Source: a virus. From it: a stretch of 64,000 nt of DNA. Under the pieces are notes generated by a model that ran no database searches, had not been told where the DNA came from, and was given only the letters and a program-made list of their open reading frames with translations. How positions within the stretch are numbered: the first letter of the stretch is position 1; every line of letters begins with the position of its first letter. The DNA lies in IMG/VR virus record IMGVR_UViG_3300009149_000019, positions 20,003 to 84,002 of that record. One strand, given 5' to 3'. The translations under genes and the position numbers were made by a program. Shown piece after piece: positions 1 to 64,000 of the stretch.

Positions 1-2
1 AT

Positions 3-1196
3 AGTTTCTTTCAGAAGTATGTAACTAAAGGTAGAGAAACTATGATGGATCCTATATGTATCAGCATAGAAGATAAGAAGAATCACAGGAAATTGGTGGT
101 TACTCTTGCTATCTGTGATGATGCTAGAAGGGATACATACGGGTTAGTTAACTTCCTGTTAACACCTCAGGGAACACATATAACTGGTGTAACAAATTCT
201 TTCAGTAATGTTATGCTAGGTCTTATAAGTTCCGGAAAGAAGGCAAAAGAGACTGAAATGTTAGAAAAAGGGGATACAACCATTGGACTTAGAATGATGG
301 TTAGCATCTTTCTTCCTGAGAACATCCTATCTCTTGATGGTCAGACCAAGGAAAAGCTGGAAACAGAGAGGAAGCATTTTCAGGGCTTACTTGATCAGTT
401 TGAAATCCAGCTGGCCTCTGAGCTTAAGTCTCATCCGATGATAGGTGAGATCATAGCACGTATACGTGCTTATCGTGCTAAGCTTGAGCATAGCACTGTT
501 TTTAAAAATAGGTCTGTGCGTGGGATCACTTCTGAGGAAGATATCCTCATAGACTGTACATCCAACAATGGAGAGCTGTACTTGGTAGAGGGTGAGTCTG
601 CTCTTGGTGGATTCAAGATGGCTAGAAATCCTGATTGCCATGCGTTGATACCGATGGGCGGGAAGGTCACTAATCCTATAGCTGCCTCTATGACTAAGCT
701 TCTTAGGAGTAAGGAGTTCTCAAGTCTAGTGCAGGCTCTAGGCATAGGGGCTCGTTTATCCATGGATACAGTGATAGATGTCTCAAAGTTACGGTATCGT
801 CGTATCATAGTGTCTTGCGATGCTGATGATGACGGAAAGCACATTACTGTACTGGTATTAGCTTTCTTCATGCGATGGTATCCAGAGCTTGTTAAAAGCG
901 GCTTCATCTTCGTTGTTGAGGCTCCGCTCTTTAAGGTGACATCCAAAAGAAAAAGGATGCCAGCGTGGTCTTTTAAGGAAGCTCAAGCCTTAATGGATAA
1001 ATTTCCTGGATCTACTCTTACACGATTTAAGGGTTTAGGGGAAATGAATCCTGATGAGGTAAAGGAGTATTTACTTACTCCAAGGTCAAGACGGCTTCTT
1101 CAAATTAAGTGGGCTGATGAAAGCTCAATAGAATACGTGACGGCTCTTCTTAACTCTTCAGAGTTAAGGCAGAAGCTAGTCGATGAAAAGGAGTAA
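3..1196 (+). CDS. Type IIA DNA topoisomerase subunit B (GyrB/ParE-like), 5'-truncated by window edge
   Basis: TOPRIM motifs LYLVEGESA, MGGKVTN, IIVSCDADDDGKHI, RFKGLGEMNP; frame is open from nt 3 to the ATG at 42, so the ATPase domain lies upstream of the window. Confidence 0.93.
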   Translation, partial: SFFQKYVTKGRETMMDPICISIEDKKNHRKLVVTLAICDDARRDTYGLVNFLLTPQGTHITGVTNSFSNVMLGLISSGKKAKETEMLEKGDTTIGLRMMVSIFLPENILSLDGQTKEKLETERKHFQGLLDQFEIQLASELKSHPMIGEIIARIRAYRAKLEHSTVFKNRSVRGITSEEDILIDCTSNNGELYLVEGESALGGFKMARNPDCHALIPMGGKVTNPIAASMTKLLRSKEFSSLVQALGIGARLSMDTVIDVSKLRYRRIIVSCDADDDGKHITVLVLAFFMRWYPELVKSGFIFVVEAPLFKVTSKRKRMPAWSFKEAQALMDKFPGSTLTRFKGLGEMNPDEVKEYLLTPRSRRLLQIKWADESSIEYVTALLNSSELRQKLVDEKE

Positions 1197-1198
1197 TA

Positions 1199-2227
1199 AT
1201 GCCAATTAAGGTAACACATATGAAAGGCCTATCACAAGAGGACCTCACCTCTTTTATGAGAAAAGCAATTAAGAAGGAGGGCGAAACTCAGGGATCTGTT
1301 GTAAGAAAGTCGATCAGATCCTTTTACTGGAGAACCCTCTTTCCAGAGTTTACGGCTGACGTCATTGAGACATGGTTCAGGCGTCAGGAACGCTACAACG
1401 GGACCCGCCAGATGGAGCACGCGGTTTTCATAGCGTATGTTTCTGGGATTTCTGATGGAATACCATGGGCAGTCAACAACTACTGGAGGGGAAACATAGC
1501 ACTCCAGCTTAAACACGCTTTGAGCGTGTGCTTACCTATTAGAGCGTCTATGGGTAAGCTTCCATTTACTTTCTTTCCTCGTATGAACTTTAAGTACGCC
1601 CGCTCCTCAGAGCAGGCAACGCATTTGATAGATGCAACCGCAATGGCACTATTCTTGACTAATGCAAGAATAGAGGATAAGGTTAGCTTTATTGTGGAAA
1701 GTCCGCCAATTTCAGGGTGGCACGAGTCTAATAGAGCATCTGTGCTGTCGGTTCTAGCTTCTGCTAAAAGTACCCAAGAGCTGTATGCCATGATAGAGGT
1801 CCTTTCTACATCTGTTAATAAGGATTTCTATGTAATGGCGTATGCGAAGACATTAGCTGGTGACGTAAGTGAACGCGCCTTTCTTGATATTCTGGAGTCA
1901 GGAGGGCCTGTAGTGGATGACATTGATCCCTTACTACTATTCCCGGTACTGTTTGATAGCCTATCAGCATCAACTGCTATCAAAGTACTGCAGGCCCTTA
2001 ATAGTAATCAGCGCATAAAGGGACGTTCTTTTCTAACGGATGCTGTTCTTCTTGGGATACTATCCAGGAATAGTGAGAACTCCGTTAGAAATATTGTGTT
2101 AACATCAACCCCCGGTGCGGGGAGAGTTGAGGTTCTTCGTAAGAAGAACGAGAATGATATCATACGCATACGTGCTGCGTATGATAAGGCTATGGCCTTG
2201 GCTGGTGAGAAAGAAATGAGTGCTTAG
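1199..2227 (+). CDS. Hypothetical protein between topoisomerase subunit genes
   Basis: 342-aa ORF, AAGGAG SD, starts 2 nt after subunit B stop. Confidence 0.75.
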   Translation: MPIKVTHMKGLSQEDLTSFMRKAIKKEGETQGSVVRKSIRSFYWRTLFPEFTADVIETWFRRQERYNGTRQMEHAVFIAYVSGISDGIPWAVNNYWRGNIALQLKHALSVCLPIRASMGKLPFTFFPRMNFKYARSSEQATHLIDATAMALFLTNARIEDKVSFIVESPPISGWHESNRASVLSVLASAKSTQELYAMIEVLSTSVNKDFYVMAYAKTLAGDVSERAFLDILESGGPVVDDIDPLLLFPVLFDSLSASTAIKVLQALNSNQRIKGRSFLTDAVLLGILSRNSENSVRNIVLTSTPGAGRVEVLRKKNENDIIRIRAAYDKAMALAGEKEMSA

Positions 2228-2234
2228 ATGTATG

Positions 2235-2265
2235 GGGCTGGTATTATAATGGTATCAGCCCTTTT
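2235..2265 (+). terminator. Intrinsic terminator-like hairpin
   Basis: GGGCTGGTATTA-TAA-TGGTATCAGCCC followed by TTTT. Confidence 0.65.
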
Positions 2266-2282
2266 CCTGGAGGAAACCACGA

Positions 2283-3611
2283 ATGAGAGAGAAAATGATA
2301 AGTGTAGACATCGCAGAGGCCATACGGAGTAACTATAAGGCCTTTGGGAAAAAGGAGAATGAGGACCGTAAGATCCCTAAAAGACGTGATGGCCTACGGC
2401 CTGTATCTCGTAGGGTCCTTTACTCCTCATACAAGTGTGGGATTGGAACAAAGTCTATGAAGAGTGCAGTCATCTGTGGAGATTGTTCTGGACACTATCA
2501 TCCTCACAGTGACGACATCATATACGGTGCCCTGGTAACTCTAACAAAGTCTGGGCTGTATGAGACTCAAGGAAATTTTGGGTCTATTCATGGGATGTCT
2601 CCTGCTTCCCCCGCTGCCAAACGGTATACGGACTGCAAATTAACAAAAGAAGCCACAGATATGATGTTTGGCTTAATAGACTTTGTGCCGTACACCAAAA
2701 ATAATTTGAACTTTGAGGAACCTGACTTCCTCCCGACCAAATACCCTCTATGTTACTTCCAGAGTACTCTTAACTCTGGTATTGGTTTTGGTTATAGGGG
2801 TGATTACCCATCTTATAAGCTTGAAGACCTCAAACAGCGTTTGTTCTGGCTTATAAAGCAGAGGAAAACAGAACCAATCATCGAACCCTATTATGGTGAC
2901 TACTTAGAAGTTAAATCTTCAAAAGATGAACTAAAGAGACTTCTGACTACTGGGGAAGGGTCCATTACCTTTGTACCTAAAGTGGTTATCTCCGGACCTA
3001 AAACCATTTCCATCCTTGCGAACAGCATGGCTGGTAATTTTAAGAAGCAGGTCTTTTCAGTGTTTGATGACAAGATGCTCAAAGCTGGACAGGTTGGTAT
3101 TGTAGACAGGTCAACAACCAAGACAGAGGTTGTTATAACTTTCTACGGAAGAGGAATAAATCCGAAGGATTATGTAAAGTTGCTCTCCGATAGACTGTCC
3201 TTCGCTGTATCATACAACTGCATCTTTGTAAATGATGACCGGTCTATCGAGAAGGTGTCTGTTGATCAGATGCTTGTTGAGATATACCAGCAGTACAAGG
3301 ATCTCTTCTTTAAGAAGATTGATTATGATGTTCAGCAGTTACAAAGAAAGATCTCAGACATGGACATAATCGCAAAAATTAGACCATTTCTGAGAAGACA
3401 TCTCGGAAGAGAAGTCACTGCTGAGCTGTCATCTATAATATCAGACCTTTCCAGGAATGCATCAATTCCTGTAGAAGACATCTCCAGGGTCATTGGTGCT
3501 TACAGCATCAAGGTACTCTTAACCTGTAATACAGACAGTACTGCCTTACAGGCAAAAGTTAAGGAGACGACTGCTAAAAAGACTGAAGCAGAAGTCATAT
3601 CTCATTACTAA
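2283..3611 (+). CDS. Type IIA DNA topoisomerase subunit A (GyrA/ParC/T4 gp52-like), no C-terminal pinwheel
   Basis: DGLRPVSRRVLY, YHPHSD, QGNFGS, AAKRYT (catalytic Tyr), EPDFLP; only 442 aa. Confidence 0.93.
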   Translation: MREKMISVDIAEAIRSNYKAFGKKENEDRKIPKRRDGLRPVSRRVLYSSYKCGIGTKSMKSAVICGDCSGHYHPHSDDIIYGALVTLTKSGLYETQGNFGSIHGMSPASPAAKRYTDCKLTKEATDMMFGLIDFVPYTKNNLNFEEPDFLPTKYPLCYFQSTLNSGIGFGYRGDYPSYKLEDLKQRLFWLIKQRKTEPIIEPYYGDYLEVKSSKDELKRLLTTGEGSITFVPKVVISGPKTISILANSMAGNFKKQVFSVFDDKMLKAGQVGIVDRSTTKTEVVITFYGRGINPKDYVKLLSDRLSFAVSYNCIFVNDDRSIEKVSVDQMLVEIYQQYKDLFFKKIDYDVQQLQRKISDMDIIAKIRPFLRRHLGREVTAELSSIISDLSRNASIPVEDISRVIGAYSIKVLLTCNTDSTALQAKVKETTAKKTEAEVISHY

Positions 3612-3629
3612 TAATTTAAAGGGGGTTTC

Positions 3630-5234
3630 ATGGTAACCGTGAGCTCTTTTACATATTTACAGCATAATAGTATGCTGGAAATTACCCTATCATCGGACAA
3701 TGACACCCCTCTTTCGGATAAGTGGTTAGCGCACCAAGATGGTCTATTTAGGGAGGGTGCCTCTGACTCATTCGAAGTAGTTGGTAGCAGCAGTACTACA
3801 CGGCTAACAGGTTGTTACAAAGCTCAAAAGGAGCTTCAGTTACTAGTACAAGTAAAGGAGAACGGACCTAATGACAGTGTTACTGATGTAACGTTAGAAA
3901 TAGACTCGCTGGGTTTTATCCTTAAGGTTATTATCCATAAATATAACTGGAAGAAGGAGTACTACAAGGAACCATGCGACGTCCTTTACAGGGAGACTCC
4001 TGAGAAGGAGGCATTATTTAGAATGGTAGCAGGTAAACGTCTGTCTTCCGTGGCAGATACACTTTTGTTTATGGATAAAAGTGTATATGACTTACCATGC
4101 TTTGCTAAGGCTATTTATTATAAAAGCCTTGCACAGGGAAACCTGGCGTCATTTCAGTTTACATACAGAAGCGCTGACCTTGCGCATAATGGCACCAATA
4201 GGAGGTCATACCAGAACATGCTACACTTGCTGCCATTAGCAGAGGCAATGGTACAAAACCCAGAATCGCCTTTACTAAGGCGTGTTGTAAGCTCTGCAGG
4301 AAATGAAGGACACGCGATTCATTTCTTGTATGCACTTACACATGGGAAAGTGACCACTAAGAGGGCAGCTACTTATGGTGTAGGGCTTATAGTGGAGGCA
4401 CGCGGTACTGTGTCTCTTGAGTTAGTAGAAGTGATAATGGAGTATATAGGAAAGCAAGGACTGAGCAGCCCCAGGCTACTCAACATGATTGTTAAGTCAA
4501 AACATGTTGGGAAGTTCATAAAGGCAAGCTCTGGAGAAGTGAGAGAAGATCTTATTAGCAAGTTCTCTGCCCTTAATGTAAGTGATATCCATGGAGATAC
4601 TCTACAAGACCTCATGTTGCATGATTGTTTTGGGATACCAGAAGTGGTAGAAAAGGCAAGAGAGGTCTTGTTCTTTCTAATCACTTCCTGGGAAGACTTC
4701 CCTTATTTTGATGGTGATAGCCCTCCCAGGCCTAAGGTACACTATGAAAGTAAAGAGTCCTTCATTACCTTTGCTACTCGTGGGGAATGGCCACAAGAGT
4801 TTGAGGACATCTATCTTTTCTTCCCAACCACTAAGATAATGTACTATCTCTACAGGATAGAGGCAGGAGAGGCCGGGCTTATCACCTACTTTGAAGATAC
4901 CTGGGTTCTAAGTCAACTAGTCAGCTCTGTAACTACTTATCCTAGATTATTGATGTGGTTCTTAGGGGTGTTTAGTAGAGTTTTATACTCTGAGGACCAT
5001 CTTGACATCCTGAAAGAGTGTCCTAGTCTAATGGAACTGCGTTCTGGGCTTTTGTATGAACGGGAGTTTCTCATAGGCACACATACGCCAACTATACGTA
5101 AGTTGATACATCTTCTTACTAACGACTTTAGCTGGTGTTGTGGGTACTCGCATCTAGGGCTAGTGTTGTCGATGGATGAGGCAACGGAAAATACGAGAAC
5201 TCTTTCTAATACTGCTTTAAGGCTAGAAAAATAA
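3630..5234 (+). CDS. Hypothetical protein
   Basis: 534-aa ORF with SD; no recognised motif. Confidence 0.75.
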   Translation: MVTVSSFTYLQHNSMLEITLSSDNDTPLSDKWLAHQDGLFREGASDSFEVVGSSSTTRLTGCYKAQKELQLLVQVKENGPNDSVTDVTLEIDSLGFILKVIIHKYNWKKEYYKEPCDVLYRETPEKEALFRMVAGKRLSSVADTLLFMDKSVYDLPCFAKAIYYKSLAQGNLASFQFTYRSADLAHNGTNRRSYQNMLHLLPLAEAMVQNPESPLLRRVVSSAGNEGHAIHFLYALTHGKVTTKRAATYGVGLIVEARGTVSLELVEVIMEYIGKQGLSSPRLLNMIVKSKHVGKFIKASSGEVREDLISKFSALNVSDIHGDTLQDLMLHDCFGIPEVVEKAREVLFFLITSWEDFPYFDGDSPPRPKVHYESKESFITFATRGEWPQEFEDIYLFFPTTKIMYYLYRIEAGEAGLITYFEDTWVLSQLVSSVTTYPRLLMWFLGVFSRVLYSEDHLDILKECPSLMELRSGLLYEREFLIGTHTPTIRKLIHLLTNDFSWCCGYSHLGLVLSMDEATENTRTLSNTALRLEK

Positions 5235-5245
5235 GAGGAGGGGTT

Positions 5246-6673
5246 ATGACAACCATATGGTGCTTACTTATTCCCCCAAGTGAATGTAAGTATCTTCATA
5301 AAAAGATAGAAATGACTACAGTACTAATGGAAGAAAATGGGCATAGGCCCATTTTTTCTATCTTTGGGAGTGAGTTTCCAATAATACGAATACAGAAAAA
5401 GTATCCGTATTACCTAATTACTGTAGACAAAGAGGTACCCTTTGGGTGCACGGAGGTTACGTGCAATGTTACATTTACTCTATCCCAGATTGTGTGTGGG
5501 ATTCATGTGAGGGTGCCAATAAGGAAGAGAGCGCTGTTCAATAGAAAGCAGGAAATTGACAGCATGAGCAGATCCGATGCGGTCCCTTACCTCATGCATA
5601 AGTTAGACTATGGGATGAGTGTCTCGTATAAAGAGATGTATAGTGTGGTATCTACCCTGTTCTATAAGATAGATGCGGGGGCGATGACACACTACCTTTT
5701 TATTAAAAAGGTAGTTAGTGCTGGCTATAGCTCAAAGCTATTAGTGTGTTGTATTAATTACTGGGATAAGAACCACAGTCTCGGATCATTCCAAGGACTT
5801 CCCCTCATAGCCGTGCTGGAAGCCTTATACGCTTTCGGTGCGAATCGAAAGCTTGTGGTAAAGGCAGTGGCTATCATGTTTAAGAAATTCCACATGTCTC
5901 ATGTGATGCTAACAGACCATCAGTTTCCAGTGCCTTTCTTTAGGAAGCTTGGGTGTCCGAAGGAGCTTGAGTTTCTAATGATACATACTAGGAACGTGGA
6001 AAGCCTAGTAACGGACCTCTCGACCATAGCAACACCGGACAGCATCTATGGTGTTCTGAAGAATGGATCTTCTTTTTACTTAAGAAGATTAGCCAAGGAG
6101 ACGGGTAATCATGATCTTGGGTTATGTAGCCTACAGACGGATAGCGCCCTAGGCTCTATCAGGGCTGCATACGATAGAAAACTAGACCTGAATGAGATCA
6201 TACCAAATGCGTACCATTCCTATGGCAAGGACGCACGGGCAACTATGATGGGTCTAATAACTGATAGTGTTCATCAGTGCTTATCTCGCACGAACATATA
6301 TGGTAGTTCAGAGGTGGCACTACGTTTTCTTCCGGAGAACCTATTTAGTACTGGGTGGCCGACACAAAACTCGCAAAAGTTTGTGGACATTCTAGAAAAG
6401 CTCTTACGTGGGCAAGCACATTTGCTTGACGATGAAGTGCTAAAGTACCTTCTTACTACAAACAATTCCTTTTCTAGTGATCCGTTATACAGGCACTCTG
6501 TATTACGATGTATCACTAATGATACACGGATAGCTCAGGTGTTACTCAGAGTCACCCCGGATAAGGGGGAGATTATAGCAGCATTTAGGAAAAAGAGAAG
6601 AACGTATAAAAATGCCTACGCTACTATGCTAAAGAGGGTTCTTAAAGAAAGAAAAAAGAGAAAGGAGAAATAA
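5246..6673 (+). CDS. Hypothetical protein with basic C-terminal tail
   Basis: 475-aa ORF, GAGGAGG SD. Confidence 0.75.
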   Translation: MTTIWCLLIPPSECKYLHKKIEMTTVLMEENGHRPIFSIFGSEFPIIRIQKKYPYYLITVDKEVPFGCTEVTCNVTFTLSQIVCGIHVRVPIRKRALFNRKQEIDSMSRSDAVPYLMHKLDYGMSVSYKEMYSVVSTLFYKIDAGAMTHYLFIKKVVSAGYSSKLLVCCINYWDKNHSLGSFQGLPLIAVLEALYAFGANRKLVVKAVAIMFKKFHMSHVMLTDHQFPVPFFRKLGCPKELEFLMIHTRNVESLVTDLSTIATPDSIYGVLKNGSSFYLRRLAKETGNHDLGLCSLQTDSALGSIRAAYDRKLDLNEIIPNAYHSYGKDARATMMGLITDSVHQCLSRTNIYGSSEVALRFLPENLFSTGWPTQNSQKFVDILEKLLRGQAHLLDDEVLKYLLTTNNSFSSDPLYRHSVLRCITNDTRIAQVLLRVTPDKGEIIAAFRKKRRTYKNAYATMLKRVLKERKKRKEK

Positions 6674-7167
6674 TGGAATTAGAAAAAGAGAAACTAAAAG
6701 AAATGAAAGAATTTCTTACTAATAAGAGGAAGGAGTCTGGGTTTGAGTGGATAGTTAATAAAGACTCGGATAGTGTGGGCCCAAGACTGGCACACTATAT
6801 CATGAACGACTGGAAGGACCTCGATTGGTATGCAGATGAAGATATAGCCATACTTCTAGACGGGTTTCGATACTCTAGTACCTTTGAAGACACTTCACGT
6901 CTTTTTCATGCGCTAGTGTACGTGAGCATCTATTATATCCATGATGCATACACTAAAGAGAGGGTCATGGCTGGCGTTCGCAGAGCGCTAGGAAGCATGT
7001 CCTCATCTAATCTTAAAATGTTATTGTTGTATAAAGAGGCACCAGAACGCCTTCAGGCGAGCATCTCTGAGCTTCTGAAGGAGAGGGGAAACGATGGGAA
7101 AAAAGAAAAAAAGAGTAAAGTTACCAGAAGAAGCGGCAAAGGAGATACTGCAGAGTCTAGAGGATAG
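6673..7167 (+). CDS. Trp-repeat family protein (WxDxDWY cap) with shared helical box
   Basis: DWKDLDWYADED; SMSSSNLKMLLLYKEAPERLQASISELLKER. Confidence 0.75.
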   Translation: MELEKEKLKEMKEFLTNKRKESGFEWIVNKDSDSVGPRLAHYIMNDWKDLDWYADEDIAILLDGFRYSSTFEDTSRLFHALVYVSIYYIHDAYTKERVMAGVRRALGSMSSSNLKMLLLYKEAPERLQASISELLKERGNDGKKEKKSKVTRRSGKGDTAESRG

Positions 7168-7525
7168 AGGGTTCTTCACATTAATGGCTAAGGCTGGTGT
7201 AAACCCTACCTACTCTTCTGAAATAAAAGAAGTTGTCGATGACATGTTTACCTCAGGGTACACACACGGGCGCGAAGAGGGCTTTGATGCCGGATACGAA
7301 GACGGCTACAACGAGGGGAATGCAGACGGAAAAAAAGCAATGGAAGAGGTAGCGTATGAAATGGCCTTTACTGCCCTCAAGAAACAAATTGTAGATGGTG
7401 TTCTATATGCTTTATTAAAAGATTTAAACAAGGGCCATCCATCCATTATGAGGATGATCCTAATGAAGCATGGCAAAAATGATGTACTTAGGGAAGTCAT
7501 CAAAAGGGTCATGGCTGAAAAATAG
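7094..7525 (+). CDS. Hypothetical protein with GxxxG (FliH/Yae1-like) repeat and C-terminal box
   Basis: GYTHGREEGFDAGYEDGYNEGNADG; HPSIMRMILMKHGKNDVLREVIKRVM. Confidence 0.7.
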   Translation: MGKKKKRVKLPEEAAKEILQSLEDRGFFTLMAKAGVNPTYSSEIKEVVDDMFTSGYTHGREEGFDAGYEDGYNEGNADGKKAMEEVAYEMAFTALKKQIVDGVLYALLKDLNKGHPSIMRMILMKHGKNDVLREVIKRVMAEK

Positions 7526-7537
7526 AAAGGAGTAAAA

Positions 7538-8449
7538 ATGACTGAAAAAGAATGTGAATTTCTAAGATTCTCCGAGGAATTTAGCTCTTGGGGGAAAAAT
7601 ATATACGTTGGAATAAGAGACGTGTGGGCATACTGCACTATGATAAAGAACCTGATAGATTCCGGAGTGATTACTGTTGATGTAGAAAAACTGAAGACAT
7701 TCAATCCCTCCAAATGCCAGAAAGCGATTGGTTGTATATACATTATGGCAACCAAGGATCCTATATTTAAGAAGAAGGGGCATATGGCTCTACGCATTGC
7801 GTACCATATGGCTACCGATTTCAAGGACAGCCCTCTGGACGATAAGAGTAGTTCTGTAAAGGAGCTTATCCTTTACCATAAGCCAGAGTTGAAACCATGC
7901 TTCGTTAGTAAGGATTTTAAGAAGCTATCCCCATCACAGAGGAAGGAGACATATTTCCAGATTGGAAAAGAACATGCCAAAGGTGACGCATCGTACCATG
8001 TCAGAGCATCCGCTTATTATCGTAAGGGGGGCTGGAGTGATTTTGACTGGTATACAGACAAAGAGTTGTCTTTAGTCAGTATGGGAATCTGGGAAGCTAC
8101 TCTGTTTAGTACTGAAGAAGCGCCAGCTACTTTTGTATTAAAGAAAATGCTTAAGACAAAGAGCGGGGTGAAGAAGATAATAACTGGAACTAGGGCATGG
8201 AACATATGGTGTACCCAGAATCGACATTCTGAGAATTACCCTATTATGTGGCTCACCTTGAAGGACCAGTACATGAGTAAGGCCTCTACGTTTTTCTCGT
8301 ACGCTTCCGGATCTATGCTAACCACGGCTGTCCTTAACTGTGGTAATGAGCAGGCTTCTGATGTTTTACAGAAGGCACTATGTATAAAAGCAGCTAGAAA
8401 CGCTGCTAATGCTAAGGAGGGCTTATGCCAAACTGGTGTAGCAACATAG
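7538..8449 (+). CDS. Trp-repeat family protein with C-terminal box
   Basis: DASYHVRASAYYRKGGWSDFDWYTDKE; SGSMLTTAVLNCGNEQASDVLQKAL. Confidence 0.75.
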   Translation: MTEKECEFLRFSEEFSSWGKNIYVGIRDVWAYCTMIKNLIDSGVITVDVEKLKTFNPSKCQKAIGCIYIMATKDPIFKKKGHMALRIAYHMATDFKDSPLDDKSSSVKELILYHKPELKPCFVSKDFKKLSPSQRKETYFQIGKEHAKGDASYHVRASAYYRKGGWSDFDWYTDKELSLVSMGIWEATLFSTEEAPATFVLKKMLKTKSGVKKIITGTRAWNIWCTQNRHSENYPIMWLTLKDQYMSKASTFFSYASGSMLTTAVLNCGNEQASDVLQKALCIKAARNAANAKEGLCQTGVAT

Positions 8450-8979
8450 TAAAGATATATGGTAGCGATGAGCACCTCCAGGAGTTTATGGAGCGTGTAA
8501 GCGGCTACCATGCTATCTATGGTAATGATCATCCTGAGTATTGGATGGAGGTCCTATCAAAAAAGCATCCATTTTGTTTTAATGCAATCCTGCCCTCTCC
8601 ACCAGAGGTTAGTTTAGGAACATACAGCAACAATGGGTTTGGTTGGTGTGTGGAAAACTGGGGAACAAAATGGGATATACATTCGGATGACACTTTCTAT
8701 AATGAAGATCCGGATGACTGTGACCTCTCTCTGAGCTTCTCTACAGCCTGGGGCCCTCCCTTAGGTGTGTACAACGAGCTAGCCCAGCTTTTCCCTAACC
8801 TTGTCTTTGACATGTTCTGGATTGAACTTGGGATGGCTTTTGGTGGACATCTACATATAGAGAAGGGACAGCAGACAATATCTGAGATATCTAGTGATGA
8901 GCCAGAGTACCGAACCCTTGCAGAAGATATCTTTGATATAGATTCGTCTAGCTTTATTGATGAAGAAGAGGATCTCTAA
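8425..8979 (+). CDS. YubB/DUF1281-like ferredoxin-fold protein
   Basis: MPNWCSN start, WCVENWGTKWD, FSTAWGPP. Confidence 0.8.
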   Translation: MPNWCSNIVKIYGSDEHLQEFMERVSGYHAIYGNDHPEYWMEVLSKKHPFCFNAILPSPPEVSLGTYSNNGFGWCVENWGTKWDIHSDDTFYNEDPDDCDLSLSFSTAWGPPLGVYNELAQLFPNLVFDMFWIELGMAFGGHLHIEKGQQTISEISSDEPEYRTLAEDIFDIDSSSFIDEEEDL

Positions 8980-9021
8980 TGGACACACGAGTTCCTAAAA
9001 AGATTATTATAAGGAGGTTCC

Positions 9022-9375
9022 ATGTGGTATAAACCAGAAGGAACTAGTGTTATCTGTAAGGAAAACTTTGCAGATATTCTAGAGGAAGTTGGATTTAAGC
9101 TTCCTGAAAAGGGAAAAAGCGCCCTCCTGTACTGGCTTGACAGGCACTGTATCGCACGGGTTGCGGTATCAAAAAGTGGGTATGTAGTGACAAGCTGGGA
9201 ACAGGCGGTTGAAGATGGAGTTCCCCCATCAGTTCAAATGTTGAGGATTGATAATATAACTGGGGAGATACAACTCATATTCATAACAGAAGTAGCCAAC
9301 GGTTGCTGTAAGACTCTGTTGGGAAGAGAAGTATCTCTCCAGGTGTCTCGGTTTGTTATTGAGGCCTTAGGGTAG
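9022..9375 (+). CDS. Hypothetical protein
   Basis: AAGGAGG SD, 117 aa. Confidence 0.7.
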   Translation: MWYKPEGTSVICKENFADILEEVGFKLPEKGKSALLYWLDRHCIARVAVSKSGYVVTSWEQAVEDGVPPSVQMLRIDNITGEIQLIFITEVANGCCKTLLGREVSLQVSRFVIEALG

Positions 9376-9379
9376 CACC

Positions 9380-9973
9380 ATGCACAGTAGATTGTATTAT
9401 ATGATGGAGCATGCCGTAAAGGACAACATAATCGATTTTGAAGAGTTTTATGAGGATGATGCCTCCATATTTGATGTGGCACAACACAGTCCTATATGTT
9501 CTGGTATTGACTATGTAGCAGAACCAGATAATTTAGAGGAGGATATGTCTTATGTCCATGATAACATTTTTGGATCATTGTCAAAAGTAGAACATGGGGT
9601 TTTACGTATTCCGCCTGTGGCTATGGAGTTCTATGTGGACAAGGTAAAGTGGGTACCGGTGGAAACAGCACGTAAGAGCTTTGAAGAGTTGACCTCATTG
9701 TATGCACGGTTAGTTAACGGCAACTATGTAAATGGCGGAGCAGGGGGTGTTTTATACCATTTTAAGCAAGAACTCTCTATTATGCGTTATAACGGAGCCC
9801 CTTCTCTGGAATGGGCAGGTTCCTCTTTCGGAGATTTCGTGGTTACTACATTAGCTAGGCCCTACCTAACCATCTATGATTCATTTATGGTTAAGGCCCT
9901 CTTTATTGACCACCTGGCAACTAAACCAGCTACAGTATTTTCAATAATACAGATTTTTGACTATCACTGTTAA
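9380..9973 (+). CDS. Hypothetical protein
   Basis: 197-aa ORF in operon; ends FDYHC. Confidence 0.7.
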   Translation: MHSRLYYMMEHAVKDNIIDFEEFYEDDASIFDVAQHSPICSGIDYVAEPDNLEEDMSYVHDNIFGSLSKVEHGVLRIPPVAMEFYVDKVKWVPVETARKSFEELTSLYARLVNGNYVNGGAGGVLYHFKQELSIMRYNGAPSLEWAGSSFGDFVVTTLARPYLTIYDSFMVKALFIDHLATKPATVFSIIQIFDYHC

Positions 9974-9981
9974 AGGAGTGC

Positions 9982-10602
9982 TTGATGCTGAACCTTATGT
10001 CACATGGATGTATGAGAAAGGATCAAGAGGAGCCCTTTGACTTTAGCACATTACAGGATCTTGGTATAGCTGCTAAGTTGGGAAGACTGGAGCCTTTTCT
10101 TTCTTTTTCCACAGATGCGCTGGTGTCTAGCTATCAAAAAAGCGCAGCTCATATGCTGTTGTGTGTGGCTGCGACTAATGGAAACACACAGGTGGTCTCA
10201 CACTTACTTAATAGTGGAGTAGGCCCAAAGTCTAGGGACTGTTCCCCTTTTGTACACGAAGGTGGCTTGTCACCGTTAGCTCGAGCGCTCATCTTTGACC
10301 AGGACGCGTGTGCTCTTGTTTTAGCAAGAGCGGGGGCGTGGCTAGATGACTACGATATTTTACTTGGAAGCTGCCCACTGCTTGTGCTAGTGTCTAGGTT
10401 CCCTACTGATGACTGCTATAGGTATGCTGATTACTTATTCGGAAATGTGGATAGTGCTCTAAAGTCGTTGTCTATCTCAGGTCGAGATGACACCGTCAGG
10501 ATGGCAGCAATCGCAGTCCTACAGAGAAAAACTGTGGCCAACCACCACGCAAGGAGGTTTAATGGCTCGAAAACTCATCATCCTCTTCCAAAAACCATCT
10601 GA
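9982..10602 (+). CDS. Ankyrin-repeat-like protein
   Basis: LLCVAATNGNTQVVSHLLNSG; GLSPLARAL..CALVLARAGA. Confidence 0.65.
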   Translation: MMLNLMSHGCMRKDQEEPFDFSTLQDLGIAAKLGRLEPFLSFSTDALVSSYQKSAAHMLLCVAATNGNTQVVSHLLNSGVGPKSRDCSPFVHEGGLSPLARALIFDQDACALVLARAGAWLDDYDILLGSCPLLVLVSRFPTDDCYRYADYLFGNVDSALKSLSISGRDDTVRMAAIAVLQRKTVANHHARRFNGSKTHHPLPKTI

Positions 10603-10762
10603 GAAATTATCTGGATGGTCAGTCGTGTTAGGGTTCTGGAAAAAAGGTAAGCGCCCTGAGTTCATAACATGGGAGAGGAAGGATATTGATGACACTCTGT
10701 ATTCTGGTCATTACTACGCAGAGCTTCCAGCGGCTTACGCTGATTTTAAGAAAAGGAGGTGA
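10562..10762 (+). CDS. Small hypothetical protein
   Basis: AAGGAGG SD before ATG 10562 (track starts at 10487). Confidence 0.6.
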   Translation: MARKLIILFQKPSEKLSGWSVVLGFWKKGKRPEFITWERKDIDDTLYSGHYYAELPAAYADFKKRR

Positions 10763-10837
10763 TTGTTGGCACAGTGAAGATATATAACCAACCACTAACT
10801 ATGAGGTACTAGTGCGTCTGTTCGTTCAGTTACAAAG

Positions 10838-11473
10838 ATGAGGAAACCAATGAAATTAAAGGGGTTCAAACGAAAGCTAAAACAAAACAGATTAACAGCC
10901 GGCAATGTAAAGCTGTCGAAGAAAATTCTGATCTTTAATCTTCCTTCTGGTAAGCAAGGTACTTGTCCAATTACCTGTAATAGCTGCTATTCTCTAAGAA
11001 CTGAGAAGAGGTGGCCTAATGTTAAGGTATGGAGGAATGAGAATCTGCAGCTTGCCAAACATAATCTACCCGTGTTAGAAGAGTGTGTACACGGGCAGTT
11101 GTACAGGTCAAGGAAGAGTATTGTCAGAATTCATGAGGGTGGGGACTTCTTCTCTCAGCCATATCTGGACATGTGGTCTGGAATAGCAACTTCTTTTCCT
11201 GATAACCGTTTCTATGCCTACACAAAAACCTTAGAGTTGTTTAACTTCTCTAGGTTCTCAATCCTTCCAAACGTTAACATAATTAATAGCCATATTGAGG
11301 GTAACATTAATTATGGAAGTCTGAACTATTGTAATAGCCTTGTGGAAGAGTATGGAGCGTTTCTCTGTCCAGCAACCTTAGATAAGCACCTGGGCAGAAA
11401 GAGGAAAACTGTATGTGGAGAAGATTGTACCTACTGTATAACAGAGGCAGCTCCAGTGTTCTTGAAACATTAA
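10838..11473 (+). CDS. Phage Gp88-like protein (radical-SAM-related fold)
   Basis: FNLPSG..TCPITCNSCY, RIHEGGDFFS, FYAYTK, C-terminal CP..CGEDCTYC. Confidence 0.7.
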   Translation: MRKPMKLKGFKRKLKQNRLTAGNVKLSKKILIFNLPSGKQGTCPITCNSCYSLRTEKRWPNVKVWRNENLQLAKHNLPVLEECVHGQLYRSRKSIVRIHEGGDFFSQPYLDMWSGIATSFPDNRFYAYTKTLELFNFSRFSILPNVNIINSHIEGNINYGSLNYCNSLVEEYGAFLCPATLDKHLGRKRKTVCGEDCTYCITEAAPVFLKH

Positions 11474-11525
11474 TAATTTAGCAGGGGGGTGGTTATGTAT
11501 GACACTCCCCTCCTTTGGAGGATTC

Positions 11526-11696
11526 ATGTGTAAAAAGGATGATATCGTTTCCATAGTGAGTGAGATACAGATAGAAGAGAAGGAATGGGTTGATAAGAAA
11601 GTGGACTGTGCCCTAAGAGAAATGGCGAAGAGAAGGACCCCATTGTGGAAAAGGGCTCTATATTTTATGGGGAAGCTGGTGAGAAAAAAAGAGTAG
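11526..11696 (+). CDS. Small hypothetical protein
   Basis: GGAGG SD before ATG 11526. Confidence 0.5.
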   Translation: MCKKDDIVSIVSEIQIEEKEWVDKKVDCALREMAKRRTPLWKRALYFMGKLVRKKE

Positions 11697-11751
11697 CTTT
11701 TTCCTGTTGTATGGAGTATCCTAAGTGGCACATTACTTTGGAGGATCTTCT

Positions 11752-12735
11752 ATGACATTATGGCACTTGGCTGACATCCACTTCGGAAAGGTGAAACAGG
11801 AAACGATTGAGGACTTCTATAAAGTTACTGATGGGTTAGATAACCCAGATAAAATTATAATAGCCGGAGATCTGTTTCACTCATCTTACTATTTTGAGGA
11901 TGAGACTACCAGGAATGTTCTTTTCTTTGTGGATTACCTTCTATCCAAGTGTCCTGACGTATCTTTTACTAAAGGAACACACTCCCACGACAGGAGTAAC
12001 CTTCTTACATTAAAAGATATATTCAAGGACAGGATTGAGGTGTATCAGTCACCAACAGATGAGGGAGGCTTTTGCTTTGTACCAGAGCCAACAATTAATA
12101 CAATTGAGGAGACCATAAAGATGATCTCCAGTACAGATGCTCCTCATCTTGTTTATCACGGCGACATTGAATCTGCTAAATACCCTTCAGGTGTTAACGC
12201 AGAGGATAAAAGCAGCTGCTTCTTACGTAAGTCCTTGTTTAAGAAGTTTGCACTAGTGATGGCTGGGCACATACACAGCAACCAGCGTCTAAAAGGAACC
12301 AGTATTTATTACACAGGATCCCTGGGAAGGTTTCAGTTTGGTGAAGAGGAGGACAAAGGTTTTTACGTTCATTCTCTTGTAAAGGAGAAATGGGCAAGTG
12401 TGTTTATTCCTGTGAAGTCTCCAGCGTATAAAACATACGGGGTAGAAAATGATACCGAACTTGAGGCGCTCATAGCATCTCTTGATAATGAAGAACCGGT
12501 TCGTGTTTTAATGTCAAAGTCCAGACAGAAGACACTAACTATTCCAAAGTTTGTAAGTATAGAGGCGAACATCGATAGGACACCGGTCACGTCAAGTAAA
12601 ATACAGGAACTTGCCGCATCGGATAAGCCGATGTACGATAAGGTGATTACTTACATAGAAGAGAAGATGCAGCTAGAGACCAATGAGATTTTAAAAAAAG
12701 AACTCTCTACCGTGCTTAAGCATGTTGGTGTCTAG
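11752..12735 (+). CDS. sbcD: SbcD/Mre11-like nuclease (metallophosphoesterase)
   Basis: LADIHFG, AGDLFH, KGTHSHD, YHGD, AGHIH, YTGSLGRFQFGEEEDKG; GGAGG SD. Confidence 0.85.
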   Translation: MTLWHLADIHFGKVKQETIEDFYKVTDGLDNPDKIIIAGDLFHSSYYFEDETTRNVLFFVDYLLSKCPDVSFTKGTHSHDRSNLLTLKDIFKDRIEVYQSPTDEGGFCFVPEPTINTIEETIKMISSTDAPHLVYHGDIESAKYPSGVNAEDKSSCFLRKSLFKKFALVMAGHIHSNQRLKGTSIYYTGSLGRFQFGEEEDKGFYVHSLVKEKWASVFIPVKSPAYKTYGVENDTELEALIASLDNEEPVRVLMSKSRQKTLTIPKFVSIEANIDRTPVTSSKIQELAASDKPMYDKVITYIEEKMQLETNEILKKELSTVLKHVGV

Positions 12736-12756
12736 AAGAATTAAGGAGGCCACCTT

Positions 12757-15165
12757 ATGAGATTATCCAGCCTTGTGGAAAAGTCTTCCTGTACAGATAA
12801 AAAGCAATCATCTTGTCAGAAATGTCCTTTAAGCACACGACAGTTTATCCCACCTATACTGCATGATAACAGTAATATCCTTATGGTGGGAGATATACCT
12901 GTAAAAGATGAGTCTGACGCTGGTAGGCCTATTGCTGGTAAGGCTGGAAAGATTCTTAAAGAATACCTGGACATCCATGGCATCGACAGGGATACCGTAT
13001 CCGTTTCGAATGTGGTCAAATGTAGACCAGATGAAAAGGATACCTTCAAGGTAAACCACATAACTGAATGTGGTGACCGATTTTTGGCGAATGAGGTCTC
13101 CTCCCTGAAGAGTCTTAAGCTAATAGTGTTGCTGGGTAAAACAGCGTTCAGCTACTTTTTTAATAAGGGAAATTATGCAAAGAGCTGCGGACATTTCATG
13201 GCTGGGCACGGCGCTACCTTCTTCTGTATGTTACCACCCTCTCAGGCTTATAAAAGAGAAGAGGAGTTCTCCAATGACATTAAGAAGATAAAGCTGTTTC
13301 TAGATGGGGCTTTATTTACTGATAGGAATTACATCGTTGTTGACTCCATGGACAAACTGAAGGCTGCGGAACAGACCCTTTCACAGTATGACACCCTGTC
13401 TATTGATATCGAAACAAATATTATTCCAAAGAGACGAGAGATAAAACCTCTAACCTTAAAGACATTTGCGATATCTCCAGAAAAGAATGTGTCATACGGA
13501 TTCTATATGGAGTGTGATAAGACGATATCCCCCAGGTATCATCAAGAAGCGTGGAGGATGCTGTCTTCTTTTCTTGTGAACCCGAAGATAAAAAAGGTGT
13601 TCCATAATGCAGCCTTCGAGTGTAAGCAGTTCAGGCTGAGAGGATGCAACCCAGTAAACTATGATGACACCATGATAGAAGCATTCCTCTTAGATGAAAA
13701 TAGACCAATCAACTTGAAGGAGCTTGCACACACCTATACTGAGGGGTATAAGAATCTTATCTCAGGATTCAATCAGACCACAGAAAAATTACTGGGTTAC
13801 AATATGGAAGATGCAGACCTAACACTGCAGCTCCACACTCAGTTTAAGCCGGCCCTTATAAAAAATAAGGGGTTGTTGTGGATATATGATAACCTGATGA
13901 TACCTGAGACTTACCTCTTTCCAACTATTGAGATGAACGGTGTGCTGTTTGACACCGATTACGCTCTTGAGCTCAACAGAGCTCTTTCTGTTGATGTAGG
14001 GCAGCTAGAGGCTTCTATATTCGGAAAGTATCCTATGCTGAGGAACACGAATCTTGACTCCCCTAAGCAACTGGCCGCATTTATGTTCGGTGTACTTGGG
14101 CTTAAGCCTAAATCTGAGACGCCCACAGGGAGACCTTCTTTAGCCAAGAACGACCTCACCCTTTTTAAAGAGGATGGTGTTGTACTAGCTGAGTGGATAT
14201 TGGAAAGGAGAGTAGTGAAAAAGCTGATCTCTACTTATGTGAAGGCTCTTCCTAATTTGTTAGGAGATGACAGTAAGTTAAGCTCTTCGTACTCCACAAC
14301 AACAGCTAAGACTGGAAGGGCTGCGTCGTCAAAGCCAAATCTTCAGAACATCCCTCGTGACAAAAGAGTTAAGAACACGTTTACTCCTGATCCCGGTAAT
14401 GTGTTTCTCCAAGGTGACTTCTCCCAGGCGGAATTACGGATAGCAGCTTCGATAGCAGATGAAAAGAGAATGATTGACATCTATAGAAATGATGGAGACA
14501 TTCATCGGCTAACTGCATCGATTGTTGCCGGAATCCCCCTCGCAGAGGTAACCAAGATACACAGACAGTCAGCTAAGGCTGTTAACTTCGGCTTTATATA
14601 TGGTATGGAGGCTCTCGGGTTTAAATCCTATGCTAAACAGGACTATAACGCGGAGTTTACAGAGAAAGAAGCTATACGGGCACGGGAGCTATATTTTGAG
14701 AACTACTCGGCATTAGCACCATGGCACGCTCGTGTAAAAAGGTTTGCTGAAAAGCATGGATACGTGGTATCTCCTCTTGGAAGAGTACGACGTTTACCTG
14801 ATGCACAGAACCATACAGACTTCAAAAAGAAAAGTTCTGCGTTAAGACAGGCCCTTAATGCACCAGTACAGGCGACCGCTGCTGATCTTACAGCATACAC
14901 AATGATCAGAGCTCAGCGGTTCTTAGAAAAAATGGACATGAAGAGTAAGTTAGTTCTAACTGTACACGACTCTATCGTGTTCTCAGCAGTGCCTGAAGAA
15001 GTTGAGGCTCTGGCAATGTTCCTTACAGATACGGTAACCTCTCTAGAAAGAAAATTTTCATGGTTAACTGTTCCGATGAAGATGGATTTTGAGATTGGTG
15101 ACCGGTGGGGAGCACTAAGAGAATGTTCAAATATTGAACAGCTGCTTCAATATCTGCAACTCTGA
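12757..15165 (+). CDS. Family A DNA polymerase with N-terminal family-4 UDG-like domain and 3'-5' exonuclease (SPO1-type architecture)
   Basis: CQKC, NVVKCRP; Exo DIET, HNAAFE, YNMEDA; TGRAASSKPNLQNIP, motif A DFSQAELR, motif B RQSAKAVNFGFIYG, motif C TVHDS. Confidence 0.95.
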   Translation: MRLSSLVEKSSCTDKKQSSCQKCPLSTRQFIPPILHDNSNILMVGDIPVKDESDAGRPIAGKAGKILKEYLDIHGIDRDTVSVSNVVKCRPDEKDTFKVNHITECGDRFLANEVSSLKSLKLIVLLGKTAFSYFFNKGNYAKSCGHFMAGHGATFFCMLPPSQAYKREEEFSNDIKKIKLFLDGALFTDRNYIVVDSMDKLKAAEQTLSQYDTLSIDIETNIIPKRREIKPLTLKTFAISPEKNVSYGFYMECDKTISPRYHQEAWRMLSSFLVNPKIKKVFHNAAFECKQFRLRGCNPVNYDDTMIEAFLLDENRPINLKELAHTYTEGYKNLISGFNQTTEKLLGYNMEDADLTLQLHTQFKPALIKNKGLLWIYDNLMIPETYLFPTIEMNGVLFDTDYALELNRALSVDVGQLEASIFGKYPMLRNTNLDSPKQLAAFMFGVLGLKPKSETPTGRPSLAKNDLTLFKEDGVVLAEWILERRVVKKLISTYVKALPNLLGDDSKLSSSYSTTTAKTGRAASSKPNLQNIPRDKRVKNTFTPDPGNVFLQGDFSQAELRIAASIADEKRMIDIYRNDGDIHRLTASIVAGIPLAEVTKIHRQSAKAVNFGFIYGMEALGFKSYAKQDYNAEFTEKEAIRARELYFENYSALAPWHARVKRFAEKHGYVVSPLGRVRRLPDAQNHTDFKKKSSALRQALNAPVQATAADLTAYTMIRAQRFLEKMDMKSKLVLTVHDSIVFSAVPEEVEALAMFLTDTVTSLERKFSWLTVPMKMDFEIGDRWGALRECSNIEQLLQYLQL

Positions 15166-15253
15166 TATTTCACTAAAAAATATTTCCCTTCTAATAAAGA
15201 ACCTGTTATTATAGATTTGCTGTAAAAAGCAAAAAACATAGTAGGAGGTTCTT

Positions 15254-15751
15254 ATGCTGTTAGAAGGCATGCAGGACATCAAGTCCACCTTCTATCTCCA
15301 AGTCGACGGTGAGTTAACTGAGGTAGAAATTAGTCTGGAGAAGGTCTTCGTCGTCAATGAGCACGACATCAAAGGTGAGTTGCTGAGGCACGCTTCCATT
15401 GTTGCCTGGTTTGGTATGATCCACAATTCATATCAGCAGAATCTTTCTGCCCTTAGAGGTGAGCAGAAAATAATGGATGCAGAGCTCTATGGTGAAAAGA
15501 AAACCATTCTTGAGAGTGCCGGAGCCAGAGCTACCGTTGATGGTATCAAGGCGGAAGTAATCATTGACGCTCGTATGCAGGCAATGAATAAGCGCATACG
15601 GGACACAGAGTCGGATGTAGGCGCATTGTTCGCAATTAAGAACGCACTCGACCACAAAAAGGATATGCTTATCCAGCTTGGTGGTTTACACAAAAGGGAA
15701 ATGGATCTCCAATCCCTCCTGGATTTGCAATCAGTCCATGGAGGTGCATAG
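15254..15751 (+). CDS. UvsY-like recombination mediator (coiled-coil)
   Basis: Helical 165 aa, ATVDGIKAEVIID, KKDMLIQLG; lies between polymerase and SSB/RecA. Confidence 0.55.
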   Translation: MLLEGMQDIKSTFYLQVDGELTEVEISLEKVFVVNEHDIKGELLRHASIVAWFGMIHNSYQQNLSALRGEQKIMDAELYGEKKTILESAGARATVDGIKAEVIIDARMQAMNKRIRDTESDVGALFAIKNALDHKKDMLIQLGGLHKREMDLQSLLDLQSVHGGA

Positions 15752-15769
15752 GTAAACACACAAAATTTC

Positions 15770-15798
15770 TTGTATTACCGGTAACCGTGTGGTAACCT
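15770..15798 (+). promoter_or_regulatory. sigma70-type promoter, extended -10
   Basis: TTGTAT-N17-TAACCT with TG one base upstream of the -10 element, upstream of SSB gene. Confidence 0.5.
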
Positions 15799-15845
15799 AG
15801 CACTAGCGCACAACAATGCGCAAAAAACAAACGGAGGTACATCTC

Positions 15846-16784
15846 ATGGCTGGTCTCAACATCGAGGCGTTCAAGCAACAAATGGCAGGAAAGAAAAAAA
15901 CGCAGTACTGGTCCTTTAAGGACGGGTCTAATTACATTCGTGTATTGCCAAGGTCTATTCAGTACTACTCTCCTGAAGGGGATTGTGAGTTCTCCTTCCA
16001 TTATTTTAGGCACTACCGTGTGTCTGAGACAGAATCGATCGTATGTCCAAAATCCCCACATATAGGGCGGCCTTGTCCTATTTGTGAGAAGATTAAACTT
16101 CTTTGGGATTCCACGGATCCAGAGGATCATCACCTAGCTCGTCAGATTAAGAAGACGAAAAGGGTTCTCTGTAATGTCATAGACATGGACAGCGTCGAAG
16201 CAGGTATCCAGGTTCTGGAAACAGGGCCTCAGGTTTATTCTGAGGTTGCAAAGTGGGTAGTTAACCCTAAATGGGGCGATTTGTTTGACATAACACAAGG
16301 AAGATCCATTACTGTTGACAAAAACCCACCAAAAAACAAGAATGACTGGACAAAGTACGTGGTGACTCCTGATCCAGAACCTACTTCTGTTAAAGAAGTA
16401 CTTCCACCATCATGGCAGGATGACATTAACCTGCTTGAGTCAAAACTCCCTCTTGCTAAGTCTTATGAGGAAATTATGCGTGTCATGCATCCTGATGGAG
16501 ACTTTCCTGCAGCTAATCATGGAGTGTCTCAGGGCAGCTTCGTTCCTGAGGGGATAACAACCAGAACAGTGGCTAATCCTCCTGCGAAGGCTGAGGAACT
16601 TGTTGTTGAGGAAGAGCTTGCGGTTGAGTACGGCGAGGAAGAGGAGCAGGCACCGCCAACACCAAGAAAAACCAAAGCCCCAGAATGTTTTGGTAAATCT
16701 TATTCTCCCAAGTCGAAGACTTGTATTCCGTGCCCAAGTGAAGTGAAGGACAAATGCTGTGACGCGTTCCTTCATAGCGACTAA
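15846..16784 (+). CDS. gp32-like single-stranded DNA-binding protein
   Basis: GSNYIRVLP, HY..CP...CPICE Zn motif, NVIDM, WGDLFDITQGRSI; GGAGG SD before ATG 15846. Confidence 0.8.
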   Translation: MAGLNIEAFKQQMAGKKKTQYWSFKDGSNYIRVLPRSIQYYSPEGDCEFSFHYFRHYRVSETESIVCPKSPHIGRPCPICEKIKLLWDSTDPEDHHLARQIKKTKRVLCNVIDMDSVEAGIQVLETGPQVYSEVAKWVVNPKWGDLFDITQGRSITVDKNPPKNKNDWTKYVVTPDPEPTSVKEVLPPSWQDDINLLESKLPLAKSYEEIMRVMHPDGDFPAANHGVSQGSFVPEGITTRTVANPPAKAEELVVEEELAVEYGEEEEQAPPTPRKTKAPECFGKSYSPKSKTCIPCPSEVKDKCCDAFLHSD

Positions 16785-16796
16785 GGGGGACAATCC

Positions 16797-17936
16797 ATGG
16801 CAAAGATGTCCATCGCTCAGGCCGTAAGAAAAACAGTTCGACAGATTCAGGCATCATCAGATATCGCTGTTCCTTTTTATGTGGATAGTGGTAACTATGC
16901 GCTTAATTACATCGTATCGGGGTCCTTTTTTAAAGGATACCCCGCTGGGAGGATTACCGAACTGTTCGGAACACAGTCGACTGGCAAGTCTCTGCTAATA
17001 ACGCAGGCTATCGCTAGTGTTCAAAAGATGGGTGGAATCGCTATACTAGACGATTCTGAAAGAACGTTTGATCCATTTTTTGCTGAGAAGGTTGGAGTAA
17101 ACGTAGAAGATCTACTCATCCTAAATTCTCAGACCTTGGAGGATTTCAAAGATCCGGAAAATCCTAAGGAGATGATTCCCGGTCATTATACATCAATAAT
17201 GACTACAGTAAAGGCAATCAGAGAGCAGGATCCAAACATTCCTATACTGATTGCTCTTGACTCCATAGCCATCCTTACGACTGCTCATGAAAAGGAAGTA
17301 GGGCTGTCAAAAGTTGACATGTCCAAGGCTAAAATGGTTCGTCAGTTCATGCGACTACTTACTCCAGAAGCAGATAAATATAAGCTTTGCTATCTGGTAA
17401 GTAATCATGTTACTGCAAGTATGGCCTTGTACGGTAAATCTACAACCACGACTGGTGGTTCAGGAGTTAAGTACCAGTCTTCTGTCAGACTTGAACTGAA
17501 GACTAAGGGAAAGATTCTAGGTACTACTGGAAAGGTTAAAGGTGTCAATACCCATGTAGCATGTGAGAAATCTAAAATAACAGCACCACACAAGCAATGT
17601 CAGGTAGAGGTGCTGTTTGATATTGGCATGTCAACACTCTCAGGTGTTACAGACATGTTAATAGTAGAGGAAGTTATCGTTCAAGAAGGACCGGGATGGT
17701 TTGTAATCCCTGGTATTCTTGATAAAAAGACTCGTCGAAAGGACATTGAAGACATGATGACCAACGACATAGACTTTCTCAAACGAGTAGCAGACAAGGC
17801 TAAGCATGCTACTCAGAGTGCCAACATTTCGGAAAAAGATTTTGCTGTACCGGAAGGCACTCCTGCCCAGGACCCTTCTGTTGAACAAGCAGAAGATGCA
17901 CCCTCTCCCACAAAAAAGGGAGGAAAAAGCAAGTAA
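16797..17936 (+). CDS. recA: RecA/UvsX recombinase
   Basis: GYPAGRITELFGTQSTGKS (Walker A), DSE, LDSIA (Walker B), TTTGGSGVKYQSSVRLEL, KSKITAP. Confidence 0.92.
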   Translation: MAKMSIAQAVRKTVRQIQASSDIAVPFYVDSGNYALNYIVSGSFFKGYPAGRITELFGTQSTGKSLLITQAIASVQKMGGIAILDDSERTFDPFFAEKVGVNVEDLLILNSQTLEDFKDPENPKEMIPGHYTSIMTTVKAIREQDPNIPILIALDSIAILTTAHEKEVGLSKVDMSKAKMVRQFMRLLTPEADKYKLCYLVSNHVTASMALYGKSTTTTGGSGVKYQSSVRLELKTKGKILGTTGKVKGVNTHVACEKSKITAPHKQCQVEVLFDIGMSTLSGVTDMLIVEEVIVQEGPGWFVIPGILDKKTRRKDIEDMMTNDIDFLKRVADKAKHATQSANISEKDFAVPEGTPAQDPSVEQAEDAPSPTKKGGKSK

Positions 17937-18454
17937 TGAATTCAAAGGCTAAGGGCAACAAGTACGAGCGGGATGTTGCCCGTTTTTTGACAAGATGGAT
18001 AACTGGTAAGGATAACCCCTTACTATTCTGGAGATCAACATCATCAGGGGCGTTCTGGACAACATCACGTTGTGCAGAAGGCCAGGCTGGTGACATCTCT
18101 GCTGTACACGTAGACGGACAGTGGTTTATTGACCAGTACACTATTGAGTGTAAGTCTGTCGCCCCCATTAAATTTGATCTCGGTCACACAGGCGACCTGG
18201 AGAAGTTTTGGGGTCAGGCGATTAATCAGGCACGAGGGATTGATAGAGAACCTCTTTTGTTTCTTAAACGGAACAATCGTAAGGAACTCTTTGGTTGCTC
18301 CGCCAGAATCGGTAGATTCTTTACAGATCGCCTGTCTGCGAGTATAGTTATCTGTTTTGCAGAGTTCAAACCTGAGCCCTTAGCCTTGTTCCTCACGTCA
18401 GATGTTCAGGGAGTACCATTCTCTGAGTTTAAGAAGTTCACCGAAACAAATTAA
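17936..18454 (+). CDS. Holliday junction resolvase (PD-(D/E)XK, Hjc-like)
   Basis: SKAKGNKYERDVA, SG, GDI, IECK, FWGQA, PLLFLKRN. Confidence 0.8.
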   Translation: MNSKAKGNKYERDVARFLTRWITGKDNPLLFWRSTSSGAFWTTSRCAEGQAGDISAVHVDGQWFIDQYTIECKSVAPIKFDLGHTGDLEKFWGQAINQARGIDREPLLFLKRNNRKELFGCSARIGRFFTDRLSASIVICFAEFKPEPLALFLTSDVQGVPFSEFKKFTETN

Positions 18455-18472
18455 AGTAAGTAGGAGGATCTT

Positions 18473-18670
18473 ATGCCTATATTAAAGGAGATCTCTGTTT
18501 CCTATGGAAGGAAATGTACGAGAAACTATCAGACAATGGATCTGCTCATAGCAGAATCTTACACTATGGAGGAGGGTGAGGACATTGAGGTAGTTAAGGA
18601 GGAGTTGATGAATCAACTTATGAGGACAGTTGATCGTCGAATCCTGGCTCATGCAAAAGATGAGCTGTGA
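18473..18670 (+). CDS. Small hypothetical protein
   Basis: AGGAGG SD, 65 aa. Confidence 0.7.
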   Translation: MPILKEISVSYGRKCTRNYQTMDLLIAESYTMEEGEDIEVVKEELMNQLMRTVDRRILAHAKDEL

Positions 18671-18758
18671 GGTGTGGCTGGCCTAGAGACCAGTCACCAC
18701 AAGATGAAAAAGTGCTTTAAGAAAGATCAGAGTTCGTTTCTGATTAGGAGGAAAATCA

Positions 18759-19181
18759 GTGGTTACCAAAATCCTATCTTATGCTCCGAGGATTGCTTCC
18801 CTTCTTAGAATGGGAAGTCAGGTTTGGCAGGCTATTGTTCAGGCGATTCAGAAGAAAAGATCGTGGCTCATAAAGTCTGCTGAGGTAATTGAGTGTATTA
18901 GCGTTGCTCTGGAAGTAGGCTCCGCTTTTCTCTCAGCTGGAAAAGGGTTCGTAAGGGATGTGGTCACTGTGAGAGCATTGTCCACACTGAACCAAGTAGC
19001 TGAAAAAGCGCAGGCTTTTGCAGACTACTGTAAGACATCAGCCTCTGAATGGGTAACTGAGACAGGAGAGAGCTGTCTCGAATTCCTTGACAAAGTGACT
19101 GAAACCATGGATACTGTTAGAACTGAGCTTGACAACATTAGGGTTGCGTGCCTAAGAGGCTCATTTCAGGTAGTATCCTAG
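18759..19181 (+). CDS. Hypothetical helical protein
   Basis: AGGAGG SD, GTG start. Confidence 0.65.
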   Translation: MVTKILSYAPRIASLLRMGSQVWQAIVQAIQKKRSWLIKSAEVIECISVALEVGSAFLSAGKGFVRDVVTVRALSTLNQVAEKAQAFADYCKTSASEWVTETGESCLEFLDKVTETMDTVRTELDNIRVACLRGSFQVVS

Positions 19182-19199
19182 TCTACAGAGGAGCTGTGT

Positions 19200-21125
19200 A
19201 TGATAAAATACTTCAAACTAACTGGGCTGAAAACATTGGATAAAGAGTTTGAGTTTAACTTCGGACCGGGAAGCTACCTGTTCTGTGGTCCTAACGGAGC
19301 AGGTAAGACAACGGTTCTTGACTCACTCCATCCATTTGACACATCTATCTCTAGAGGAGTAAGTATTAGAGATATGCTTAACCCGGGTGGTATGAAGGAA
19401 ATAGTCATAACCAGGCACGAAGATGAGTTCCTTATCCGCATTACTAAGATGAAGGGATCAAGTGATACCTTCTTCATCCAGAAGAACGGGAAGAAGCATC
19501 TGCTAACACAGAAGGTAAGTGCATTCAGAGACGAGGTCAACCGTCTCTTTCTACCCAACGTGTTCCAGTTTCTTCAGATACACGCAGATTCCCCAGATTT
19601 AAGTCGGGTAAAGAACGTTGAGTTCAAGCAACAACTACTGGAGCTTGCAGGAGGAGACCAGTTTGAGGTTATCCGAGGGGAGATCAAAAAACGGCTGAGT
19701 TCCTCTAAGTTCCATATAACAGCAAAAGAGGGAGAGTTAGCAGGAATTCGGATTGGGCAGGATGAGCTGCATATTACTGGGAGTCCTGATGAGGTTAAAG
19801 ACAGTCTAGTTAAGGCTAAGGCAAAGAAAAAGAAACTAGAAACCCTTGTCAGTGAAATGGAAGTAGTTCGCCAGGAATATACAAACCTGACATCCAGAAG
19901 AAACTTGCTTATACACCAACTCCAAGTTGCTGAGACTGAGGTTAACAGGATAGAAGATATCCTTCCTAAGCTTGATATGTATAGGAGAGACCTTATGCCT
20001 CTTGATGAAAAGAGAGAACGTCTTTCCAGTATATTAGAAGAGCTGTCTGAGATTCAGACCATAGAATTTAATGAACTATCCGCATTGCAAAGAGATACTA
20101 ATACTCTTGAAGAGCAAATGCGTGAACTCAGCAGAAAGCTTTCTGTATCTGAGAAGTTCAAGGACATTCCTTGTGGTAAGGATCTTCAGAGTACGTGTCC
20201 TCTTGTACCTGAGATAGAAAACGTCAGGGATCTCAAAGATCAAATGGTTTTAGTTAAGATAGAAAAGGGAGAGAAGATGACCCTTACTGAAGCTACGAAG
20301 GCTAAAAACATTGATAGAAAGAAGATATTAGTGCTAGAGAAGACAACTTTAGTAAAAGAGGTTGCTCATCTAACATCTCTTCATGATGAGGTTATTCGAT
20401 ATGAGGATTGTGAAAATAGACTGGAAGGTCTATTATCTCAGATAGAGGTACTAACAAAACAGATAAAGGAGATTGATGAAAACTTAACAACGTGTCTATA
20501 CGATGCAGGAAAAATGGCTGAGTTTCGAGAAATGGTCCACGGGATCATTAGGAAAATAAGCGACTGTGAGAACCAGCTCATGTTGCTTGAGCGTATGGGA
20601 AGCACAACAGAGAGAAAAGAAACACTTGAAACAGAATTAACCACTCTTCACAGCACATATGATGCCCAGGTTATTCTTAACAAGGCGTTCTCTGTCAATG
20701 AGTTTCCCGTCCTTACCCTGAATAGCGTTGTTGGAAGAATGAACGTGGGCGCCAACAGCTTATTCCAGGTGTTCGTACCTGAGCTTTCGCTCAACGCGTA
20801 CGTAAAGGACGACGCTAGGCAAACTATCGAGCCGGATGTCTATAAAAACGGTCAATCCGTACTCATGTTTCTTTTATCCACTGGTGAGAAGGTCTGGTGT
20901 AACAGAATTACGAAAATTGCGTTGGCCCTGATTGCAAACCAGCAACATCCATTCATGGATGTACTCACGTGTGATGAAGGAGACGGAGCTCTTCATGTGA
21001 GCGTTAGAGAAGATTTTCTTAAAGCACACAGAACAATTTTGGAGTCTTCTGGTCTTAGCCAGCTGTTTCTGGTTAGCCATGATCCACGTGCTGAGAAAGT
21101 TTTCGATAACGTTATACGGTTCTAA
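19200..21125 (+). CDS. sbcC: SbcC/Rad50-like SMC ATPase
   Basis: Walker A GPNGAGKT, long coiled coil with central IPCGKDLQSTCP, signature LSTGEK, Walker B CDEGDGAL, VSH. Confidence 0.88.
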   Translation: MIKYFKLTGLKTLDKEFEFNFGPGSYLFCGPNGAGKTTVLDSLHPFDTSISRGVSIRDMLNPGGMKEIVITRHEDEFLIRITKMKGSSDTFFIQKNGKKHLLTQKVSAFRDEVNRLFLPNVFQFLQIHADSPDLSRVKNVEFKQQLLELAGGDQFEVIRGEIKKRLSSSKFHITAKEGELAGIRIGQDELHITGSPDEVKDSLVKAKAKKKKLETLVSEMEVVRQEYTNLTSRRNLLIHQLQVAETEVNRIEDILPKLDMYRRDLMPLDEKRERLSSILEELSEIQTIEFNELSALQRDTNTLEEQMRELSRKLSVSEKFKDIPCGKDLQSTCPLVPEIENVRDLKDQMVLVKIEKGEKMTLTEATKAKNIDRKKILVLEKTTLVKEVAHLTSLHDEVIRYEDCENRLEGLLSQIEVLTKQIKEIDENLTTCLYDAGKMAEFREMVHGIIRKISDCENQLMLLERMGSTTERKETLETELTTLHSTYDAQVILNKAFSVNEFPVLTLNSVVGRMNVGANSLFQVFVPELSLNAYVKDDARQTIEPDVYKNGQSVLMFLLSTGEKVWCNRITKIALALIANQQHPFMDVLTCDEGDGALHVSVREDFLKAHRTILESSGLSQLFLVSHDPRAEKVFDNVIRF

Positions 21126-21173
21126 GTCCAAACACAATAATCGATACTACTATAATAATAAAGGAGTTGTGTT

Positions 21174-21740
21174 GTGGATTTAAAATTTTACCTAGAATCA
21201 CTATATCCCGGCCTGGATGAGGCTGGTGTATGGCATGTAGCAAAGGTCGTGCTTAACTACGACCATTTTCGGCAAGAGCCTCTTGTTACGAAAGCAATGG
21301 GAATAAGCTCCAGGAACTGTGAGTATTGCAAGAGAGAGCAAGAGGAATCTAACCACAGACACGTATTCTGCCGACGCCATTTAATGCTTTATGAGCTAAA
21401 GAGGTATTACGTGACAGAAGCCAGCCCGGTATTTGTATACCGTGATCTATACATCTTTCCACAAAAGTATGCGGTCAAGTGGTTTGAGAATGTGGTAGTG
21501 TCCTCATTTTCATCCAGGTACGTATCAAAAAAAGATGTGTATTACCTACTGAAGTTCTCCTTCCTGAAGAGAGATCTTAGAGAAGTGACTTTCTCAAATC
21601 TCATAAACATAGATGAGATTGATACACAGGAATCACTAAGTGTGTCCCTTGCTACTGCCAACCTTATTATGTCTAAAGACAATAGGGATGGATTTGTAGT
21701 AAGTACGTTTGACGATTTAGGGATACCAGAAGAGGAATGA
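21174..21740 (+). CDS. Hypothetical protein with CxxC...CxxH motif
   Basis: CEYC...FCRRH; AAGGAG SD, GTG start. Confidence 0.65.
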   Translation: MDLKFYLESLYPGLDEAGVWHVAKVVLNYDHFRQEPLVTKAMGISSRNCEYCKREQEESNHRHVFCRRHLMLYELKRYYVTEASPVFVYRDLYIFPQKYAVKWFENVVVSSFSSRYVSKKDVYYLLKFSFLKRDLREVTFSNLINIDEIDTQESLSVSLATANLIMSKDNRDGFVVSTFDDLGIPEEE

Positions 21741-21783
21741 TCTTTTTTGAGTTTGGTACTTTGGGCATTTTAGAAAAATACCA

Positions 21784-21813
21784 TTGTACTTCCAATATAC
21801 TCTCTGCTATACT
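21784..21813 (+). promoter_or_regulatory. sigma70-type promoter upstream of RNAP genes
   Basis: TTGTAC-N18-TATACT with TGn extension. Confidence 0.55.
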
Positions 21814-21819
21814 GAGTGC

Positions 21820-21934
21820 GACCGACTACAAGCAGTAGTTGTATAACAATGCACTACTGCATAAATTTATGGCGGAGCGCTCGCCGGTAGCTGAGAGACT
21901 TAAAAAAACAACAATGGTCTAACCACTCTTAGCT
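21820..21934 (+). promoter_or_regulatory. Candidate structured 5' leader RNA
   Basis: Three inverted repeats: GCAGTAG..CTACTGC (21832-21860), GGCG..CGCC (21871-21885), AGCTGAGAG..CTCTTAGCT (21889-21934). Confidence 0.4.
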
Positions 21935-21959
21935 TCTATAGTGCACAGGAGGGTTTTCC

Positions 21960-24884
21960 ATGTTTGTAACAATGCTTCCCCAAAAGGAGCTAATTTCTCT
22001 TCCGGAGGTGTCCTCCACCAAACCTTATAACAAAAACAAATTGTTTAGTGCTGATGGGCTATACTCCGAACAGATCTTTGGTCCTGTTAACGACTATCAG
22101 TGTCAGGATAAGATGTTTATAGGAAAAATCCATGAAGGAAAGATTTGTCCGAAGTGTGGCGTAAAGGTTACCAGCAGTTTGGAAAGATTCAAGAATTTCG
22201 GGAAGATAACCCTTCCTCTCAGAATCATTCATCCGTATGCGTTCCCGTTTCTAACGAGAGAGTTTGGTCAGTCAGTGGTCAAGGCTATATCGAATGGGGA
22301 GAAGTTCTATAAGGTAGTAAATAAAAAACTAGAGCTTGTAGAAGAAGAAGATGTCGACGGTGGAACAGGTGGAGAGTTTCTATTCCACGTTATAAGCAAG
22401 CTTGGGTTTAAGGATAAGAAAACAAAAGATTTTATCATGTTATATAAGAATGAGGTGTTCCCTCAGTACCTTCCAGTTATTCCAGTAGGTGCCAGGAACA
22501 TGCTTAAGGTTGATAACGTGGTAGTTGTTGATGACATCAACAACGTGTATGTCCGGATTCTTAAAAAGAACCAGGCAATGGCACGTGTAGTAGTCATGGA
22601 CAAAAGTCTTTTATCAGAATACTATGAAATCCAGAGCTTCGTTGAGGAGCTTTTTCAGAAATTGGAAGAGAAGATTGGAAAGAAGAAAGGCCTAATCAGA
22701 CAGAATCTTCTCGGAAAACGTGCAGACTTCTCATCCAGGGCAGTCATTGTTCCAAGCCCACACCTTCCTTTGGACAAAGTGGAGCTTCCCCTTGCTATGT
22801 GCAAGGAGCTGTACAAGTTCCATATCCTATCCCATCTTATAAACAAGGTAAAGGTAAGTGCTCTTAGTGCATTAGAGCGCCTAGATACTATGACGGATGA
22901 TGAGTACCTGGACATCTTGAACGAGATAACAGCAACCAGCTGTGTTATCTTAAACAGACAGCCTACCCTTCATAGGATGGGTATGATTGCATTTTATCCT
23001 ATCGTCAAAAAAGATACGAACGCTATTGCGATTCCTGTGCTAGCGTGCCCACCGTTTAACGCTGATTTTGATGGTGATCAGATTGCTGTTTACCTTCCTT
23101 TATCAGAAGCAGCGCTTGATGAGGCGCGTGGATCACTTCTGGCAACCAACCAAATCATTTCCCCATCTAATAGGGATATCACCTTTTTACCAAGCCACGA
23201 CATCGTTCTGGGGTTATACAAACTTACAAAGTTTGGACCGAAGCCTCGGTCTAGGGCGGTTTCTATCAGTGACACTATATCTAAAGAAGAACTCCTCTCA
23301 ATTAAAATGGAGTCAACTGTTACATATAAAGGCCGTAGAACGACAGCGGGGCGTGTCCTTTTTAATAAGGTGATCCGTGAGCTGGTAGACTTTGTTGACA
23401 TACCAGTCACGAAGAACGTACTGTACTCAATAATGAAAGACGAAAGACTTCGACCACACCTGTCTGTACTGATAGACGAGATCAAGAACATGGGGTTCTA
23501 CCTTACTACAAGGATAGGATCATCCTTCGCAGTCTCTGACTTTATTCTTAAGGGGACTGCACAGAAGAAGAGTGCCATAAAAGACGTACGCGATATGAAA
23601 GAGATTGAGAACCTGGAAGCTCTAATGATTGAAGAGCTAAAGGATAATGATGTGTTTGACATGATTAAATCAGGAGCTCGTGGAAGCTTTGAACAGGTCA
23701 GACAGATCTCCTTATTTAAGGGCTTAGTGACTGATGTTGTTGGCCAGATTCAGTCTGAGCCTATTAAGCACGGATTGCTTGAGGGGCTCACACCTAAAGA
23801 GTTTTTCAGATCCAGTTACGGTTCTAGGAAAGGAGTCGTAGACTCTTCATTAAACACTGGCCAGTCAGGACACCTAACAAGGAAGCTGGTATTCGCACTT
23901 TCTCCTTGTATTGTTGATTATAGCAACAGTGACTGTAAATCAACAAGATACTTTGATATTGAGGTTACTACACCCATACTTCCATTTCTTAAGGATAGGT
24001 ACATCCTTGTTGGAAACAAAGAGGTAAAGATCTCTAACTCAGCGCCCTATCTTGGAAAAACGATTAAGTTAAGAAGCCCTATTCACTGTAAGGGTGAGCA
24101 TGGTTTCTGTAGCAAGTGTGTAGGACACTTTCCATGGGGGAAAGAGATAGGCATAATGGCAGCCCAGGCAATGGGAGAAAGAGCAACCCAGATGACACTG
24201 CGTACATTTCATACTGGTGGAATTGCTAAGTCAGCCTTAGGTGGAATCCTGGACAAGCTAAACCACCCAGCCCTAGACCTTGAGGGTGCTACGATCGTAG
24301 CACGTAAAGATGGATTTCTTACTCTTCTTTCTGATGAAGATGATGATGAGGGAGGGGAGAGTGTGGATGGTATGTACCAAATTAAGATCGGTAACGACAC
24401 CATCCTGATTGAGAGTGTTCCAGAGATAGATATCTTTCACGTAGGTAAATTTATTTCAGGAACAGCACTCCTCCAGGTTAATTTCAGAAATGATGATATA
24501 GTATCTGACCTAAGACAGCTCAGGTTGGTACTTGACAATAAGAATGTATGTAAGCAGTTCATCGGACCAAACTTAGGTGCATTGCTTACAGAACTCATAG
24601 AGGTGTTTACAAACTATGGCATGATTGACATCGTGTTTTTGGAGACACTCTTAAGCCAGCTAGCCAGAGCAGACGGAGTACACCTTCGTTTTTCAGATAA
24701 ACAGTTTCCGGATGATATGAAGACCCTGTCCTCACTACCACTATCTTCCTCGATCATACAAGGCATGTCCTTTGAAAGATTTAGGAGTGCAGTTACTAAA
24801 AGCTTGGACATGGTTAAGGATGGCACCATAAGCCCAAACAAGACTGTATCTGTTTTAGAGAGATTGCTTCTCTTAAAGTTCTGA
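21960..24884 (+). CDS. rpoC: Phage multisubunit RNA polymerase beta-prime subunit
   Basis: GLYSEQIFGP..CQ..CPKC, GKRADFSSRAVI, LNRQPTLHR, catalytic NADFDGD, SGARG, GHLTRKLV, TQMTLRTFHTGG. Confidence 0.96.
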   Translation: MFVTMLPQKELISLPEVSSTKPYNKNKLFSADGLYSEQIFGPVNDYQCQDKMFIGKIHEGKICPKCGVKVTSSLERFKNFGKITLPLRIIHPYAFPFLTREFGQSVVKAISNGEKFYKVVNKKLELVEEEDVDGGTGGEFLFHVISKLGFKDKKTKDFIMLYKNEVFPQYLPVIPVGARNMLKVDNVVVVDDINNVYVRILKKNQAMARVVVMDKSLLSEYYEIQSFVEELFQKLEEKIGKKKGLIRQNLLGKRADFSSRAVIVPSPHLPLDKVELPLAMCKELYKFHILSHLINKVKVSALSALERLDTMTDDEYLDILNEITATSCVILNRQPTLHRMGMIAFYPIVKKDTNAIAIPVLACPPFNADFDGDQIAVYLPLSEAALDEARGSLLATNQIISPSNRDITFLPSHDIVLGLYKLTKFGPKPRSRAVSISDTISKEELLSIKMESTVTYKGRRTTAGRVLFNKVIRELVDFVDIPVTKNVLYSIMKDERLRPHLSVLIDEIKNMGFYLTTRIGSSFAVSDFILKGTAQKKSAIKDVRDMKEIENLEALMIEELKDNDVFDMIKSGARGSFEQVRQISLFKGLVTDVVGQIQSEPIKHGLLEGLTPKEFFRSSYGSRKGVVDSSLNTGQSGHLTRKLVFALSPCIVDYSNSDCKSTRYFDIEVTTPILPFLKDRYILVGNKEVKISNSAPYLGKTIKLRSPIHCKGEHGFCSKCVGHFPWGKEIGIMAAQAMGERATQMTLRTFHTGGIAKSALGGILDKLNHPALDLEGATIVARKDGFLTLLSDEDDDEGGESVDGMYQIKIGNDTILIESVPEIDIFHVGKFISGTALLQVNFRNDDIVSDLRQLRLVLDNKNVCKQFIGPNLGALLTELIEVFTNYGMIDIVFLETLLSQLARADGVHLRFSDKQFPDDMKTLSSLPLSSSIIQGMSFERFRSAVTKSLDMVKDGTISPNKTVSVLERLLLLKF

Positions 24885-24903
24885 GCACAGGAGGCTATAC
24901 TAT

Positions 24904-27900
24904 ATGAACGGCATGAACATCTATCCTTTTGAGAGAACGTCACCCCTGCTGGACTACTATGCGTTTGACATTGACATCCTGCAGAAAAAGATCTTTACAC
25001 TATTTAAGCACCTGGAGCATACAGGGCACGTGAAGGTCTTGAGCATCTCTCATAATCTGAAACCAAAGCAGACACGATACTGCTACCTGTATCCTACAGA
25101 TACTTTTTCGATCAGAGTTAAGTGTACAATTGATGAGATTGACAAGACCTTCCTGCTGCACATCCCCAGGATGATAAATAGAAAGTTTACCATCAATGGG
25201 TATGAGAACATTCCCATTTTCCAGATGGTGGATCCTGCTGTTGTAGCCAGACCAGGTCATATCTTTGTAAGGTCAGCCTTTAACGATTTGTCAGTAGTAT
25301 ATAATGAAAAACACTGCCAGGTCTACGCATTCAGGAAAAAGATGACACTGTCTACCATACTGTTTGCAGTGCGTGGATTCCGGAAGGCATGTAAATATTT
25401 TGGGGTGAAAGTTAGTAAGGTCAAAAGCTTCACTAAAGGAGACTCCAGAGCAAACAAGATGATCTTAAAGGACCAGTGTATAGAGATCCTAAACATGGAC
25501 GCACTTGATCCAATAGGGCAGTTGGTATTTAGGACAGCATGTTATGAAAAGTACAAGGACGTCCTTGAGACATTCGGAACGGACGAGTTCTTTATTGGAA
25601 TGCTAGGTAACCATTTTTTTGATAAGCGGAACTTCATGAAGAAAGGTGAAGAGATCCTTGAGAGTTTTAAGACTGCTTTCTTTGATCCGATCACAAAAGA
25701 ACAGCTTAACTATAACGGGGATTTCTTCAAATTCATGGTTGATCTTCTCACACAGTACCTGAACACTCAGGCTTATGACTTCTTAGATCTTGAGCGTAGA
25801 GTGATCAGGCTGGAAGATTATATCCTTGTTCCATTATTTCAAAAGATATTCTCAATAGTCAGGGTAAGTATGAAATATCCTCAAAGGGTACATCATATAA
25901 AAATAAAGCCTGATGAGATGACAGGCTCTTTGTCTAAGCCAGAGTTACAGCCTTTAATTCAATATGACTCTTCTCTTAATCCGATAGGAGAGGTTTCAAC
26001 TTTCTTTAAGTGTTCCATCTTTGGGATCAGTGGCCTGCAGAAGAGTCAAGTGTCAATTGCGATGAGAAATATTCATCCATCTTACTACGGGTCTATTTGT
26101 CCAATTGATACCCCAGATGGTCCCAGTTGTGGTGTGGTTATGAACCTGGTTCCGACTGCACAGCTTAACATTGAAGACGGTAAGTTGGAGATAGATAGAG
26201 ATCACGAGACCAGAGACATAGTTTCCCTACCAGTAGCCACCATCCCATTTTTGGAAAGAAATGATGGTGTCCGTCTCCAGATGGGAGCTAACCAGAGTGA
26301 GCAGTCAAAGATACTTGATGTCACCGAGCTTCCGACTATTCAGACAGGAGCAGAGCATCTGGTAGCAAAAATGTCTACTTTTGTTAGAAGAAGCCCAGTA
26401 GACGGTATTATTTCCTTCATTAACAAGAACTTCATTGTTGTAAAAGACGAGGCTGGTAAGCATCACCTGGTTGATGCTCGTGACGAGTTCACGAGAAGGA
26501 AAATGTTCAAGTCGTTTGACCACCAGGTAACCATAGGCCAGAAGGTCAGAAAAGGGATGATCTTATCTGCTGACAGTCGGTGTATCAAGGATGATAAGGT
26601 TACTCTTGGTAGAAACTTAAAAACCTGCTTTTTCTGTTATGAGGGCAACACTTACGAAGACGCGATTGTTGTATCAGAAGAAGCAGCAGAAAAGATGTCA
26701 CATTGGGAATACAACGTGACAGAGCTAACGATTGGAAGGAATGAGACTTTGCGTGAATATAATGGAAAGTTCTTTCCTGCGGTAGGAGAAGTTACCAAAG
26801 ACGGGGTGCTCACTGAAAAGCAAACGATAGACCCGGAAATACGGTTCCTGTTTGACTACGACAGGGAGACAGAAAAAATAGCAGTGCCTCCCGGTTCTGA
26901 GGTTGTTGATATTCGTGTGTATGTTAATAATGAGCACGAGCTACAGCCTGAGCTTAAGGAGTACATAGATGCCCTGGTTTGTCAGCAAATGACAGATGAG
27001 CGTTCTCAGTTCAACACCATAAAAAGGTTTGTTGAGGATCCGGACCTGCTGGCATACCATAAGAATAATACATTAAAAAGTCACCGTATAGGAAGATTTT
27101 ACGGGGTTGACCATTTTGAGGGTGTCCTATTCAGAATCTTTACAAAAAGACGGTGTACTCTGATGAAGGGTGACAAACTTGCTAACAGGGCAGGAAACAA
27201 GGGCGTTGTGTCTGCCATTCTTCCAGTTGATCAGATGCCAAGAGGAGAGGATGGGGTACCCTTCGAGATCTGCTTGAATCCAATGGGTATTATTACCAGG
27301 ATGAACACCGGCCAGTTATTTGAAATGACACTGGGAACTGCATGTAAAGAGATCACAAAGCGTATGCAAACCCTTCCTGAGGACAGGGCTCTGGACTTTA
27401 TGCTAGAGATGATTGAGCTAGTTGATAATACAGAGGAGCACTGGTATTCTATCCAGGCTAAGGATCATGTTAGTTCACTAGAACCACATGCAAAAACTGC
27501 GCTGTATAACAAAGTGTGTACTGATGGGCTTCAGCTATATCAGCCACCATTTGCGTCCATCACCCTGGATAACTACATGAAATTGGTGGAGATACTTGGA
27601 ATTTCTGAGAAGGAACATCTATTTATTCCTGAGCTTAACACAACAACGTCTGACCCTGTTGGCTGTGGATACACTTACGTACTAAAGCTTCTGCATACAT
27701 CAGAAAGTAAAATTCATAGCAGAAGTATAGGTCCATATTCTCAGATTACTGGACAACCTTTACAAGGTAAGCGTAACCAAGGCGCTCAGCGCTTAGGTGA
27801 GATGGAAATTTGGGCTCTTGCTGCACACGATGCCGACGCCACCGTTAAGGAGATTTTAACCATTAAGAGTGATGATATTGCTGGACGAAAAGCAATGATC

Positions 27901-28026
27901 AGGAACTTCTTAGACGCAACTCCTATTTCGATGTCCTCCTCAGAAGAGTCTCTATCTAAGACTATTTTTATGGCATACATGAAAGGCCTTATGATAAAAT
28001 TAGAATCTTCGGAGGTAGGTCTATGA
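24904..28026 (+). CDS. rpoB: Phage multisubunit RNA polymerase beta subunit
   Basis: HPSYYGSICPIDTPDG, MGANQ, YEDAIVVSE, GDKLANRAGNKG, LNPMGIITRMNTGQ, KIHSRS, GAQRLGEMEIWAL. Confidence 0.96.
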   Translation: MNGMNIYPFERTSPLLDYYAFDIDILQKKIFTLFKHLEHTGHVKVLSISHNLKPKQTRYCYLYPTDTFSIRVKCTIDEIDKTFLLHIPRMINRKFTINGYENIPIFQMVDPAVVARPGHIFVRSAFNDLSVVYNEKHCQVYAFRKKMTLSTILFAVRGFRKACKYFGVKVSKVKSFTKGDSRANKMILKDQCIEILNMDALDPIGQLVFRTACYEKYKDVLETFGTDEFFIGMLGNHFFDKRNFMKKGEEILESFKTAFFDPITKEQLNYNGDFFKFMVDLLTQYLNTQAYDFLDLERRVIRLEDYILVPLFQKIFSIVRVSMKYPQRVHHIKIKPDEMTGSLSKPELQPLIQYDSSLNPIGEVSTFFKCSIFGISGLQKSQVSIAMRNIHPSYYGSICPIDTPDGPSCGVVMNLVPTAQLNIEDGKLEIDRDHETRDIVSLPVATIPFLERNDGVRLQMGANQSEQSKILDVTELPTIQTGAEHLVAKMSTFVRRSPVDGIISFINKNFIVVKDEAGKHHLVDARDEFTRRKMFKSFDHQVTIGQKVRKGMILSADSRCIKDDKVTLGRNLKTCFFCYEGNTYEDAIVVSEEAAEKMSHWEYNVTELTIGRNETLREYNGKFFPAVGEVTKDGVLTEKQTIDPEIRFLFDYDRETEKIAVPPGSEVVDIRVYVNNEHELQPELKEYIDALVCQQMTDERSQFNTIKRFVEDPDLLAYHKNNTLKSHRIGRFYGVDHFEGVLFRIFTKRRCTLMKGDKLANRAGNKGVVSAILPVDQMPRGEDGVPFEICLNPMGIITRMNTGQLFEMTLGTACKEITKRMQTLPEDRALDFMLEMIELVDNTEEHWYSIQAKDHVSSLEPHAKTALYNKVCTDGLQLYQPPFASITLDNYMKLVEILGISEKEHLFIPELNTTTSDPVGCGYTYVLKLLHTSESKIHSRSIGPYSQITGQPLQGKRNQGAQRLGEMEIWALAAHDADATVKEILTIKSDDIAGRKAMIRNFLDATPISMSSSEESLSKTIFMAYMKGLMIKLESSEVGL

Positions 28027-28481
28027 CAAAAAAGAAACTGCATCTTATTCTTAACAACCATGAAGGCACCATTATTATTGCTGGGCATGTGCCACTATCT
28101 TCGCAAGCCCACAGTGGAATCAGGCTATCATCCTCCAAAAAAGGAGAAGCCCTGGTAAGTACAGCTCTTGACTCGATATCTTTCCTTTCGAGAGCTTCAG
28201 TGCTTAAGGAACTTAACCTTAGTAAACATATGACCAAGGGGTGTGTTTCTGCTTTGGTAAATGTTCCATGTACCTACCAAATTACGGTAAAGAAGACACT
28301 TCTGGTTTCTGGAGAAATAGTATCGTTGCACAGCATTAACATTATCTCTCCTGGGGTGAATACCGTAAACGTCTTGTATGTTAACAGGGTAGACATCTCA
28401 GATAAACTTACTGAATTTTTTGCTACTCTGGAAGATGTGGAAGAACTGGAACAGGGAGGCATTAATGGCAATGTCCTCTAA
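28023..28481 (+). CDS. Hypothetical protein, possible degenerate RNAP alpha-like subunit
   Basis: ATGA overlap with beta; LVSGEIVSLHSINIISPG resembles the alpha insert motif VTAGDIxxxxxVEIxNPD. Confidence 0.4.
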   Translation: MTKKKLHLILNNHEGTIIIAGHVPLSSQAHSGIRLSSSKKGEALVSTALDSISFLSRASVLKELNLSKHMTKGCVSALVNVPCTYQITVKKTLLVSGEIVSLHSINIISPGVNTVNVLYVNRVDISDKLTEFFATLEDVEELEQGGINGNVL

Positions 28482-28794
28482 TCTTAGCTCTTTAGGTAAA
28501 GCATGCGGCTTGGGTAGTGGTGCTCAGACATCTGGAACGGTGGCTACGTGCAGTAGTAGTAATATTGGTACGTATTATGCAGGAAGTACATACACAACAG
28601 TTTCTTATCCTTCGGTAGAAGAGGTTACCGAACTCAAAGAGACAGTAGACTTTCTGTCACACATGATTGTGTTACTTGCCCCTACAGCTCAACTTAAGAT
28701 AATGCTTCTTTTGCCTAAGACACCTGAGATAGTAAAAACAGCAATAAGGGAAAGACTTAAGATTCCTATGGATAGCCAGGAGGGAGGACTATAA
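28465..28794 (+). CDS. Hypothetical protein with C-terminal box
   Basis: GGAGG SD; Ser/Gly/Thr-rich N-terminus, PTAQLKIMLLLPKTPEIVKTAIRERL. Confidence 0.7.
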   Translation: MAMSSNLSSLGKACGLGSGAQTSGTVATCSSSNIGTYYAGSTYTTVSYPSVEEVTELKETVDFLSHMIVLLAPTAQLKIMLLLPKTPEIVKTAIRERLKIPMDSQEGGL

Positions 28795-29273
28795 TGACTA
28801 GTGATAAATCCTTAAAAACTCATAAGAAATGGGAGCAGCGGCTTCGTTACTACAGAGAGTGTAACTTTTCTGATAATGATGCAAAGAAGGATAAGCACGC
28901 AAGCATTAGGAGTCGTTTCTACGCAGCAGGTGGATGGACAGATCCTGATGCAAAAAAGGATAAAGATCATTTGATTAGGGTAGCCTACTACTCTGTGAAA
29001 GATTGGACAGACTTCGACTGGTATGTAGATTCAGATCTTGAAATAGTTAAAATGGGTATTGCTTCCTGTAGCAGGTTTAAGGACAGCACCAATCTGTATA
29101 AGGCGCTAGGTCGAGTGTTTGAGGAAAAATCGTATAACTATGCTATAAAGCAATTAAAATTAGCTCTTACAGTTGTTCCTAAGGCAGTGCTACTTCGGTT
29201 ATCCATGAAGGTCCTCGCAACTGATCCCAGAGTAAACGTGGTACTTCAAGAGATACTAACCTCGAAGACATGA
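28794..29273 (+). CDS. Trp-repeat family protein with C-terminal box
   Basis: Three 23-aa repeats ending DWTDFDWYVDSD; PKAVLLRLSMKVLATDPRVNVVLQEIL. Confidence 0.75.
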   Translation: MTSDKSLKTHKKWEQRLRYYRECNFSDNDAKKDKHASIRSRFYAAGGWTDPDAKKDKDHLIRVAYYSVKDWTDFDWYVDSDLEIVKMGIASCSRFKDSTNLYKALGRVFEEKSYNYAIKQLKLALTVVPKAVLLRLSMKVLATDPRVNVVLQEILTSKT

Positions 29274-29971
29274 GGCTGATAACGGATAGTTTATCAACGA
29301 TAGAGATATCGAGAATGGTGGTCATTTCTGATATGGCTGCTTATTTTAGTTCGGGTAACGTGGTTACAAGTCAGTATCTGCGTGGCACGAACCAAGGTGA
29401 GCGGAATGTATATATGTATCTCGCAGCTTTACTAGGACACGGCTCTGGTAGCCTGTGTCGTTTGAAGAAGAAAGATAAGGATTTTCTTTCTTTTATGTAC
29501 CTTAGTGGGCCTACTGCTATAACCGAGGCTTGGGCTTCCTCTATCATGGACACCATGTTGGAAGAAAGAATCCATGAACTAAAAGCAGGACACCTCGGTG
29601 TACTTTCCCATGTGATGCCTCATATTCCGGAGTGGCTATCTATTTTCAGGAAACTTGGAGTAGCACATACAAGCGATTTGCTATCAACAAGCATCCCAGT
29701 TATGACCCTTTCTTATAAAATAAATGACCTCTTATTTGATTTTCGGATACTTGGAGCTAAATTGTACTGTCTGCTAAAAAAAGATAGGCCTGGTATACTA
29801 AGCCGCCTGATGATGACACAGCAGTACTCAGAAGTGTTTATGGACATTCAGGATCTTGGGTGGGTTGACCAGGAAGAATTAGAGCTTCCTGAGTTTAGGA
29901 TCCAGATTAATGTGGACAACTATTTTTCGTTAAGACACTTTATGAAAGAACAAAAGGAAGAGATGCCATGA
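29270..29971 (+). CDS. Hypothetical protein
   Basis: 233 aa, ATGA overlaps on both sides. Confidence 0.7.
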   Translation: MRLITDSLSTIEISRMVVISDMAAYFSSGNVVTSQYLRGTNQGERNVYMYLAALLGHGSGSLCRLKKKDKDFLSFMYLSGPTAITEAWASSIMDTMLEERIHELKAGHLGVLSHVMPHIPEWLSIFRKLGVAHTSDLLSTSIPVMTLSYKINDLLFDFRILGAKLYCLLKKDRPGILSRLMMTQQYSEVFMDIQDLGWVDQEELELPEFRIQINVDNYFSLRHFMKEQKEEMP

Positions 29972-30618
29972 AGATATGTATATGTGGTGATGTCCACGGC
30001 AAGTGGAAGTACTTGAATGACCTTATCCGGAATGAAAAGCCAGACATACTCCTAAGTTGTGGAGACTTTGGGTACTGGCCCCGGTTTAGAAATCTTAGTA
30101 TAGACCAAGTTATCGCTGGAGATACAAAGATATACTTTTGTGATGGTAACCATGAGGACCACTGGGCTCTTATCGATCTAACAGATAATGAGGTAGCTCC
30201 TAATGTATTTTACATGAAAAGAGGATCTACTCTTACTTTACCTGATGGACGTGTGGTTATGTTTTTTGGAGGTGCAGACTCTATTGACAAGGGTATCAGG
30301 TTGATAGGGGTTGACTGGTTTCCGGAAGAAGTTATTTCATACAAAGACATGACTGATCTTCCAAACACAAAAATTGATATCATGATAACGCATACGTGCC
30401 CAGATTGGATGGGTGACTTAACGGATCTATTGGGGAATGCTCCGTTTACTGATCCTTCGCGCCAGGCTCTTTCACAAATATTTGATATGTATAAGCCAGC
30501 GCTTTGGTTCTTTGGTCATTGGCATGGGGCTAGGTCGGGGGAAATCGACGGATGTCGTTGGGAAATGTTGAACATGGCAGGATGTTATAACTGGTACACT
30601 GTACTGGAGGAAGTATGA
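29968..30618 (+). CDS. Calcineurin-like metallophosphoesterase
   Basis: GDVHG, GDFG, GNHED, GGADSID, THTCP, GHWH. Confidence 0.88.
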   Translation: MKICICGDVHGKWKYLNDLIRNEKPDILLSCGDFGYWPRFRNLSIDQVIAGDTKIYFCDGNHEDHWALIDLTDNEVAPNVFYMKRGSTLTLPDGRVVMFFGGADSIDKGIRLIGVDWFPEEVISYKDMTDLPNTKIDIMITHTCPDWMGDLTDLLGNAPFTDPSRQALSQIFDMYKPALWFFGHWHGARSGEIDGCRWEMLNMAGCYNWYTVLEEV

Positions 30619-30908
30619 CATTTTGTGAAGGAGTCACAATGAAGGTTCGTTTTTTACGAGCACAGCTCCAAACGATACTAGGCGAATTCCTAAAAGGCCC
30701 AAACAGCACTGAAAACGCAGAGGGCCACGCTAAGATTGATGGTCCTATGGTGTATTTTTACTTGAACGGTTCGTACGTGTCAATGTACGGAACTATACTG
30801 GAACCAGGAGAATGTAATGTAAACATTGACTATGTCTTAAAAAGACTGTCTCAAAGTGAAGGCACATACGTTACACTTTCTACCCAAGAGGATCTTGTTT
30901 TTGAATAA
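30615..30908 (+). CDS. Hypothetical protein
   Basis: 97-aa ORF in operon. Confidence 0.6.
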   Translation: MTFCEGVTMKVRFLRAQLQTILGEFLKGPNSTENAEGHAKIDGPMVYFYLNGSYVSMYGTILEPGECNVNIDYVLKRLSQSEGTYVTLSTQEDLVFE

Positions 30909-30919
30909 CGGAGGTAACC

Positions 30920-31645
30920 ATGGATAATCCATATAAAGAATTCTTAGAGATAACGTTTCCGTTGCTTGAGAAATTCAGGGAGATTACTCCCTCTTCTTTC
31001 AAGCACTGTTCAGCGGTTGAAGGAATATGTGCTGCAGTGGGATCAGAGATCGATGATCTAACCTCTGAAGCACTACGATGTGCTGCAAGATTTCACGATG
31101 TGGGTAAGATGTTTAACCCGCATTACTTTATAGAAAATCAAGATGGTACAAACAATCCGCATGATGAGTTGGATCCTTTAATGTCATACCAGATAATTAC
31201 CAGGCATGTATCAGACTCTGTTCTGGTACTTGTACAGTACGACTTTCCTAAGGATGTTATTGACATTGTGTCACAACACCATGGAAACACAATTGTTCAG
31301 TTTTTCTTTCAGAAGTCGGGCTTAGCTAATGAAGAGGCCTATAGATATAAGTGCCGACCACCTGCTACCACAGAGGCCGCTATCCTTATGATTGTGGATG
31401 CAGTAGAAGCAACTGCTAGGTCAGTTTACCAGAAAGGATTAATGGATACTCCTGAGTCCAGGAAGCAAGTAGTGACTGATACGATAGAACGCTTGAGTGA
31501 GGACAGCCAGCTTGATCATCTGAAGCTTGGTGTTCTCAAGATTATAAAGCGAGTCATCACAAGAGAGCTTGATGCCCTCTTTCATAAACGTATTCCCTAT
31601 CCAGAGGATGAATCCTCTGAGTCCAAAGCAAAAAAGAAGAAGTAA
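30920..31645 (+). CDS. Stand-alone HD domain of PgpH-type (7TM-HD family) cyclic-di-AMP phosphodiesterase
   Basis: KHC, FHDVGK..P.YFIENQ...NPHD.LDP..S..IITRHV, QHHGNT, YRY..RPP.T.EAAILMIVDAVEA..RS. Confidence 0.8.
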   Translation: MDNPYKEFLEITFPLLEKFREITPSSFKHCSAVEGICAAVGSEIDDLTSEALRCAARFHDVGKMFNPHYFIENQDGTNNPHDELDPLMSYQIITRHVSDSVLVLVQYDFPKDVIDIVSQHHGNTIVQFFFQKSGLANEEAYRYKCRPPATTEAAILMIVDAVEATARSVYQKGLMDTPESRKQVVTDTIERLSEDSQLDHLKLGVLKIIKRVITRELDALFHKRIPYPEDESSESKAKKKK

Positions 31646-31673
31646 GTTTAGTAAGTTACTAAGGTAACCAAAA

Positions 31674-31709
31674 CGCGCTATCCCACTCACCAGGGTAGTG
31701 CGCATTTTT
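31674..31709 (+). terminator. Intrinsic terminator-like hairpin
   Basis: CGCGCTATCC..GGGTAGTGCG then ATTTTT. Confidence 0.6.
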
Positions 31710-31726
31710 AATAAAGGAGTGCGTGT

Positions 31727-32320
31727 ATGACAGAGAGCTTGATTGACTTAAATGAGCGTTTGTGGCAGGCAGTTATGGTAGACGCCGTGGAGGAGGCAAA
31801 ATTTCTTATACAGTGCGGAGCTGATATTGGTTACATGATGGCTGATCGCTCCCTCTTAGATGTAGCGGTTTCAAAGGGGTGCGTTAACGCTGTAAAGCTT
31901 CTCCTCAAAGCAGGGGCTGATGTTAACAGCATGTTTTATTGTACTACTACAAGCATCGTCTTAGCTTGTGAGCTGGGCAACAAGGAGATAGTGGAGACGT
32001 TACTTGAGGCAGGTGCTGATGTTAACGATGTTGGGGTGAGTGGATTATCTCCTCTTATAGCAGCATCTGCTTTTAACAAAATGGATCTAGTGTCTTTATT
32101 GTTGGAAAGAGGAGCATATCCTGACATAAAAGATCATGATGGAAGGACTGCACTGTTTTATGCGTGCCGACACGGCAGTAAAATGGTAGAGGTACTCCTC
32201 AAGTATGGAGCAGACCCTTCAATAGAGGATAAATCAGGAAACACCTGTCATGATCGTATCTTATGTAAAAATAATGACATCTATAAGCTACTGAGGGAAG
32301 CACTACCGAAAGAACTGTAG
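31727..32320 (+). CDS. Ankyrin-repeat protein
   Basis: VKLLLKAGADVN, VETLLEAGADVN, GLSPLIAA, GRTALFYA, LLKYGADP. Confidence 0.92.
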   Translation: MTESLIDLNERLWQAVMVDAVEEAKFLIQCGADIGYMMADRSLLDVAVSKGCVNAVKLLLKAGADVNSMFYCTTTSIVLACELGNKEIVETLLEAGADVNDVGVSGLSPLIAASAFNKMDLVSLLLERGAYPDIKDHDGRTALFYACRHGSKMVEVLLKYGADPSIEDKSGNTCHDRILCKNNDIYKLLREALPKEL

Positions 32321-32334
32321 AATATCTAGGGTAT

Positions 32335-32364
32335 TTGACAACACAAGGCATTACGTGGTAATTT
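32335..32364 (+). promoter_or_regulatory. sigma70-type promoter
   Basis: TTGACA-N18-TAATTT with TGn extension. Confidence 0.55.
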
Positions 32365-32397
32365 ATTATAGCGTCATGCCTTACGGAGGATTTTCAT

Positions 32398-32631
32398 TTG
32401 ATAGAACTATTAAAAGCAAGATGCCAAGAAGACGAGGCGGTGTTTATTCCTATTCAGAACATTGGTAACATTTCTGTTATAAAGGAAGAAGGCACTGGAG
32501 TAGAACCACAGTTCTCTATTTTGTATTTTGACAAAAGAGGGCAGGTGATTACGAAAAAAGAAGGATTCGCATCATTCTCTCAGGCAGTTACTGCCGTTGA
32601 GAGGGCAGGACTAGTTATCACTATTGAATAA
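32398..32631 (+). CDS. Small hypothetical protein
   Basis: GGAGG SD, TTG start. Confidence 0.6.
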   Translation: MIELLKARCQEDEAVFIPIQNIGNISVIKEEGTGVEPQFSILYFDKRGQVITKKEGFASFSQAVTAVERAGLVITIE

Positions 32632-32639
32632 AGTAGGGG

Positions 32640-33281
32640 GTGGGTATGTCTAGCTACGAGCGATGTTGCTATGCTGCCCACATAGAGTATGTTCGTATTC
32701 GATCAAAGAGATCTCCGAAAGGACTAGACAAGTATAGGATGTGGGATAGCAAAAGACACACGTTTTTCGGAGACAAGTGTTGGAAAAACAGAACTAGGCG
32801 TATTAGACAATGGGATATAGATTCAAGTAGAGATAAGCCCCTATGGTTTCTGTATAGACATATAGGAGACTGGTGGTCCCCTGCTCCTATGAGACGGTGG
32901 TCGGAGTTTCTTGAGAAGAATCGTAAGCAAAGTATTCGAAATAAGTTTTGGCCTGAAATTAGAGAGCTAAATCGCTCTTGGAAAAAGATAGAGACAATGA
33001 TGGTGGGGCTGGCTACTACGCTACCAGAGGCTGCTATATTGTTGGAGGAGTTTCTAGACATAGAAGATTCGTTGTTAGTTTTTAATAAAAAGGCGGTAGA
33101 CCCTGAGGATGACACAGAGGTATTCAAGGAAGCGTTTAGAAAAATAATTAGGATTTTGATTAAGCTTCCTCCAGCTTACTTTACTAGAGCTGTGTTGTTT
33201 AACGACCTTGGTATACCTGGTTACTTGGTTGGCGAGGTTAACCAAAAGTTGACAGATCAAAGACAACTTGATACTGTTTAA
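32640..33281 (+). CDS. Hypothetical protein with C-terminal box variant
   Basis: Arg/Trp-rich N-terminus; KLPPAYFTRAVLFNDLGIP. Confidence 0.65.
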   Translation: MGMSSYERCCYAAHIEYVRIRSKRSPKGLDKYRMWDSKRHTFFGDKCWKNRTRRIRQWDIDSSRDKPLWFLYRHIGDWWSPAPMRRWSEFLEKNRKQSIRNKFWPEIRELNRSWKKIETMMVGLATTLPEAAILLEEFLDIEDSLLVFNKKAVDPEDDTEVFKEAFRKIIRILIKLPPAYFTRAVLFNDLGIPGYLVGEVNQKLTDQRQLDTV

Positions 33282-33351
33282 TGTAACTACAAATAATTTA
33301 CAAGTGAGGCACAGAAAAAGGTCTGTGCCTATTCATAAGGAGGTTTACTTA

Positions 33352-34449
33352 ATGTCAGATTCTTTCATTTCTTATTCTTTTGTCAAAAACAACTATGGTC
33401 CATTTGGAATGGAGCCTTTGGAAGAAAGGACCATTGAGCTGCTTAGGAAACAGCTAGGTAAGGGGTCTTTTCAGTTTGTGAAAAGCGGACTTGTAATTGT
33501 ACAGGTTATAGACACGGATCAACTCCTGAGTGTTTTCAGTTCCCTAGGTGACCCCATTATGCTGAGCGGTACAACGTTTCTTATTGTTAAGAAAAATAAG
33601 AGTTGTATTTATTTTAATATTAATCGCTACAGCGATCATGCCAGACTTGAATGGGTGACACACGTCAACAAGCAGGAAGACATGGAAGACGTGTGCACAG
33701 CGGTATCCAATGTATTAAAAGACCTGGAGATAACACATCATGTCATTGCGGGAGTGAAGTGGTACCACAATACGGTAAAGGGAATAAAGAAAGCCGAGAT
33801 TACAGAGTTTCTTGGTGATACTTTCCATAAAGAGGCCTACCCTTTTCTAGGGGATGTTGATCAGGTCATCTCTGACTACTTAGAGTCATCTGAAAAGGTG
33901 ATTGTACTGAAAGGCCCTCCAGGAACGGGTAAGACACGGTTCATCAGACATCTTATGAGAACTATAGGCCTTGCACGTAGGAACTATGTACATGCTTCAT
34001 TTACGAGTGACACTGCGGTTCTTCACAGTGATGAGATGTTTGTTGAGTTCATGGAGTCAGGGGATCAGGTTCTTATCTTGGAAGACATTGATTTTAATCT
34101 TGCTCCAAGAAAGGATGGTAATACATCCATGTATCACCTCTTGACAATATCAGACAGTATCTTAAGTAATGCACGGTTTAAGGTTGTAGTATCAACAAAC
34201 CTTAGCTGTGTGAAAGATATAGACCCTGCCTTGTTGCGTCCTGGGCGATGCTTTCAGGTCCTTGAATTTCGTGAGCTAACAATTGCAGAAAGCAAGAAGC
34301 TGTTGGCAGCAATGGGAAAGAAGTTACCAAAAGAGGTTCTTAGCAGAAAAAGCCTCTCTTTGGCTGAGATATATAGGATAGCGTCAGGACGTGCTACTAC
34401 TGCCCCTGAGCAGAAAACATTTGGCCTAATGGCCCAACTACCATCTTAG
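33352..34449 (+). CDS. AAA+ ATPase (classical AAA clade)
   Basis: GPPGTGKT, ILEDID, STN..DIDPALLRPGR; AAGGAGG SD before ATG 33352. Confidence 0.88.
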   Translation: MSDSFISYSFVKNNYGPFGMEPLEERTIELLRKQLGKGSFQFVKSGLVIVQVIDTDQLLSVFSSLGDPIMLSGTTFLIVKKNKSCIYFNINRYSDHARLEWVTHVNKQEDMEDVCTAVSNVLKDLEITHHVIAGVKWYHNTVKGIKKAEITEFLGDTFHKEAYPFLGDVDQVISDYLESSEKVIVLKGPPGTGKTRFIRHLMRTIGLARRNYVHASFTSDTAVLHSDEMFVEFMESGDQVLILEDIDFNLAPRKDGNTSMYHLLTISDSILSNARFKVVVSTNLSCVKDIDPALLRPGRCFQVLEFRELTIAESKKLLAAMGKKLPKEVLSRKSLSLAEIYRIASGRATTAPEQKTFGLMAQLPS

Positions 34450-34461
34450 GAGGTTTAATCG

Positions 34462-36207
34462 ATGGAGACAAAACGAATGCTGTTTAACCAGCTACTGGCG
34501 AAAGTTCGAGAACTTATATCGGAGGGAGAGGTTGTATCTATGGTGTTTAGGGGTGATACCTTTAGAATCCTGTCTGTTGATAGGAAGTTAGGTAGAATAA
34601 AGTTCTATGATACCGGGAAAACTCTTCCCCTGAATAAAGATGGAATTTTTATCTGGAAAACTGACAGGTTTCTTGTTCCCATCTCTGGCTCCTTACTTGG
34701 GGATGTCAGGGAATTTGATGTGTGGCCAATCTTTAATGGTTCTCCTGAGTTTGCATGTACTTTGTTTAGGTCTTCTACGGGAACCCATATAGCAGACAGC
34801 ATCAAAGTACTAGTAGCATACCTAGTGGAAAGTCTAAAGAGCGCAAATCCGCATCCATCCAGGGTAGTTACGATTGATAAAAAGCTGTATGACGACAACT
34901 TTGTGTCAATTAAGAGTGCTGCCAAGACGCTCTCTGTTAACGAGGACATTGTTCTGAACGGGGCAGCCGATTGGAAGAAGAAGAAGGAACTGGGTCTTCC
35001 TTTCATTGAAAGGACACAGGGAAATGTACTTCTTTACGATGTGATTGATTATGTTAATACCGTAAAGGTTACTACTGAAGAAGCTAAAGCACTTCCTGAA
35101 AAGGAAGTCGCTACAAGAGTAGATGCGTCCAAAACGTCAATTGGTGCATTCGCATTAGAACAAAAGGAGTCAATAGCAATGAAGAGGATATCAGAAGTTG
35201 TGAAAGAAGTAGGATGCCCGTACCACAAGGTACACGGCATGGTCGCGTCAGGGAAAGTTAAGTGTGCAAGCAAGAAAGTTGTTAAGGGCAGAAATATATA
35301 TTACCTTGACGCTGATGCTGTTGACGCGGTAAAGGCTGAACTTGCTAAGGGGAACAGAAAAGGTGGCCTTAGGCCTGACCCTGAGCTAACGACCTTAAAT
35401 CAGCTGGCCAAAGAGATTAAAATCGACTACTATCATGTCAGGAAAGCAGCCGTCACCTTGGGTGTATGTCCTACAAGGGAAGATACTCAGGGTAAGAGGA
35501 CTGTTGCATACTATAATAAGGACACAATAGACATGATTAAAAGTGCCGTTCTCCTCACTACATGGAAACCGAAGACATCTCAGAGTGATGACCCTAGCCC
35601 GCGTCCTACTATGGTCCCCACGATGAAGTATGTGAAACTCCCTTGGCATGGACATAGAAGCCCATCCCCTATCGTAAAAAGCGCACGTAAGTTGGTTGTT
35701 GATATGGGTGAGACCTTTTCGAGCTTTAGCAAAAAGTGTAAACTTTCGGATGTTTGTGTGAGAAGCATTCTTCTCGGAATGAACGCCCCTCAAGAGAAGA
35801 CCATAAGAAAAATTGGAATCGGGGTCGCTATTCTCAAAAAGGAAAGAGAATGTTTAGAAAATATGGCGGATACTACTACTCCGCTAAATATGAAGAAGCC
35901 TATCATACAACCCCAGACACCAGATACTCCGGCATATGGTGACACGGTTACAGATCTCCCGAAGCCAATCAGATCCAGAAGTAAGGATCCTATTGCATCA
36001 CAAGAGTATGAGCCAATAGACCTTCAAATTGTGATGTATGGTGTCGTTGGCGGAGTCAGTGCGTGTTCTGCTATCATCGATGAAAAAATCGCAGTGCTGA
36101 CAAATACACTGAAGGCATCACCAAACAAAGAGAACCTTTCAAAAGCAATTGAGTCTTTTAGGAGGGATATTCGTAAGATAGTGGAGAATCTTAATAAGTT
36201 AGTTTAA
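34462..36207 (+). CDS. Large protein with several HTH-like segments
   Basis: SIKSAAKTLSV, RISEVVKEVGC..KVHGMVASGKV, TLNQLAKEIKI, XRE-like TFSSFSKKCKLS..PQEKTIRKI. Confidence 0.55.
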   Translation: METKRMLFNQLLAKVRELISEGEVVSMVFRGDTFRILSVDRKLGRIKFYDTGKTLPLNKDGIFIWKTDRFLVPISGSLLGDVREFDVWPIFNGSPEFACTLFRSSTGTHIADSIKVLVAYLVESLKSANPHPSRVVTIDKKLYDDNFVSIKSAAKTLSVNEDIVLNGAADWKKKKELGLPFIERTQGNVLLYDVIDYVNTVKVTTEEAKALPEKEVATRVDASKTSIGAFALEQKESIAMKRISEVVKEVGCPYHKVHGMVASGKVKCASKKVVKGRNIYYLDADAVDAVKAELAKGNRKGGLRPDPELTTLNQLAKEIKIDYYHVRKAAVTLGVCPTREDTQGKRTVAYYNKDTIDMIKSAVLLTTWKPKTSQSDDPSPRPTMVPTMKYVKLPWHGHRSPSPIVKSARKLVVDMGETFSSFSKKCKLSDVCVRSILLGMNAPQEKTIRKIGIGVAILKKERECLENMADTTTPLNMKKPIIQPQTPDTPAYGDTVTDLPKPIRSRSKDPIASQEYEPIDLQIVMYGVVGGVSACSAIIDEKIAVLTNTLKASPNKENLSKAIESFRRDIRKIVENLNKLV

Positions 36208-36213
36208 TGGAAT

Positions 36214-36248
36214 AGGGCTCCTTGGTATATAACTGAGGAGCCCTTTTT
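36214..36248 (+). terminator. Intrinsic terminator-like hairpin
   Basis: AGGGCTCCTTGGT..ACTGAGGAGCCCT then TTTT. Confidence 0.75.
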
Positions 36249-36258
36249 AGGAGAAAAC

Positions 36259-36984
36259 ATGAAAGCGATTTATTTTACTCGTGGGAGGGCAAAAGAATAC
36301 TGTGAGTGCGCCATTAACATCTATACTGGTTGTGATCATGGCTGCACGTATTGCTATGGTGCGTCCGTCCTTCATATGACACGAGAAAAGTTTGCTAACC
36401 CTGTTACCAGGAATAATCTTATAAACAGTATAAAAAAAGAAGCTCCTGCATTTAAGGGCAAGGAGGTTCAGTTATGCTTTGTCACGGATCCCTATCAGGT
36501 ATTTGATCAGGAGGTTAGACTGACAAGGGAAGTTATTGAGGTTCTCCATGAAAGTGGAGTTAAGGTATCTATTTTGACAAAAGGTGGGAACAGAAGTCTG
36601 GTTGACTTCGATCTCTTTGAGAAGAATCCATCTTTATCTAAATATGGAACTACCCTGACCTTTCTGGATGAAGCTAAATCATTGGAATGGGAACCAGGGG
36701 CAGCACCTCCTGAGGAACGCATAAACGCCCTTCAGAAGGCAAAAGAGATCGGAGTGGAGACTTGGGTCAGTCTGGAGCCAGTTCTCGATCCACAGGCTGT
36801 ATACTCAATAATAGAGAGAACACACACCTTCGTGGATATGTTCAAGGTAGGAACCTGGAATTATCATGAGGACGCCAAGAAGATTGACTGGAAACTTTTT
36901 GGTACAACTGCTAAAGAACTAATGGATCATTTGGGATGTAACTACTATCTCAAAAATGATCTGGTAGAGAAGATGAACGGTTAA
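36259..36984 (+). CDS. Radical SAM protein (spore-photoproduct-lyase-like family)
   Basis: NIYTGCDHGCTYCY, TDPYQ, ILTK, WEPGA.PP.ERI, WVSLEP. Confidence 0.85.
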   Translation: MKAIYFTRGRAKEYCECAINIYTGCDHGCTYCYGASVLHMTREKFANPVTRNNLINSIKKEAPAFKGKEVQLCFVTDPYQVFDQEVRLTREVIEVLHESGVKVSILTKGGNRSLVDFDLFEKNPSLSKYGTTLTFLDEAKSLEWEPGAAPPEERINALQKAKEIGVETWVSLEPVLDPQAVYSIIERTHTFVDMFKVGTWNYHEDAKKIDWKLFGTTAKELMDHLGCNYYLKNDLVEKMNG

Positions 36985-37006
36985 ATAAGTGAAGTTACTT
37001 TATAGG

Positions 37007-37037
37007 AATGGGCTGGAAACGTAGCCCATTTCTTTTT
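37007..37037 (+). terminator. Intrinsic terminator-like hairpin
   Basis: AATGGGCTG..TAGCCCATT then TCTTTTT. Confidence 0.65.
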
Positions 37038-37048
37038 GGAGGAAAATT

Positions 37049-37444
37049 ATGTCAAGCTTGAAAAAATATTTAGACTGTTTTATTGTATCTGTGCCTACTT
37101 TCCATGTTTATATTCCAGCTGAGCACATCATGCAGATAGGTGGGATAATTAGTGAGAAAAGTTCCAATGGAGAAACTATTTATATTATTAAACTTCATCT
37201 TAAAGACATTGACAGTCCTACGAAACTCCAAGTGGCAGACGTAGATGACGCTAGAAAGGTTATAACTCTTCTCTATAAACAGCTAAGTCGTTATCATTTA
37301 TTTAAGAATGTGATTTCCATGATGGGATCAGTTCCCCCATCAGTTTTAAAAAACATGCTGTTAAGCTTAGATGGGGAAGATCCATTAAAAGATATGATTG
37401 TTGCAACACTGTCAACTCAGGAACGAGAGGAAAATAACAAATAA
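37049..37444 (+). CDS. Hypothetical protein with C-terminal box
   Basis: SVPPSVLKNMLLSLDGEDPLKDMIVATL. Confidence 0.7.
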   Translation: MSSLKKYLDCFIVSVPTFHVYIPAEHIMQIGGIISEKSSNGETIYIIKLHLKDIDSPTKLQVADVDDARKVITLLYKQLSRYHLFKNVISMMGSVPPSVLKNMLLSLDGEDPLKDMIVATLSTQEREENNK

Positions 37445-37464
37445 TTTAAGGAGGAGGATCCTTT

Positions 37465-38598
37465 ATGGTTAATGTTGACGAAATGTTTGAGACAGTTGAT
37501 GACGTTCTTAAATGTGATACGTTACTAATAGCTTTACAGCACTTGTTGATACAGGCCACCAAAGAGTCTGACTTAGATTTACTTTATAGGCTTGATTGGT
37601 TAGGGGTATATCCACGCGTTTACAACAGTAGGGTAATGCAGAATGAGCGTAACATCCCATCTACACTAGTTGTGGGATCTTCTTATATACAATTGTTTCA
37701 GGGAGCAGGACATTCCATAGCTTTTCAGAGATTATGTTTATCCGTACACCCATCTTTAGACGCAGTTAAGCATTTCTTTTTAGTATTGAACATCTCGGGC
37801 GTAGCATGTGAAACAAGAAAGGAGTGGGAAAGAAGAACAGCATCCTTTTATATGTGTAATCGAGGGTTCGATTTAGACATACTGCGTTATCTTATTGATA
37901 ATCATGGGGCAGATGTTAATGAGCCATGTAAACACTTATTAGACAATGAAACAGAGTTTACTGCGTTACAGGCGCTATGTTTCTATGGACCTAAGGACTT
38001 GTCACTCCAGGAGCTAGCAAACAGACTGTCTTTCCTATTAGAGCATGGAGCTGATATCAACAAGGCTGGTAGAGAGGATAGTGACCTGGCTTCTCCTCTT
38101 CGGCTTGCTATTCATGCCATGGCTCCCTTTGCCTTTGTGAGGAAACTTATCGAGGCGGGTGCTGATGTTAACATGATACAACAAACAAGTACTAGGTATA
38201 ACAGTCCCATTACCTATTCTATTATGGTATCGTCATACAGTGATCGTGGGAAGATAGACCTATTTCTTTTGTTTGCGGATCATGGAGTAAAGGCTGAGCA
38301 TTTTTTATACGAACATCCAGACAGACACGATCTACCTAATAAGACTCCTGTAGAGTTCGTGGTTCGCTACTACGACGGCATTTCTATCTCCCTACTGGAA
38401 AAGCGTCTGCAGAAGATGTTGGGCATTGATAATGTATCATCCTTCTTTTGTAGATGGGCAATGTTGACAAATGGTGAAGACAAGAGGAAAAGATTGATTG
38501 GAGAAAATTTCTTAAAAAGAAAAGCTGCCCAGATCAAAAGGAAGTTAAAGGAAGCCGCACGCGTAGACTTATTGGAGGTTATTGCTGGTCATGATTAA
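37465..38598 (+). CDS. Ankyrin-repeat protein
   Basis: YLIDNHGADVN, FLLEHGADIN, SPLRLAI, KLIEAGADVN. Confidence 0.8.
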   Translation: MVNVDEMFETVDDVLKCDTLLIALQHLLIQATKESDLDLLYRLDWLGVYPRVYNSRVMQNERNIPSTLVVGSSYIQLFQGAGHSIAFQRLCLSVHPSLDAVKHFFLVLNISGVACETRKEWERRTASFYMCNRGFDLDILRYLIDNHGADVNEPCKHLLDNETEFTALQALCFYGPKDLSLQELANRLSFLLEHGADINKAGREDSDLASPLRLAIHAMAPFAFVRKLIEAGADVNMIQQTSTRYNSPITYSIMVSSYSDRGKIDLFLLFADHGVKAEHFLYEHPDRHDLPNKTPVEFVVRYYDGISISLLEKRLQKMLGIDNVSSFFCRWAMLTNGEDKRKRLIGENFLKRKAAQIKRKLKEAARVDLLEVIAGHD

Positions 38599-39538
38599 AA
38601 AAGAAATAAAGAAAAATTTGCTCCATGAGTTTGTAGAAAAGGCACAGAAAACCACAAACGGTTATGAGGTTATGGAATATCTGGTTACCCTTTGCGTGAC
38701 GAGTAGCCCAAATGATGTAAAAATGTGTAAGTGGTTATTAGATCAGGGCTTTAATTTTCCTGAATACCTTCTTAAAAATAGAGAAAACTTTCTGTACAGG
38801 ATTGTCGGCCGGATTAGTGATGACAACGTTGATTATATCCGTGCGTCACTGCCGATGGGGGTTATTGGTAAGTATGAGACTGTGGAAATGAAAAAGAACT
38901 CCTACAATGGCGCTTTTATCTCTAACCATCTTTCATATAATAAAACGCCAAGTATAAAAGTTGTACAATTTTTTATTGATAATGGTTGTGCCATAAATGT
39001 ACCAGTTAGAGGGACACATGATCCACCATTGTTAGTAGCTGTTTGTGAGGTTAAGCACAATTCCCTTCCTTTCGTACAACTTTTACTCAAAGCTGGTGCA
39101 GACCCAAACAACAGCTATGGGCGGCCTGATGGGGTCAGCACACTTACCCCCTTAATGGCAGCTTGTAAGATGAGGAAGGTTGACGTGGTTACTGCCTTGC
39201 TTGAGGCTGGAGCACGCATCCCTAAGGTAAAAAAAGGAGAAGACTGCCCTTTGATGCATTCTATGTTTTCTGGATGGCGGGATAACACCCAACATGGTAA
39301 GTCTGAAAGGATATTTAATATCCTTATGAAGCATGGGTATGACTCTTCTCTTCTCTACCGACCTGTTATGGAAGGACGTACTCCAATACATAATATAATA
39401 AGGTTTCGTTCTATTAAGTCACAGGCATCGACACTGAAAAAGTTATATGGCAAAAAGAGAGCATCTTCTATTGTGATGTCTTGGAGTATAGATAATCAGG
39501 AAGATAGGTATTCTGAATTACTCTCTGCTCTCTCTTGA
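38591..39538 (+). CDS. Ankyrin-repeat protein
   Basis: FFIDNGCAIN, VQLLLKAGADPN, TPLMAAC..VVTALLEAGA. Confidence 0.8.
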   Translation: MIKKEIKKNLLHEFVEKAQKTTNGYEVMEYLVTLCVTSSPNDVKMCKWLLDQGFNFPEYLLKNRENFLYRIVGRISDDNVDYIRASLPMGVIGKYETVEMKKNSYNGAFISNHLSYNKTPSIKVVQFFIDNGCAINVPVRGTHDPPLLVAVCEVKHNSLPFVQLLLKAGADPNNSYGRPDGVSTLTPLMAACKMRKVDVVTALLEAGARIPKVKKGEDCPLMHSMFSGWRDNTQHGKSERIFNILMKHGYDSSLLYRPVMEGRTPIHNIIRFRSIKSQASTLKKLYGKKRASSIVMSWSIDNQEDRYSELLSALS

Positions 39539-39564
39539 CATCCAGTAAAGAATCCTGATATGAT
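39535..39564 (+). promoter_or_regulatory. sigma70-type promoter for protease gene
   Basis: TTGACA-N18-TATGAT with TGn extension. Confidence 0.65.
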
Positions 39565-39591
39565 AGAGGCTACTATCAATAGGAGGATTCT

Positions 39592-40452
39592 ATGGAAACA
39601 TTTGCAACTGGATGGCTACCTGATTTTCCTGATATCAGAGATTACACAATGGACACTGAAGAGGTTAAACCAATTTTTGCGGCTGTCTGTAAGAATGGAA
39701 CTACCCCACAGTCTACTGTTGACTTGAGGGAATGGTTCTCTCCGGTAGAAAATCAAGGAAGTATTGGTTCGTGTACTGCACATGCAGCAATCGGTCTTCT
39801 TGAGTACTGTGAGAGACGGGCTTTTGGAAAACATGTTGATGCCTCACGGCTGTTCACCTATAAAGTGACCAGAAAACTGATGGGAGTTACAGGAGACACA
39901 GGTGCATTCTTGAGAACTGTTATGGGCGCTTTAACTATGTTTGGTGCTCCTCCAGAAAAGTTTTATCCCTATGTTGAGGCTAAGTATGATGATGAGCCTG
40001 ATCAATTTGTGTATGCGTTAGCCCGTAATTACCAGGCTACCAAGTATGTCAGATTGGATCCTCCAGGCTCAACAAGAGCACAACTAATGGAAGGGATTAA
40101 AGCTAATCTCTGTAATGGCCTTCCTTCAATGTTCGGTTTCTCCGTGTACAGATCCTTGTACAATCCAGATGTCTCTAAGAGTGGCAAGATCCCATATCCT
40201 GCAAAGGGAGAAAAGGGGGATGGTGGCCATGCTATCGTATGCTGCGGGTATATTGATGACATGGAGATCATCAATCCTTACGATATGCATAAAACTAAGG
40301 GCGCCTTCATCATAAGGAATTCTTGGGGAACTGGCTGGGGTAATCAAGGATACGGATTCCTTCCCTATGAGTATGTTGAGAAAGGTATTGCTATTGACTG
40401 GTGGACGCTTATTAATGCAGAATGGGTGGATACTAACCAGTTCGGCGTTTAG
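39592..40452 (+). CDS. Papain-family (C1) cysteine protease, no signal peptide
   Basis: VDLRE..PVENQGSIGSCT (Cys), SRLFTY, GGHAI (His), IRNSWG (Asn), WGNQGYGFLPY. Confidence 0.92.
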   Translation: METFATGWLPDFPDIRDYTMDTEEVKPIFAAVCKNGTTPQSTVDLREWFSPVENQGSIGSCTAHAAIGLLEYCERRAFGKHVDASRLFTYKVTRKLMGVTGDTGAFLRTVMGALTMFGAPPEKFYPYVEAKYDDEPDQFVYALARNYQATKYVRLDPPGSTRAQLMEGIKANLCNGLPSMFGFSVYRSLYNPDVSKSGKIPYPAKGEKGDGGHAIVCCGYIDDMEIINPYDMHKTKGAFIIRNSWGTGWGNQGYGFLPYEYVEKGIAIDWWTLINAEWVDTNQFGV

Positions 40453-40474
40453 GCCAGGACACTATTAAATAATC

Positions 40475-40509
40475 AAAGGACCGGACAACTGCCCGGTCCT
40501 TTTTCTTTT
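40475..40509 (+). terminator. Intrinsic terminator-like hairpin
   Basis: AAAGGACCGG..CCGGTCCTTT then TTCTTTT. Confidence 0.75.
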
Positions 40510-40519
40510 AGGAGGAACT

Positions 40520-40867
40520 ATGGAACTATTTTGTCCTTATTGTGGAGAGAAGACACAGTTCATTGCAGGTGTCCATGTCTCCGAGAGTTGGCTTGTATCA
40601 AATGATGGAGAGTTTACTGAACCCGTAGATAATGGAAACAATAATGTGATTAGGGGCCCGTTCGGCTTTGAGTGTGCTAACTGCCAAATGCCTGCAGTTG
40701 ATCTTGACAAGAGCTACAAAGTTGCGATAGCTGCTTATAGGAAGTATTATAAGAAATGTAATCCTCTCCCAGACTGTGCTATTAAGGAAAAATTGCTGTC
40801 GCAAGATATTTGTGAGGTAGAAAGGGAAGCATTAGCTTCTCTGTTAAAACGTAAAAGGAGAAGGTAA
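40520..40867 (+). CDS. Zinc-ribbon protein with C-terminal box
   Basis: CPYC...CANC; PLPDCAIKEKLLSQDICEVEREALASLLKR. Confidence 0.7.
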   Translation: MELFCPYCGEKTQFIAGVHVSESWLVSNDGEFTEPVDNGNNNVIRGPFGFECANCQMPAVDLDKSYKVAIAAYRKYYKKCNPLPDCAIKEKLLSQDICEVEREALASLLKRKRRR

Positions 40868-41853
40868 TGGCGTCATCAAAGAAAAGTAGAAGGCACCGGG
40901 TACAGGCTTCATATGCGAGTGCACTCTTTGGGTATATACATAAAGCATCAGACGCAGTAAGAAACATGCCACAGAAAGAGAGTGACCAGCTATCTAAATG
41001 TTTTGACATTATTACGGATTGTGCTTTAGCCCTACCTGCCGATGTTAGGAAGGATATAGCACGCAAATGGCTCCAGTGGGCGCCTATTGACATGTGTCAG
41101 CCAAAAGGGCTGCTACCTCTTATTAGAGACGGATTAATACTGGGATCTGACTTACAGCATACGGGGTCTCCGTCAATCCTTTATAAAATTATAAAGTGCT
41201 TACCTAAAAAAATAGAGGCGGGTACCTTATCGGTGATCAGAGAGCTTCTATCAACTGGGGCATGTCCAAATGAGGTGTGTGACTACGTCTCTCTACTAGA
41301 GATTGCTACCACTCGCAATGTAATAGAGGTGGTAAGGCTCTTACTTGATGCTGGTGCAAATCCAGAGTGTGATACTAGGTCCGCACCGTCTCAAGAAAGG
41401 GAAGGAGGTCCAATTGATATTGCGTTATACCATGGGTTTATTGAGTGCGCCACTTTACTGTATGAGGCTGGAGCTCCTTTAGCAGTAAATGTTACTGAAG
41501 GATCACATACTCCTGTAGTAGTTGGCACTAGTTTATGTGGTCCACCTAGAACCATAAAGACAGCTATGTGTATGGCTTACTGGATTAAGCAGGAGAAGGA
41601 CCGGGGTGCTGCGGGGCATGGTATTGACAATCTAGAGTTAAACATCGTTGCACGCTTACTAGTTCAACATGTTTTAGTAAAATATCCACCAGCCCCCACG
41701 TTAAAAATTCTAAGTATTCTGTTCCCACAGAATGGTTCTTCGGTTATTAAAGCATTTACTTTAGATAAAGATCCGGCTATTAGGGAGGCTGCTGTAGCGC
41801 TTCTTATGTACAGTGATACCTATCCTAAAAATAAGTTGCAAAAGGAAAAATAG
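40867..41853 (+). CDS. Ankyrin-repeat-like protein
   Basis: ELLSTGACPN, VVRLLLDAGANP, CATLLYEAGA; C-terminal GSSVIKAFTLDKDPAIREAAVALL. Confidence 0.7.
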   Translation: MASSKKSRRHRVQASYASALFGYIHKASDAVRNMPQKESDQLSKCFDIITDCALALPADVRKDIARKWLQWAPIDMCQPKGLLPLIRDGLILGSDLQHTGSPSILYKIIKCLPKKIEAGTLSVIRELLSTGACPNEVCDYVSLLEIATTRNVIEVVRLLLDAGANPECDTRSAPSQEREGGPIDIALYHGFIECATLLYEAGAPLAVNVTEGSHTPVVVGTSLCGPPRTIKTAMCMAYWIKQEKDRGAAGHGIDNLELNIVARLLVQHVLVKYPPAPTLKILSILFPQNGSSVIKAFTLDKDPAIREAAVALLMYSDTYPKNKLQKEK

Positions 41854-41865
41854 TTATGCTACTAT
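41836..41865 (+). promoter_or_regulatory. sigma70-type promoter
   Basis: TTGCAA-N18-TACTAT with TGn extension. Confidence 0.5.
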
Positions 41866-41894
41866 TAAATAATAAGTTGGGGGAAGGGGAATAT

Positions 41895-42077
41895 ATGAAC
41901 AACGTACATACTGCTACAGTACAGAAAAATTTGTCGGGGATGACATCAAAAAAGCTTGTGTGTCTTTTGTGTACTACTGTGTTACCACGGGAGACGGTTA
42001 TTGAGATAGAGCGTATTCTTTCTCAGAGAAAGTCTTCTGGAAAGTTTACATTCTTTTCAGCAAAAACAAGGAGATAA
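41895..42077 (+). CDS. 60-aa protein consisting mostly of the shared helical box
   Basis: NLSGMTSKKLVCLLCTTVLPRETVIEIERILSQR; G-rich SD. Confidence 0.6.
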   Translation: MNNVHTATVQKNLSGMTSKKLVCLLCTTVLPRETVIEIERILSQRKSSGKFTFFSAKTRR

Positions 42078-42080
42078 ATA

Positions 42081-42272
42081 ATGCACGAAAAAATACCATT
42101 TGCTCTCCTTAACGAGGAGATCAGTGATCTTTCTGCTATGGAAGAAGCCCTTAGGGCCCTTCAGGATGATCACCCGGATGACCTTGACTTAGAGCTTACT
42201 TTGGAACAAACCATTTCCAGAAAGATATACTTGGAAAATGTGCTTGTACGACTAGTGAAGGAGGCCTCATGA
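42081..42272 (+). CDS. Small hypothetical helical-hairpin protein
   Basis: AAGGAG SD, 63 aa. Confidence 0.65.
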   Translation: MHEKIPFALLNEEISDLSAMEEALRALQDDHPDDLDLELTLEQTISRKIYLENVLVRLVKEAS

Positions 42273-42853
42273 AGGGAAGGATTTCTCGCTGGGCCTACAT
42301 TATTTTAGTACTTGTTGGTACGGCCGTTAGTGTTGGGATGAGCATCTATCTCTGTAAATGCATGCAGGTCCTTTCCATGCCCTGGCCGTGCTTCCTGTTC
42401 TTTAGTTGGGCTGTTGGTACATCAATCCCGTTTTGGATAGGTGTTACTATGAGGCGTGCTCTTTATGATCCGGATGAATCCACATATGGAAAGATTTGGG
42501 GAGATACTATGTCTGTGGGAGAGGTGTCTCTTCTCGTTAGAAGCTTACCAGACCGTTACCTCAAAGCTATAAGTTTGAGCTCAACCATTCCCCCTCTTCT
42601 GAGGGATGTAGTGGCGTTTGAGCTAGTGCTTAGAACAAAGAAGGGTACTAATGAGTATTCGGGCTTTGTTCATACTATGGTATTGGTACGTAATATATCT
42701 AAAATAGTCGAGGGGTGGGGTGTTATATTTGTAATAGGCGGATTACCTCTAATGGCCCTGGGTCTAAGTTGGCCTTTATTTGTTGGTATATCCCTCGTCT
42801 CCCTAGGTATTGGCTTTACTGTCATGTCTCCCTTCTCTTCTTTCACAATTTAA
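42269..42853 (+). CDS. Membrane protein (about 4 TM segments) with box in the central loop
   Basis: Hydrophobic segments at both ends; SLPDRYLKAISLSSTIPPLLRDVVAFELVLR. Confidence 0.7.
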   Translation: MKGRISRWAYIILVLVGTAVSVGMSIYLCKCMQVLSMPWPCFLFFSWAVGTSIPFWIGVTMRRALYDPDESTYGKIWGDTMSVGEVSLLVRSLPDRYLKAISLSSTIPPLLRDVVAFELVLRTKKGTNEYSGFVHTMVLVRNISKIVEGWGVIFVIGGLPLMALGLSWPLFVGISLVSLGIGFTVMSPFSSFTI

Positions 42854-42874
42854 GATCATCCATTAGGAGGAACT

Positions 42875-43351
42875 ATGGAATCATCGTTGCATGATGTCAT
42901 GCACAGTTTTCACTATGGCCTATTTCTTGAAAAGGCCTTGATGCTTGCTACTTACTATCATAAAGGACAAGTAGACATTTCAGGGCAGCCGTACATTATG
43001 CATTTACTTAGTGTAGCTTCACGTGTAGAGACAGTAAGACAGAAAACTATTGCTGTTCTCCATGATATTCTGGAGGACACTGATATCCCTGAGCATATTC
43101 TTAGTGTCTACTTTCGATCAGACATTGTGGATGGGGTAGTGGCCTTAACAAGACGAGGGGGGGTATACTATGATGACTACATTGACGGAATTATGAATCA
43201 TTACGATCCCGATGTTGTCCTCATTAAAATTGCTGATTTGAGACATAACTGTGATCCTATCAGACTAGGAATACTGAAGGATCACGATGTAACACGTATG
43301 AATAAGTACATGAAGGCTCTTGGGAAACTTGAACAGACCCTAAGAGACTAA
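42875..43351 (+). CDS. Small alarmone hydrolase-like HD protein (RelA/SpoT/Mesh1-type)
   Basis: HKGQVDISGQPYIMH, AVLHDILEDT, VVALTR, IKIADLRHN. Confidence 0.85.
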   Translation: MESSLHDVMHSFHYGLFLEKALMLATYYHKGQVDISGQPYIMHLLSVASRVETVRQKTIAVLHDILEDTDIPEHILSVYFRSDIVDGVVALTRRGGVYYDDYIDGIMNHYDPDVVLIKIADLRHNCDPIRLGILKDHDVTRMNKYMKALGKLEQTLRD

Positions 43352-43375
43352 TTACCATAAGGTTAGGAGGAACCA

Positions 43376-45880
43376 ATGAGAACCATTTTGTTTCTGTTGT
43401 TGACTGTAATGATCTTATTACAGCCTATTTCCATTTTTGCGAAACCATCAGTCGACATCTACATGTATGACGGTGATGACGAGACTATCTATGTCGATGT
43501 GGATATGCCAGACGACGTAGACTGGGTAATCAAGGTACGGTTAAACGGCTATACCGCAGACACTTTTGTTGCTTCCGGTGACCGTAATAAGCATTATAAC
43601 ATTGATGATGAGCTTGATGGAAATCCTAGTAACATCGAGATCCTTGTGCAAGGTGACGGTGATGGCTACGGATGGGAAGATTTAGCTAGTGAAGACTTTA
43701 AGCGTGAGACTTCTGCACCAACCTATGATTTAGATGTAGAGGTAAGCCCACGGGGGTCAGGGACTGTTACGGTAACACCTGATAATGACGACTACTCCTT
43801 TGATCAGGGTGTTGTATTGGAGGCCCATGCTAATGAGGGGTACACGTTTGATAGGTACGAATCTGACGAGTGGGGTACATCCTATGATGGTTCTTGCTAT
43901 GGAGAGCATATTAGGGAAGACGTAGACGTAATTGCATATTTCAATGCTGCTACCCCTCCTGACGGCTCTGGTGGTGACAATGACGATCAGGATCCTATTC
44001 CTCCACCTCCGATAGCACAGGAGTACTCAATTAGGTGTTATGTTGTTCCTCCTGAGGCTGGAATGTTAGTTATATCAGCATCCTTGACCCCAGAGGATAT
44101 TATACATTCTTCAGATTATACTAGTAACTACAGAAGTGACACTGTACTTACAATAAGGTCTGTTGAATCTACAGGATATTCTTTTATGGGGTGGGCATAC
44201 AATGATATCCCTACCTCAACAGATGACATCTACAACCTTACCCCAGTAGAGGACGCTGACATATCTGCAATATTTACTAAAGATCAACCAGCTCCCCCAG
44301 GTAATGGACATCAGAGTCTTATTGACGGCCTTAGGTTCCATGGAGACGATGATAGTTGCGTTGTCTTTATTTACCTTATTGAGGGTAACGATTTCTTTTC
44401 TACAGCAATCAGTACAAATTCTGGACTAAACCTCAAGGTAGGAGATATTGATGTCCTGCTTGAGCGGCTAAGTTCCCTTTACAAGAATGTTACTATTACC
44501 TTTGAGCCTCAGACAGGAGATACCGGAATGCTTAGGATTGATATTGTTGACAACCCTACTAAGTGGGAGGCTGCAATTGCTTCTACAACAGAAACCCTAA
44601 GTGATCTTGCTCAATACTTATCTGGACAGTGTAACTTTGAGGACCCAGGGCAACAAGAAGATTGTAGGAGAACACAGATGGTTTTGCTGGGTGTTGCTAC
44701 CGTTTTGACTATCACCCCTGTTGGTGGACTTGGCTTTGTATATCTTGGGTATATGGGATTAGCTGGTAATACATACTTGCTAGTAAGTGATGCAAGCGAA
44801 GCCGCACTAACCCCTGGGTTTGATCAAGATATCCATGATAGGATCATTACTGACGTAAAGTATAGCTTGTTGTCATTATTTGATGTTGCTGGTGGTAATC
44901 TTATAGACTTTGCAAAAATTAAGTTAGTTACCAAGTACCCTAAACTTAATAATGCAGCAAAGATCACTAAGCAGTTTGCATCAAATGCCACATTGAGAGC
45001 TAGAAAGATAGGTGGCTGTGTTGTTAACGTGTTTGATGACATCATTATGGAGAATCTTTCTTTTACCGACGATTTCTTCAGAGTGTTTGATGATATCATA
45101 GGTGCGCCTCTTGGAAACTCAGGTGGCAAGGCTCTAGATAAATTCACCAAAATCTTTGGAGATATAAAGATCCAGAAATGGGTACCTTATAAAAGATCTA
45201 TCTCTGAGATGAGCGGGTATGCTGATGACATTGCCAGGAATGGCTTTGACTACTCAGATGACATTATTCGTGGAACACTTAAAGGGGATCTTCTAGAGGA
45301 GTACATTGCTAATGTCGTAGCCTCCGGGGGAAAAGTCGTTAAGGTCTTTAAGAACGCAGGATCAGCAACTGGGAAGGAGTGTGTTGACATCATCTATACC
45401 AGACTTGATGATGCGGGAAGAGAAGTTATTGGCATAATGGAGGTTAAGCTTTACGAGACTGGTGGTGTTTCTGCTACGGTAAAACAGCTGTCTGAAAGAT
45501 ACACTTCTATGATCGATGACGGATTCAGTGCATTTATAGATGTTCCAGCTGCTCCAGGGTCCAGCGTTTACTCAAGCCTTGAGCTTGAAAAAGCCTTTAA
45601 TGAAGGCAGGATGGAATTTACTCTCAGTGTGTTTAATGGAGAAACTAGTTGGCTGTCTACCATTCCGTTGGATGACATGAAGAAAATGTATGACTTGGCG
45701 GATGATACTACTTCACTGATTGCTACTATTAGAAGTAAGATAGCTGCCGGTGTTTACGCTCCCGGTCCTGATCTTTCAGGGCTTACCTTATCTAGTGATA
45801 CCATGAAAGCTATCCGAAACATCTACTCTGAGTATGTTATTCAGATGAAAGCTATAGCCATAGAAGGAGGTTCATTATGA
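43376..45880 (+). CDS. Secreted multidomain protein: signal peptide, two divergent InlB-B-like repeats, Gly-rich hydrophobic segment, C-terminal PD-(D/E)XK-like domain (polymorphic-toxin-like)
   Basis: MRTILFLLLTVMILLQPISIFA; GSGTVTV..AHANEGYTFDRY; GYSFMGW..DADISAIF; KGDLLEE..VDII..IMEVK. Confidence 0.6.
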   Translation: MRTILFLLLTVMILLQPISIFAKPSVDIYMYDGDDETIYVDVDMPDDVDWVIKVRLNGYTADTFVASGDRNKHYNIDDELDGNPSNIEILVQGDGDGYGWEDLASEDFKRETSAPTYDLDVEVSPRGSGTVTVTPDNDDYSFDQGVVLEAHANEGYTFDRYESDEWGTSYDGSCYGEHIREDVDVIAYFNAATPPDGSGGDNDDQDPIPPPPIAQEYSIRCYVVPPEAGMLVISASLTPEDIIHSSDYTSNYRSDTVLTIRSVESTGYSFMGWAYNDIPTSTDDIYNLTPVEDADISAIFTKDQPAPPGNGHQSLIDGLRFHGDDDSCVVFIYLIEGNDFFSTAISTNSGLNLKVGDIDVLLERLSSLYKNVTITFEPQTGDTGMLRIDIVDNPTKWEAAIASTTETLSDLAQYLSGQCNFEDPGQQEDCRRTQMVLLGVATVLTITPVGGLGFVYLGYMGLAGNTYLLVSDASEAALTPGFDQDIHDRIITDVKYSLLSLFDVAGGNLIDFAKIKLVTKYPKLNNAAKITKQFASNATLRARKIGGCVVNVFDDIIMENLSFTDDFFRVFDDIIGAPLGNSGGKALDKFTKIFGDIKIQKWVPYKRSISEMSGYADDIARNGFDYSDDIIRGTLKGDLLEEYIANVVASGGKVVKVFKNAGSATGKECVDIIYTRLDDAGREVIGIMEVKLYETGGVSATVKQLSERYTSMIDDGFSAFIDVPAAPGSSVYSSLELEKAFNEGRMEFTLSVFNGETSWLSTIPLDDMKKMYDLADDTTSLIATIRSKIAAGVYAPGPDLSGLTLSSDTMKAIRNIYSEYVIQMKAIAIEGGSL

Positions 45881-46263
45881 GAGTAGTACTTGTTGCTATA
45901 GCAACAGTTGTGGCGGTCTCCCTTTTCCCGATTTCTGGTTGTAGTGGAGGAGGATCAGGCGGCGGAATTGCCAGTGCTACTTCCGAGATTTCTGTGGTTA
46001 CTCCTGTTAACTCAATCCTTCCAATTGTTCCTACTGGAGCAAAGCTGTCGTCACCTGTTCCATGGATGTTCTTAGCTACGTTTGATACTCAAGACAACCT
46101 GCTTGAGTTTCAGATAGAAAATCCTGACTTTGTTCTTGTTCCATCTGACGACATCTACATGGCTATAAATGATAAGCATGCAGATCTTAAGAAAACACCA
46201 GGCCTGGTTATTGTAGATGGTATCGGTTGGGATGAGGATAGAAAAGCAATAGCTCTTAACTAA
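45877..46263 (+). CDS. Putative lipoprotein
   Basis: Hydrophobic N-terminus, lipobox ISGC, GGGSGGG linker; ATGA overlap with upstream gene. Confidence 0.65.
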   Translation: MRVVLVAIATVVAVSLFPISGCSGGGSGGGIASATSEISVVTPVNSILPIVPTGAKLSSPVPWMFLATFDTQDNLLEFQIENPDFVLVPSDDIYMAINDKHADLKKTPGLVIVDGIGWDEDRKAIALN

Positions 46264-46268
46264 CTTAT

Positions 46269-46308
46269 AAAAGGGCGTATGGCACAGAAGCGTACGCCCT
46301 TTTTTTTT
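46269..46308 (+). terminator. Intrinsic terminator
   Basis: AAAAGGGCGTATG..CGTACGCCC followed by T9. Confidence 0.8.
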
Positions 46309-46322
46309 AAAGGAGAAAATAA

Positions 46323-46625
46323 ATGGCAAAGATTTTATTAGATAGAGAACTTTTGGATATCACAAAACGTGTGATAGAAAATCAGGAAATAGACGATACT
46401 GACCAGCACATTGTTTTCATGGACGGACTGGCACGGCTTATTTGTGAGCACTTCGGCGGACAGGTTGGGGCTGTTCACTCTCCTCTTCTTGATGAGCCTG
46501 TAAATGAAGTGGACGCGTCCAGATGGGCTGTTGCAATTCATTTTGATGATAATGTTCCTGATGGCGGTGGTATCTATAAAGAGTTTGATACTGACGTTTC
46601 TATAGAAGAATGGATGGAAACCTAA
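46323..46625 (+). CDS. Acidic hypothetical protein
   Basis: AAGGAG SD, 100 aa. Confidence 0.7.
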   Translation: MAKILLDRELLDITKRVIENQEIDDTDQHIVFMDGLARLICEHFGGQVGAVHSPLLDEPVNEVDASRWAVAIHFDDNVPDGGGIYKEFDTDVSIEEWMET

Positions 46626-46638
46626 GGAGGAAGAATAT

Positions 46639-46995
46639 ATGGATGACTCTGAAAAATTAGCGGTATGTCTTGCTACAGTGACTATGGCTGAGGCTCAGTC
46701 CCTTGGGACTATGATGACCTTAACTAAGTTAAATGGATGTAAAGAGGGCGTGGAAACGGTAACTGCTATGATAGGAGAACTTAGTCAATGTATTGAAGAG
46801 CTGAATATTGGGTTTGCCAAAAGTCGTATCATTGAGGTGCTTATGGAGCTTGAGGCACTCTCTGACTTTATTACGTTGTCCATGGAGCAGGAAAATGAAC
46901 ACTGCTCCAACGTAACAGATGCTCTTTCTGTTGCCACATCTAGGGTAGATGGGCTCATCAAGAAAGGTGCAAAGAAGAAAAAGAAAATAAAGTGA
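46639..46995 (+). CDS. Hypothetical helical protein, poly-Lys tail
   Basis: AAGGAGG SD, 118 aa. Confidence 0.7.
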   Translation: MDDSEKLAVCLATVTMAEAQSLGTMMTLTKLNGCKEGVETVTAMIGELSQCIEELNIGFAKSRIIEVLMELEALSDFITLSMEQENEHCSNVTDALSVATSRVDGLIKKGAKKKKKIK

Positions 46996-47002
46996 GGTAT
47001 CC

Positions 47003-48445
47003 ATGTTTGAGATAAAAGGAAAACATACGACAGCTACCGTGTTTACTGATGATGTTGATTCTCAGTGTGTAGGGCAACTTACAAAGATAGTAAACAATGC
47101 ATCTTTTAAGGGTAAGATTGCAGGTATGCCTGATATACATGCTGGTAAGGGATGTGTGGTTGGCTTTACAATGCCTTTAGGTGATAGAGTCGTGCCAAAC
47201 ATTGTTGGGGTAGACGTGAACTGTGGGGTTTTTGGTGTTAATATCGGATCAGTGGATCCGTTCAGGAAGGTATCTCATCAGAAGTTTGATGACCTCGTAA
47301 GACAGAGGATCCCTTTTGGTATGAATACCCATGACACCCCAGTTATTGATATGAAAAAGGAATTTCCATGGGATGTGGCAACAGAGACTGCCAGGAAGTT
47401 CTCTATGGCATATCGTGAAAGGTTTGGAGTACTGCCGCTTGACCCGCCTGAATACGCTTATGACTGGTTTGAAAAGAAGTGCAAGCAGATAGGAGTTAGG
47501 AAAGGCGTGTCCTACGCAGTAAACAGTCTTGGAACTCTCGGTGGTGGAAACCACTATATTGAAGTAGCTCAGTCTAATGTGACTAGAGACTTTTGGATAA
47601 TAGTCCATTCTGGATCTAGAAACTTTGGTGGTCGGGTTTGTACATTCTGGCAGGACATAGCGGTCGCAAAAGGAAAGATGTCTATCCCCAAAGAAGAGTA
47701 TGCTGCTAGGATGAAAGAGATCACTACTAATACTCTTCCTAAAACAGACATTCCCCATAAGCTTGAGGAGCTTCGCATGTCTGCTAAGGCGCAAGATGTA
47801 GAAAAGGAACTCGAGTATCTTTCCGGAGAAGACATGATGGGCTACTTTTATGATATGATCTTTACACAGACATACGCTGATGTTAACAAGCTTTTGATGC
47901 TTGACATCCTGGTAAAGGTGTTTGGTATAAAGGCGATAAATGAGACCATCAGGACATCCCATAATTACATAGATTTCCGGGATTTCATTATAAGGAAAGG
48001 AGCAATCTCTTCTTATGAAAATGAGAGGATGATCATTCCTTTTAACATGAGAGATGGATCTTTGCTTTGTGTAGGAAAAACTAATCCTGATTGGAATTAC
48101 TCTGCTCCACATGGGGCTGGAAGAATAATGTCCAGGCGTGAAGCTAAAGAAAAGATCAAGATGGAGTCCTTTGAGATAGCTATGCGTGGGATATTTACCA
48201 CCAGCGTCACGGAAGGCACCTTAGACGAGGCGCCACAGGCGTATAAGAATGCAGAAGAAATAGAACGATTGATAGAGCCTACAGCCCTTGTTCTTGAAAG
48301 GCTCCGTGTTATTCATAACATGAAGGATACAGGAGGAGACAATCACGCTCACTGGAGTAAGAAGAAGGAAAAGCACAGGCTTGCAAAAGAGAAGAGGGAT
48401 CTTGGAAAAAGAAAAATGGAAGAGCGTGAACTTACGGGAGGATAA
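47003..48445 (+). CDS. rtcB: RtcB RNA ligase
   Basis: MPDIHAGKG, VGVDVNCG, LGTLGGGNHYIE, HSGSR, HNY, RKGA, SAPHGAGR, DEAPQAYK. Confidence 0.95.
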   Translation: MFEIKGKHTTATVFTDDVDSQCVGQLTKIVNNASFKGKIAGMPDIHAGKGCVVGFTMPLGDRVVPNIVGVDVNCGVFGVNIGSVDPFRKVSHQKFDDLVRQRIPFGMNTHDTPVIDMKKEFPWDVATETARKFSMAYRERFGVLPLDPPEYAYDWFEKKCKQIGVRKGVSYAVNSLGTLGGGNHYIEVAQSNVTRDFWIIVHSGSRNFGGRVCTFWQDIAVAKGKMSIPKEEYAARMKEITTNTLPKTDIPHKLEELRMSAKAQDVEKELEYLSGEDMMGYFYDMIFTQTYADVNKLLMLDILVKVFGIKAINETIRTSHNYIDFRDFIIRKGAISSYENERMIIPFNMRDGSLLCVGKTNPDWNYSAPHGAGRIMSRREAKEKIKMESFEIAMRGIFTTSVTEGTLDEAPQAYKNAEEIERLIEPTALVLERLRVIHNMKDTGGDNHAHWSKKKEKHRLAKEKRDLGKRKMEERELTGG

Positions 48446-48448
48446 TTA

Positions 48449-49468
48449 ATGTCAACTACTGTTACGTGTATACCTTACTACACGTTAATTAATAAAGTAA
48501 AAGAGCTGGGAAACTATGGGGTTCGGGCTTTCTTAAAGGAGTGCCCGGACCCAGCAAAGGTAATTAACGCCCTAGTACCATCAAGGCGCTCTGTTATGGC
48601 GTTTGTCGCTGGAAAGGGTGACATCGAGATGATGGACACCCTGGTGGAGTTTGGTGGGGATCTAAACATAGAGAGAACACGACCAACGAAAAGCAAAAAC
48701 ACGCCTCTCATGGTAGCTATTATTGAAAAACAAAATCATATGATTACGTACCTCCTTAAGAAGGGAGCAGACCCAACACTTACAAATGCCAATGGCATCT
48801 CTCCGTTGCTACTAGCAGTTAGGAGACACAACCGGGGCATTGTAGAGCTTCTCCTTTCTTATGGGGCTGATCCAAACGTTCAGCATGCCAAGCTGTCGTT
48901 TTCCCCACTCAATCAGGCTATCTCTTCCTTTAGGGAGGATATCGTTTCTGTTTTATTAAAAGCAGGCGCTAATCCTACTGCTCCTGACAGAGATGGGTTT
49001 GCTCCTATACATATTGCCTGCAACTGTGGAATGCTTGCGGTTGTACGCTCTCTTGTAGATAGAGGTGCACCAATTGATGTAATGACTAGAATGGGGTACT
49101 CTTCTTTTTATTACGCTTGTGTGTCCGCTATGAGAAAGCATTATAGATCTAATTTCTGTAAGAAGGGCTTTGACGTCAGAGAGGCTATTGACTTTTTTAT
49201 GAGTAACGGGTATCCGGTCTTCAGGGATATTAGTAACCCTAAGTATGAGTTGCTATCAGAAGCCTTTTGTGGTGGTACGGCCTCTCTGATAATAAAGCAG
49301 TATCTTACAGACGCACGGCTTAAACGTCTACTTTTAAATAAGGTAGCACTTAAAATGTCAGAAGAAAATGAAAAATTAATACGGGAGGTTCTCATTGGAG
49401 GAAAACGAAAACAAGAACCCCATGGTCCAGATAGACATGAAAAATCCTCTGGGGTGGGGAAACATTGA
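48449..49468 (+). CDS. Ankyrin-repeat protein with C-terminal box
   Basis: NTPLMVAI..YLLKKGADP, SPLLLAV..LLLSYGADPN, LLKAGANP, APIHIAC; LTDARLKRLLLNK..EKLIREVL. Confidence 0.9.
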   Translation: MSTTVTCIPYYTLINKVKELGNYGVRAFLKECPDPAKVINALVPSRRSVMAFVAGKGDIEMMDTLVEFGGDLNIERTRPTKSKNTPLMVAIIEKQNHMITYLLKKGADPTLTNANGISPLLLAVRRHNRGIVELLLSYGADPNVQHAKLSFSPLNQAISSFREDIVSVLLKAGANPTAPDRDGFAPIHIACNCGMLAVVRSLVDRGAPIDVMTRMGYSSFYYACVSAMRKHYRSNFCKKGFDVREAIDFFMSNGYPVFRDISNPKYELLSEAFCGGTASLIIKQYLTDARLKRLLLNKVALKMSEENEKLIREVLIGGKRKQEPHGPDRHEKSSGVGKH

Positions 49469-50612
49469 GGACTTTTCAAAGTGGCAGTCTCTAGAGATTG
49501 AGAGGTTAGAGCAGAGGGCACAAGAGACGGAGGATGAACTACAAAAGTTCAAAAGGGTTAGCTTACATCTTCTTAACCACATAGAGAACAACTACTCGAA
49601 AAAAACCCCGAAAGATTTAATAGTAGACACAATAGAAGGCCCCTTTAGGAAAGATGAGTTTCTGTTTTTGTGGGACTACCTATGTGGAGTACCCTATGCA
49701 CGCAGGGAAATAGATCGAATGTTCCTTGAAGAGATTGTTGCTTGTGGTTCTGCTATAGCCCTAATTACTCTTGTTGACCATGTGGAAGGGCCCTTAGATA
49801 TCTGTATTACTGCAAATGATCTAGCTGAGCACTTCACATCAGATACGACTTTTCTATTTTTAAACTGTATGGCAGACTTTATGGACACCGGGGAGCTGCA
49901 AACACATGCTAATGATAAGTTACTATGGGCAATGTTCTTACATATACTTGAGAGTGACGTTCTTAATAGTGAACACATCATTCAGTTTTCTGATAGAATT
50001 AGCCAAATATTTGTGTGCTGTAACACCAACGGCATAACAGCTGATCTGGTATGTACTATTTATCCTACTATGGACTCATACGTGTTAGAGTACCTGCTTA
50101 TAGAAAAGCAATGGTCTATTCCGTATGATCGCCTTCTTTGGCATATGCTACATTCACATGGAGGCTGTTGCTTAGATGTTGAGAAGGGCACCTCTCTTTA
50201 TTACCTTATTGTTGAGAAGGGCACAACACTGCACTCTTTAGACACGGCGGCTCATGAGTTGGTTAGGGGACCAAACGGACAACAGAGACTTAACGTTGCC
50301 CTGACATACTGTTTAGTTGACAGAGACCTAATTACTAAGGAGGTACTGACTGATATTTTACGTTATAATGATTACTATAATGTTCTTTCGGTAATTATCC
50401 CCTTTTACCCAGAGATAGATTGGATACAGCTAATCATTTCTATAGGGAGACCTAATCTTAAGACATCGACTCTGCAAAGAATATTCGATAGTCTGCCTAT
50501 TTCCGTACTAGGACGATACTTATTGGAGAAATCACTATTGGAGGACCCTTTGTTAAGAGATCTGATAGTAAAAACGTGCTCTAACAGAAAGACCAAACAG
50601 GAGGATGTATGA
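49395..50612 (+). CDS. Hypothetical helical protein, paralog of next gene, C-terminal box (start uncertain)
   Basis: SLPISVLGRYLLEKSLLEDPLLRDLIV; collinear similarity to 50609..51850. Confidence 0.7.
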   Translation: MEENENKNPMVQIDMKNPLGWGNIEDFSKWQSLEIERLEQRAQETEDELQKFKRVSLHLLNHIENNYSKKTPKDLIVDTIEGPFRKDEFLFLWDYLCGVPYARREIDRMFLEEIVACGSAIALITLVDHVEGPLDICITANDLAEHFTSDTTFLFLNCMADFMDTGELQTHANDKLLWAMFLHILESDVLNSEHIIQFSDRISQIFVCCNTNGITADLVCTIYPTMDSYVLEYLLIEKQWSIPYDRLLWHMLHSHGGCCLDVEKGTSLYYLIVEKGTTLHSLDTAAHELVRGPNGQQRLNVALTYCLVDRDLITKEVLTDILRYNDYYNVLSVIIPFYPEIDWIQLIISIGRPNLKTSTLQRIFDSLPISVLGRYLLEKSLLEDPLLRDLIVKTCSNRKTKQEDV

Positions 50613-51850
50613 AAGGTACAAAGAGTGTGCCTAACAAACCAAAGACAGTTGAGCATGAGTTAGCTGTTACTAAACATGCTCTGGAGATGGTAACAAAGGA
50701 AGCTAAAGATACTAAAAAGACACTGTCCGGTGTCCTTTCTTATGCTATTGATCATCTTGATCATGATCAAGTAGTGAGGTTGATTAGCTCTCCAGTTGGT
50801 AAATACAGGGCAGATGCTACAGCATTACGTCTAATATGGGAGCTTGCTGAGAGCTCACATCAGATTACCAGAGGAGAGCTAGAAGACATCATATTCGGAA
50901 AAATCTTTGATAATGGGAACATTAAGGCCCTTCTAACTCTTATTGAAGTAACTGGCGGGCTTGTCTTTACGGAAGAGCCTTCTTTTTTTGAGTGTCACGG
51001 ATGTCATAACCTTCCTTTCTATCGGGTATTAGCAGACAATATTGAAAATGGCACAATACACATGAGTGTATCTCAGAGGTGGAAACTATTTACTTCTTTT
51101 GTGACGAGACTTCCTAGTAAAACAAAAGATATAATTCGTATGTCAAATCTTGTACCTGATACGTACTCAAGGTGGGATAGCGAGGCTAAGACAGACCTTA
51201 ACCGTGTATTGTGGTTAGTATCTCCGAAGGTGGTCGACCACCTTTTTGAAAAGGAATGGCCGGTTAATCTAGATGCTGTCTTGGGTTACGTTATTTATCA
51301 TGATACCTATAAAGATAAGTCAAAGGGAAGCCTTATTAAGTACCTTATATACAATGGAGCTACTCTTTGTATTGGTGACACGTCTGACCTGTTTACTCCT
51401 GATAGAGTTAATAGCAGTGATGAGTGCCTTGTTAGACTTAACTTTGTGGTAGACAATAAGTTAATAGTCACGAAAAGACCGCCAATTTCAAAAGAGGGTA
51501 TTGAGTTCTTATTTACTAAGGCTCATACAGCTAAACTGATTAAAAAGGCCCTGTCTCTTATCAAGAAGCCTGGTACACTACAGATTATTTGTAACGCGTT
51601 TGAGCGTGCTAGAAGGACTAGTAATAACTGGAGACTTTCATCAGATAATGTCGTATATACGACAACTACTAGCTTTTTTAAGTTACATTCATCAGCTGTC
51701 TTGGCAAGATGGTTACTAGAAGATATAGCTTGTCCTAATGTACATGAAATCTTACGTAATGTTTATGCAAAAAAGAGAAAACCAAGGAGGAAAAAGAATG
51801 ACGAACGAAGAAATGCTAACAATCCTGACGTCCAGACGAAAGAGAGTTAA
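50609..51850 (+). CDS. Hypothetical helical protein, paralog of previous gene, C-terminal box
   Basis: HSSAVLARWLLEDIACPNVHEILRNVY. Confidence 0.7.
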   Translation: MKGTKSVPNKPKTVEHELAVTKHALEMVTKEAKDTKKTLSGVLSYAIDHLDHDQVVRLISSPVGKYRADATALRLIWELAESSHQITRGELEDIIFGKIFDNGNIKALLTLIEVTGGLVFTEEPSFFECHGCHNLPFYRVLADNIENGTIHMSVSQRWKLFTSFVTRLPSKTKDIIRMSNLVPDTYSRWDSEAKTDLNRVLWLVSPKVVDHLFEKEWPVNLDAVLGYVIYHDTYKDKSKGSLIKYLIYNGATLCIGDTSDLFTPDRVNSSDECLVRLNFVVDNKLIVTKRPPISKEGIEFLFTKAHTAKLIKKALSLIKKPGTLQIICNAFERARRTSNNWRLSSDNVVYTTTTSFFKLHSSAVLARWLLEDIACPNVHEILRNVYAKKRKPRRKKNDERRNANNPDVQTKES

Positions 51851-52874
51851 TTATGTGATTAACTACACATGGGTTCAATGGGAAGTTATCCTGGACCTTA
51901 TGAGGAGTAAGACTATCCTCAAGGTGAATCCGGAAGCCAAACTGAGTGAGTCCCCAATTACCCGGGCGACCTATTACATGTTCTCTGACGAGGTTGACCA
52001 CGATGCGTTGAGTGATCCTCATCCTTTTGCCAGGATAAGTTATTTCTTAAGACAGAGTTGGCCGGAACTTGGTATGCACGATCCAAGTCTTTATGTAAGG
52101 AGAGAGTACTTCTCTTTTCATGGATGGCCGGCTATTGCTGGAGAAGATAAATCCAAAATGGTGAGATACGAGTTCTTCAAGGTAAAAGAGTACAAAGATT
52201 CCAGGATAAAGAAGGAAAATGACAACTGGATTCACATCAGGTACTACGAAGCAACTGAGTGGTCTGACATGGACTGGGCCTCTGATGAGGATCGTGTTGT
52301 TCCACTTACTCGTGCTTTCCTGGAATCTAGAGGTAATGTCAACAAGATGAACACAGGGGCAGTTGTCATGTCTACCGTCATGAAGATGATGATCAAGATC
52401 TCTGAGGAGAGCGAGAACATAGATGACACAAGACCAAAGTTTGTTGGATACTATCGTAATATGTACTGGAGTGATAGAGTAAGAGACAGACTGAGGTTTG
52501 TACTTGACCTGGTTAACGGAAAGGTTAACGGGTACCAGTTAGATCAGACTATCATGGGTGAGCATACTGACCACCCATACTTCAGACTCATCAGTAGGCT
52601 GTCTCACCTCTTTAGGGAAAATCAGTCTATCGCAAAGGTATCTATCTTTCGTCTGAAGGATCCTATCTTACGGGAAGCTTGCTCCAGAATGCTTACCCCT
52701 GGTCTTGTTAAAGATTTCGGTGCTAAGCTGAGAGAAGCTAGACGGCTGTCTCCTGAGATTCCTGAAAATGAGAAGAGGAAAAAGAAGAGGAAGAGTAGCA
52801 CAATGGTTGTGCGTATTCCTCAGAATGCTGCAACAATGGGGGTAATGCTCGATGAACAACAAACTGGTAATTGA
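51798..52874 (+). CDS. Trp-repeat family protein
   Basis: AAGGAGG SD; about five 22-23-aa repeats ending EWSDMDWASDED. Confidence 0.75.
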   Translation: MTNEEMLTILTSRRKRVNYVINYTWVQWEVILDLMRSKTILKVNPEAKLSESPITRATYYMFSDEVDHDALSDPHPFARISYFLRQSWPELGMHDPSLYVRREYFSFHGWPAIAGEDKSKMVRYEFFKVKEYKDSRIKKENDNWIHIRYYEATEWSDMDWASDEDRVVPLTRAFLESRGNVNKMNTGAVVMSTVMKMMIKISEESENIDDTRPKFVGYYRNMYWSDRVRDRLRFVLDLVNGKVNGYQLDQTIMGEHTDHPYFRLISRLSHLFRENQSIAKVSIFRLKDPILREACSRMLTPGLVKDFGAKLREARRLSPEIPENEKRKKKRKSSTMVVRIPQNAATMGVMLDEQQTGN

Positions 52875-53076
52875 GATACTTGGGAGACCACACAGTGTAG
52901 ATCTTTCTCTGCTTGAAGACAGAGAGGATCTTGAGATCATGGTAGTTTTCCACGATGGAACAGCTAACAACCACACCCCCAGGGTGGAGGTGTGGGATGA
53001 TGTTAGTGGTATCGTGGGCCCTACCGTAGTAAATGAGTTCTTTTCTAAGAGCTCTGAACAACTCCAGGAGGTGTAA
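52852..53076 (+). CDS. Small hypothetical protein
   Basis: 74 aa, TAATG-coupled to next gene. Confidence 0.55.
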   Translation: MNNKLVIEILGRPHSVDLSLLEDREDLEIMVVFHDGTANNHTPRVEVWDDVSGIVGPTVVNEFFSKSSEQLQEV

Positions 53077-53669
53077 TGGGAACTAGGGGCGTATTCGGAT
53101 TTCAGGTAGGAAACCAACTAAAGGTTACCTACAACCACTTTTCTTCCGATCCAGGTGGGTTAGGAGAGGAAGTGCTGTCTTTTTGTAAGCACCATGACCT
53201 TGATACAATGAAAAAGATGGCAAGTGCTATTGAGCTCGTTGACTCAGACGTAGCTCCCACCCATGAGCAAATTGTGCGATGTAGGGAGGCAGGCACCATT
53301 GATCTAGGGGTCTCTGAGCAATCGGAGACTGATTGGTACTGTCTTTTACGTGATGCCCAAGGAGACCTTAATAAGGTAACTGAGGTAGGAATAATGATAG
53401 ATAGTCAGTCCTTTCTCAGTGACTCTTTGTTTTGTGAATGGGCCTACATCATAAATCTTGACAACAGTACTCTGGAAGTTTACTCTGGGTTTAATGAAAA
53501 GCCAGCGGTGGGGCGTTTTGAAAAATCCCCACCTAATGATGGTGGCTACTACCCTGTTACTCTTATTGCCACTCTTGATCTAACTAAAGAGGTCATGGGG
53601 GGAACCTTACACCAGGCATTGGACATACTGGGAGTACTAGAAAAAGAAGAAGAGGAAGAAGAGGAGTAA
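53076..53669 (+). CDS. Conserved-looking phage hypothetical protein
   Basis: MGTRG..YNH..SDP.GLG, DSLFCEWAYIINLD; AGGAGG SD. Confidence 0.7.
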   Translation: MGTRGVFGFQVGNQLKVTYNHFSSDPGGLGEEVLSFCKHHDLDTMKKMASAIELVDSDVAPTHEQIVRCREAGTIDLGVSEQSETDWYCLLRDAQGDLNKVTEVGIMIDSQSFLSDSLFCEWAYIINLDNSTLEVYSGFNEKPAVGRFEKSPPNDGGYYPVTLIATLDLTKEVMGGTLHQALDILGVLEKEEEEEEE

Positions 53670-53671
53670 AC

Positions 53672-53848
53672 ATGCCTATTTTCGATTACGTATGTGACAA
53701 GTGTGAGAAGGAGTTTGAGCTCCTTGTTGGAGTTGTAGACTCTGAAACAACACTAAAGTGCCCTCATTGTGGGGCATCTACCATTACCAAGAAGATAACT
53801 TCCGGGAAATTTGTTAAGCCATACACGTTTCGCGGGAAGACCTGGTAA
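53672..53848 (+). CDS. FmdB-family zinc-ribbon protein (absent from ORF track, 58 aa)
   Basis: Translated by hand: MPIFDYVCDKCEKEFELLV...KCPHCGAS; GAGGAG SD. Confidence 0.85.
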   Translation: MPIFDYVCDKCEKEFELLVGVVDSETTLKCPHCGASTITKKITSGKFVKPYTFRGKTW

Positions 53849-53861
53849 TACTACCTATCTT

Positions 53862-53899
53862 AGCGGAGAGCCCTTAACCAGCTCTCCGCTTACCTTTTT
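53862..53899 (+). terminator. Intrinsic terminator-like hairpin
   Basis: AGCGGAGAGC-N9-GCTCTCCGCT then TACCTTTTT. Confidence 0.65.
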
Positions 53900-53915
53900 A
53901 ACAATGGAGGGGCTT

Positions 53916-54248
53916 ATGAGCTCTGAAGATACTACTACTATTTGTAAGAGTTGCATGTTACCATCTTTACGGTTTAGTGACCCGCCTTTAGGACAACCAC
54001 ATAAGGGATATAGTTGTTGCTGTGGTTATCCGTACTTTATTGTATGTGACAAACATTACCATTCTTTTAATGAGTTTCTTGGAGATAAGGGAAAGGACGC
54101 TGTAAGTCTGGCAAAGGCCTTGTTGTTAGATCCTGATGTTCAGGGATCAATGAGAAGATATTTATATAAGTATGTTCAGGGAAGGCATAAATCGACTGTT
54201 ATTCCTGCTCTTTCAGTGACGGGGAGATTAGTTAGATTAAATAACTAG
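53916..54248 (+). CDS. Cys-rich hypothetical protein with box variant
   Basis: GGAGG SD before ATG 53916; CKSC, CCC, CDKH; AVSLAKALLLDPDVQGSMRRYL. Confidence 0.65.
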   Translation: MSSEDTTTICKSCMLPSLRFSDPPLGQPHKGYSCCCGYPYFIVCDKHYHSFNEFLGDKGKDAVSLAKALLLDPDVQGSMRRYLYKYVQGRHKSTVIPALSVTGRLVRLNN

Positions 54249-54260
54249 GTTAAGTGGTAC

Positions 54261-54289
54261 TTGACATATACATATGAGTATGGCATACT
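54261..54289 (+). promoter_or_regulatory. sigma70-type promoter upstream of NSSS-leader array
   Basis: TTGACA-N17-CATACT with TGn extension. Confidence 0.6.
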
Positions 54290-54501
54290 GCACATCCTAT
54301 ATTATGTTAATCTATCCAATATTGGATAGTAAGGAGCACGTTGTGTGTTACAAATGTGAACACGCTGTGAAGGTCAGATTACTAAAGACACTGGAACTAT
54401 ACATAGTTTGTCAGGTGATGACTGATTCTTCAATTGGAACGGATTTAGTGCAGTGTGCTGGGGAAAAGCGCTGTCCTGTTAGAAATCAAAAAGTAAGTTA
54501 A
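54274..54501 (+). CDS. Small Cys-rich protein (true start probably near 54340, after AAGGAG)
   Basis: CYKC..C..C..CP. Confidence 0.45.
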   Translation: MSMAYCTSYIMLIYPILDSKEHVVCYKCEHAVKVRLLKTLELYIVCQVMTDSSIGTDLVQCAGEKRCPVRNQKVS

Positions 54502-54526
54502 TCCATATCAATTCGGGGGTTTAGAT

Positions 54527-54964
54527 ATGAAAATCAGAACTGGGTTCGTTGCGAACTCAAGTAGTTCTTCATTTATAGTTATGTATGCAAATCTGGAAAA
54601 GGTACGTTCTTCCAGACTGAAACGGGCATTACTGGATAATTCCAAGGCAGCTCAATGTGTTAAAGAGTATATTATGGAAGAGTTAGAGGGTAGAGATAAA
54701 GACAATGATGATCCTGCTATATACACTACTGACTTTATTAGTGTGACTCTTATAAATATACAGGAGTGCTATGGTGGAGAGCTCTGTGAATATACTCATG
54801 CTGATCCTGATGATGACGACAGTTGTGATTGTTCTTGTGAGATAACGGTGCTGGACTGGGATGACCGTAACAAATTGGAAGACTGGTCAAACCGTTTTGA
54901 TCCTCAGTACATTATAATTGATGAGTACCGCAAAGGGGAGATGTCACCATATGAAAATACGTAA
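54527..54964 (+). CDS. NSSS-leader family protein 1 (with box)
   Basis: MKIRTGFVANSSSSSF; RSSRLKRALLDN..VKEYIMEELEGR. Confidence 0.8.
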   Translation: MKIRTGFVANSSSSSFIVMYANLEKVRSSRLKRALLDNSKAAQCVKEYIMEELEGRDKDNDDPAIYTTDFISVTLINIQECYGGELCEYTHADPDDDDSCDCSCEITVLDWDDRNKLEDWSNRFDPQYIIIDEYRKGEMSPYENT

Positions 54965-55355
54965 TGGATTCGTTTCCAACTCAAGCAGTTCTTCATTTGT
55001 GATAGTACGATCAAATCTACAAAGAATAACAGACTCCAGGATAAAGCAGCTTTTATTACATAGTGGGCTTCCTGTCCTAGTAAAAGATCAGTGCCGAAAG
55101 GAGCTCCTTCTTAGGGATACAGGAAAAGTAAGAGCTATCCATCAAGATGAATCTTTTGTATGTTCTATTGTGGAAGAGACTGAAGATGACTATACCGACA
55201 ACAGCATTCCAGAAACAATCACGTTGTTTACTATAGGATTTCCTGCTAGTAACATACCACCCAGCATGCGGCTAGGCAGGCATTTTGATGAATTTGATGA
55301 CATCGATTTTGAGAATAACCATTCTCCAGAATTTATCTTTGAGGAGGACCTATGA
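54951..55355 (+). CDS. NSSS-leader family protein 2 (with box)
   Basis: MKIRNGFVSNSSSSSF at ATG 54951; TDSRIKQLLLHSGLPVLVKDQCRKELLLR. Confidence 0.8.
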   Translation: MKIRNGFVSNSSSSSFVIVRSNLQRITDSRIKQLLLHSGLPVLVKDQCRKELLLRDTGKVRAIHQDESFVCSIVEETEDDYTDNSIPETITLFTIGFPASNIPPSMRLGRHFDEFDDIDFENNHSPEFIFEEDL

Positions 55356-55687
55356 AGGTAAGATTTGGTTTTGTGGCTAACTCTAGCTCTCAGGACTTTG
55401 TCCTACACAATCGTAGGATGACTCAGAGTAAACATAGCATTGATGTAGAGCACAACCTTGGTGATCTAAAGAGTCCCGTATTAAAGAGATTGTTACTTGA
55501 GGATATTCCTGAGGAAGTAAAGGTGGTTATACTCAAAGAGTTTGAGAACAGGAAAGGAAAGTCGGACGATGGCTATGATGATTCTCCTGTGGAGGTTGTT
55601 GTCGTTGAGAGGTCCATGTGCTATGATAGCCATGGTCAGGAAACCTTTGAGGAAGAAGTTATTTATTCGTACCAGGAAATTATTTAG
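55352..55687 (+). CDS. NSSS-leader family protein 3 (with box)
   Basis: MKVRFGFVANSSSQDF; KSPVLKRLLLEDIPEEVKVVILKEFENR. Confidence 0.8.
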   Translation: MKVRFGFVANSSSQDFVLHNRRMTQSKHSIDVEHNLGDLKSPVLKRLLLEDIPEEVKVVILKEFENRKGKSDDGYDDSPVEVVVVERSMCYDSHGQETFEEEVIYSYQEII

Positions 55688-55695
55688 GAGGTATT

Positions 55696-56385
55696 ATGAA
55701 AGTACGTAACGGGTTTGTATCCAATTCAAGCAGCTCCAGTTTTATAATGGGTAATAGTACAACAGCGTCTGCTATGTATGATCTAATACGAGCAGTGCTT
55801 CGTGATTGCGAGATTTATTTTAACCCAGTCTCAACGTCTGACTATAATTTTATCAGAACGTTTGAGTCTGAATACGAGATCCTTACATGGCTTTCTCAGA
55901 ACTTAGATTGTGACGAACCGCTGCTCTTTAGTGGCACATGTAACTATGAAACGTTCATGATTAAGGACAAGAGCACCGGAAGAATCTTAGTAGACACGTG
56001 TAACAACCATGATTGGACTGGCCTTGACATCATCAACCATAATGATGACGATAACGATGGTACACACCAAAGATACCAGGGTTACGAGGCGAAATATAAG
56101 GATGAGCATTGTGAATTTGGTCCCTGTTCTTCCTGTGAGGAGGCTGAGTGCCCTGACCATATCCAGGACATGGTAGATGGGGATGAAAAAGACCTCGATC
56201 ATCCAAAATACAGGGTTATCTACATAGACGTAAGGACGAGGGCACGTGAGACGGAAGCACTGTATTTCTTTAAGAAATATGCTCATATGGGTTTCTATGA
56301 CAAGATCCCAGGAACAAACAAACCGTGGTCCATAGAGATCCTTGAGCTGCTTGCTCAGGGTGTAGCACAAGAGGAATTTTTATGA
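55696..56385 (+). CDS. NSSS-leader family protein 4
   Basis: MKVRNGFVSNSSSSSF. Confidence 0.8.
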   Translation: MKVRNGFVSNSSSSSFIMGNSTTASAMYDLIRAVLRDCEIYFNPVSTSDYNFIRTFESEYEILTWLSQNLDCDEPLLFSGTCNYETFMIKDKSTGRILVDTCNNHDWTGLDIINHNDDDNDGTHQRYQGYEAKYKDEHCEFGPCSSCEEAECPDHIQDMVDGDEKDLDHPKYRVIYIDVRTRARETEALYFFKKYAHMGFYDKIPGTNKPWSIEILELLAQGVAQEEFL

Positions 56386-56711
56386 AAATTCGTAATGGCT
56401 TCGTTTCCAACTCAAGCAGTTCTTCTTTCGTGGTTCCTACAGCCATGTTATCCCCTTTGCAAATTTGGGCAGTCTTAACAAATACACAAACAGATCAAGA
56501 GTACACCAGGCCAATTTGGGAGATTGGTCTGATTGATGGTTACCTGGTCGGGTATACAAGTATGGACAACTATGATATGATAGAGTTCTTAAAGAAGGTT
56601 GGGATTCCTTCCAAAGACATCAGTGGGACTGACCGTTTCTACGGAAGTCTTGAGAGCACATTAGAGTGGTATAAGGATGAAATACTTAATAATCCGAATA
56701 GGAAAGAGTAA
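56382..56711 (+). CDS. NSSS-leader family protein 5
   Basis: MKIRNGFVSNSSSSSF. Confidence 0.8.
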   Translation: MKIRNGFVSNSSSSSFVVPTAMLSPLQIWAVLTNTQTDQEYTRPIWEIGLIDGYLVGYTSMDNYDMIEFLKKVGIPSKDISGTDRFYGSLESTLEWYKDEILNNPNRKE

Positions 56712-56755
56712 GCAGAAAAATAATAAAGGTATTTAACTAAGGAGGTTTCCTACCA

Positions 56756-57943
56756 ATGAGAACGCGTACAAAACAAAAAGAGTGTGTATCTACCCAGGAA
56801 GCGGCACGTACCCTAAGTGTAACTGCAGCAACTATCAACAACCTTGTGATGGTTGGAGTTCTATCCTCGTCTACAAAGGTCAAGGGTCGTGTAGACAGAG
56901 AGAGTGTCCTTTTCTGTAAGGACAACCGCATAAACCTGGTAATGCTTCGAACAGAAGAACCAGATATTGGGGATTGTCTTACGGTAGAAGAGACAGCTAA
57001 CATGATGCACATTACTCGTGACCAGGTACTATCCAGTGCGTACAACGGCGTACTTTCTTCGAGCCTTTTCTGGAGACAGAAGCGGGTAAATGGAACCATG
57101 GTTCCAGTCTTTCACAGACTAACCCTAGAAAAGATTAAGGCGGAAGTATTAAGTCTTCAAAAGAAGACTCTCTACACACCAGCTGAGATCTTTAATTCTA
57201 TTATGCTTTCAGAGAAAGCAAGAAGAGCCGGTGTTTCTTATTCAGCTATGTATATGAGGAAACAGAAAGGCCATGTAGACACGTTCAAGATCATGTCTGG
57301 TGTTTACGTTCTTCCAGAAGAGAAGGATACAGCTAAGTCTATCCTCCAGAAGAAACCATTACGAGAGGAAGTAAAAAAGGTTGTTAACTCCCGTAGTGGT
57401 GCAGTAAAGAAAGTACCAGCTGAGTCCATGAAGCGGCCTTCTAGAGGCGGTACGTATAAAGCAACCTCAAACGTACCACGTGTACCTATTGTGGAAACAG
57501 GATCAGCTCTTCTTGATGGTACTGGCTACATGACCCTTGAGAAGGCTCACCTTTTATTAGGTAAGACTAAGAACTCATCCTACCTCTATAAATGGGCTAA
57601 GCGTGGATACGTCACCATAATAAAGCAGACCGGTGGTGGTGCAGCACTTATCCATGTAAGTGAATTTGAGGCGTTTCTCTCAGCCATGACTCCTCCGGTG
57701 GCATCCATAGACGAGCTGAAGACCCTCAGTAAGAGCGTAAAAGCTAGTCTACGGTTTATTGTAACGAAGGGAAAGATCGTAGTTAAGAAAACCCTTACAC
57801 CGACACCTCCAGTATCGTTCAGATCGTCCTTTAAGGAGCTTGGGGACCGCATTGCATCGTTTACACCTGCAACTCCTGAAGAAGAGCTTCAGAGTGATCT
57901 CCTTAAGACAATAGTAGACTGGGCAGACAGACATATTGTCTAA
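56756..57943 (+). CDS. Protein with tandem excisionase/MerR-like HTH domains
   Basis: VSTQEAARTLSVTAATINNLVMVGVL, LTVEETANMMHITRDQV..NGVL, YMTLEKAHLLLG..YLYKWAKRG. Confidence 0.65.
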   Translation: MRTRTKQKECVSTQEAARTLSVTAATINNLVMVGVLSSSTKVKGRVDRESVLFCKDNRINLVMLRTEEPDIGDCLTVEETANMMHITRDQVLSSAYNGVLSSSLFWRQKRVNGTMVPVFHRLTLEKIKAEVLSLQKKTLYTPAEIFNSIMLSEKARRAGVSYSAMYMRKQKGHVDTFKIMSGVYVLPEEKDTAKSILQKKPLREEVKKVVNSRSGAVKKVPAESMKRPSRGGTYKATSNVPRVPIVETGSALLDGTGYMTLEKAHLLLGKTKNSSYLYKWAKRGYVTIIKQTGGGAALIHVSEFEAFLSAMTPPVASIDELKTLSKSVKASLRFIVTKGKIVVKKTLTPTPPVSFRSSFKELGDRIASFTPATPEEELQSDLLKTIVDWADRHIV

Positions 57944-57953
57944 GGGGTAGAGC

Positions 57954-58511
57954 ATGACCATAGCGATCATTGGTACAGCAGGAAGGAAAGAAGATGGAGA
58001 TAAACTATCTCTTGATCTTTACAATAGGATGTATTATGATGTCATCTGGAGGTTCTCTGAAATGAATGTTTCTGTTGAGGAACGGCACCTTGTTTCAGGA
58101 GGAGCAGCTTGGGCTGATCATCTGGCTGTTCGAGCATTTCTGGAAGACGAGTGTGTTTCTCTCAGCCTCCACCTCCCTGCCATGTTCGGTGGTTGCAGAT
58201 ACTTAGGAATGAATAGCTCAAAGTATGATCCTGGCCGGATCGCTAATTACTATCATGGGCTATTTTCTAATAAAGTTAAAACAAATACTCTTTTGGAAAT
58301 AGCAGCTGCTATAAAGAAAGGTGCTGGTTTAACGGTTAGTAAGGGATTCAAAGAAAGAAATCTCCTGGTTGGAAAGTCTGATGCTGTACTAGCTTATACT
58401 TTCGGCCAGGAGAGCTTTCCGAAAGACGGTGGTACTTTGCATACATGGAATAGTTCCAGTGCAAAGATCAAGACTCATATACCACTACACGAGCTTAGGG
58501 CCAAGCTCTAA
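57954..58511 (+). CDS. SLOG-superfamily (YspA/DprA-like) protein
   Basis: TIAIIGTAGR, LVSGGAAWADH, RNLLV, GGTLHT. Confidence 0.7.
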   Translation: MTIAIIGTAGRKEDGDKLSLDLYNRMYYDVIWRFSEMNVSVEERHLVSGGAAWADHLAVRAFLEDECVSLSLHLPAMFGGCRYLGMNSSKYDPGRIANYYHGLFSNKVKTNTLLEIAAAIKKGAGLTVSKGFKERNLLVGKSDAVLAYTFGQESFPKDGGTLHTWNSSSAKIKTHIPLHELRAKL

Positions 58512-58534
58512 TTATTCCAGGAGGAATTACAACA

Positions 58535-58699
58535 ATGGAAAAAAAGATTATCGTTTTGATGGAGCAGTATACGAAAGAACTGACGAAGGCTGAAGAAGGT
58601 AACAAATCCGCTGGGAAGCGTGCCAGAAAGTTTTCATTAGAGCTGGATAAGCTGAATAAAGAATTCAGAAAATACAGCGTCACTAAAGAAAAAGCGTAA
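58535..58699 (+). CDS. Histone H1-like Hc1-family protein (absent from ORF track, 54 aa)
   Basis: Translated by hand: ...KAEEGNKSAGKRARKFSLELDKLNKEFRKYS; AGGAGG SD. Confidence 0.8.
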   Translation: MEKKIIVLMEQYTKELTKAEEGNKSAGKRARKFSLELDKLNKEFRKYSVTKEKA

Positions 58700-58711
58700 G
58701 TACGGTACTAT

Positions 58712-58748
58712 GAGGAGAGAGGCGGTGTGGCCCTCTGCCTCTCTCCTT
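58712..58748 (+). terminator. Strong hairpin (terminator or processing site)
   Basis: AGGAGAGAGGC..GCCTCTCTCCT; weak U-tract. Confidence 0.5.
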
Positions 58749-58774
58749 ATAACCAAATAAGGAGGATTTTTACT

Positions 58775-59623
58775 ATGCCACACGAAATGTTACGAAGGGC
58801 AATTACGGAGTTTAGAGAAAAGAAGGGAATCAATAAAAAGGATACGGCTACTATTCTTAAGATCCATAGAGTAACTCTCAGTAGACTTGAGAGCGGAATA
58901 ATGGAGATTTCTCCTGAAAGAGAACAGGAGCTTCTTACTCTGATTAAGACGTTATCTTCTGAGCCAACAGAAAAAGTTGTTTTTAAGACGAAGAAAGATG
59001 TAGCTGCTGCTATAAAGAAGACCGAAGCGTATCTTGCTTCAGAAGAAGGGGTATCTGCAATGAAAGAGCAAGCCAGTAAGTTTAAGGACACTGAGCGTCC
59101 AACAACGATGCCAGAAGAGTTTTCTTCAAAAAGATCAATTGATCAGAGTGAGATGCAGCTCTCACCACCAGTTGTAGAGATTGCATACACGTCTGTTGTC
59201 ACTAAGTCTCTGTATGAGAAAAATGGTGGGATAAAGACAGAGGGCTCAGTTGGGTTCGACCTGGTTGCTGCCAATGACACAGTTCTTCTAGAAGGTAACA
59301 CCTATATGATAGACCTTGGTTTGATTGTTAAGCCACCAGCAGGATATCGTATTACTATTTATCCTAGGAGTTCCACGTTCTCTAAGTTTGGGCTAGTTCA
59401 GACCAACAGTGTTGGAGTAATAGACCCCGACTACTGCGGAGAGCTTGATGTACTAAAATGGCCCTGTAAGTGTATTGAAAGATCAGCTACAGGGAAAGTA
59501 CTAAAACAAGGTACTCCGATTGCTCAAATGGTTCTTGAGAAGGCTCGTACGTTTACAACTACTACCTTTGTTCCTAATAAAAGATCCCGTGGAGGATTTG
59601 GTAGTACTGACGAGGGGAAATAA
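58775..59623 (+). CDS. dut: XRE-type HTH fused to trimeric dUTPase
   Basis: N-terminal REKKGINKKDTATILKIHRVTLSRLESG; GSVGFDL, PRSS, GVIDPDYCG, IAQM, RGGFGST. Confidence 0.88.
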   Translation: MPHEMLRRAITEFREKKGINKKDTATILKIHRVTLSRLESGIMEISPEREQELLTLIKTLSSEPTEKVVFKTKKDVAAAIKKTEAYLASEEGVSAMKEQASKFKDTERPTTMPEEFSSKRSIDQSEMQLSPPVVEIAYTSVVTKSLYEKNGGIKTEGSVGFDLVAANDTVLLEGNTYMIDLGLIVKPPAGYRITIYPRSSTFSKFGLVQTNSVGVIDPDYCGELDVLKWPCKCIERSATGKVLKQGTPIAQMVLEKARTFTTTTFVPNKRSRGGFGSTDEGK

Positions 59624-59626
59624 CAT

Positions 59627-59914
59627 ATGTCTAAGGAAAGACGTCGTGATCTTATTAAGCTAAAGCCTCAGATGACAAGTATTCTTCTTAGTTATCTGAA
59701 AGAAACCCTTACAGGATTCGAACAGGCTGTCAAGACTCTGGAGGCACAGGCCTCAAAAGTCTCTATGTTAGAAGATCCAAATTCTAGTGCAATGGGGGAA
59801 CCTGATCCTAATGCAACAGTTGTAGACCAGAACGTCTTACGGATGAAAGCTGGTCATAAATTATTGTCAGATGTGTATTACACAATACATAATCAGGTAA
59901 AGAGGTCTAAGTAA
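59627..59914 (+). CDS. Hypothetical protein
   Basis: 95 aa, GAGG SD. Confidence 0.65.
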   Translation: MSKERRRDLIKLKPQMTSILLSYLKETLTGFEQAVKTLEAQASKVSMLEDPNSSAMGEPDPNATVVDQNVLRMKAGHKLLSDVYYTIHNQVKRSK

Positions 59915-59940
59915 TACAATATTGAGGAGAGAGGCCAAAT

Positions 59941-60567
59941 ATGCACACTTTACAAAATCAGATGATAACTCTGGATATCCCTGACTCTTGGGAGGATGTA
60001 CCAGGTACTTATAAACAGATAAACTATATCCAGGCAACAGACTCCTGGAAAGATCCTTCTATTCCAGAGAATTTTCCAAAGGAATCTTCTTCCCTAATAT
60101 CATTCATTAAGTACAGACATTACCAAGCTATAGGATGGAAGGATGATAAAATTATTGAAGATTCAAATTTCCTGATAAGATTTGAGTTTTATGAGAGAAG
60201 TGAGTGGAAGGACATACGTGCTAAGCGAGATGAGAAATGGGAGATCAGGCTCTTCTATTATTTCATGAACAACTGGAAAGACTATGACTGGTATAGGGAT
60301 GAATAGCTTGAGCTGGTTATTTTTGGATTTGCTACTGCAGTAGAATTTAAGATGAACAGTGAGTTTTACTCAGCCATTAACCGTGTTCTTCACAACTGTG
60401 AACCACATTATACCATTCCCATTGACAAATGGTACCTTATAGCTAGCCACCTTAGTTCTGGAGTTATAAAGCAGATGCTTTTACAGGACTATCCGTATAA
60501 GCAATATACAGATTTGTTAAGAGAAGAGCTTAGTAAAAGAGATCATAAAAATGGAGGTCCCCTATGA
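59941..60567 (+). pseudogene. Trp-repeat family gene interrupted by one in-frame TAG (60304-60306)
   Basis: WKDYDWYRDE*LELVIFG continues in frame into ORF 60352..60567, which carries the C-terminal box. Confidence 0.7.
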
Positions 60568-61184
60568 AAAAAAGTGCTCTTATTATTGTTGATCCGCAGA
60601 AAGATTTCTGTCCTGGAGGAGCTCTACCGCTTCCTGGAGGGAATGAGATAGCCAGTTATATTCTTGGTCACCTGTTTCACTACCCATTTGATCTTATGAT
60701 CGTTAGCAGAGACTGGCATCCGAAAGACCACACGTCTTTCAAAGTTGATGGGTGTGATGAGAGAGGTATATGGCCACCACACTGTATACAGGGAACATCT
60801 GGGGCTGCCTTATTGTTTATCCCACCTTACAATGTTCTTCTTGCTACAAAGGGAGATAACCCTTATGAACACCCGTATCCTGCTATGAAGGCCCATATGG
60901 ATGATGCGCCTGATACCATGGTTCCGTCTCTTCTAAAAAGTAAGAAGATTGACTCTGTTTTTGTTGGTGGTCTTGCACTTGACTTTTGTGTTAAGGATAC
61001 GGTCCTTGATCTACTAAAAGAAGGATATGAGACATTCTTGATGCTTGATGCCTGTCGTGGACTCGGCCATGCTACAATGACTGATGCTGTACGTGAGATG
61101 GTTGAGGCTGGTGCTAAGCTAACTTATATCAAGAACGTAGAGCAACTTGTGAAGTCGAGACGGAAAGATGACAGTCCTGGGTAA
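60564..61184 (+). CDS. pncA: Nicotinamidase/pyrazinamidase (isochorismatase family)
   Basis: IVDPQKDFCPGGAL, DWHP..H.SF, WPPHCIQGT.GA, TKG, GLALDFCV. Confidence 0.9.
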   Translation: MKKSALIIVDPQKDFCPGGALPLPGGNEIASYILGHLFHYPFDLMIVSRDWHPKDHTSFKVDGCDERGIWPPHCIQGTSGAALLFIPPYNVLLATKGDNPYEHPYPAMKAHMDDAPDTMVPSLLKSKKIDSVFVGGLALDFCVKDTVLDLLKEGYETFLMLDACRGLGHATMTDAVREMVEAGAKLTYIKNVEQLVKSRRKDDSPG

Positions 61185-61500
61185 CCACATAAATATAAGT
61201 GACATTGAAGAATTCTTGTGTACTTATTACTGCGATCCACTCACTGTTGAGCAATGCACTTGTCTGGGGGATAAGTGGCGTCATCTTAACATGTCCTTTT
61301 ACGCCACCAGTGCTCATACTAGAATGTCTGTAGATGAGCTAAACATGGAGACTGCAAAACTACTGGAATCCGTTATACCAGGATCAATAGTAAAGAGACT
61401 CTTACTAGATAATAGAGTAAGTAACCTCTACCTTCGTGATATACTTACCAAGGCTCTCACCTGTAACAAAGATATAATTAAAGTAGCTATCATAATGTGA
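61168..61500 (+). CDS. Hypothetical protein with C-terminal box
   Basis: PGSIVKRLLLDNRVSNLYLRDILTKAL. Confidence 0.7.
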   Translation: MTVLGNHINISDIEEFLCTYYCDPLTVEQCTCLGDKWRHLNMSFYATSAHTRMSVDELNMETAKLLESVIPGSIVKRLLLDNRVSNLYLRDILTKALTCNKDIIKVAIIM

Positions 61501-61501
61501 G

Positions 61502-61747
61502 GTGTACATGATTAACATTAACGACCTTGAACCACTAGATGTTGGACGGTCAGTCATCTATCATTCTTTTGAAAACCAGGAGTCGGGAAGAATTAAAAGC
61601 TGGAACACTAAATTCATTTTTGTAGAGTTTCCACCACGAACGTACGGAAGGGGCGAAGCGTGTGATCCGAATGACCTAGACTTCATGTTTGCAAGTAAGC
61701 ATGCAAAACGAAAGCTCATTGGAGCGTCATCAAAGAAAACTAAGTAG
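61502..61747 (+). CDS. Small hypothetical protein (beta-rich)
   Basis: DVGRSVIY..GRIKSWN..FIFVEF..ACDP.DL. Confidence 0.65.
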   Translation: MYMININDLEPLDVGRSVIYHSFENQESGRIKSWNTKFIFVEFPPRTYGRGEACDPNDLDFMFASKHAKRKLIGASSKKTK

Positions 61748-61774
61748 CATTTGCTATTAATAACGGAGGTTACC

Positions 61775-62110
61775 ATGAATACAGAAAAGAGAGAGAAAAA
61801 TCCCATTATTGCAAGGATCAAAAAAGAGAACAACAGCATTGCTGAAAAAATTAGGACGATGAGAGGTACCAGGAAACAACATATTAATGGGTGTGTTCCC
61901 GGTCTTATCGCTCTCTCAAAAGAGTCGCGATGTAGGCACATTGTATACTGTGAACTGAGAGGGAAGAAAAGGGAAGATATTGAAAAGCCCAGGGAAACAA
62001 ACAAGGCTAATGAAAATATTATCAAGGGAATCAGGAAAATCTGGGAAGATGAGCTCAAGGCTTTTAGAGGTGAAGACCCTGTGATAGTAGAGCAGGCTAA
62101 CGCAGCCTAA
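61775..62110 (+). CDS. Hypothetical basic protein
   Basis: GGAGG SD; RHIVYCELRGK.REDIE. Confidence 0.7.
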   Translation: MNTEKREKNPIIARIKKENNSIAEKIRTMRGTRKQHINGCVPGLIALSKESRCRHIVYCELRGKKREDIEKPRETNKANENIIKGIRKIWEDELKAFRGEDPVIVEQANAA

Positions 62111-62132
62111 CAATATATAGCACGATTTGTTT

Positions 62133-62166
62133 AGAAGAGAGAGCCCATTATTGGCTCTCTCTTTTT
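62133..62166 (+). terminator. Intrinsic terminator
   Basis: AAGAGAGAGCC-N7-GGCTCTCTC followed by TTTTT. Confidence 0.7.
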
Positions 62167-62201
62167 ATGAGCCTGTGAAGTTTAAGAGGAGGAAGGAACC
62201 T

Positions 62202-62360
62202 ATGAATATACAAACAGTTGTACAGATGGACCAGGAAACCTTTGAGGAAATGAAAACTATAATAGAGGAGCTTGCACATCTTTACAATAATGAGCACGAT
62301 TATGAAATGCTTTCTTCAAGAGCAAATGATCTTGTTGAAAAGTTAAAAAGAAAAGAGTAG
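62202..62360 (+). CDS. Small hypothetical protein
   Basis: AGGAGG SD before ATG 62202. Confidence 0.55.
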   Translation: MNIQTVVQMDQETFEEMKTIIEELAHLYNNEHDYEMLSSRANDLVEKLKRKE

Positions 62361-62373
62361 TAGGAGGATAATT

Positions 62374-62940
62374 ATGGCTAATCACATGGAAGCTGCTACA
62401 CTTGGCAGAAAAACACTATTCTTTGTTTACTCTGTTGAAAATATAACAAAAAGAAAAACGAAGATCAAGGCTACAGTAGAGAAAGAAGGACAAGACTTTG
62501 AAGATCTAGCCCAGGCATACAACTGGGATATTTCGAATCTACGCAAAGGGCAGCCTATATGCATTGAAGTAAAATGCTCAAAACCTATTGTTGAGGCAAA
62601 TGTAATAACAATTACAGTTGACGGTAAAGCTAAGCATTCAGGAAAAACAATATTTAGGGTTAATAACATTGTAAAAGGAGAAGCGTGTTTTGTTGCCTTT
62701 GACACAGGTTATGATTTTACCGATGTGGTTAAAGCTTTAGGATGGAATAAAAGAGAATTGTCTTCAGGAGAAGAGAGCCCCTTTATTCCTCTTACTGACA
62801 CAGTTGAGATTGGGGACTATGTACACTTATCCTTAAAAGGTGAGATAGTCTCTGCTAAAAATGATCCAAGATATGCAGTAATTGTAGAAAATACACGGCT
62901 ACGTGAGGCGCTTATAGCTCGCTATGTTAAGGTGGCGTAG
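62374..62940 (+). CDS. Hypothetical protein (MANHMEA start)
   Basis: AGGAGG SD. Confidence 0.75.
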   Translation: MANHMEAATLGRKTLFFVYSVENITKRKTKIKATVEKEGQDFEDLAQAYNWDISNLRKGQPICIEVKCSKPIVEANVITITVDGKAKHSGKTIFRVNNIVKGEACFVAFDTGYDFTDVVKALGWNKRELSSGEESPFIPLTDTVEIGDYVHLSLKGEIVSAKNDPRYAVIVENTRLREALIARYVKVA

Positions 62941-62953
62941 AAGGAGGATAGCT

Positions 62954-63463
62954 ATGGCTAATCATATGGAAGCAGTACTTGATCGTGAAACCTCTCCAGA
63001 GGAGATTGAAGCTCTTCTTAGGAAATGTAACGATGAGAGATTCAAAGAAGTCTTTGGCATAACAGTGTCAAAGAATGGGTGGATACAAGGGGATACTTAC
63101 TTCTTAGTATTCTATGAGAATCTTGATAACTTCTTTTTGGAGATGTGGCTTCATCCTGACAACAAGAAACTCGAATTCAGAATGGGCCACAGCAGTAATC
63201 TTTATATGCTTGTTACTTACCTTGAATGGTATTTTTTTGAATATCCTGTTGTAGCGATTGGAGGAATAATACAAGATGAATGCGCAGACGCATATGATAA
63301 AGATGACCCCGACTATGAAGACACTTCATTTGCTCCAGACTTCTTAAAGAGGTATCCCACATTTAATAATTACGTCCATGAGAATATGTTAACCGCTAGG
63401 AGTAAACCTATGATAAGACGGATACTCGCACAGGTTCCTAAAGAACTAGAACATATTGTGTGA
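62954..63463 (+). CDS. Hypothetical protein (MANHMEA start)
   Basis: AGGAGG SD before ATG 62954. Confidence 0.75.
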   Translation: MANHMEAVLDRETSPEEIEALLRKCNDERFKEVFGITVSKNGWIQGDTYFLVFYENLDNFFLEMWLHPDNKKLEFRMGHSSNLYMLVTYLEWYFFEYPVVAIGGIIQDECADAYDKDDPDYEDTSFAPDFLKRYPTFNNYVHENMLTARSKPMIRRILAQVPKELEHIV

Positions 63464-63473
63464 AGGAGTACTT

Positions 63474-63626
63474 ATGAAAAATTTTATGTTAGGTATATTG
63501 CTAACCATAGTTGCTATCTTTTCTGTCGGTGCTGTCCCAGAGGTTGTTGCTATCATGTGGATGCTGACATCCGGGAAAAGAACGAAAAGTCAGCGGAAGC
63601 GTTTTACAGGGGGGACTAATGTTTGA
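63474..63626 (+). CDS. Small membrane peptide (absent from ORF track, 50 aa)
   Basis: AAGGAG SD; MKNFMLGILLTIVAIFSVGAVPEVVAIMWML then basic tail. Confidence 0.5.
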   Translation: MKNFMLGILLTIVAIFSVGAVPEVVAIMWMLTSGKRTKSQRKRFTGGTNV

Positions 63627-63858
63627 AGACATTAAAGGTTCGAGCACAGGTAGAATACGGTTTACCAGACCAGAGCTGCATGAAGATAAGCCAAGATTTG
63701 TTCGCAGAGAATGTATTGATCCTGAAACACACATGGTTGGTAAAGGCTGTCAGGGTATTAACTGTGATTTTGCTGCGATAGAAAAACGAGTGCTGGCTTT
63801 CATGTCTGAGGACGATAAGAATAAAATGATGCTGATGGGGATTTATGGGAAAGTGTAG
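63619..63858 (+). CDS. 79-aa protein resembling a fragment of family A polymerase palm
   Basis: STGR...P.L ... DFAAIEKRVLAFMSED. Confidence 0.5.
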   Translation: MFEDIKGSSTGRIRFTRPELHEDKPRFVRRECIDPETHMVGKGCQGINCDFAAIEKRVLAFMSEDDKNKMMLMGIYGKV

Positions 63859-63882
63859 GTACATCAACGGAGGACACATAAC

Positions 63883-64000
63883 AATGGACAATCAAAATTC
63901 GAAAAACGTGCAAGTGCTGAAAAGTCAGGGCTACCAAACTTTTATCAACATTTTCTGCGGTGATGTTATGGTATCGCCAACCGGAGAAGATGTTCCTACA
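63883..64000 (+). CDS. Hypothetical protein, 3'-truncated by window edge
   Basis: GGAGG SD, ATG 63883, open to the end of the window. Confidence 0.45.

Follow-up and report, generated by a model that had tools for sequence, protein, structure and literature searches.

The box and its carriers

The window, the whole 64,000-nucleotide stretch of DNA analysed here, comes from an uncultivated soil/subsurface jumbo phage. A previously undescribed helical module of ~45 residues, hereafter the box, is present on at least 13 otherwise differing small proteins of this phage. We count 13 strong and 2–3 weak copies in about ten independent contexts, all on the plus strand. In a family alignment, the box forms the constant C-terminal domain shared by an expanded family of Trp/Tyr-repeat proteins; its other carriers are three NSSS-leader paralogs, an ankyrin, a zinc-ribbon and a membrane protein, and several orphans. 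Bit scores and ranks given below for single copies are leave-one-out values.

In the Trp/Tyr-repeat family, one strong copy (6988–7101; 8.2 bits, rank 1) lies near the C-terminus of ORF 6673–7167, and a second (60442–60555; 15.0 bits, rank 1) forms the C-terminus of the gene at 59941–60567. The latter gene is split in the window record by an in-frame TAG (plus strand, 60304–60306): position 60305 is an A in the window and a G in contigs of four public runs, where the codon reads TGG (Trp). The window ORF 60352–60567 is in frame with 59941–60306, and family-conserved residues are encoded in the spacer. The apparent 71-aa carrier that starts at 60352 is really the end of a Trp-family gene 208 aa long. 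A divergent box (29166–29267; PSSM p 0.025) ends the Trp-family ORF 28794–29273; in the family alignment it lines up with the strong boxes column by column.

The NSSS carriers are small acidic proteins in which the box follows an 18-residue leader, directly in ORF 54527–54964 (54593–54706; 18.5 bits, rank 1) and in ORF 54951–55355, whose start is also given as 54918 (55017–55130; 15.8 bits, rank 1). The third is ORF 55352–55687 (55457–55570; 14.6 bits, rank 1). The ankyrin-repeat ORF 48449–49468 (Ank Pfam E 2.6e-26) carries its box near the C-terminus (49295–49408; 7.8 bits, rank 1). In the membrane protein ORF 42269–42853, with hydrophobic segments at residues 8–32 and 146–189, the box (42536–42649; 2.5 bits, rank 2; PSSM 12.3) occupies an 85-residue soluble loop. 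ORF 40520–40867, which has weak, below-cut-off zinc-ribbon Pfam matches at its N-terminus, ends in a box (40757–40864; 5.2 bits, rank 1) that is the weakest strong member (leave-one-out PSSM −0.1).

Orphan carriers with C-terminal copies are ORF 28420/28465–28794 (28669–28782; 3.3 bits, rank 1; leave-one-out two-block PSSM 14.9), ORF 37049–37444 (37322–37435; 14.9 bits, rank 1) and ORF 49395–50612 (50484–50597; 11.7 bits, rank 1), for which a homolog search of 5.8 billion clusters returned nothing. A distant paralog of the last, ORF 50609–51850 (E 5e-4), has its copy near the C-terminus (51677–51790; 1.4 bits, rank 5; PSSM 10.9), as does the orphan ORF 61168–61500 (61366–61479; 5.1 bits, rank 1), where two population variants fall within the box, both conservative (V75I and T94S). 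Among the weaker candidates, the copy ending ORF 7094–7525 (7424–7522) reaches a two-block PSSM of 8.5 (per-protein shuffle p 0.005), and its HMMER score is not above chance. A box-like stretch in ORF 41856–42077 (41919–42032) is borderline: blastp relates it only to residues 88–153 of ORF 6673–7167 (E 0.004), and neither the HMM nor the PSSM scores it.

Conservation, predicted fold and distribution

The recurrence of the box is real by several measures. When each strong copy was left out of the HMM in turn, 11 of the 13 scored above all 103 non-member ORFs. An iterative search seeded with the 54527 copy alone recovered ten of the 13 with zero extras, while the controls, five shuffled proteomes per seed and the reversed proteome, yielded families of size 1 apart from a single shuffled run with 2. 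Pairs of copies show nucleotide identities of 0.35 at the first codon position, 0.47 at the second and 0.29 at the third, and 4–6 different codons encode the conserved leucine columns; the low third-position identity and the varied leucine codons indicate selection on the protein rather than on the DNA. Matches below threshold are enriched at C-termini as a class (12 of 26, against 2.9 of 13.9 in shuffles). Topoisomerase, PolA, RNAP, RecA, RtcB and PncA contain no match, the coiled coil of an SMC-like ATPase giving the only borderline score, and searches of Pfam, PHROGs, NCBIfam, PADLOC and PDB sequences returned no match covering the box.

The 13 strong copies align over 38 columns. A first helix (H0, h-x-x-h-h-x-x-h-[PS], where h is hydrophobic) is followed by H1, [LIV]-K-x-h-L-L, a loop of 5–8 residues in which Pro-Glu is frequent, and H2, h-[KR]-[DE]-h-[IL]-x3-L-x2-[RK]. 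Hydrophobic residues make up the majority of the conserved positions, and charge is retained at column 9 (Lys, 75%), column 26 (Lys/Arg, 75%), column 27 (Asp/Glu, 62%) and column 36 (Arg/Lys, 62%). Helix 2 includes conserved acidic residues. On average the box carries a net charge of +1.1, close to neutral. Lys/Arg-rich tails stand behind some copies (40520, 50609 and 6673); a consistent basic tail is absent, the next 12 residues averaging +0.7 compared with −0.1 ± 1.9 for random 12-mers. An AF2 model built from the family alignment predicts three helices with a mean pLDDT of 80. The same helices are predicted in the ankyrin carrier 48449–49468 (residues 278–285, 288–296 and 305–317; pLDDT 74–77), preceded by a lower-confidence linker. 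We propose that the box folds autonomously.

Every one of the 16 strong carriers, counted in two phages together, holds a single box, and in 12 of the 16 copies no more than 21 residues separate its end from the C-terminus. Most carriers have it at the C-terminus, three directly behind an N-terminal leader, and one, a membrane protein, within a soluble loop. The box is not significant in the NSSS proteins 55696 and 56382, nor in several ankyrin proteins. Each carrier family thus holds members with and without it, indicating that the module is optional and no part of the carrier fold. Many carriers belong to the Trp/Tyr family or are paralogs of one another, and the recurrence therefore reflects common descent in part rather than repeated recruitment.

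The second phage, G001, is the sole sizeable relative to hand (RNAP beta' 62% identical). Its accessory genes are otherwise non-orthologous, but the box again sits C-terminally on Trp-repeat and ankyrin proteins: h78636–79391, the positional ortholog of 28794–29273, has the same element, and h24287–25009 (Ank_2) carries a box C-terminal to its ankyrin repeats. Both box-bearing genomes are fragments (CheckV 33% and 36%). The box was found neither in ~4.7 Mb of other jumbo-phage DNA nor in 1.84 billion protein representatives. It is lineage-restricted, seen in two phage lineages only, and our best explanation confines it to a single lineage of uncultivated soil/subsurface jumbo phages.

These results recast the original prediction, which was made from the sequence alone. 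It had proposed a recurring, usually C-terminal element, conserved as protein and missing from the core enzymes, and all of this is borne out; nor does the box match a known domain of ordinary function. Thirteen of its 14 ‘clear’ copies form a solid family, the exception being the borderline copy at 41895. Among its eight weak copies, those at 7094 and 28794 are now better supported, whereas none of those at 7538, 9982, 32640, 40867, 51798 and 53916 individually exceeds chance. The unit itself was drawn too small: a third, short helix lies upstream of the two described, extending ~30 residues to ~45. The predicted spread over about 20 unrelated proteins holds in that several differing domains are involved, but shrinks to the 13 strong and 2–3 weak copies in some ten architectures, on carriers more closely related than proposed.

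A candidate docking module

Our preferred, still tentative, reading is that the box is a docking module tying variable, mostly repeat-type binding domains to a single common partner. We infer both that the box binds a partner and that one partner serves all copies; this partner could be phage- or host-encoded. Recombination would have moved the box onto ankyrin-repeat, zinc-ribbon, NSSS-leader, membrane and orphan proteins. Such a role is suggested by the use of one module at varied positions next to varied domains, by charged surface positions kept alongside a hydrophobic core, and by retention of the module in G001. The near-neutral charge is more in keeping with binding to protein than to DNA or membranes. 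Against this, folding or solubility might be reason enough to keep a small helical domain. Should the box prove to be a common docking tag, the 45-residue peptide could serve as a single bait for the machine that joins many orphan jumbo-phage proteins, and the variable domains would become readable as a panel of target binders.

Docking might take the form of a phage substrate-adaptor system, which we consider possible though rather improbable. The box would then plug solenoid (ankyrin, Trp/Tyr) and other small domains into one phage or host machine, by an independently invented F-box/SOCS-box/PRANC logic involving ~1 in 6 genes of the accessory regions; the machine might be a protease, an AAA+ ATPase, a membrane site or a compartment. 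The original prediction had likewise envisaged many cargo proteins docking onto one hub. A constant, position-independent module on differing domains agrees with that idea, but no hub was identified: the window encodes an AAA+ ATPase (33268–34449) and a papain-like protease (39592–40452), and we found no link of either to the box.

Alternatively, the box could be a structural subdomain with no common partner, its helices capping or stabilising their carriers and its recurrence reflecting descent in a fast-evolving multigene family with a few domain shuffles. Ankyrin and Trp/Tyr solenoid repeat proteins commonly require terminal capping helices, the largest carrier set is one family of which the box is the fixed C-terminal domain, and the conserved positions are mainly hydrophobic. 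We nevertheless doubt this explanation. The box also occurs behind an 18-residue leader, within a membrane-protein loop and at the end of a zinc-ribbon protein and of orphans, non-repeat and internal settings to which a solenoid-cap role is inapplicable; moreover, box-less paralogs exist and several charged positions are conserved. A merely stabilising box would still define a new lineage-specific family of small domains, useful for annotation and as a clade marker.

Boxes might instead pair with one another, giving hetero-oligomers in which, for example, soluble carriers are drawn to the membrane carrier 42269–42853. Amphipathic helical hairpins often make four-helix bundles, and one membrane-anchored carrier could serve as the anchor. 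We think this unlikely, as the predicted three-helix fold already buries a large share of the hydrophobic stripe inside a single chain.

We regard it as decidedly unlikely that the box sorts cargo into the capsid or a phage-made compartment, in the manner of the T4 capsid targeting sequence or microcompartment encapsulation peptides. The box is short, terminal and common to many otherwise different proteins, and jumbo phages are reported to package many proteins (PMC7411985, PMC10052503). However, a polytopic membrane protein is among the carriers, the carriers sit among replication, transcription and accessory genes in a window with no recognisable virion gene, and the position of the box is not tied to one terminus. 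The membrane carrier and the lack of a recognisable virion gene in the window weaken the capsid-loading and compartment-import versions of the hub that had been put forward.

The chance is slight that the box is a nucleic-acid or membrane anchor, in which a helix-extension-helix-like motif with basic flanks would tether carriers to DNA, RNA or lipid. Its helix-loop-helix geometry, which we take to resemble SAP/HeH motifs, and the Lys/Arg-rich tails behind some copies would suit such a role, but these tails are inconsistent, the core is near neutral, acidic residues are conserved in helix 2, and Pfam scans at E up to 5 listed no SAP, HeH or Rho_N. Finally, gene ends hold most copies, with the next gene directly downstream, but an artefact of chance amphipathic-helix likeness or of an in-frame repeated DNA element (a promoter, terminator or mobile element at gene ends) is refuted by the empty shuffled and reversed controls, the scan of other jumbo-phage DNA without a comparable match, and the codon data.

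Comparison with known systems

By eye, the succession of a helix with LL, a turn with Asp/Pro and a helix starting V-[KR] is similar to HEAT-like and LRV repeats. The LRV (PF01816) and HEAT_2 (PF13646) models matched neither phage at E up to 10, and the box differs from these repeats in being single in each protein, with no tandem arrays. A profile–profile comparison of the box with the phage's own Trp/Tyr repeat gave a probability of 0.1%.

Short address peptides common to unrelated phage proteins are also seen in the T4 capsid targeting sequence and the propeptides of packaged jumbo-phage proteins. The T4 signal comprises about 10 residues, is N-terminal and is removed by the prohead protease, whereas the box is ~45 residues long, helical, C-terminal in 12 of 16 copies and present on a membrane protein as well, which sets it apart from that class. 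Microcompartment encapsulation peptides and encapsulin cargo-loading peptides are likewise terminal helical tags, at either end, joined by linkers to unrelated cargo. Those tags consist of 10–20 residues, forming one amphipathic helix or a short extended peptide; the box, as a predicted three-helix unit with conserved charges, appears distinct from them. The window, from a genome of which two thirds are missing, yielded no recognisable shell or capsid family.

Six-frame searches of both phages at E up to 10 returned nothing for the F-box model (PF00646), which is also unlisted in the carrier Pfam scans (E up to 5); with PRANC (PF09372), too, neither phage matched at E values up to 10. Fold comparison of the box returned an SLY1 F-box chain (Z 4.4) and the KLHL11 BACK domain (Z 5.3), values in the range of generic helical hairpins. 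We know of no bacterial partner of the Skp1/Elongin type, and we recognised no Skp1-like gene here. The comparison with F-box and PRANC proteins in the original prediction thus holds for architecture and is an analogy only, the sequence models being unmatched. On visual comparison, the opening of the box (L-P-x-x-h-h-x-x-h-h) is similar to helix 1 of the F-box. PRANC-like placement behind ankyrin repeats is seen in 48449–49468 and in h24287–25009 of G001, while most box carriers are non-ankyrin, and the phage box differs from PRANC, F-box and SOCS-box in being also internal and on non-repeat carriers. Poxvirus ankyrin-PRANC proteins and cellular F-box/SOCS-box receptors share with the phage proteins a variable repeat domain followed by a short constant C-terminal helical box, with many such proteins per viral genome. 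Should the box indeed be a common docking tag, the ‘variable receptor plus constant box’ of eukaryotes and poxviruses would have arisen independently in a bacterial virus.

Sequence support and structure of the box

Thirteen copies were conspicuous in a loose pattern scan, and the support for the box comes from 38-residue segments cut at these sites. With leave-one-out profiles, 11 of the 13 left-out copies scored above all 103 non-member ORFs, and the remaining two ranked second and fifth. Iteration from a single seed, the copy in carrier 54527 (carriers are named by their ORF start), gathered 10 of the 13 copies and no extras; iterated searches on shuffled or reversed proteomes returned the seed only and did not grow. 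The motif of the original prediction is therefore real, as a 13-copy family, but its count of about 20 proteins and their description as unrelated were overstated. With the full HMMER profile, the best non-member reached at most 2.7 bits, compared with a 95th percentile of 6.5 bits for shuffled proteomes, and the weaker copies are thus individually unsupported by HMMER. Two of them, 7094–7525 (p = 0.005) and 28794–29273 (p = 0.025), were nevertheless recovered by a stricter end-to-end two-block matrix. Sub-threshold matches lay near C-termini in 12 of 26 cases, versus 2.9 of 13.9 in shuffles (maximum 7 in 60 shuffles).

The top non-member score of the two-block matrix (23.0) fell in the SMC-like ATPase of G001, the one sizeable box-bearing relative of the window phage (bases 67275–69197, residues 133–164). 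We judged this match, which sits within a probable coiled coil, to be a false positive; the window ortholog (19200–21125) matches weakly and at a different position. This score shows how far the matrix can be trusted. An in-frame reading of some DNA element located at gene ends is excluded by an identity of 0.29 at third versus 0.47 at second codon positions, and by the use of four to six codons at conserved leucine columns.

The first part of the box has the conserved columns h-x-x-h-[PS]-[SD]-S-h-[LIV]-K-x-h-L-L (h, hydrophobic). It is followed by a loop of 5–8 residues, where Pro-Glu is frequent, and by the last part, h-[KR]-[DE]-h-[IL]-x3-L-x2-[RK]. Further upstream, a third short helix follows the pattern h-x-x-h-h-x-x-h. 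AF2, run on the family alignment of a 46-residue segment, predicted helices at residues 3–6, 10–18 and 25–42 with a mean pLDDT of 80. In the model of the full ankyrin carrier, the box helices span residues 278–285, 288–296 and 305–317 (pLDDT 74–77); a region of pLDDT 53–68 separates them from the confident ankyrin domain, and the final 19 residues are disordered. The upstream conservation and these predicted helices define a unit of about 45 residues and three helices, which replaces the two-helix box of about 30 residues proposed at first. The mean net charge is +1.1 for the box core and +0.7 for the next 12 residues; a basic tail is present in some copies but not consistently, and was rejected as part of the motif. 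Co-prediction of two box copies as a homodimer, run on the box alignment with no controls, returned no answer (score 0.02).

Carrier proteins and their families

An all-against-all comparison showed that the carriers are partly related to each other, leaving about ten independent box contexts. The largest family, with 23-residue Trp/Tyr repeats (..D....IR..YY....W.D.D..) and a W-x-D-x-D-W-Y-x-D cap, is expanded and lineage-specific: it includes 6673–7167, 7538–8449, 28794–29273, 51738–52874 and 59941–60567 in the window and at least ten genes in G001. It has no family match, and a word-indexed search of limited sensitivity found no homolog beyond the two phages. Nine aligned members from both phages share the order repeats, cap, G-F...F...A-L segment, linker and box, and the box aligns column for column across all nine, including the divergent 28794–29273 copy.

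One member of this family had been split. The apparent 71-residue minimal box protein 60352 shares its frame with 59941–60306, and the 45-nt spacer codes for a family-conserved segment. The sole interruption between the two ORFs is an in-frame TAG at 60304–60306, and position 60305 is a G in contigs of four of four public runs, giving TGG. The stretch 59941–60567 is thus a single gene of 208 residues, and the TAG is a minority variant or assembly error, not recoding. Global recoding of TAG was rejected: this codon ends 20 of the 84 ORFs and the window has no tRNA.

Outside the Trp/Tyr-repeat family, the box occurs in one ankyrin protein, in one protein with weak zinc-ribbon matches, and in the orphan carriers 28420, 37049, 61168 and the distant paralogs 49395 and 50609. 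For 49395–50612, a homolog search, with sensitivity limited by its word index, returned proteins of the two phages alone. In a membrane-protein carrier, the box lies in a soluble loop, the hydrophobic segments being residues 8–32 and 146–189. Carriers 54527, 54951 and 55352 are paralogs with a common N-terminal NSSS leader, and box-less paralogs exist in both the NSSS and ankyrin families. Ankyrin-repeat proteins number at least seven in 84 kb of this soil and subsurface phage (window 31727–32320, 37465–38598, 38582–39538, 40867–41853, 48449–49468 and 9982–10602; bases 6836–7201 of the full record); the C-termini of 38582–39538 and 31727–32320 align with parts of the box in degenerate form.

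The NSSS leader (consensus MK[IV]RxGF[VI][SA]NSSS; window 54527–56711, bases 16926–17438 of the full record, and fetched loci L103–L177) is widespread: tblastn confirmed 115 stretches in IMG/VR, most of them from contigs of 50–550 kb. A radical-SAM/SPASM gene adjoins the leader genes in both phages, which hints that an enzyme may use the Ser-rich leader as its substrate.

Genome context and distribution

The window covers bases 20003–84002 of a virus record from IMG/VR that is 84 kb long and has no terminal repeat. CheckV puts the completeness of the record at 33%, for a full genome of about 250 kb. All genes of the window lie on the + strand. Recognized replication and repair genes encode gyrase/topoisomerase subunits, PolA, a gp32-like protein, RecA and the SMC-like ATPase; the family A DNA polymerase (12757–15165) has an N-terminal uracil-DNA-glycosylase-superfamily domain followed by a 3'–5' exonuclease domain. 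RtcB, dUTPase, and HD and metallophosphoesterase proteins were also recognized, as were an AAA+ ATPase (33268–34449, +) and a papain-like protease (39592–40452, +). No virion genes were recognized in the window. The RNAP subunits β' (21960–24884, +) and β (24904–28026, +) are unsplit, and β' is just 28–32% identical to those of the nearest GenBank phages. Directly upstream of β' in the window phage, G001 and contig L021 lies a 188-residue protein (21174–21740) with no family match and 57–62% identity across the three, a candidate RNAP accessory factor; no sigma, alpha or omega is recognizable in the phage. Its DNA is present in subsurface and soil metagenome runs, and no RNA run is listed among those that contain it.

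G001, an IMG/VR record of 82.8 kb whose β' is 62% identical to that of the window, carries the box. The window-only profile scored 24 and 18 bits there (E = 5e-6 and 2.6e-4 per genome), against best scores of 8–15 bits for six-frame translation noise, and a more sensitive matrix found about ten C-terminal copies, mainly in Trp-repeat and ankyrin proteins. Beyond the core genes, the two phages have accessory genes that are not orthologous, so the box has been kept while its carriers turn over.

Further afield, the box was absent from nine more distant RNAP-bearing jumbo-phage records (1.55 Mb), from five records scanned whole, one of them a 207-kb genome that is 91% complete, and from 75 NSSS-bearing loci (1.3 Mb). 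Among 80 RtcB-bearing loci (1.4 Mb), the only real matches were the G001 region itself and a second IMG/VR record that contains the identical stretch. A β' metagenome scan added two short relatives (12.9 and 7.5 kb) with core genes only and no box. When 5.8 billion protein clusters were searched by word index with the box profile, and 1.84 billion representatives were scanned in full with HMMER, nothing came up beyond the seed proteins of the two phages. Literature searches turned up no earlier account of a motif like this.

Possible roles and comparison with known families

The box is a real small domain, new and specific to its lineage, and its distribution resembles that of an adaptor; the finding is interesting but not yet mechanistic. 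It is a constant, optional, position-independent helical module, conserved at the protein level and with conserved charged positions, carried on variable, largely repeat-type domains and kept in two phages with otherwise differing accessory genes. Docking onto one shared partner is the explanation that fits best, and we favor it tentatively; the box would then tie these variable domains to a single common partner. Synteny offered no hub candidate: within the third or so of each genome that the records cover, no RNAP-gene neighbor is shared with distant relatives, and thus no lineage-specific partner is singled out.

Much of the recurrence reflects descent within one family, which keeps a purely structural subdomain a serious, if rather unlikely, rival to docking. 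The membrane-protein carrier and the non-structural genes nearby weaken the case for a signal for capsid loading or compartment import. The case for a DNA or membrane anchor is weakened by the near-neutral net charge and the acidic residues within helix 2.

No match covering the box was found in Pfam, PHROGs, NCBIfam, PADLOC or PDB sequences, and a profile–profile comparison of the box and the Trp/Tyr repeat of the phage itself gave a probability of 0.1%. Foldseek returned nothing from the PDB at E ≤ 0.001 for the box model and ankyrin repeats alone for the full ankyrin-box model; the ESM Atlas gave no usable match for the box part of 60352. In a wide fold search with VIA-align, the best Z was 5.7, for the myosin VI cargo-binding hairpin; ribosomal L29, KLHL11 and others came next, and all of these matches are at the level of a generic helical hairpin. 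By eye, the first box helix resembles helix 1 of the F-box, and the whole box is similar to a HEAT/LRV unit, yet neither phage gave a match to the F-box, PRANC, LRV or HEAT_2 model. Given the empty F-box and PRANC models and the generic fold matches, what the box has in common with F-box, PRANC and SOCS-box systems is architecture, not membership.

Follow-up and report, generated by a model that had tools for sequence, protein, structure and literature searches.

Radical SAM/SPASM enzymes encoded beside protein families that have a conserved peptide in common are usually the maturases of those proteins. A common N-terminal peptide is also found in the T4 internal proteins, which are encoded by tandem genes and in which a capsid-targeting sequence precedes hypervariable, often anti-defense bodies; this sequence is cleaved by the prohead protease at a hydrophobic-x-Glu site and has no comparable enzyme partner. 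In the KpAvs2 operon of Klebsiella pneumoniae, Avs2 is encoded together with Avap1, a radical SAM protein, and Avap2, a small protein that physically binds the STAND partner and was linked to DUF6375 via HHpred (Bechon et al., 2024, PMC11564622). Here we analyzed a window of 64,000 nt (the whole stretch of viral DNA under study), in which five neighboring genes encode small acidic proteins with different bodies and one common 16-residue serine-rich start. We consider it probable that these proteins are clients of a radical SAM/SPASM enzyme of the same phage, which would recognize and probably modify the common start, and that their bodies are effectors.

The tagged genes and the conservation of the tag

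The array occupies positions 54527-56711 on the + strand. The first-pass annotation had listed five ORFs here together with their start peptides, all of which are present, and each of them begins with the pattern M-K-[IV]-R-x-G-F-V-[SA]-N-S-S-S-(SSF or QDF), hereafter the tag. Outside these five ORF starts, a six-frame scan found the tag pattern nowhere in the window. The five genes are translationally coupled and packed operon-style. The first of them, m1 (54527-54964, +), encodes a 145-aa protein with the tag MKIRTGFVANSSSSSF and a pI of 4.3, whose body has relatives only within the phage (m3 and m2) and whose match to phrog_7397 is confined to positions 1-22. It overlaps by 14 nt with m2 (54951-55355, +), which has GGGGAG 5′ of its ATG at 54951 and encodes from there a protein of 134 aa (tag MKIRNGFVSNSSSSSF, pI 4.8) with a body that is a singleton among the 360 tagged proteins considered below. 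An ATGA overlap joins m2 to m3 (55352-55687, +; 111 aa, pI 4.9), which carries the variant tag MKVRFGFVANSSSQDF with the changes S14Q and S15D, both rare among the 360 proteins. After a gap of 8 nt follows m4 (55696-56385, +; 229 aa), whose body belongs to a recurrent subfamily marked by CNY(D/E)T...(S/T)CNNH motifs and represented by ten unique members in other phage loci, and a further ATGA overlap leads into m5 (56382-56711, +; 109 aa). Body clustering assigns m5 to the second-largest body subfamily (W.I...G.T.MDNFDM..FL..IGV); all 119 of its retrieved relatives carry the tag, 116 of them at the extreme N-terminus.

The bodies had been described as acidic and unrelated. They are acidic throughout (pI 4.3-4.9) and mostly unalignable, but those of m1, m2, and m3 are weakly related even without the tag (E 3e-5 and 2e-3), and these three genes are local paralogs. 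The helical box that the first-pass annotation saw in the first three ORFs, and took for a second module combined with the leader, is part of their common, weakly homologous body stretch. The array had also been placed downstream of a TTGACA promoter. A consensus scan does yield a putative promoter-like site (TTGACA-17-CATACT, its -10 hexamer preceded by TG) at 54261-54289 (+), 238 nt 5′ of the first tagged gene, but such sites are not enriched in this region over shuffled sequences (10 found vs. 10.4 expected).

A sixth tagged gene, m0, lies outside the window, about 37 kb 5′ of the array in the same 84-kb record (G000:C1:16968-17438). In the first 16 codons of the six genome copies, nucleotide identity is 67.8% and, in line with an earlier remark on the leaders, codon differences are mostly synonymous (120 synonymous vs. 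37 non-synonymous). Arginine is encoded by AGG, AGA, and CGT, and both Ser13 and Ser15 by TCN as well as AGY codons. Since the differences are mostly synonymous, the nucleotide identity is at this level, and the Arg and Ser codons are mixed, it is the peptide and not the DNA that is conserved, and the tag is under protein-level selection. This bears on the proposal that the conserved 48 nt act as a DNA or RNA element, either a recombination handle for cassette shuffling, as had been suggested, or a translation-initiation element. Such an element would suit the fixed position of the stretch at each gene start and the 26-nt exact run between m2 and m5, but exact runs in most pairs are merely 5-12 nt, synonymous changes account for 120 of the 157 differing codons, the codons used for Ser and Arg come from more than one family, and nucleotide identity of the leaders is only 68%. 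We therefore regard a role at the nucleic acid level as extremely improbable.

Tag conservation was assessed on about 130 loci with 360 unique tagged proteins in total. R4 and N10 were invariant in all 360, though the search pattern permitted K and D at these positions, and conservation was nearly as high at K2 (355), G6 (351), V8 (340), S9 (354), S15 (345), and F16 (337). The bodies behind the tag were diverse, with 109 BLAST clusters and 73 singletons, and profile-profile comparison of the body families gave probabilities of at most 1.4%. Tagged bodies had a median pI of 4.61, with 85% below 5.5, vs. a median of 6.50 and 34% below 5.5 for size-matched other ORFs of these loci. The tagged proteins measure 60-280 aa (median 132 aa). 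The core client profile found 6418 protein-cluster representatives, and IMG/VR contains 584 FVSNSSSS stretches.

Linkage of the tag to a radical SAM/SPASM enzyme

The start of m0 overlaps, as TAATG, the stop codon of a radical SAM/SPASM gene (phrog_7293; G000:C1:15880-16968, +), behind a GGAG...GGAGG stretch; this gene, too, lies outside the window in the same record, about 37 kb 5′ of the array. The encoded enzyme looks intact from its sequence, as both the cluster motif and the auxiliary-cluster cysteines are kept. In the enzyme alignment, C50, C54, and C57-Y-K are invariant around a variable Cx3-15CxxC loop, and four further invariant cysteines (C242, C267, C286, and C342) are located toward the C-terminus. 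Its Pfam SPASM match equals the cut-off (21.5 bits), its Radical_SAM match (18.6 bits) is under the cut-off of 29.5, and its sole NCBIfam match, TIGR04317 (tungsten-cofactor oxidoreductase radical SAM maturase), reaches 16 bits vs. a cut-off of 380. Weak sequence matches in the PDB were SkfB (E 3.5e-4), BtrN, and SuiB, and 179 relatives were found in IMG/VR.

We assessed the association of tag and enzyme from both sides. Among 50 phage loci fetched with the tag, about 37 contain a full-length enzyme homolog on the same strand (35-54% identity), and the enzyme is the only conserved neighbor family besides the tagged genes (33 non-redundant loci vs. 6 for the next family). When loci were fetched with the enzyme, a strict tag was present within 10 kb in 74 of 80, and every one of the 272 strict-tag ORFs at these 80 loci was on the enzyme's strand. 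Four of the six exceptions have tags that deviate from the strict pattern, by NSSTSSF or by His7, which raises the count to 78 of 80; in one locus, L095, all four tags have His7 together, a concerted change. The genes for tag and enzyme are linked in both directions in unrelated phages, with the tag accompanying this one enzyme family in hundreds of phages, and in the source record, too, they share genome and strand. The 50 tag-fetched loci showed no RiPP-style peptidase, transporter, or recognizable RRE domain conserved with the pair, and the MoxR AAA and DUF2201/vWA genes that flank m0 were rejected as general partners, being present in only 2 and 1 of these loci. The source is a large soil phage; the estimated completeness of its record is only 33%, and further partners could be missing.

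Among the roles that the first-pass annotation suggested for the tag was that of a radical SAM substrate, to be checked by way of gene neighborhoods. The neighborhoods do connect one radical SAM/SPASM family to the tag in both directions, but neither of the partners named at the time fits. The radical SAM protein at 36259 in the window is small, lacks a SPASM domain, and has only the cluster motif in common with the co-occurring family, while 10838 is a GP88-family protein.

In cultured phages, 172 records contain the enzyme and 175 the m0-type client, with near-identical genus tallies, a co-occurrence that comes from a single T4-like lineage and has the weight of one evolutionary observation. 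T4-like phages with both parts include RB43, KP15, and GAP161, the last with two tagged genes on the strand of the enzyme gene, and the cultured carriers infecting E. coli or Klebsiella also include RB16. A tblastn search of cultured phages with m0 gave no match; the family was reached there via phrog_7397 and GAP161. GAP161_111 matches this 170-position profile over its full length (E 6.9e-119) and m0 matches positions 1-63 (E 1.8e-10), whereas m1-m5 match only positions 1-18 to 1-47 (E 1.7e-4 to 0.098). Judged by these alignments, the array genes have only the tag in common with phrog_7397.

The pair is also found in bacteria. On the Agrobacterium plasmid pAt2, genes for an Avs2-like SMEK/NACHT STAND protein, a 131-aa protein starting with MKIKLDFVSNSSSTSF, and a radical SAM/SPASM enzyme with 31% identity to the phage enzyme are adjacent on one strand. 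The tag-enzyme pair is present, then, in a bacterial Avs2-like STAND operon.

These contexts are relevant to the alternative of an enzyme-independent signal for sorting or assembly, which, like the capsid-targeting sequence of the T4 internal proteins, would send many cargo proteins to the capsid or to a common assembly. Tandem genes, a short common N-terminal peptide, and hypervariable bodies do resemble T4 internal-protein loci, and a beta-sheet could be extended by the Ser/Asn-rich stretch together with the hydrophobic strand after it. However, such a signal would leave the near-obligate linkage to one enzyme family (78 of 80 loci) unexplained, and the pair occurs in a bacterial STAND operon, where there is no capsid. 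The tag contains no Glu and has no Glu-type prohead-protease site, and in GAP161 the tagged genes are surrounded by a DNA methyltransferase gene and small hypothetical ORFs, not by head genes. We consider an enzyme-independent signal improbable.

Structural models and the possible role of the tag

Two independent AlphaFold models, of an m0-type protein and of m5, agree in that residues 1-10 have pLDDT values below 50, the remainder is confident, and strand 1 begins at about residue 14. Both modeled bodies look ferredoxin-like and are unrelated to each other. For m5 (pLDDT 81), the best fold matches were designed ferredoxin folds (Z 6.6), a generic arrangement that gives no functional lead. The m0-type model had no match at E ≤ 1e-3 in Foldseek searches of the PDB and BFVD, and its best Z in a VIA-wide fold search was 3.0. 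Searches of Pfam, NCBIfam, and PADLOC assigned none of the tagged proteins to a family, and a word-indexed search with the m5 body alone returned only the query itself. Our literature searches found nothing relevant on the tag motif or on phage radical SAM/SPASM systems. What had been named as counting against a special role of the leader, a known fold shared by the proteins together with a lack of co-occurrence signal, is not what we observed.

The models could also be taken to mean that the leader is the ordinary conserved first strand of one very divergent family, with the radical SAM gene a neighbor by descent. In both of them strand 1 of an alpha/beta sandwich includes residues ~14-19, and the two bodies look ferredoxin-like. 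Yet the most invariant residues, 1-10, are not part of the fold in either model, profile similarity between the bodies is absent, phage contexts that are otherwise unrelated have no further conserved gene near the pair, and the pair is found in bacteria too. Common descent of this kind seems to us very unlikely. The beta-strand assembly signal suggested earlier is compatible with the prediction of residues ~13-19 as the first strand of each body.

Our preferred explanation is that the array proteins are clients of the phrog_7293 enzyme encoded ~37 kb 5′ and carry a portable N-terminal 16-mer, M-K-[IVT]-R-x-G-F-V-S-N-S-S-S-S-S-F. Its first ~10 residues would form a free tail that is recognized, and probably covalently modified, by the enzyme, and its Ser-Ser-Phe-[IV]-[IV] end would lead into the first beta-strand of any body. 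Some points weigh against this explanation: five of the six tagged genes are ~37 kb away from the enzyme gene, so that any action would have to be in trans; residues 13-19 are predicted to be buried as strand 1, so that a modification at these residues would have to precede folding; and the pair lacks RiPP-style companion genes. The diverse, small, and strongly acidic bodies would most likely be effectors on host proteins, serving takeover or counter-defense.

Co-occurrence alone fits a substrate and a docking partner equally. The tag might thus be a docking element, and the tagged proteins interchangeable adaptor or specificity subunits that bring host proteins, nucleic acids, or small molecules to one catalytic core. 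A set of diverse bodies with one invariant tag would suit adaptors, and a small accessory protein of this sort, Avap2, binds its STAND partner in the KpAvs2 operon (PMC11564622). A complex prediction from the alignments of the enzyme and m0-type clients scored 0.27 vs. a mark of 0.32, which we count neither for nor against docking. Against docking, the extreme N-terminal position (116 of 119 m5 relatives) and the invariant Ser/Asn run resemble a reaction site more than a generic interface, and such enzymes are usually maturases of the proteins beside them. We therefore think docking unlikely, and infer that the tag is a substrate.

We also put forward, more speculatively, a wider reading that we hold to be possible but doubtful. 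The tag could be the site of a new radical-SAM modification that arms or matures more than 100 unrelated acidic effector families, and, with the pair also in Avs2-type STAND operons, phage and host might use one chemistry on opposing sides, for example with phage proteins that mimic or block the sensor's tagged adaptor. If the tag is a radical-SAM modification site, this would be a widespread viral protein-maturation system, of which we found no description in the literature, and a new radical SAM reaction on proteins. Many phage effectors that otherwise defy annotation could then be recognized by a simple sequence flag, and there would be a handle on the unexplained Avap1 and Avap2 accessory genes of Avs2 immunity (PMC11564622). 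The pair in cultured RB43, RB16, KP15, and GAP161 makes the system tractable at the bench.

Comparison with known systems

The pair resembles RiPP maturases of the SkfB, SuiB/StrB, and CteB type in that a single radical SAM enzyme, which bears a Cys-rich auxiliary domain at its C-terminus, is encoded next to multiple genes with a conserved N-terminal peptide and variable remainders. It differs in that the system is phage-encoded, the clients are proteins of 60-280 aa with predicted folds instead of short peptides, and only the tag is conserved, so that any modification must lie in the "leader" and not in the variable core. A canonical RiPP cluster was rejected given the median client length of 132 aa, the predicted folds, and the lack of another family conserved near the pair. 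With anaerobic sulfatase-maturating enzymes (anSME) the likeness is that one radical SAM/SPASM enzyme would act on Ser or Cys in a short conserved motif of otherwise complete proteins and would serve many clients. However, the phage enzyme has only four invariant C-terminal cysteines and the clients are not sulfatases; an anSME-sulfatase system was discarded, as the tag has no (C/S)-x-(P/A)-x-R and no anSME model was among the NCBIfam matches. A glycyl-radical site (R-V-x-G-[FWY]) does not fit either, since the spacing between Arg and Gly is two residues instead of three, 9 of the 360 proteins have another residue at Gly6, and the partner is of the SPASM and not the PflA type; nor does a Sec-type signal peptide, as the tag has no long hydrophobic core. 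In contrast to the leader of the T4 internal proteins, the tag goes with a radical SAM enzyme and is found in bacteria as well.

Avap2 of the KpAvs2 operon would be a candidate counterpart of the tagged proteins. PF19902 (DUF6375) had no match in the five array proteins (E ≤ 1), in 41 m0-type proteins (E ≤ 0.1), or in the whole record (E ≤ 10). The source phage differs from KpAvs2 in having no STAND gene and many tagged proteins instead of one. The likeness is in the layout, with an Avs2 STAND sensor whose neighbors are a radical SAM protein and a small accessory protein, and the same layout is found on pAt2.

A tandem array of tagged genes in the window

Five plus-strand ORFs in the window, m1 (54527-54964), m2 (54951-55355), m3 (55352-55687), m4 (55696-56385) and m5 (56382-56711), begin M-K-[IV]-R-x-G-F-V-[SA]-N-S-S-S, followed by SSF or, in m3, by QDF. 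Their junctions are, in order, a 14-nt overlap, ATGA, an 8-nt gap and ATGA. A six-frame scan found the pattern at these five starts and nowhere else in the window, in agreement with the first-pass annotation of five tandem genes with a common N-terminal leader (hereafter the tag). The remainders of the proteins (the bodies) had been described as acidic and unrelated. They are indeed acidic (pI 4.3-4.9), but when the tag was removed and the window bodies were compared, m1 could be aligned with m3 (E 3e-5) and with m2 (E 2e-3), these being the only alignable pairs. The "helical box" noted previously ([LIV]-K-[RQ]-x-L-L; 54617, 55041 and 55481) sits inside the paralogous stretch common to m1-m3. 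An ankyrin protein (48449-49468) carries it as well, in its C-terminal tail (49319-49350), as does a 110-aa ORF (61168-61500; box at 61390-61420), and BLAST showed no significant similarity of these two carriers outside the motif.

The TTGACA promoter proposed for the array is present as a promoter-like site at 54261-54289, but sites of this kind are no commoner than in shuffled sequence. A putative 75-aa Cys-containing ORF without the tag (54274-54501) lies between this site and m1, and a 197-aa phrog_30528 protein ending in a poly-Glu tail (E 2.6e-34) and a 58-aa Zn_ribbon_8 protein (E 5.4e-14) are encoded upstream (53076-53848). G+C content in the window is approximately 42%, with a steadily rising GC skew. 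The window spans bases 20003-84002 of an 84-kb IMG/VR phage record, for which CheckV estimates 33% completeness, and subsurface and soil metagenomes contain near-identical DNA.

Linkage of the tag to a radical SAM/SPASM gene

A phrog_7397 search of the whole record identified a sixth tagged gene, m0 (G000:C1:16968-17438), whose ATG overlaps the stop codon of a radical SAM/SPASM gene (G000:C1:15880-16968) as TAATG, with a GGAG...GGAGG stretch ahead. The 362-aa product (hereafter the enzyme) matches Pfam SPASM and Radical_SAM as well as phrog_7293 (E 2.8e-70). All sequences in its alignment retain C50, C54 and C57-Y-K, the first loop being variable, and likewise C242, C267, C286 and C342; the closest solved relatives, weak by sequence, are SkfB, BtrN and SuiB. 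The genome contributes an m0 copy coupled to the enzyme gene, and the window contributes an array about 37 kb away from its own enzyme, the degenerate tag NSSSQDF of m3 and three phage-specific bodies (m1-m3). A radical SAM protein encoded in the window (36259-36984) had been suggested as a partner of the tag; this small protein of 241 aa lacks a SPASM domain, is weakly similar to DUF5131 and has only the cluster motif in common with the tag-linked enzyme, and we do not retain it. A MoxR-like AAA gene and a DUF2201_N peptidase/vWA gene, which are usually found together, here flank the enzyme and m0 genes, the pair being inserted between them (14620-18949, upstream of the window). These two genes were rejected as general partners, and the nesting did not recur as a general trait of other loci.

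There are 584 FVSNSSSS stretches in IMG/VR. Among 50 loci fetched from these matches, mostly on 50-550-kb contigs, 48 had tagged ORFs (1-11 per locus, always sharing a strand and usually in tandem), and approximately 37 of the 50 encoded a full-length enzyme homolog on the same strand. When all ORFs of the tag loci were clustered, the enzyme was the only other conserved family, occurring in 33 non-redundant loci compared to 6 for the next, and the contexts were otherwise unrelated. The association was also apparent from the enzyme, which has 179 relatives in IMG/VR: among the 80 best loci, a strict tag was present within 10 kb in 74, and all 272 strict-tag ORFs were on the enzyme's strand. In four of the other six loci the tag is present as a variant (NSSTSSF, or with His7), bringing the total to 78 of 80. 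Neither m0-type (28/80) nor m5-type (26/80) proteins were universal near the enzyme. In two related phage loci (L023:6513-9122 and L047:4680-6761) an inserted ORF of 152 or 275 aa interrupts the radical SAM/SPASM gene, leaving it as two ORFs; this could be an intron or homing-endonuclease insertion.

Among cultured T4-like phages of Klebsiella, Enterobacter, Cronobacter, Citrobacter and Escherichia, which include RB43, RB16, KP15 and GAP161, 172 records encode the enzyme and 175 an m0-type client, the genus counts of the two sets matching. In GAP161 the enzyme gene is GAP161_155, and two tagged genes, GAP161_111 and GAP161_106, share its strand at a distance of 20-24 kb. A survey of 185,579 prokaryote genomes yielded just ten confirmed MAG contigs with the same phage-like pattern. 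An m0-type profile matched 6418 cluster representatives at E ≤1e-3 and 676 at ≤1e-30. These proteins of about 165 aa combine the invariant tag with a conserved C-terminal Y-S-D-N-D-G ... L-E-H-G ... H signature; they matched no Pfam family, and in the Atlas they lie next to hypothetical proteins of viruses.

Conservation of the tag and diversity of the bodies

Over the first 16 codons of the six genomic copies, codon changes were synonymous in 120 cases and non-synonymous in 37, consistent with the earlier remark that many leader differences are synonymous. Nucleotide identity is 67.8%, and both Ser and Arg draw on more than one codon family. It is thus the peptide that is under selection, and the same data contradict a role of the tag at the DNA level. 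The consensus of 360 unique tagged proteins was M K [IVT] R x G F V S N S S S [S>T,A,C] S F [IV] [IV], with positions 3 and 5 free and a sharp drop in conservation past residue 18. In one locus (L095:9493-12200) all four tags have His7 in place of Phe (G-H-V-S-N-S-S), a state reached by none of 2000 shuffles, and identical tags occur in a second locus (L097). This concerted, lineage-specific change is a single event and thus no more than suggestive, and the variant could be used to seek compensating changes in the enzyme.

The bodies of these 360 proteins formed 109 BLAST clusters. The largest, with 47 members at roughly one per locus, contains the m0 body, and the next in size (35 members) contains that of m5. 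The m4 body falls in a family of ten, and those of m1-m3 were found in this phage only. Profile comparison of the tag-less body families gave probabilities of ≤1.4%. Compared with other same-size ORFs of the same loci, the bodies are much more acidic (median pI 4.61 vs. 6.50). AlphaFold models of m0 (pLDDT 78) and m5 (pLDDT 81) returned no specific structural relative in fold searches. In both, residues 1-10 are below pLDDT 50, strand 1 begins at about residue 14 and the tail is predicted to be exposed.

A putative two-part module and its bacterial counterpart

Together, these data fit a two-part module in which one radical SAM/SPASM enzyme is paired with a portable N-terminal tag on many unrelated small acidic proteins. 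The tag is probably the enzyme's recognition and modification site, given its constant placement at the very N-terminus (116 of 119 m5 relatives), the predicted exposed tail and the invariant Asn-Ser-Ser-Ser core. Alternatively, the peptide may serve purely to dock the enzyme, which we consider unlikely, or, with somewhat lower probability still, may be a sorting or assembly signal; that the tag is simply an ordinary first strand seems very improbable. Our literature search found no paper mentioning the motif or the tag-enzyme pairing.

The tag-enzyme pair also occurs in a bacterial operon. On Agrobacterium tumefaciens plasmid pAt2 (NZ_CP048524.1; L144:3590-8026), three adjacent genes on one strand encode a SMEK/NACHT STAND protein (PADLOC Avs2 models, E 8e-27), a tagged 131-aa protein beginning MKIKLDFVSNSSSTSF and a radical SAM/SPASM enzyme with 31% identity to the phage enzyme. 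A site-specific integrase gene is located nearby. This counterpart, together with the acidic, fast-diverging bodies, suggests that the phage bodies may act in host takeover or counter-defence. In the KpAvs2 operon, Avap2 binds the sensor and Avap1 is a radical SAM protein required against some phages, and the roles of both were left unexplained (PMC11564622). PF19902, the reported HHpred match of Avap2 (PMC11564622), had no match anywhere in this phage record. The pAt2 trio parallels the KpAvs2-Avap1-Avap2 operon (PMC11564622) in gene architecture.
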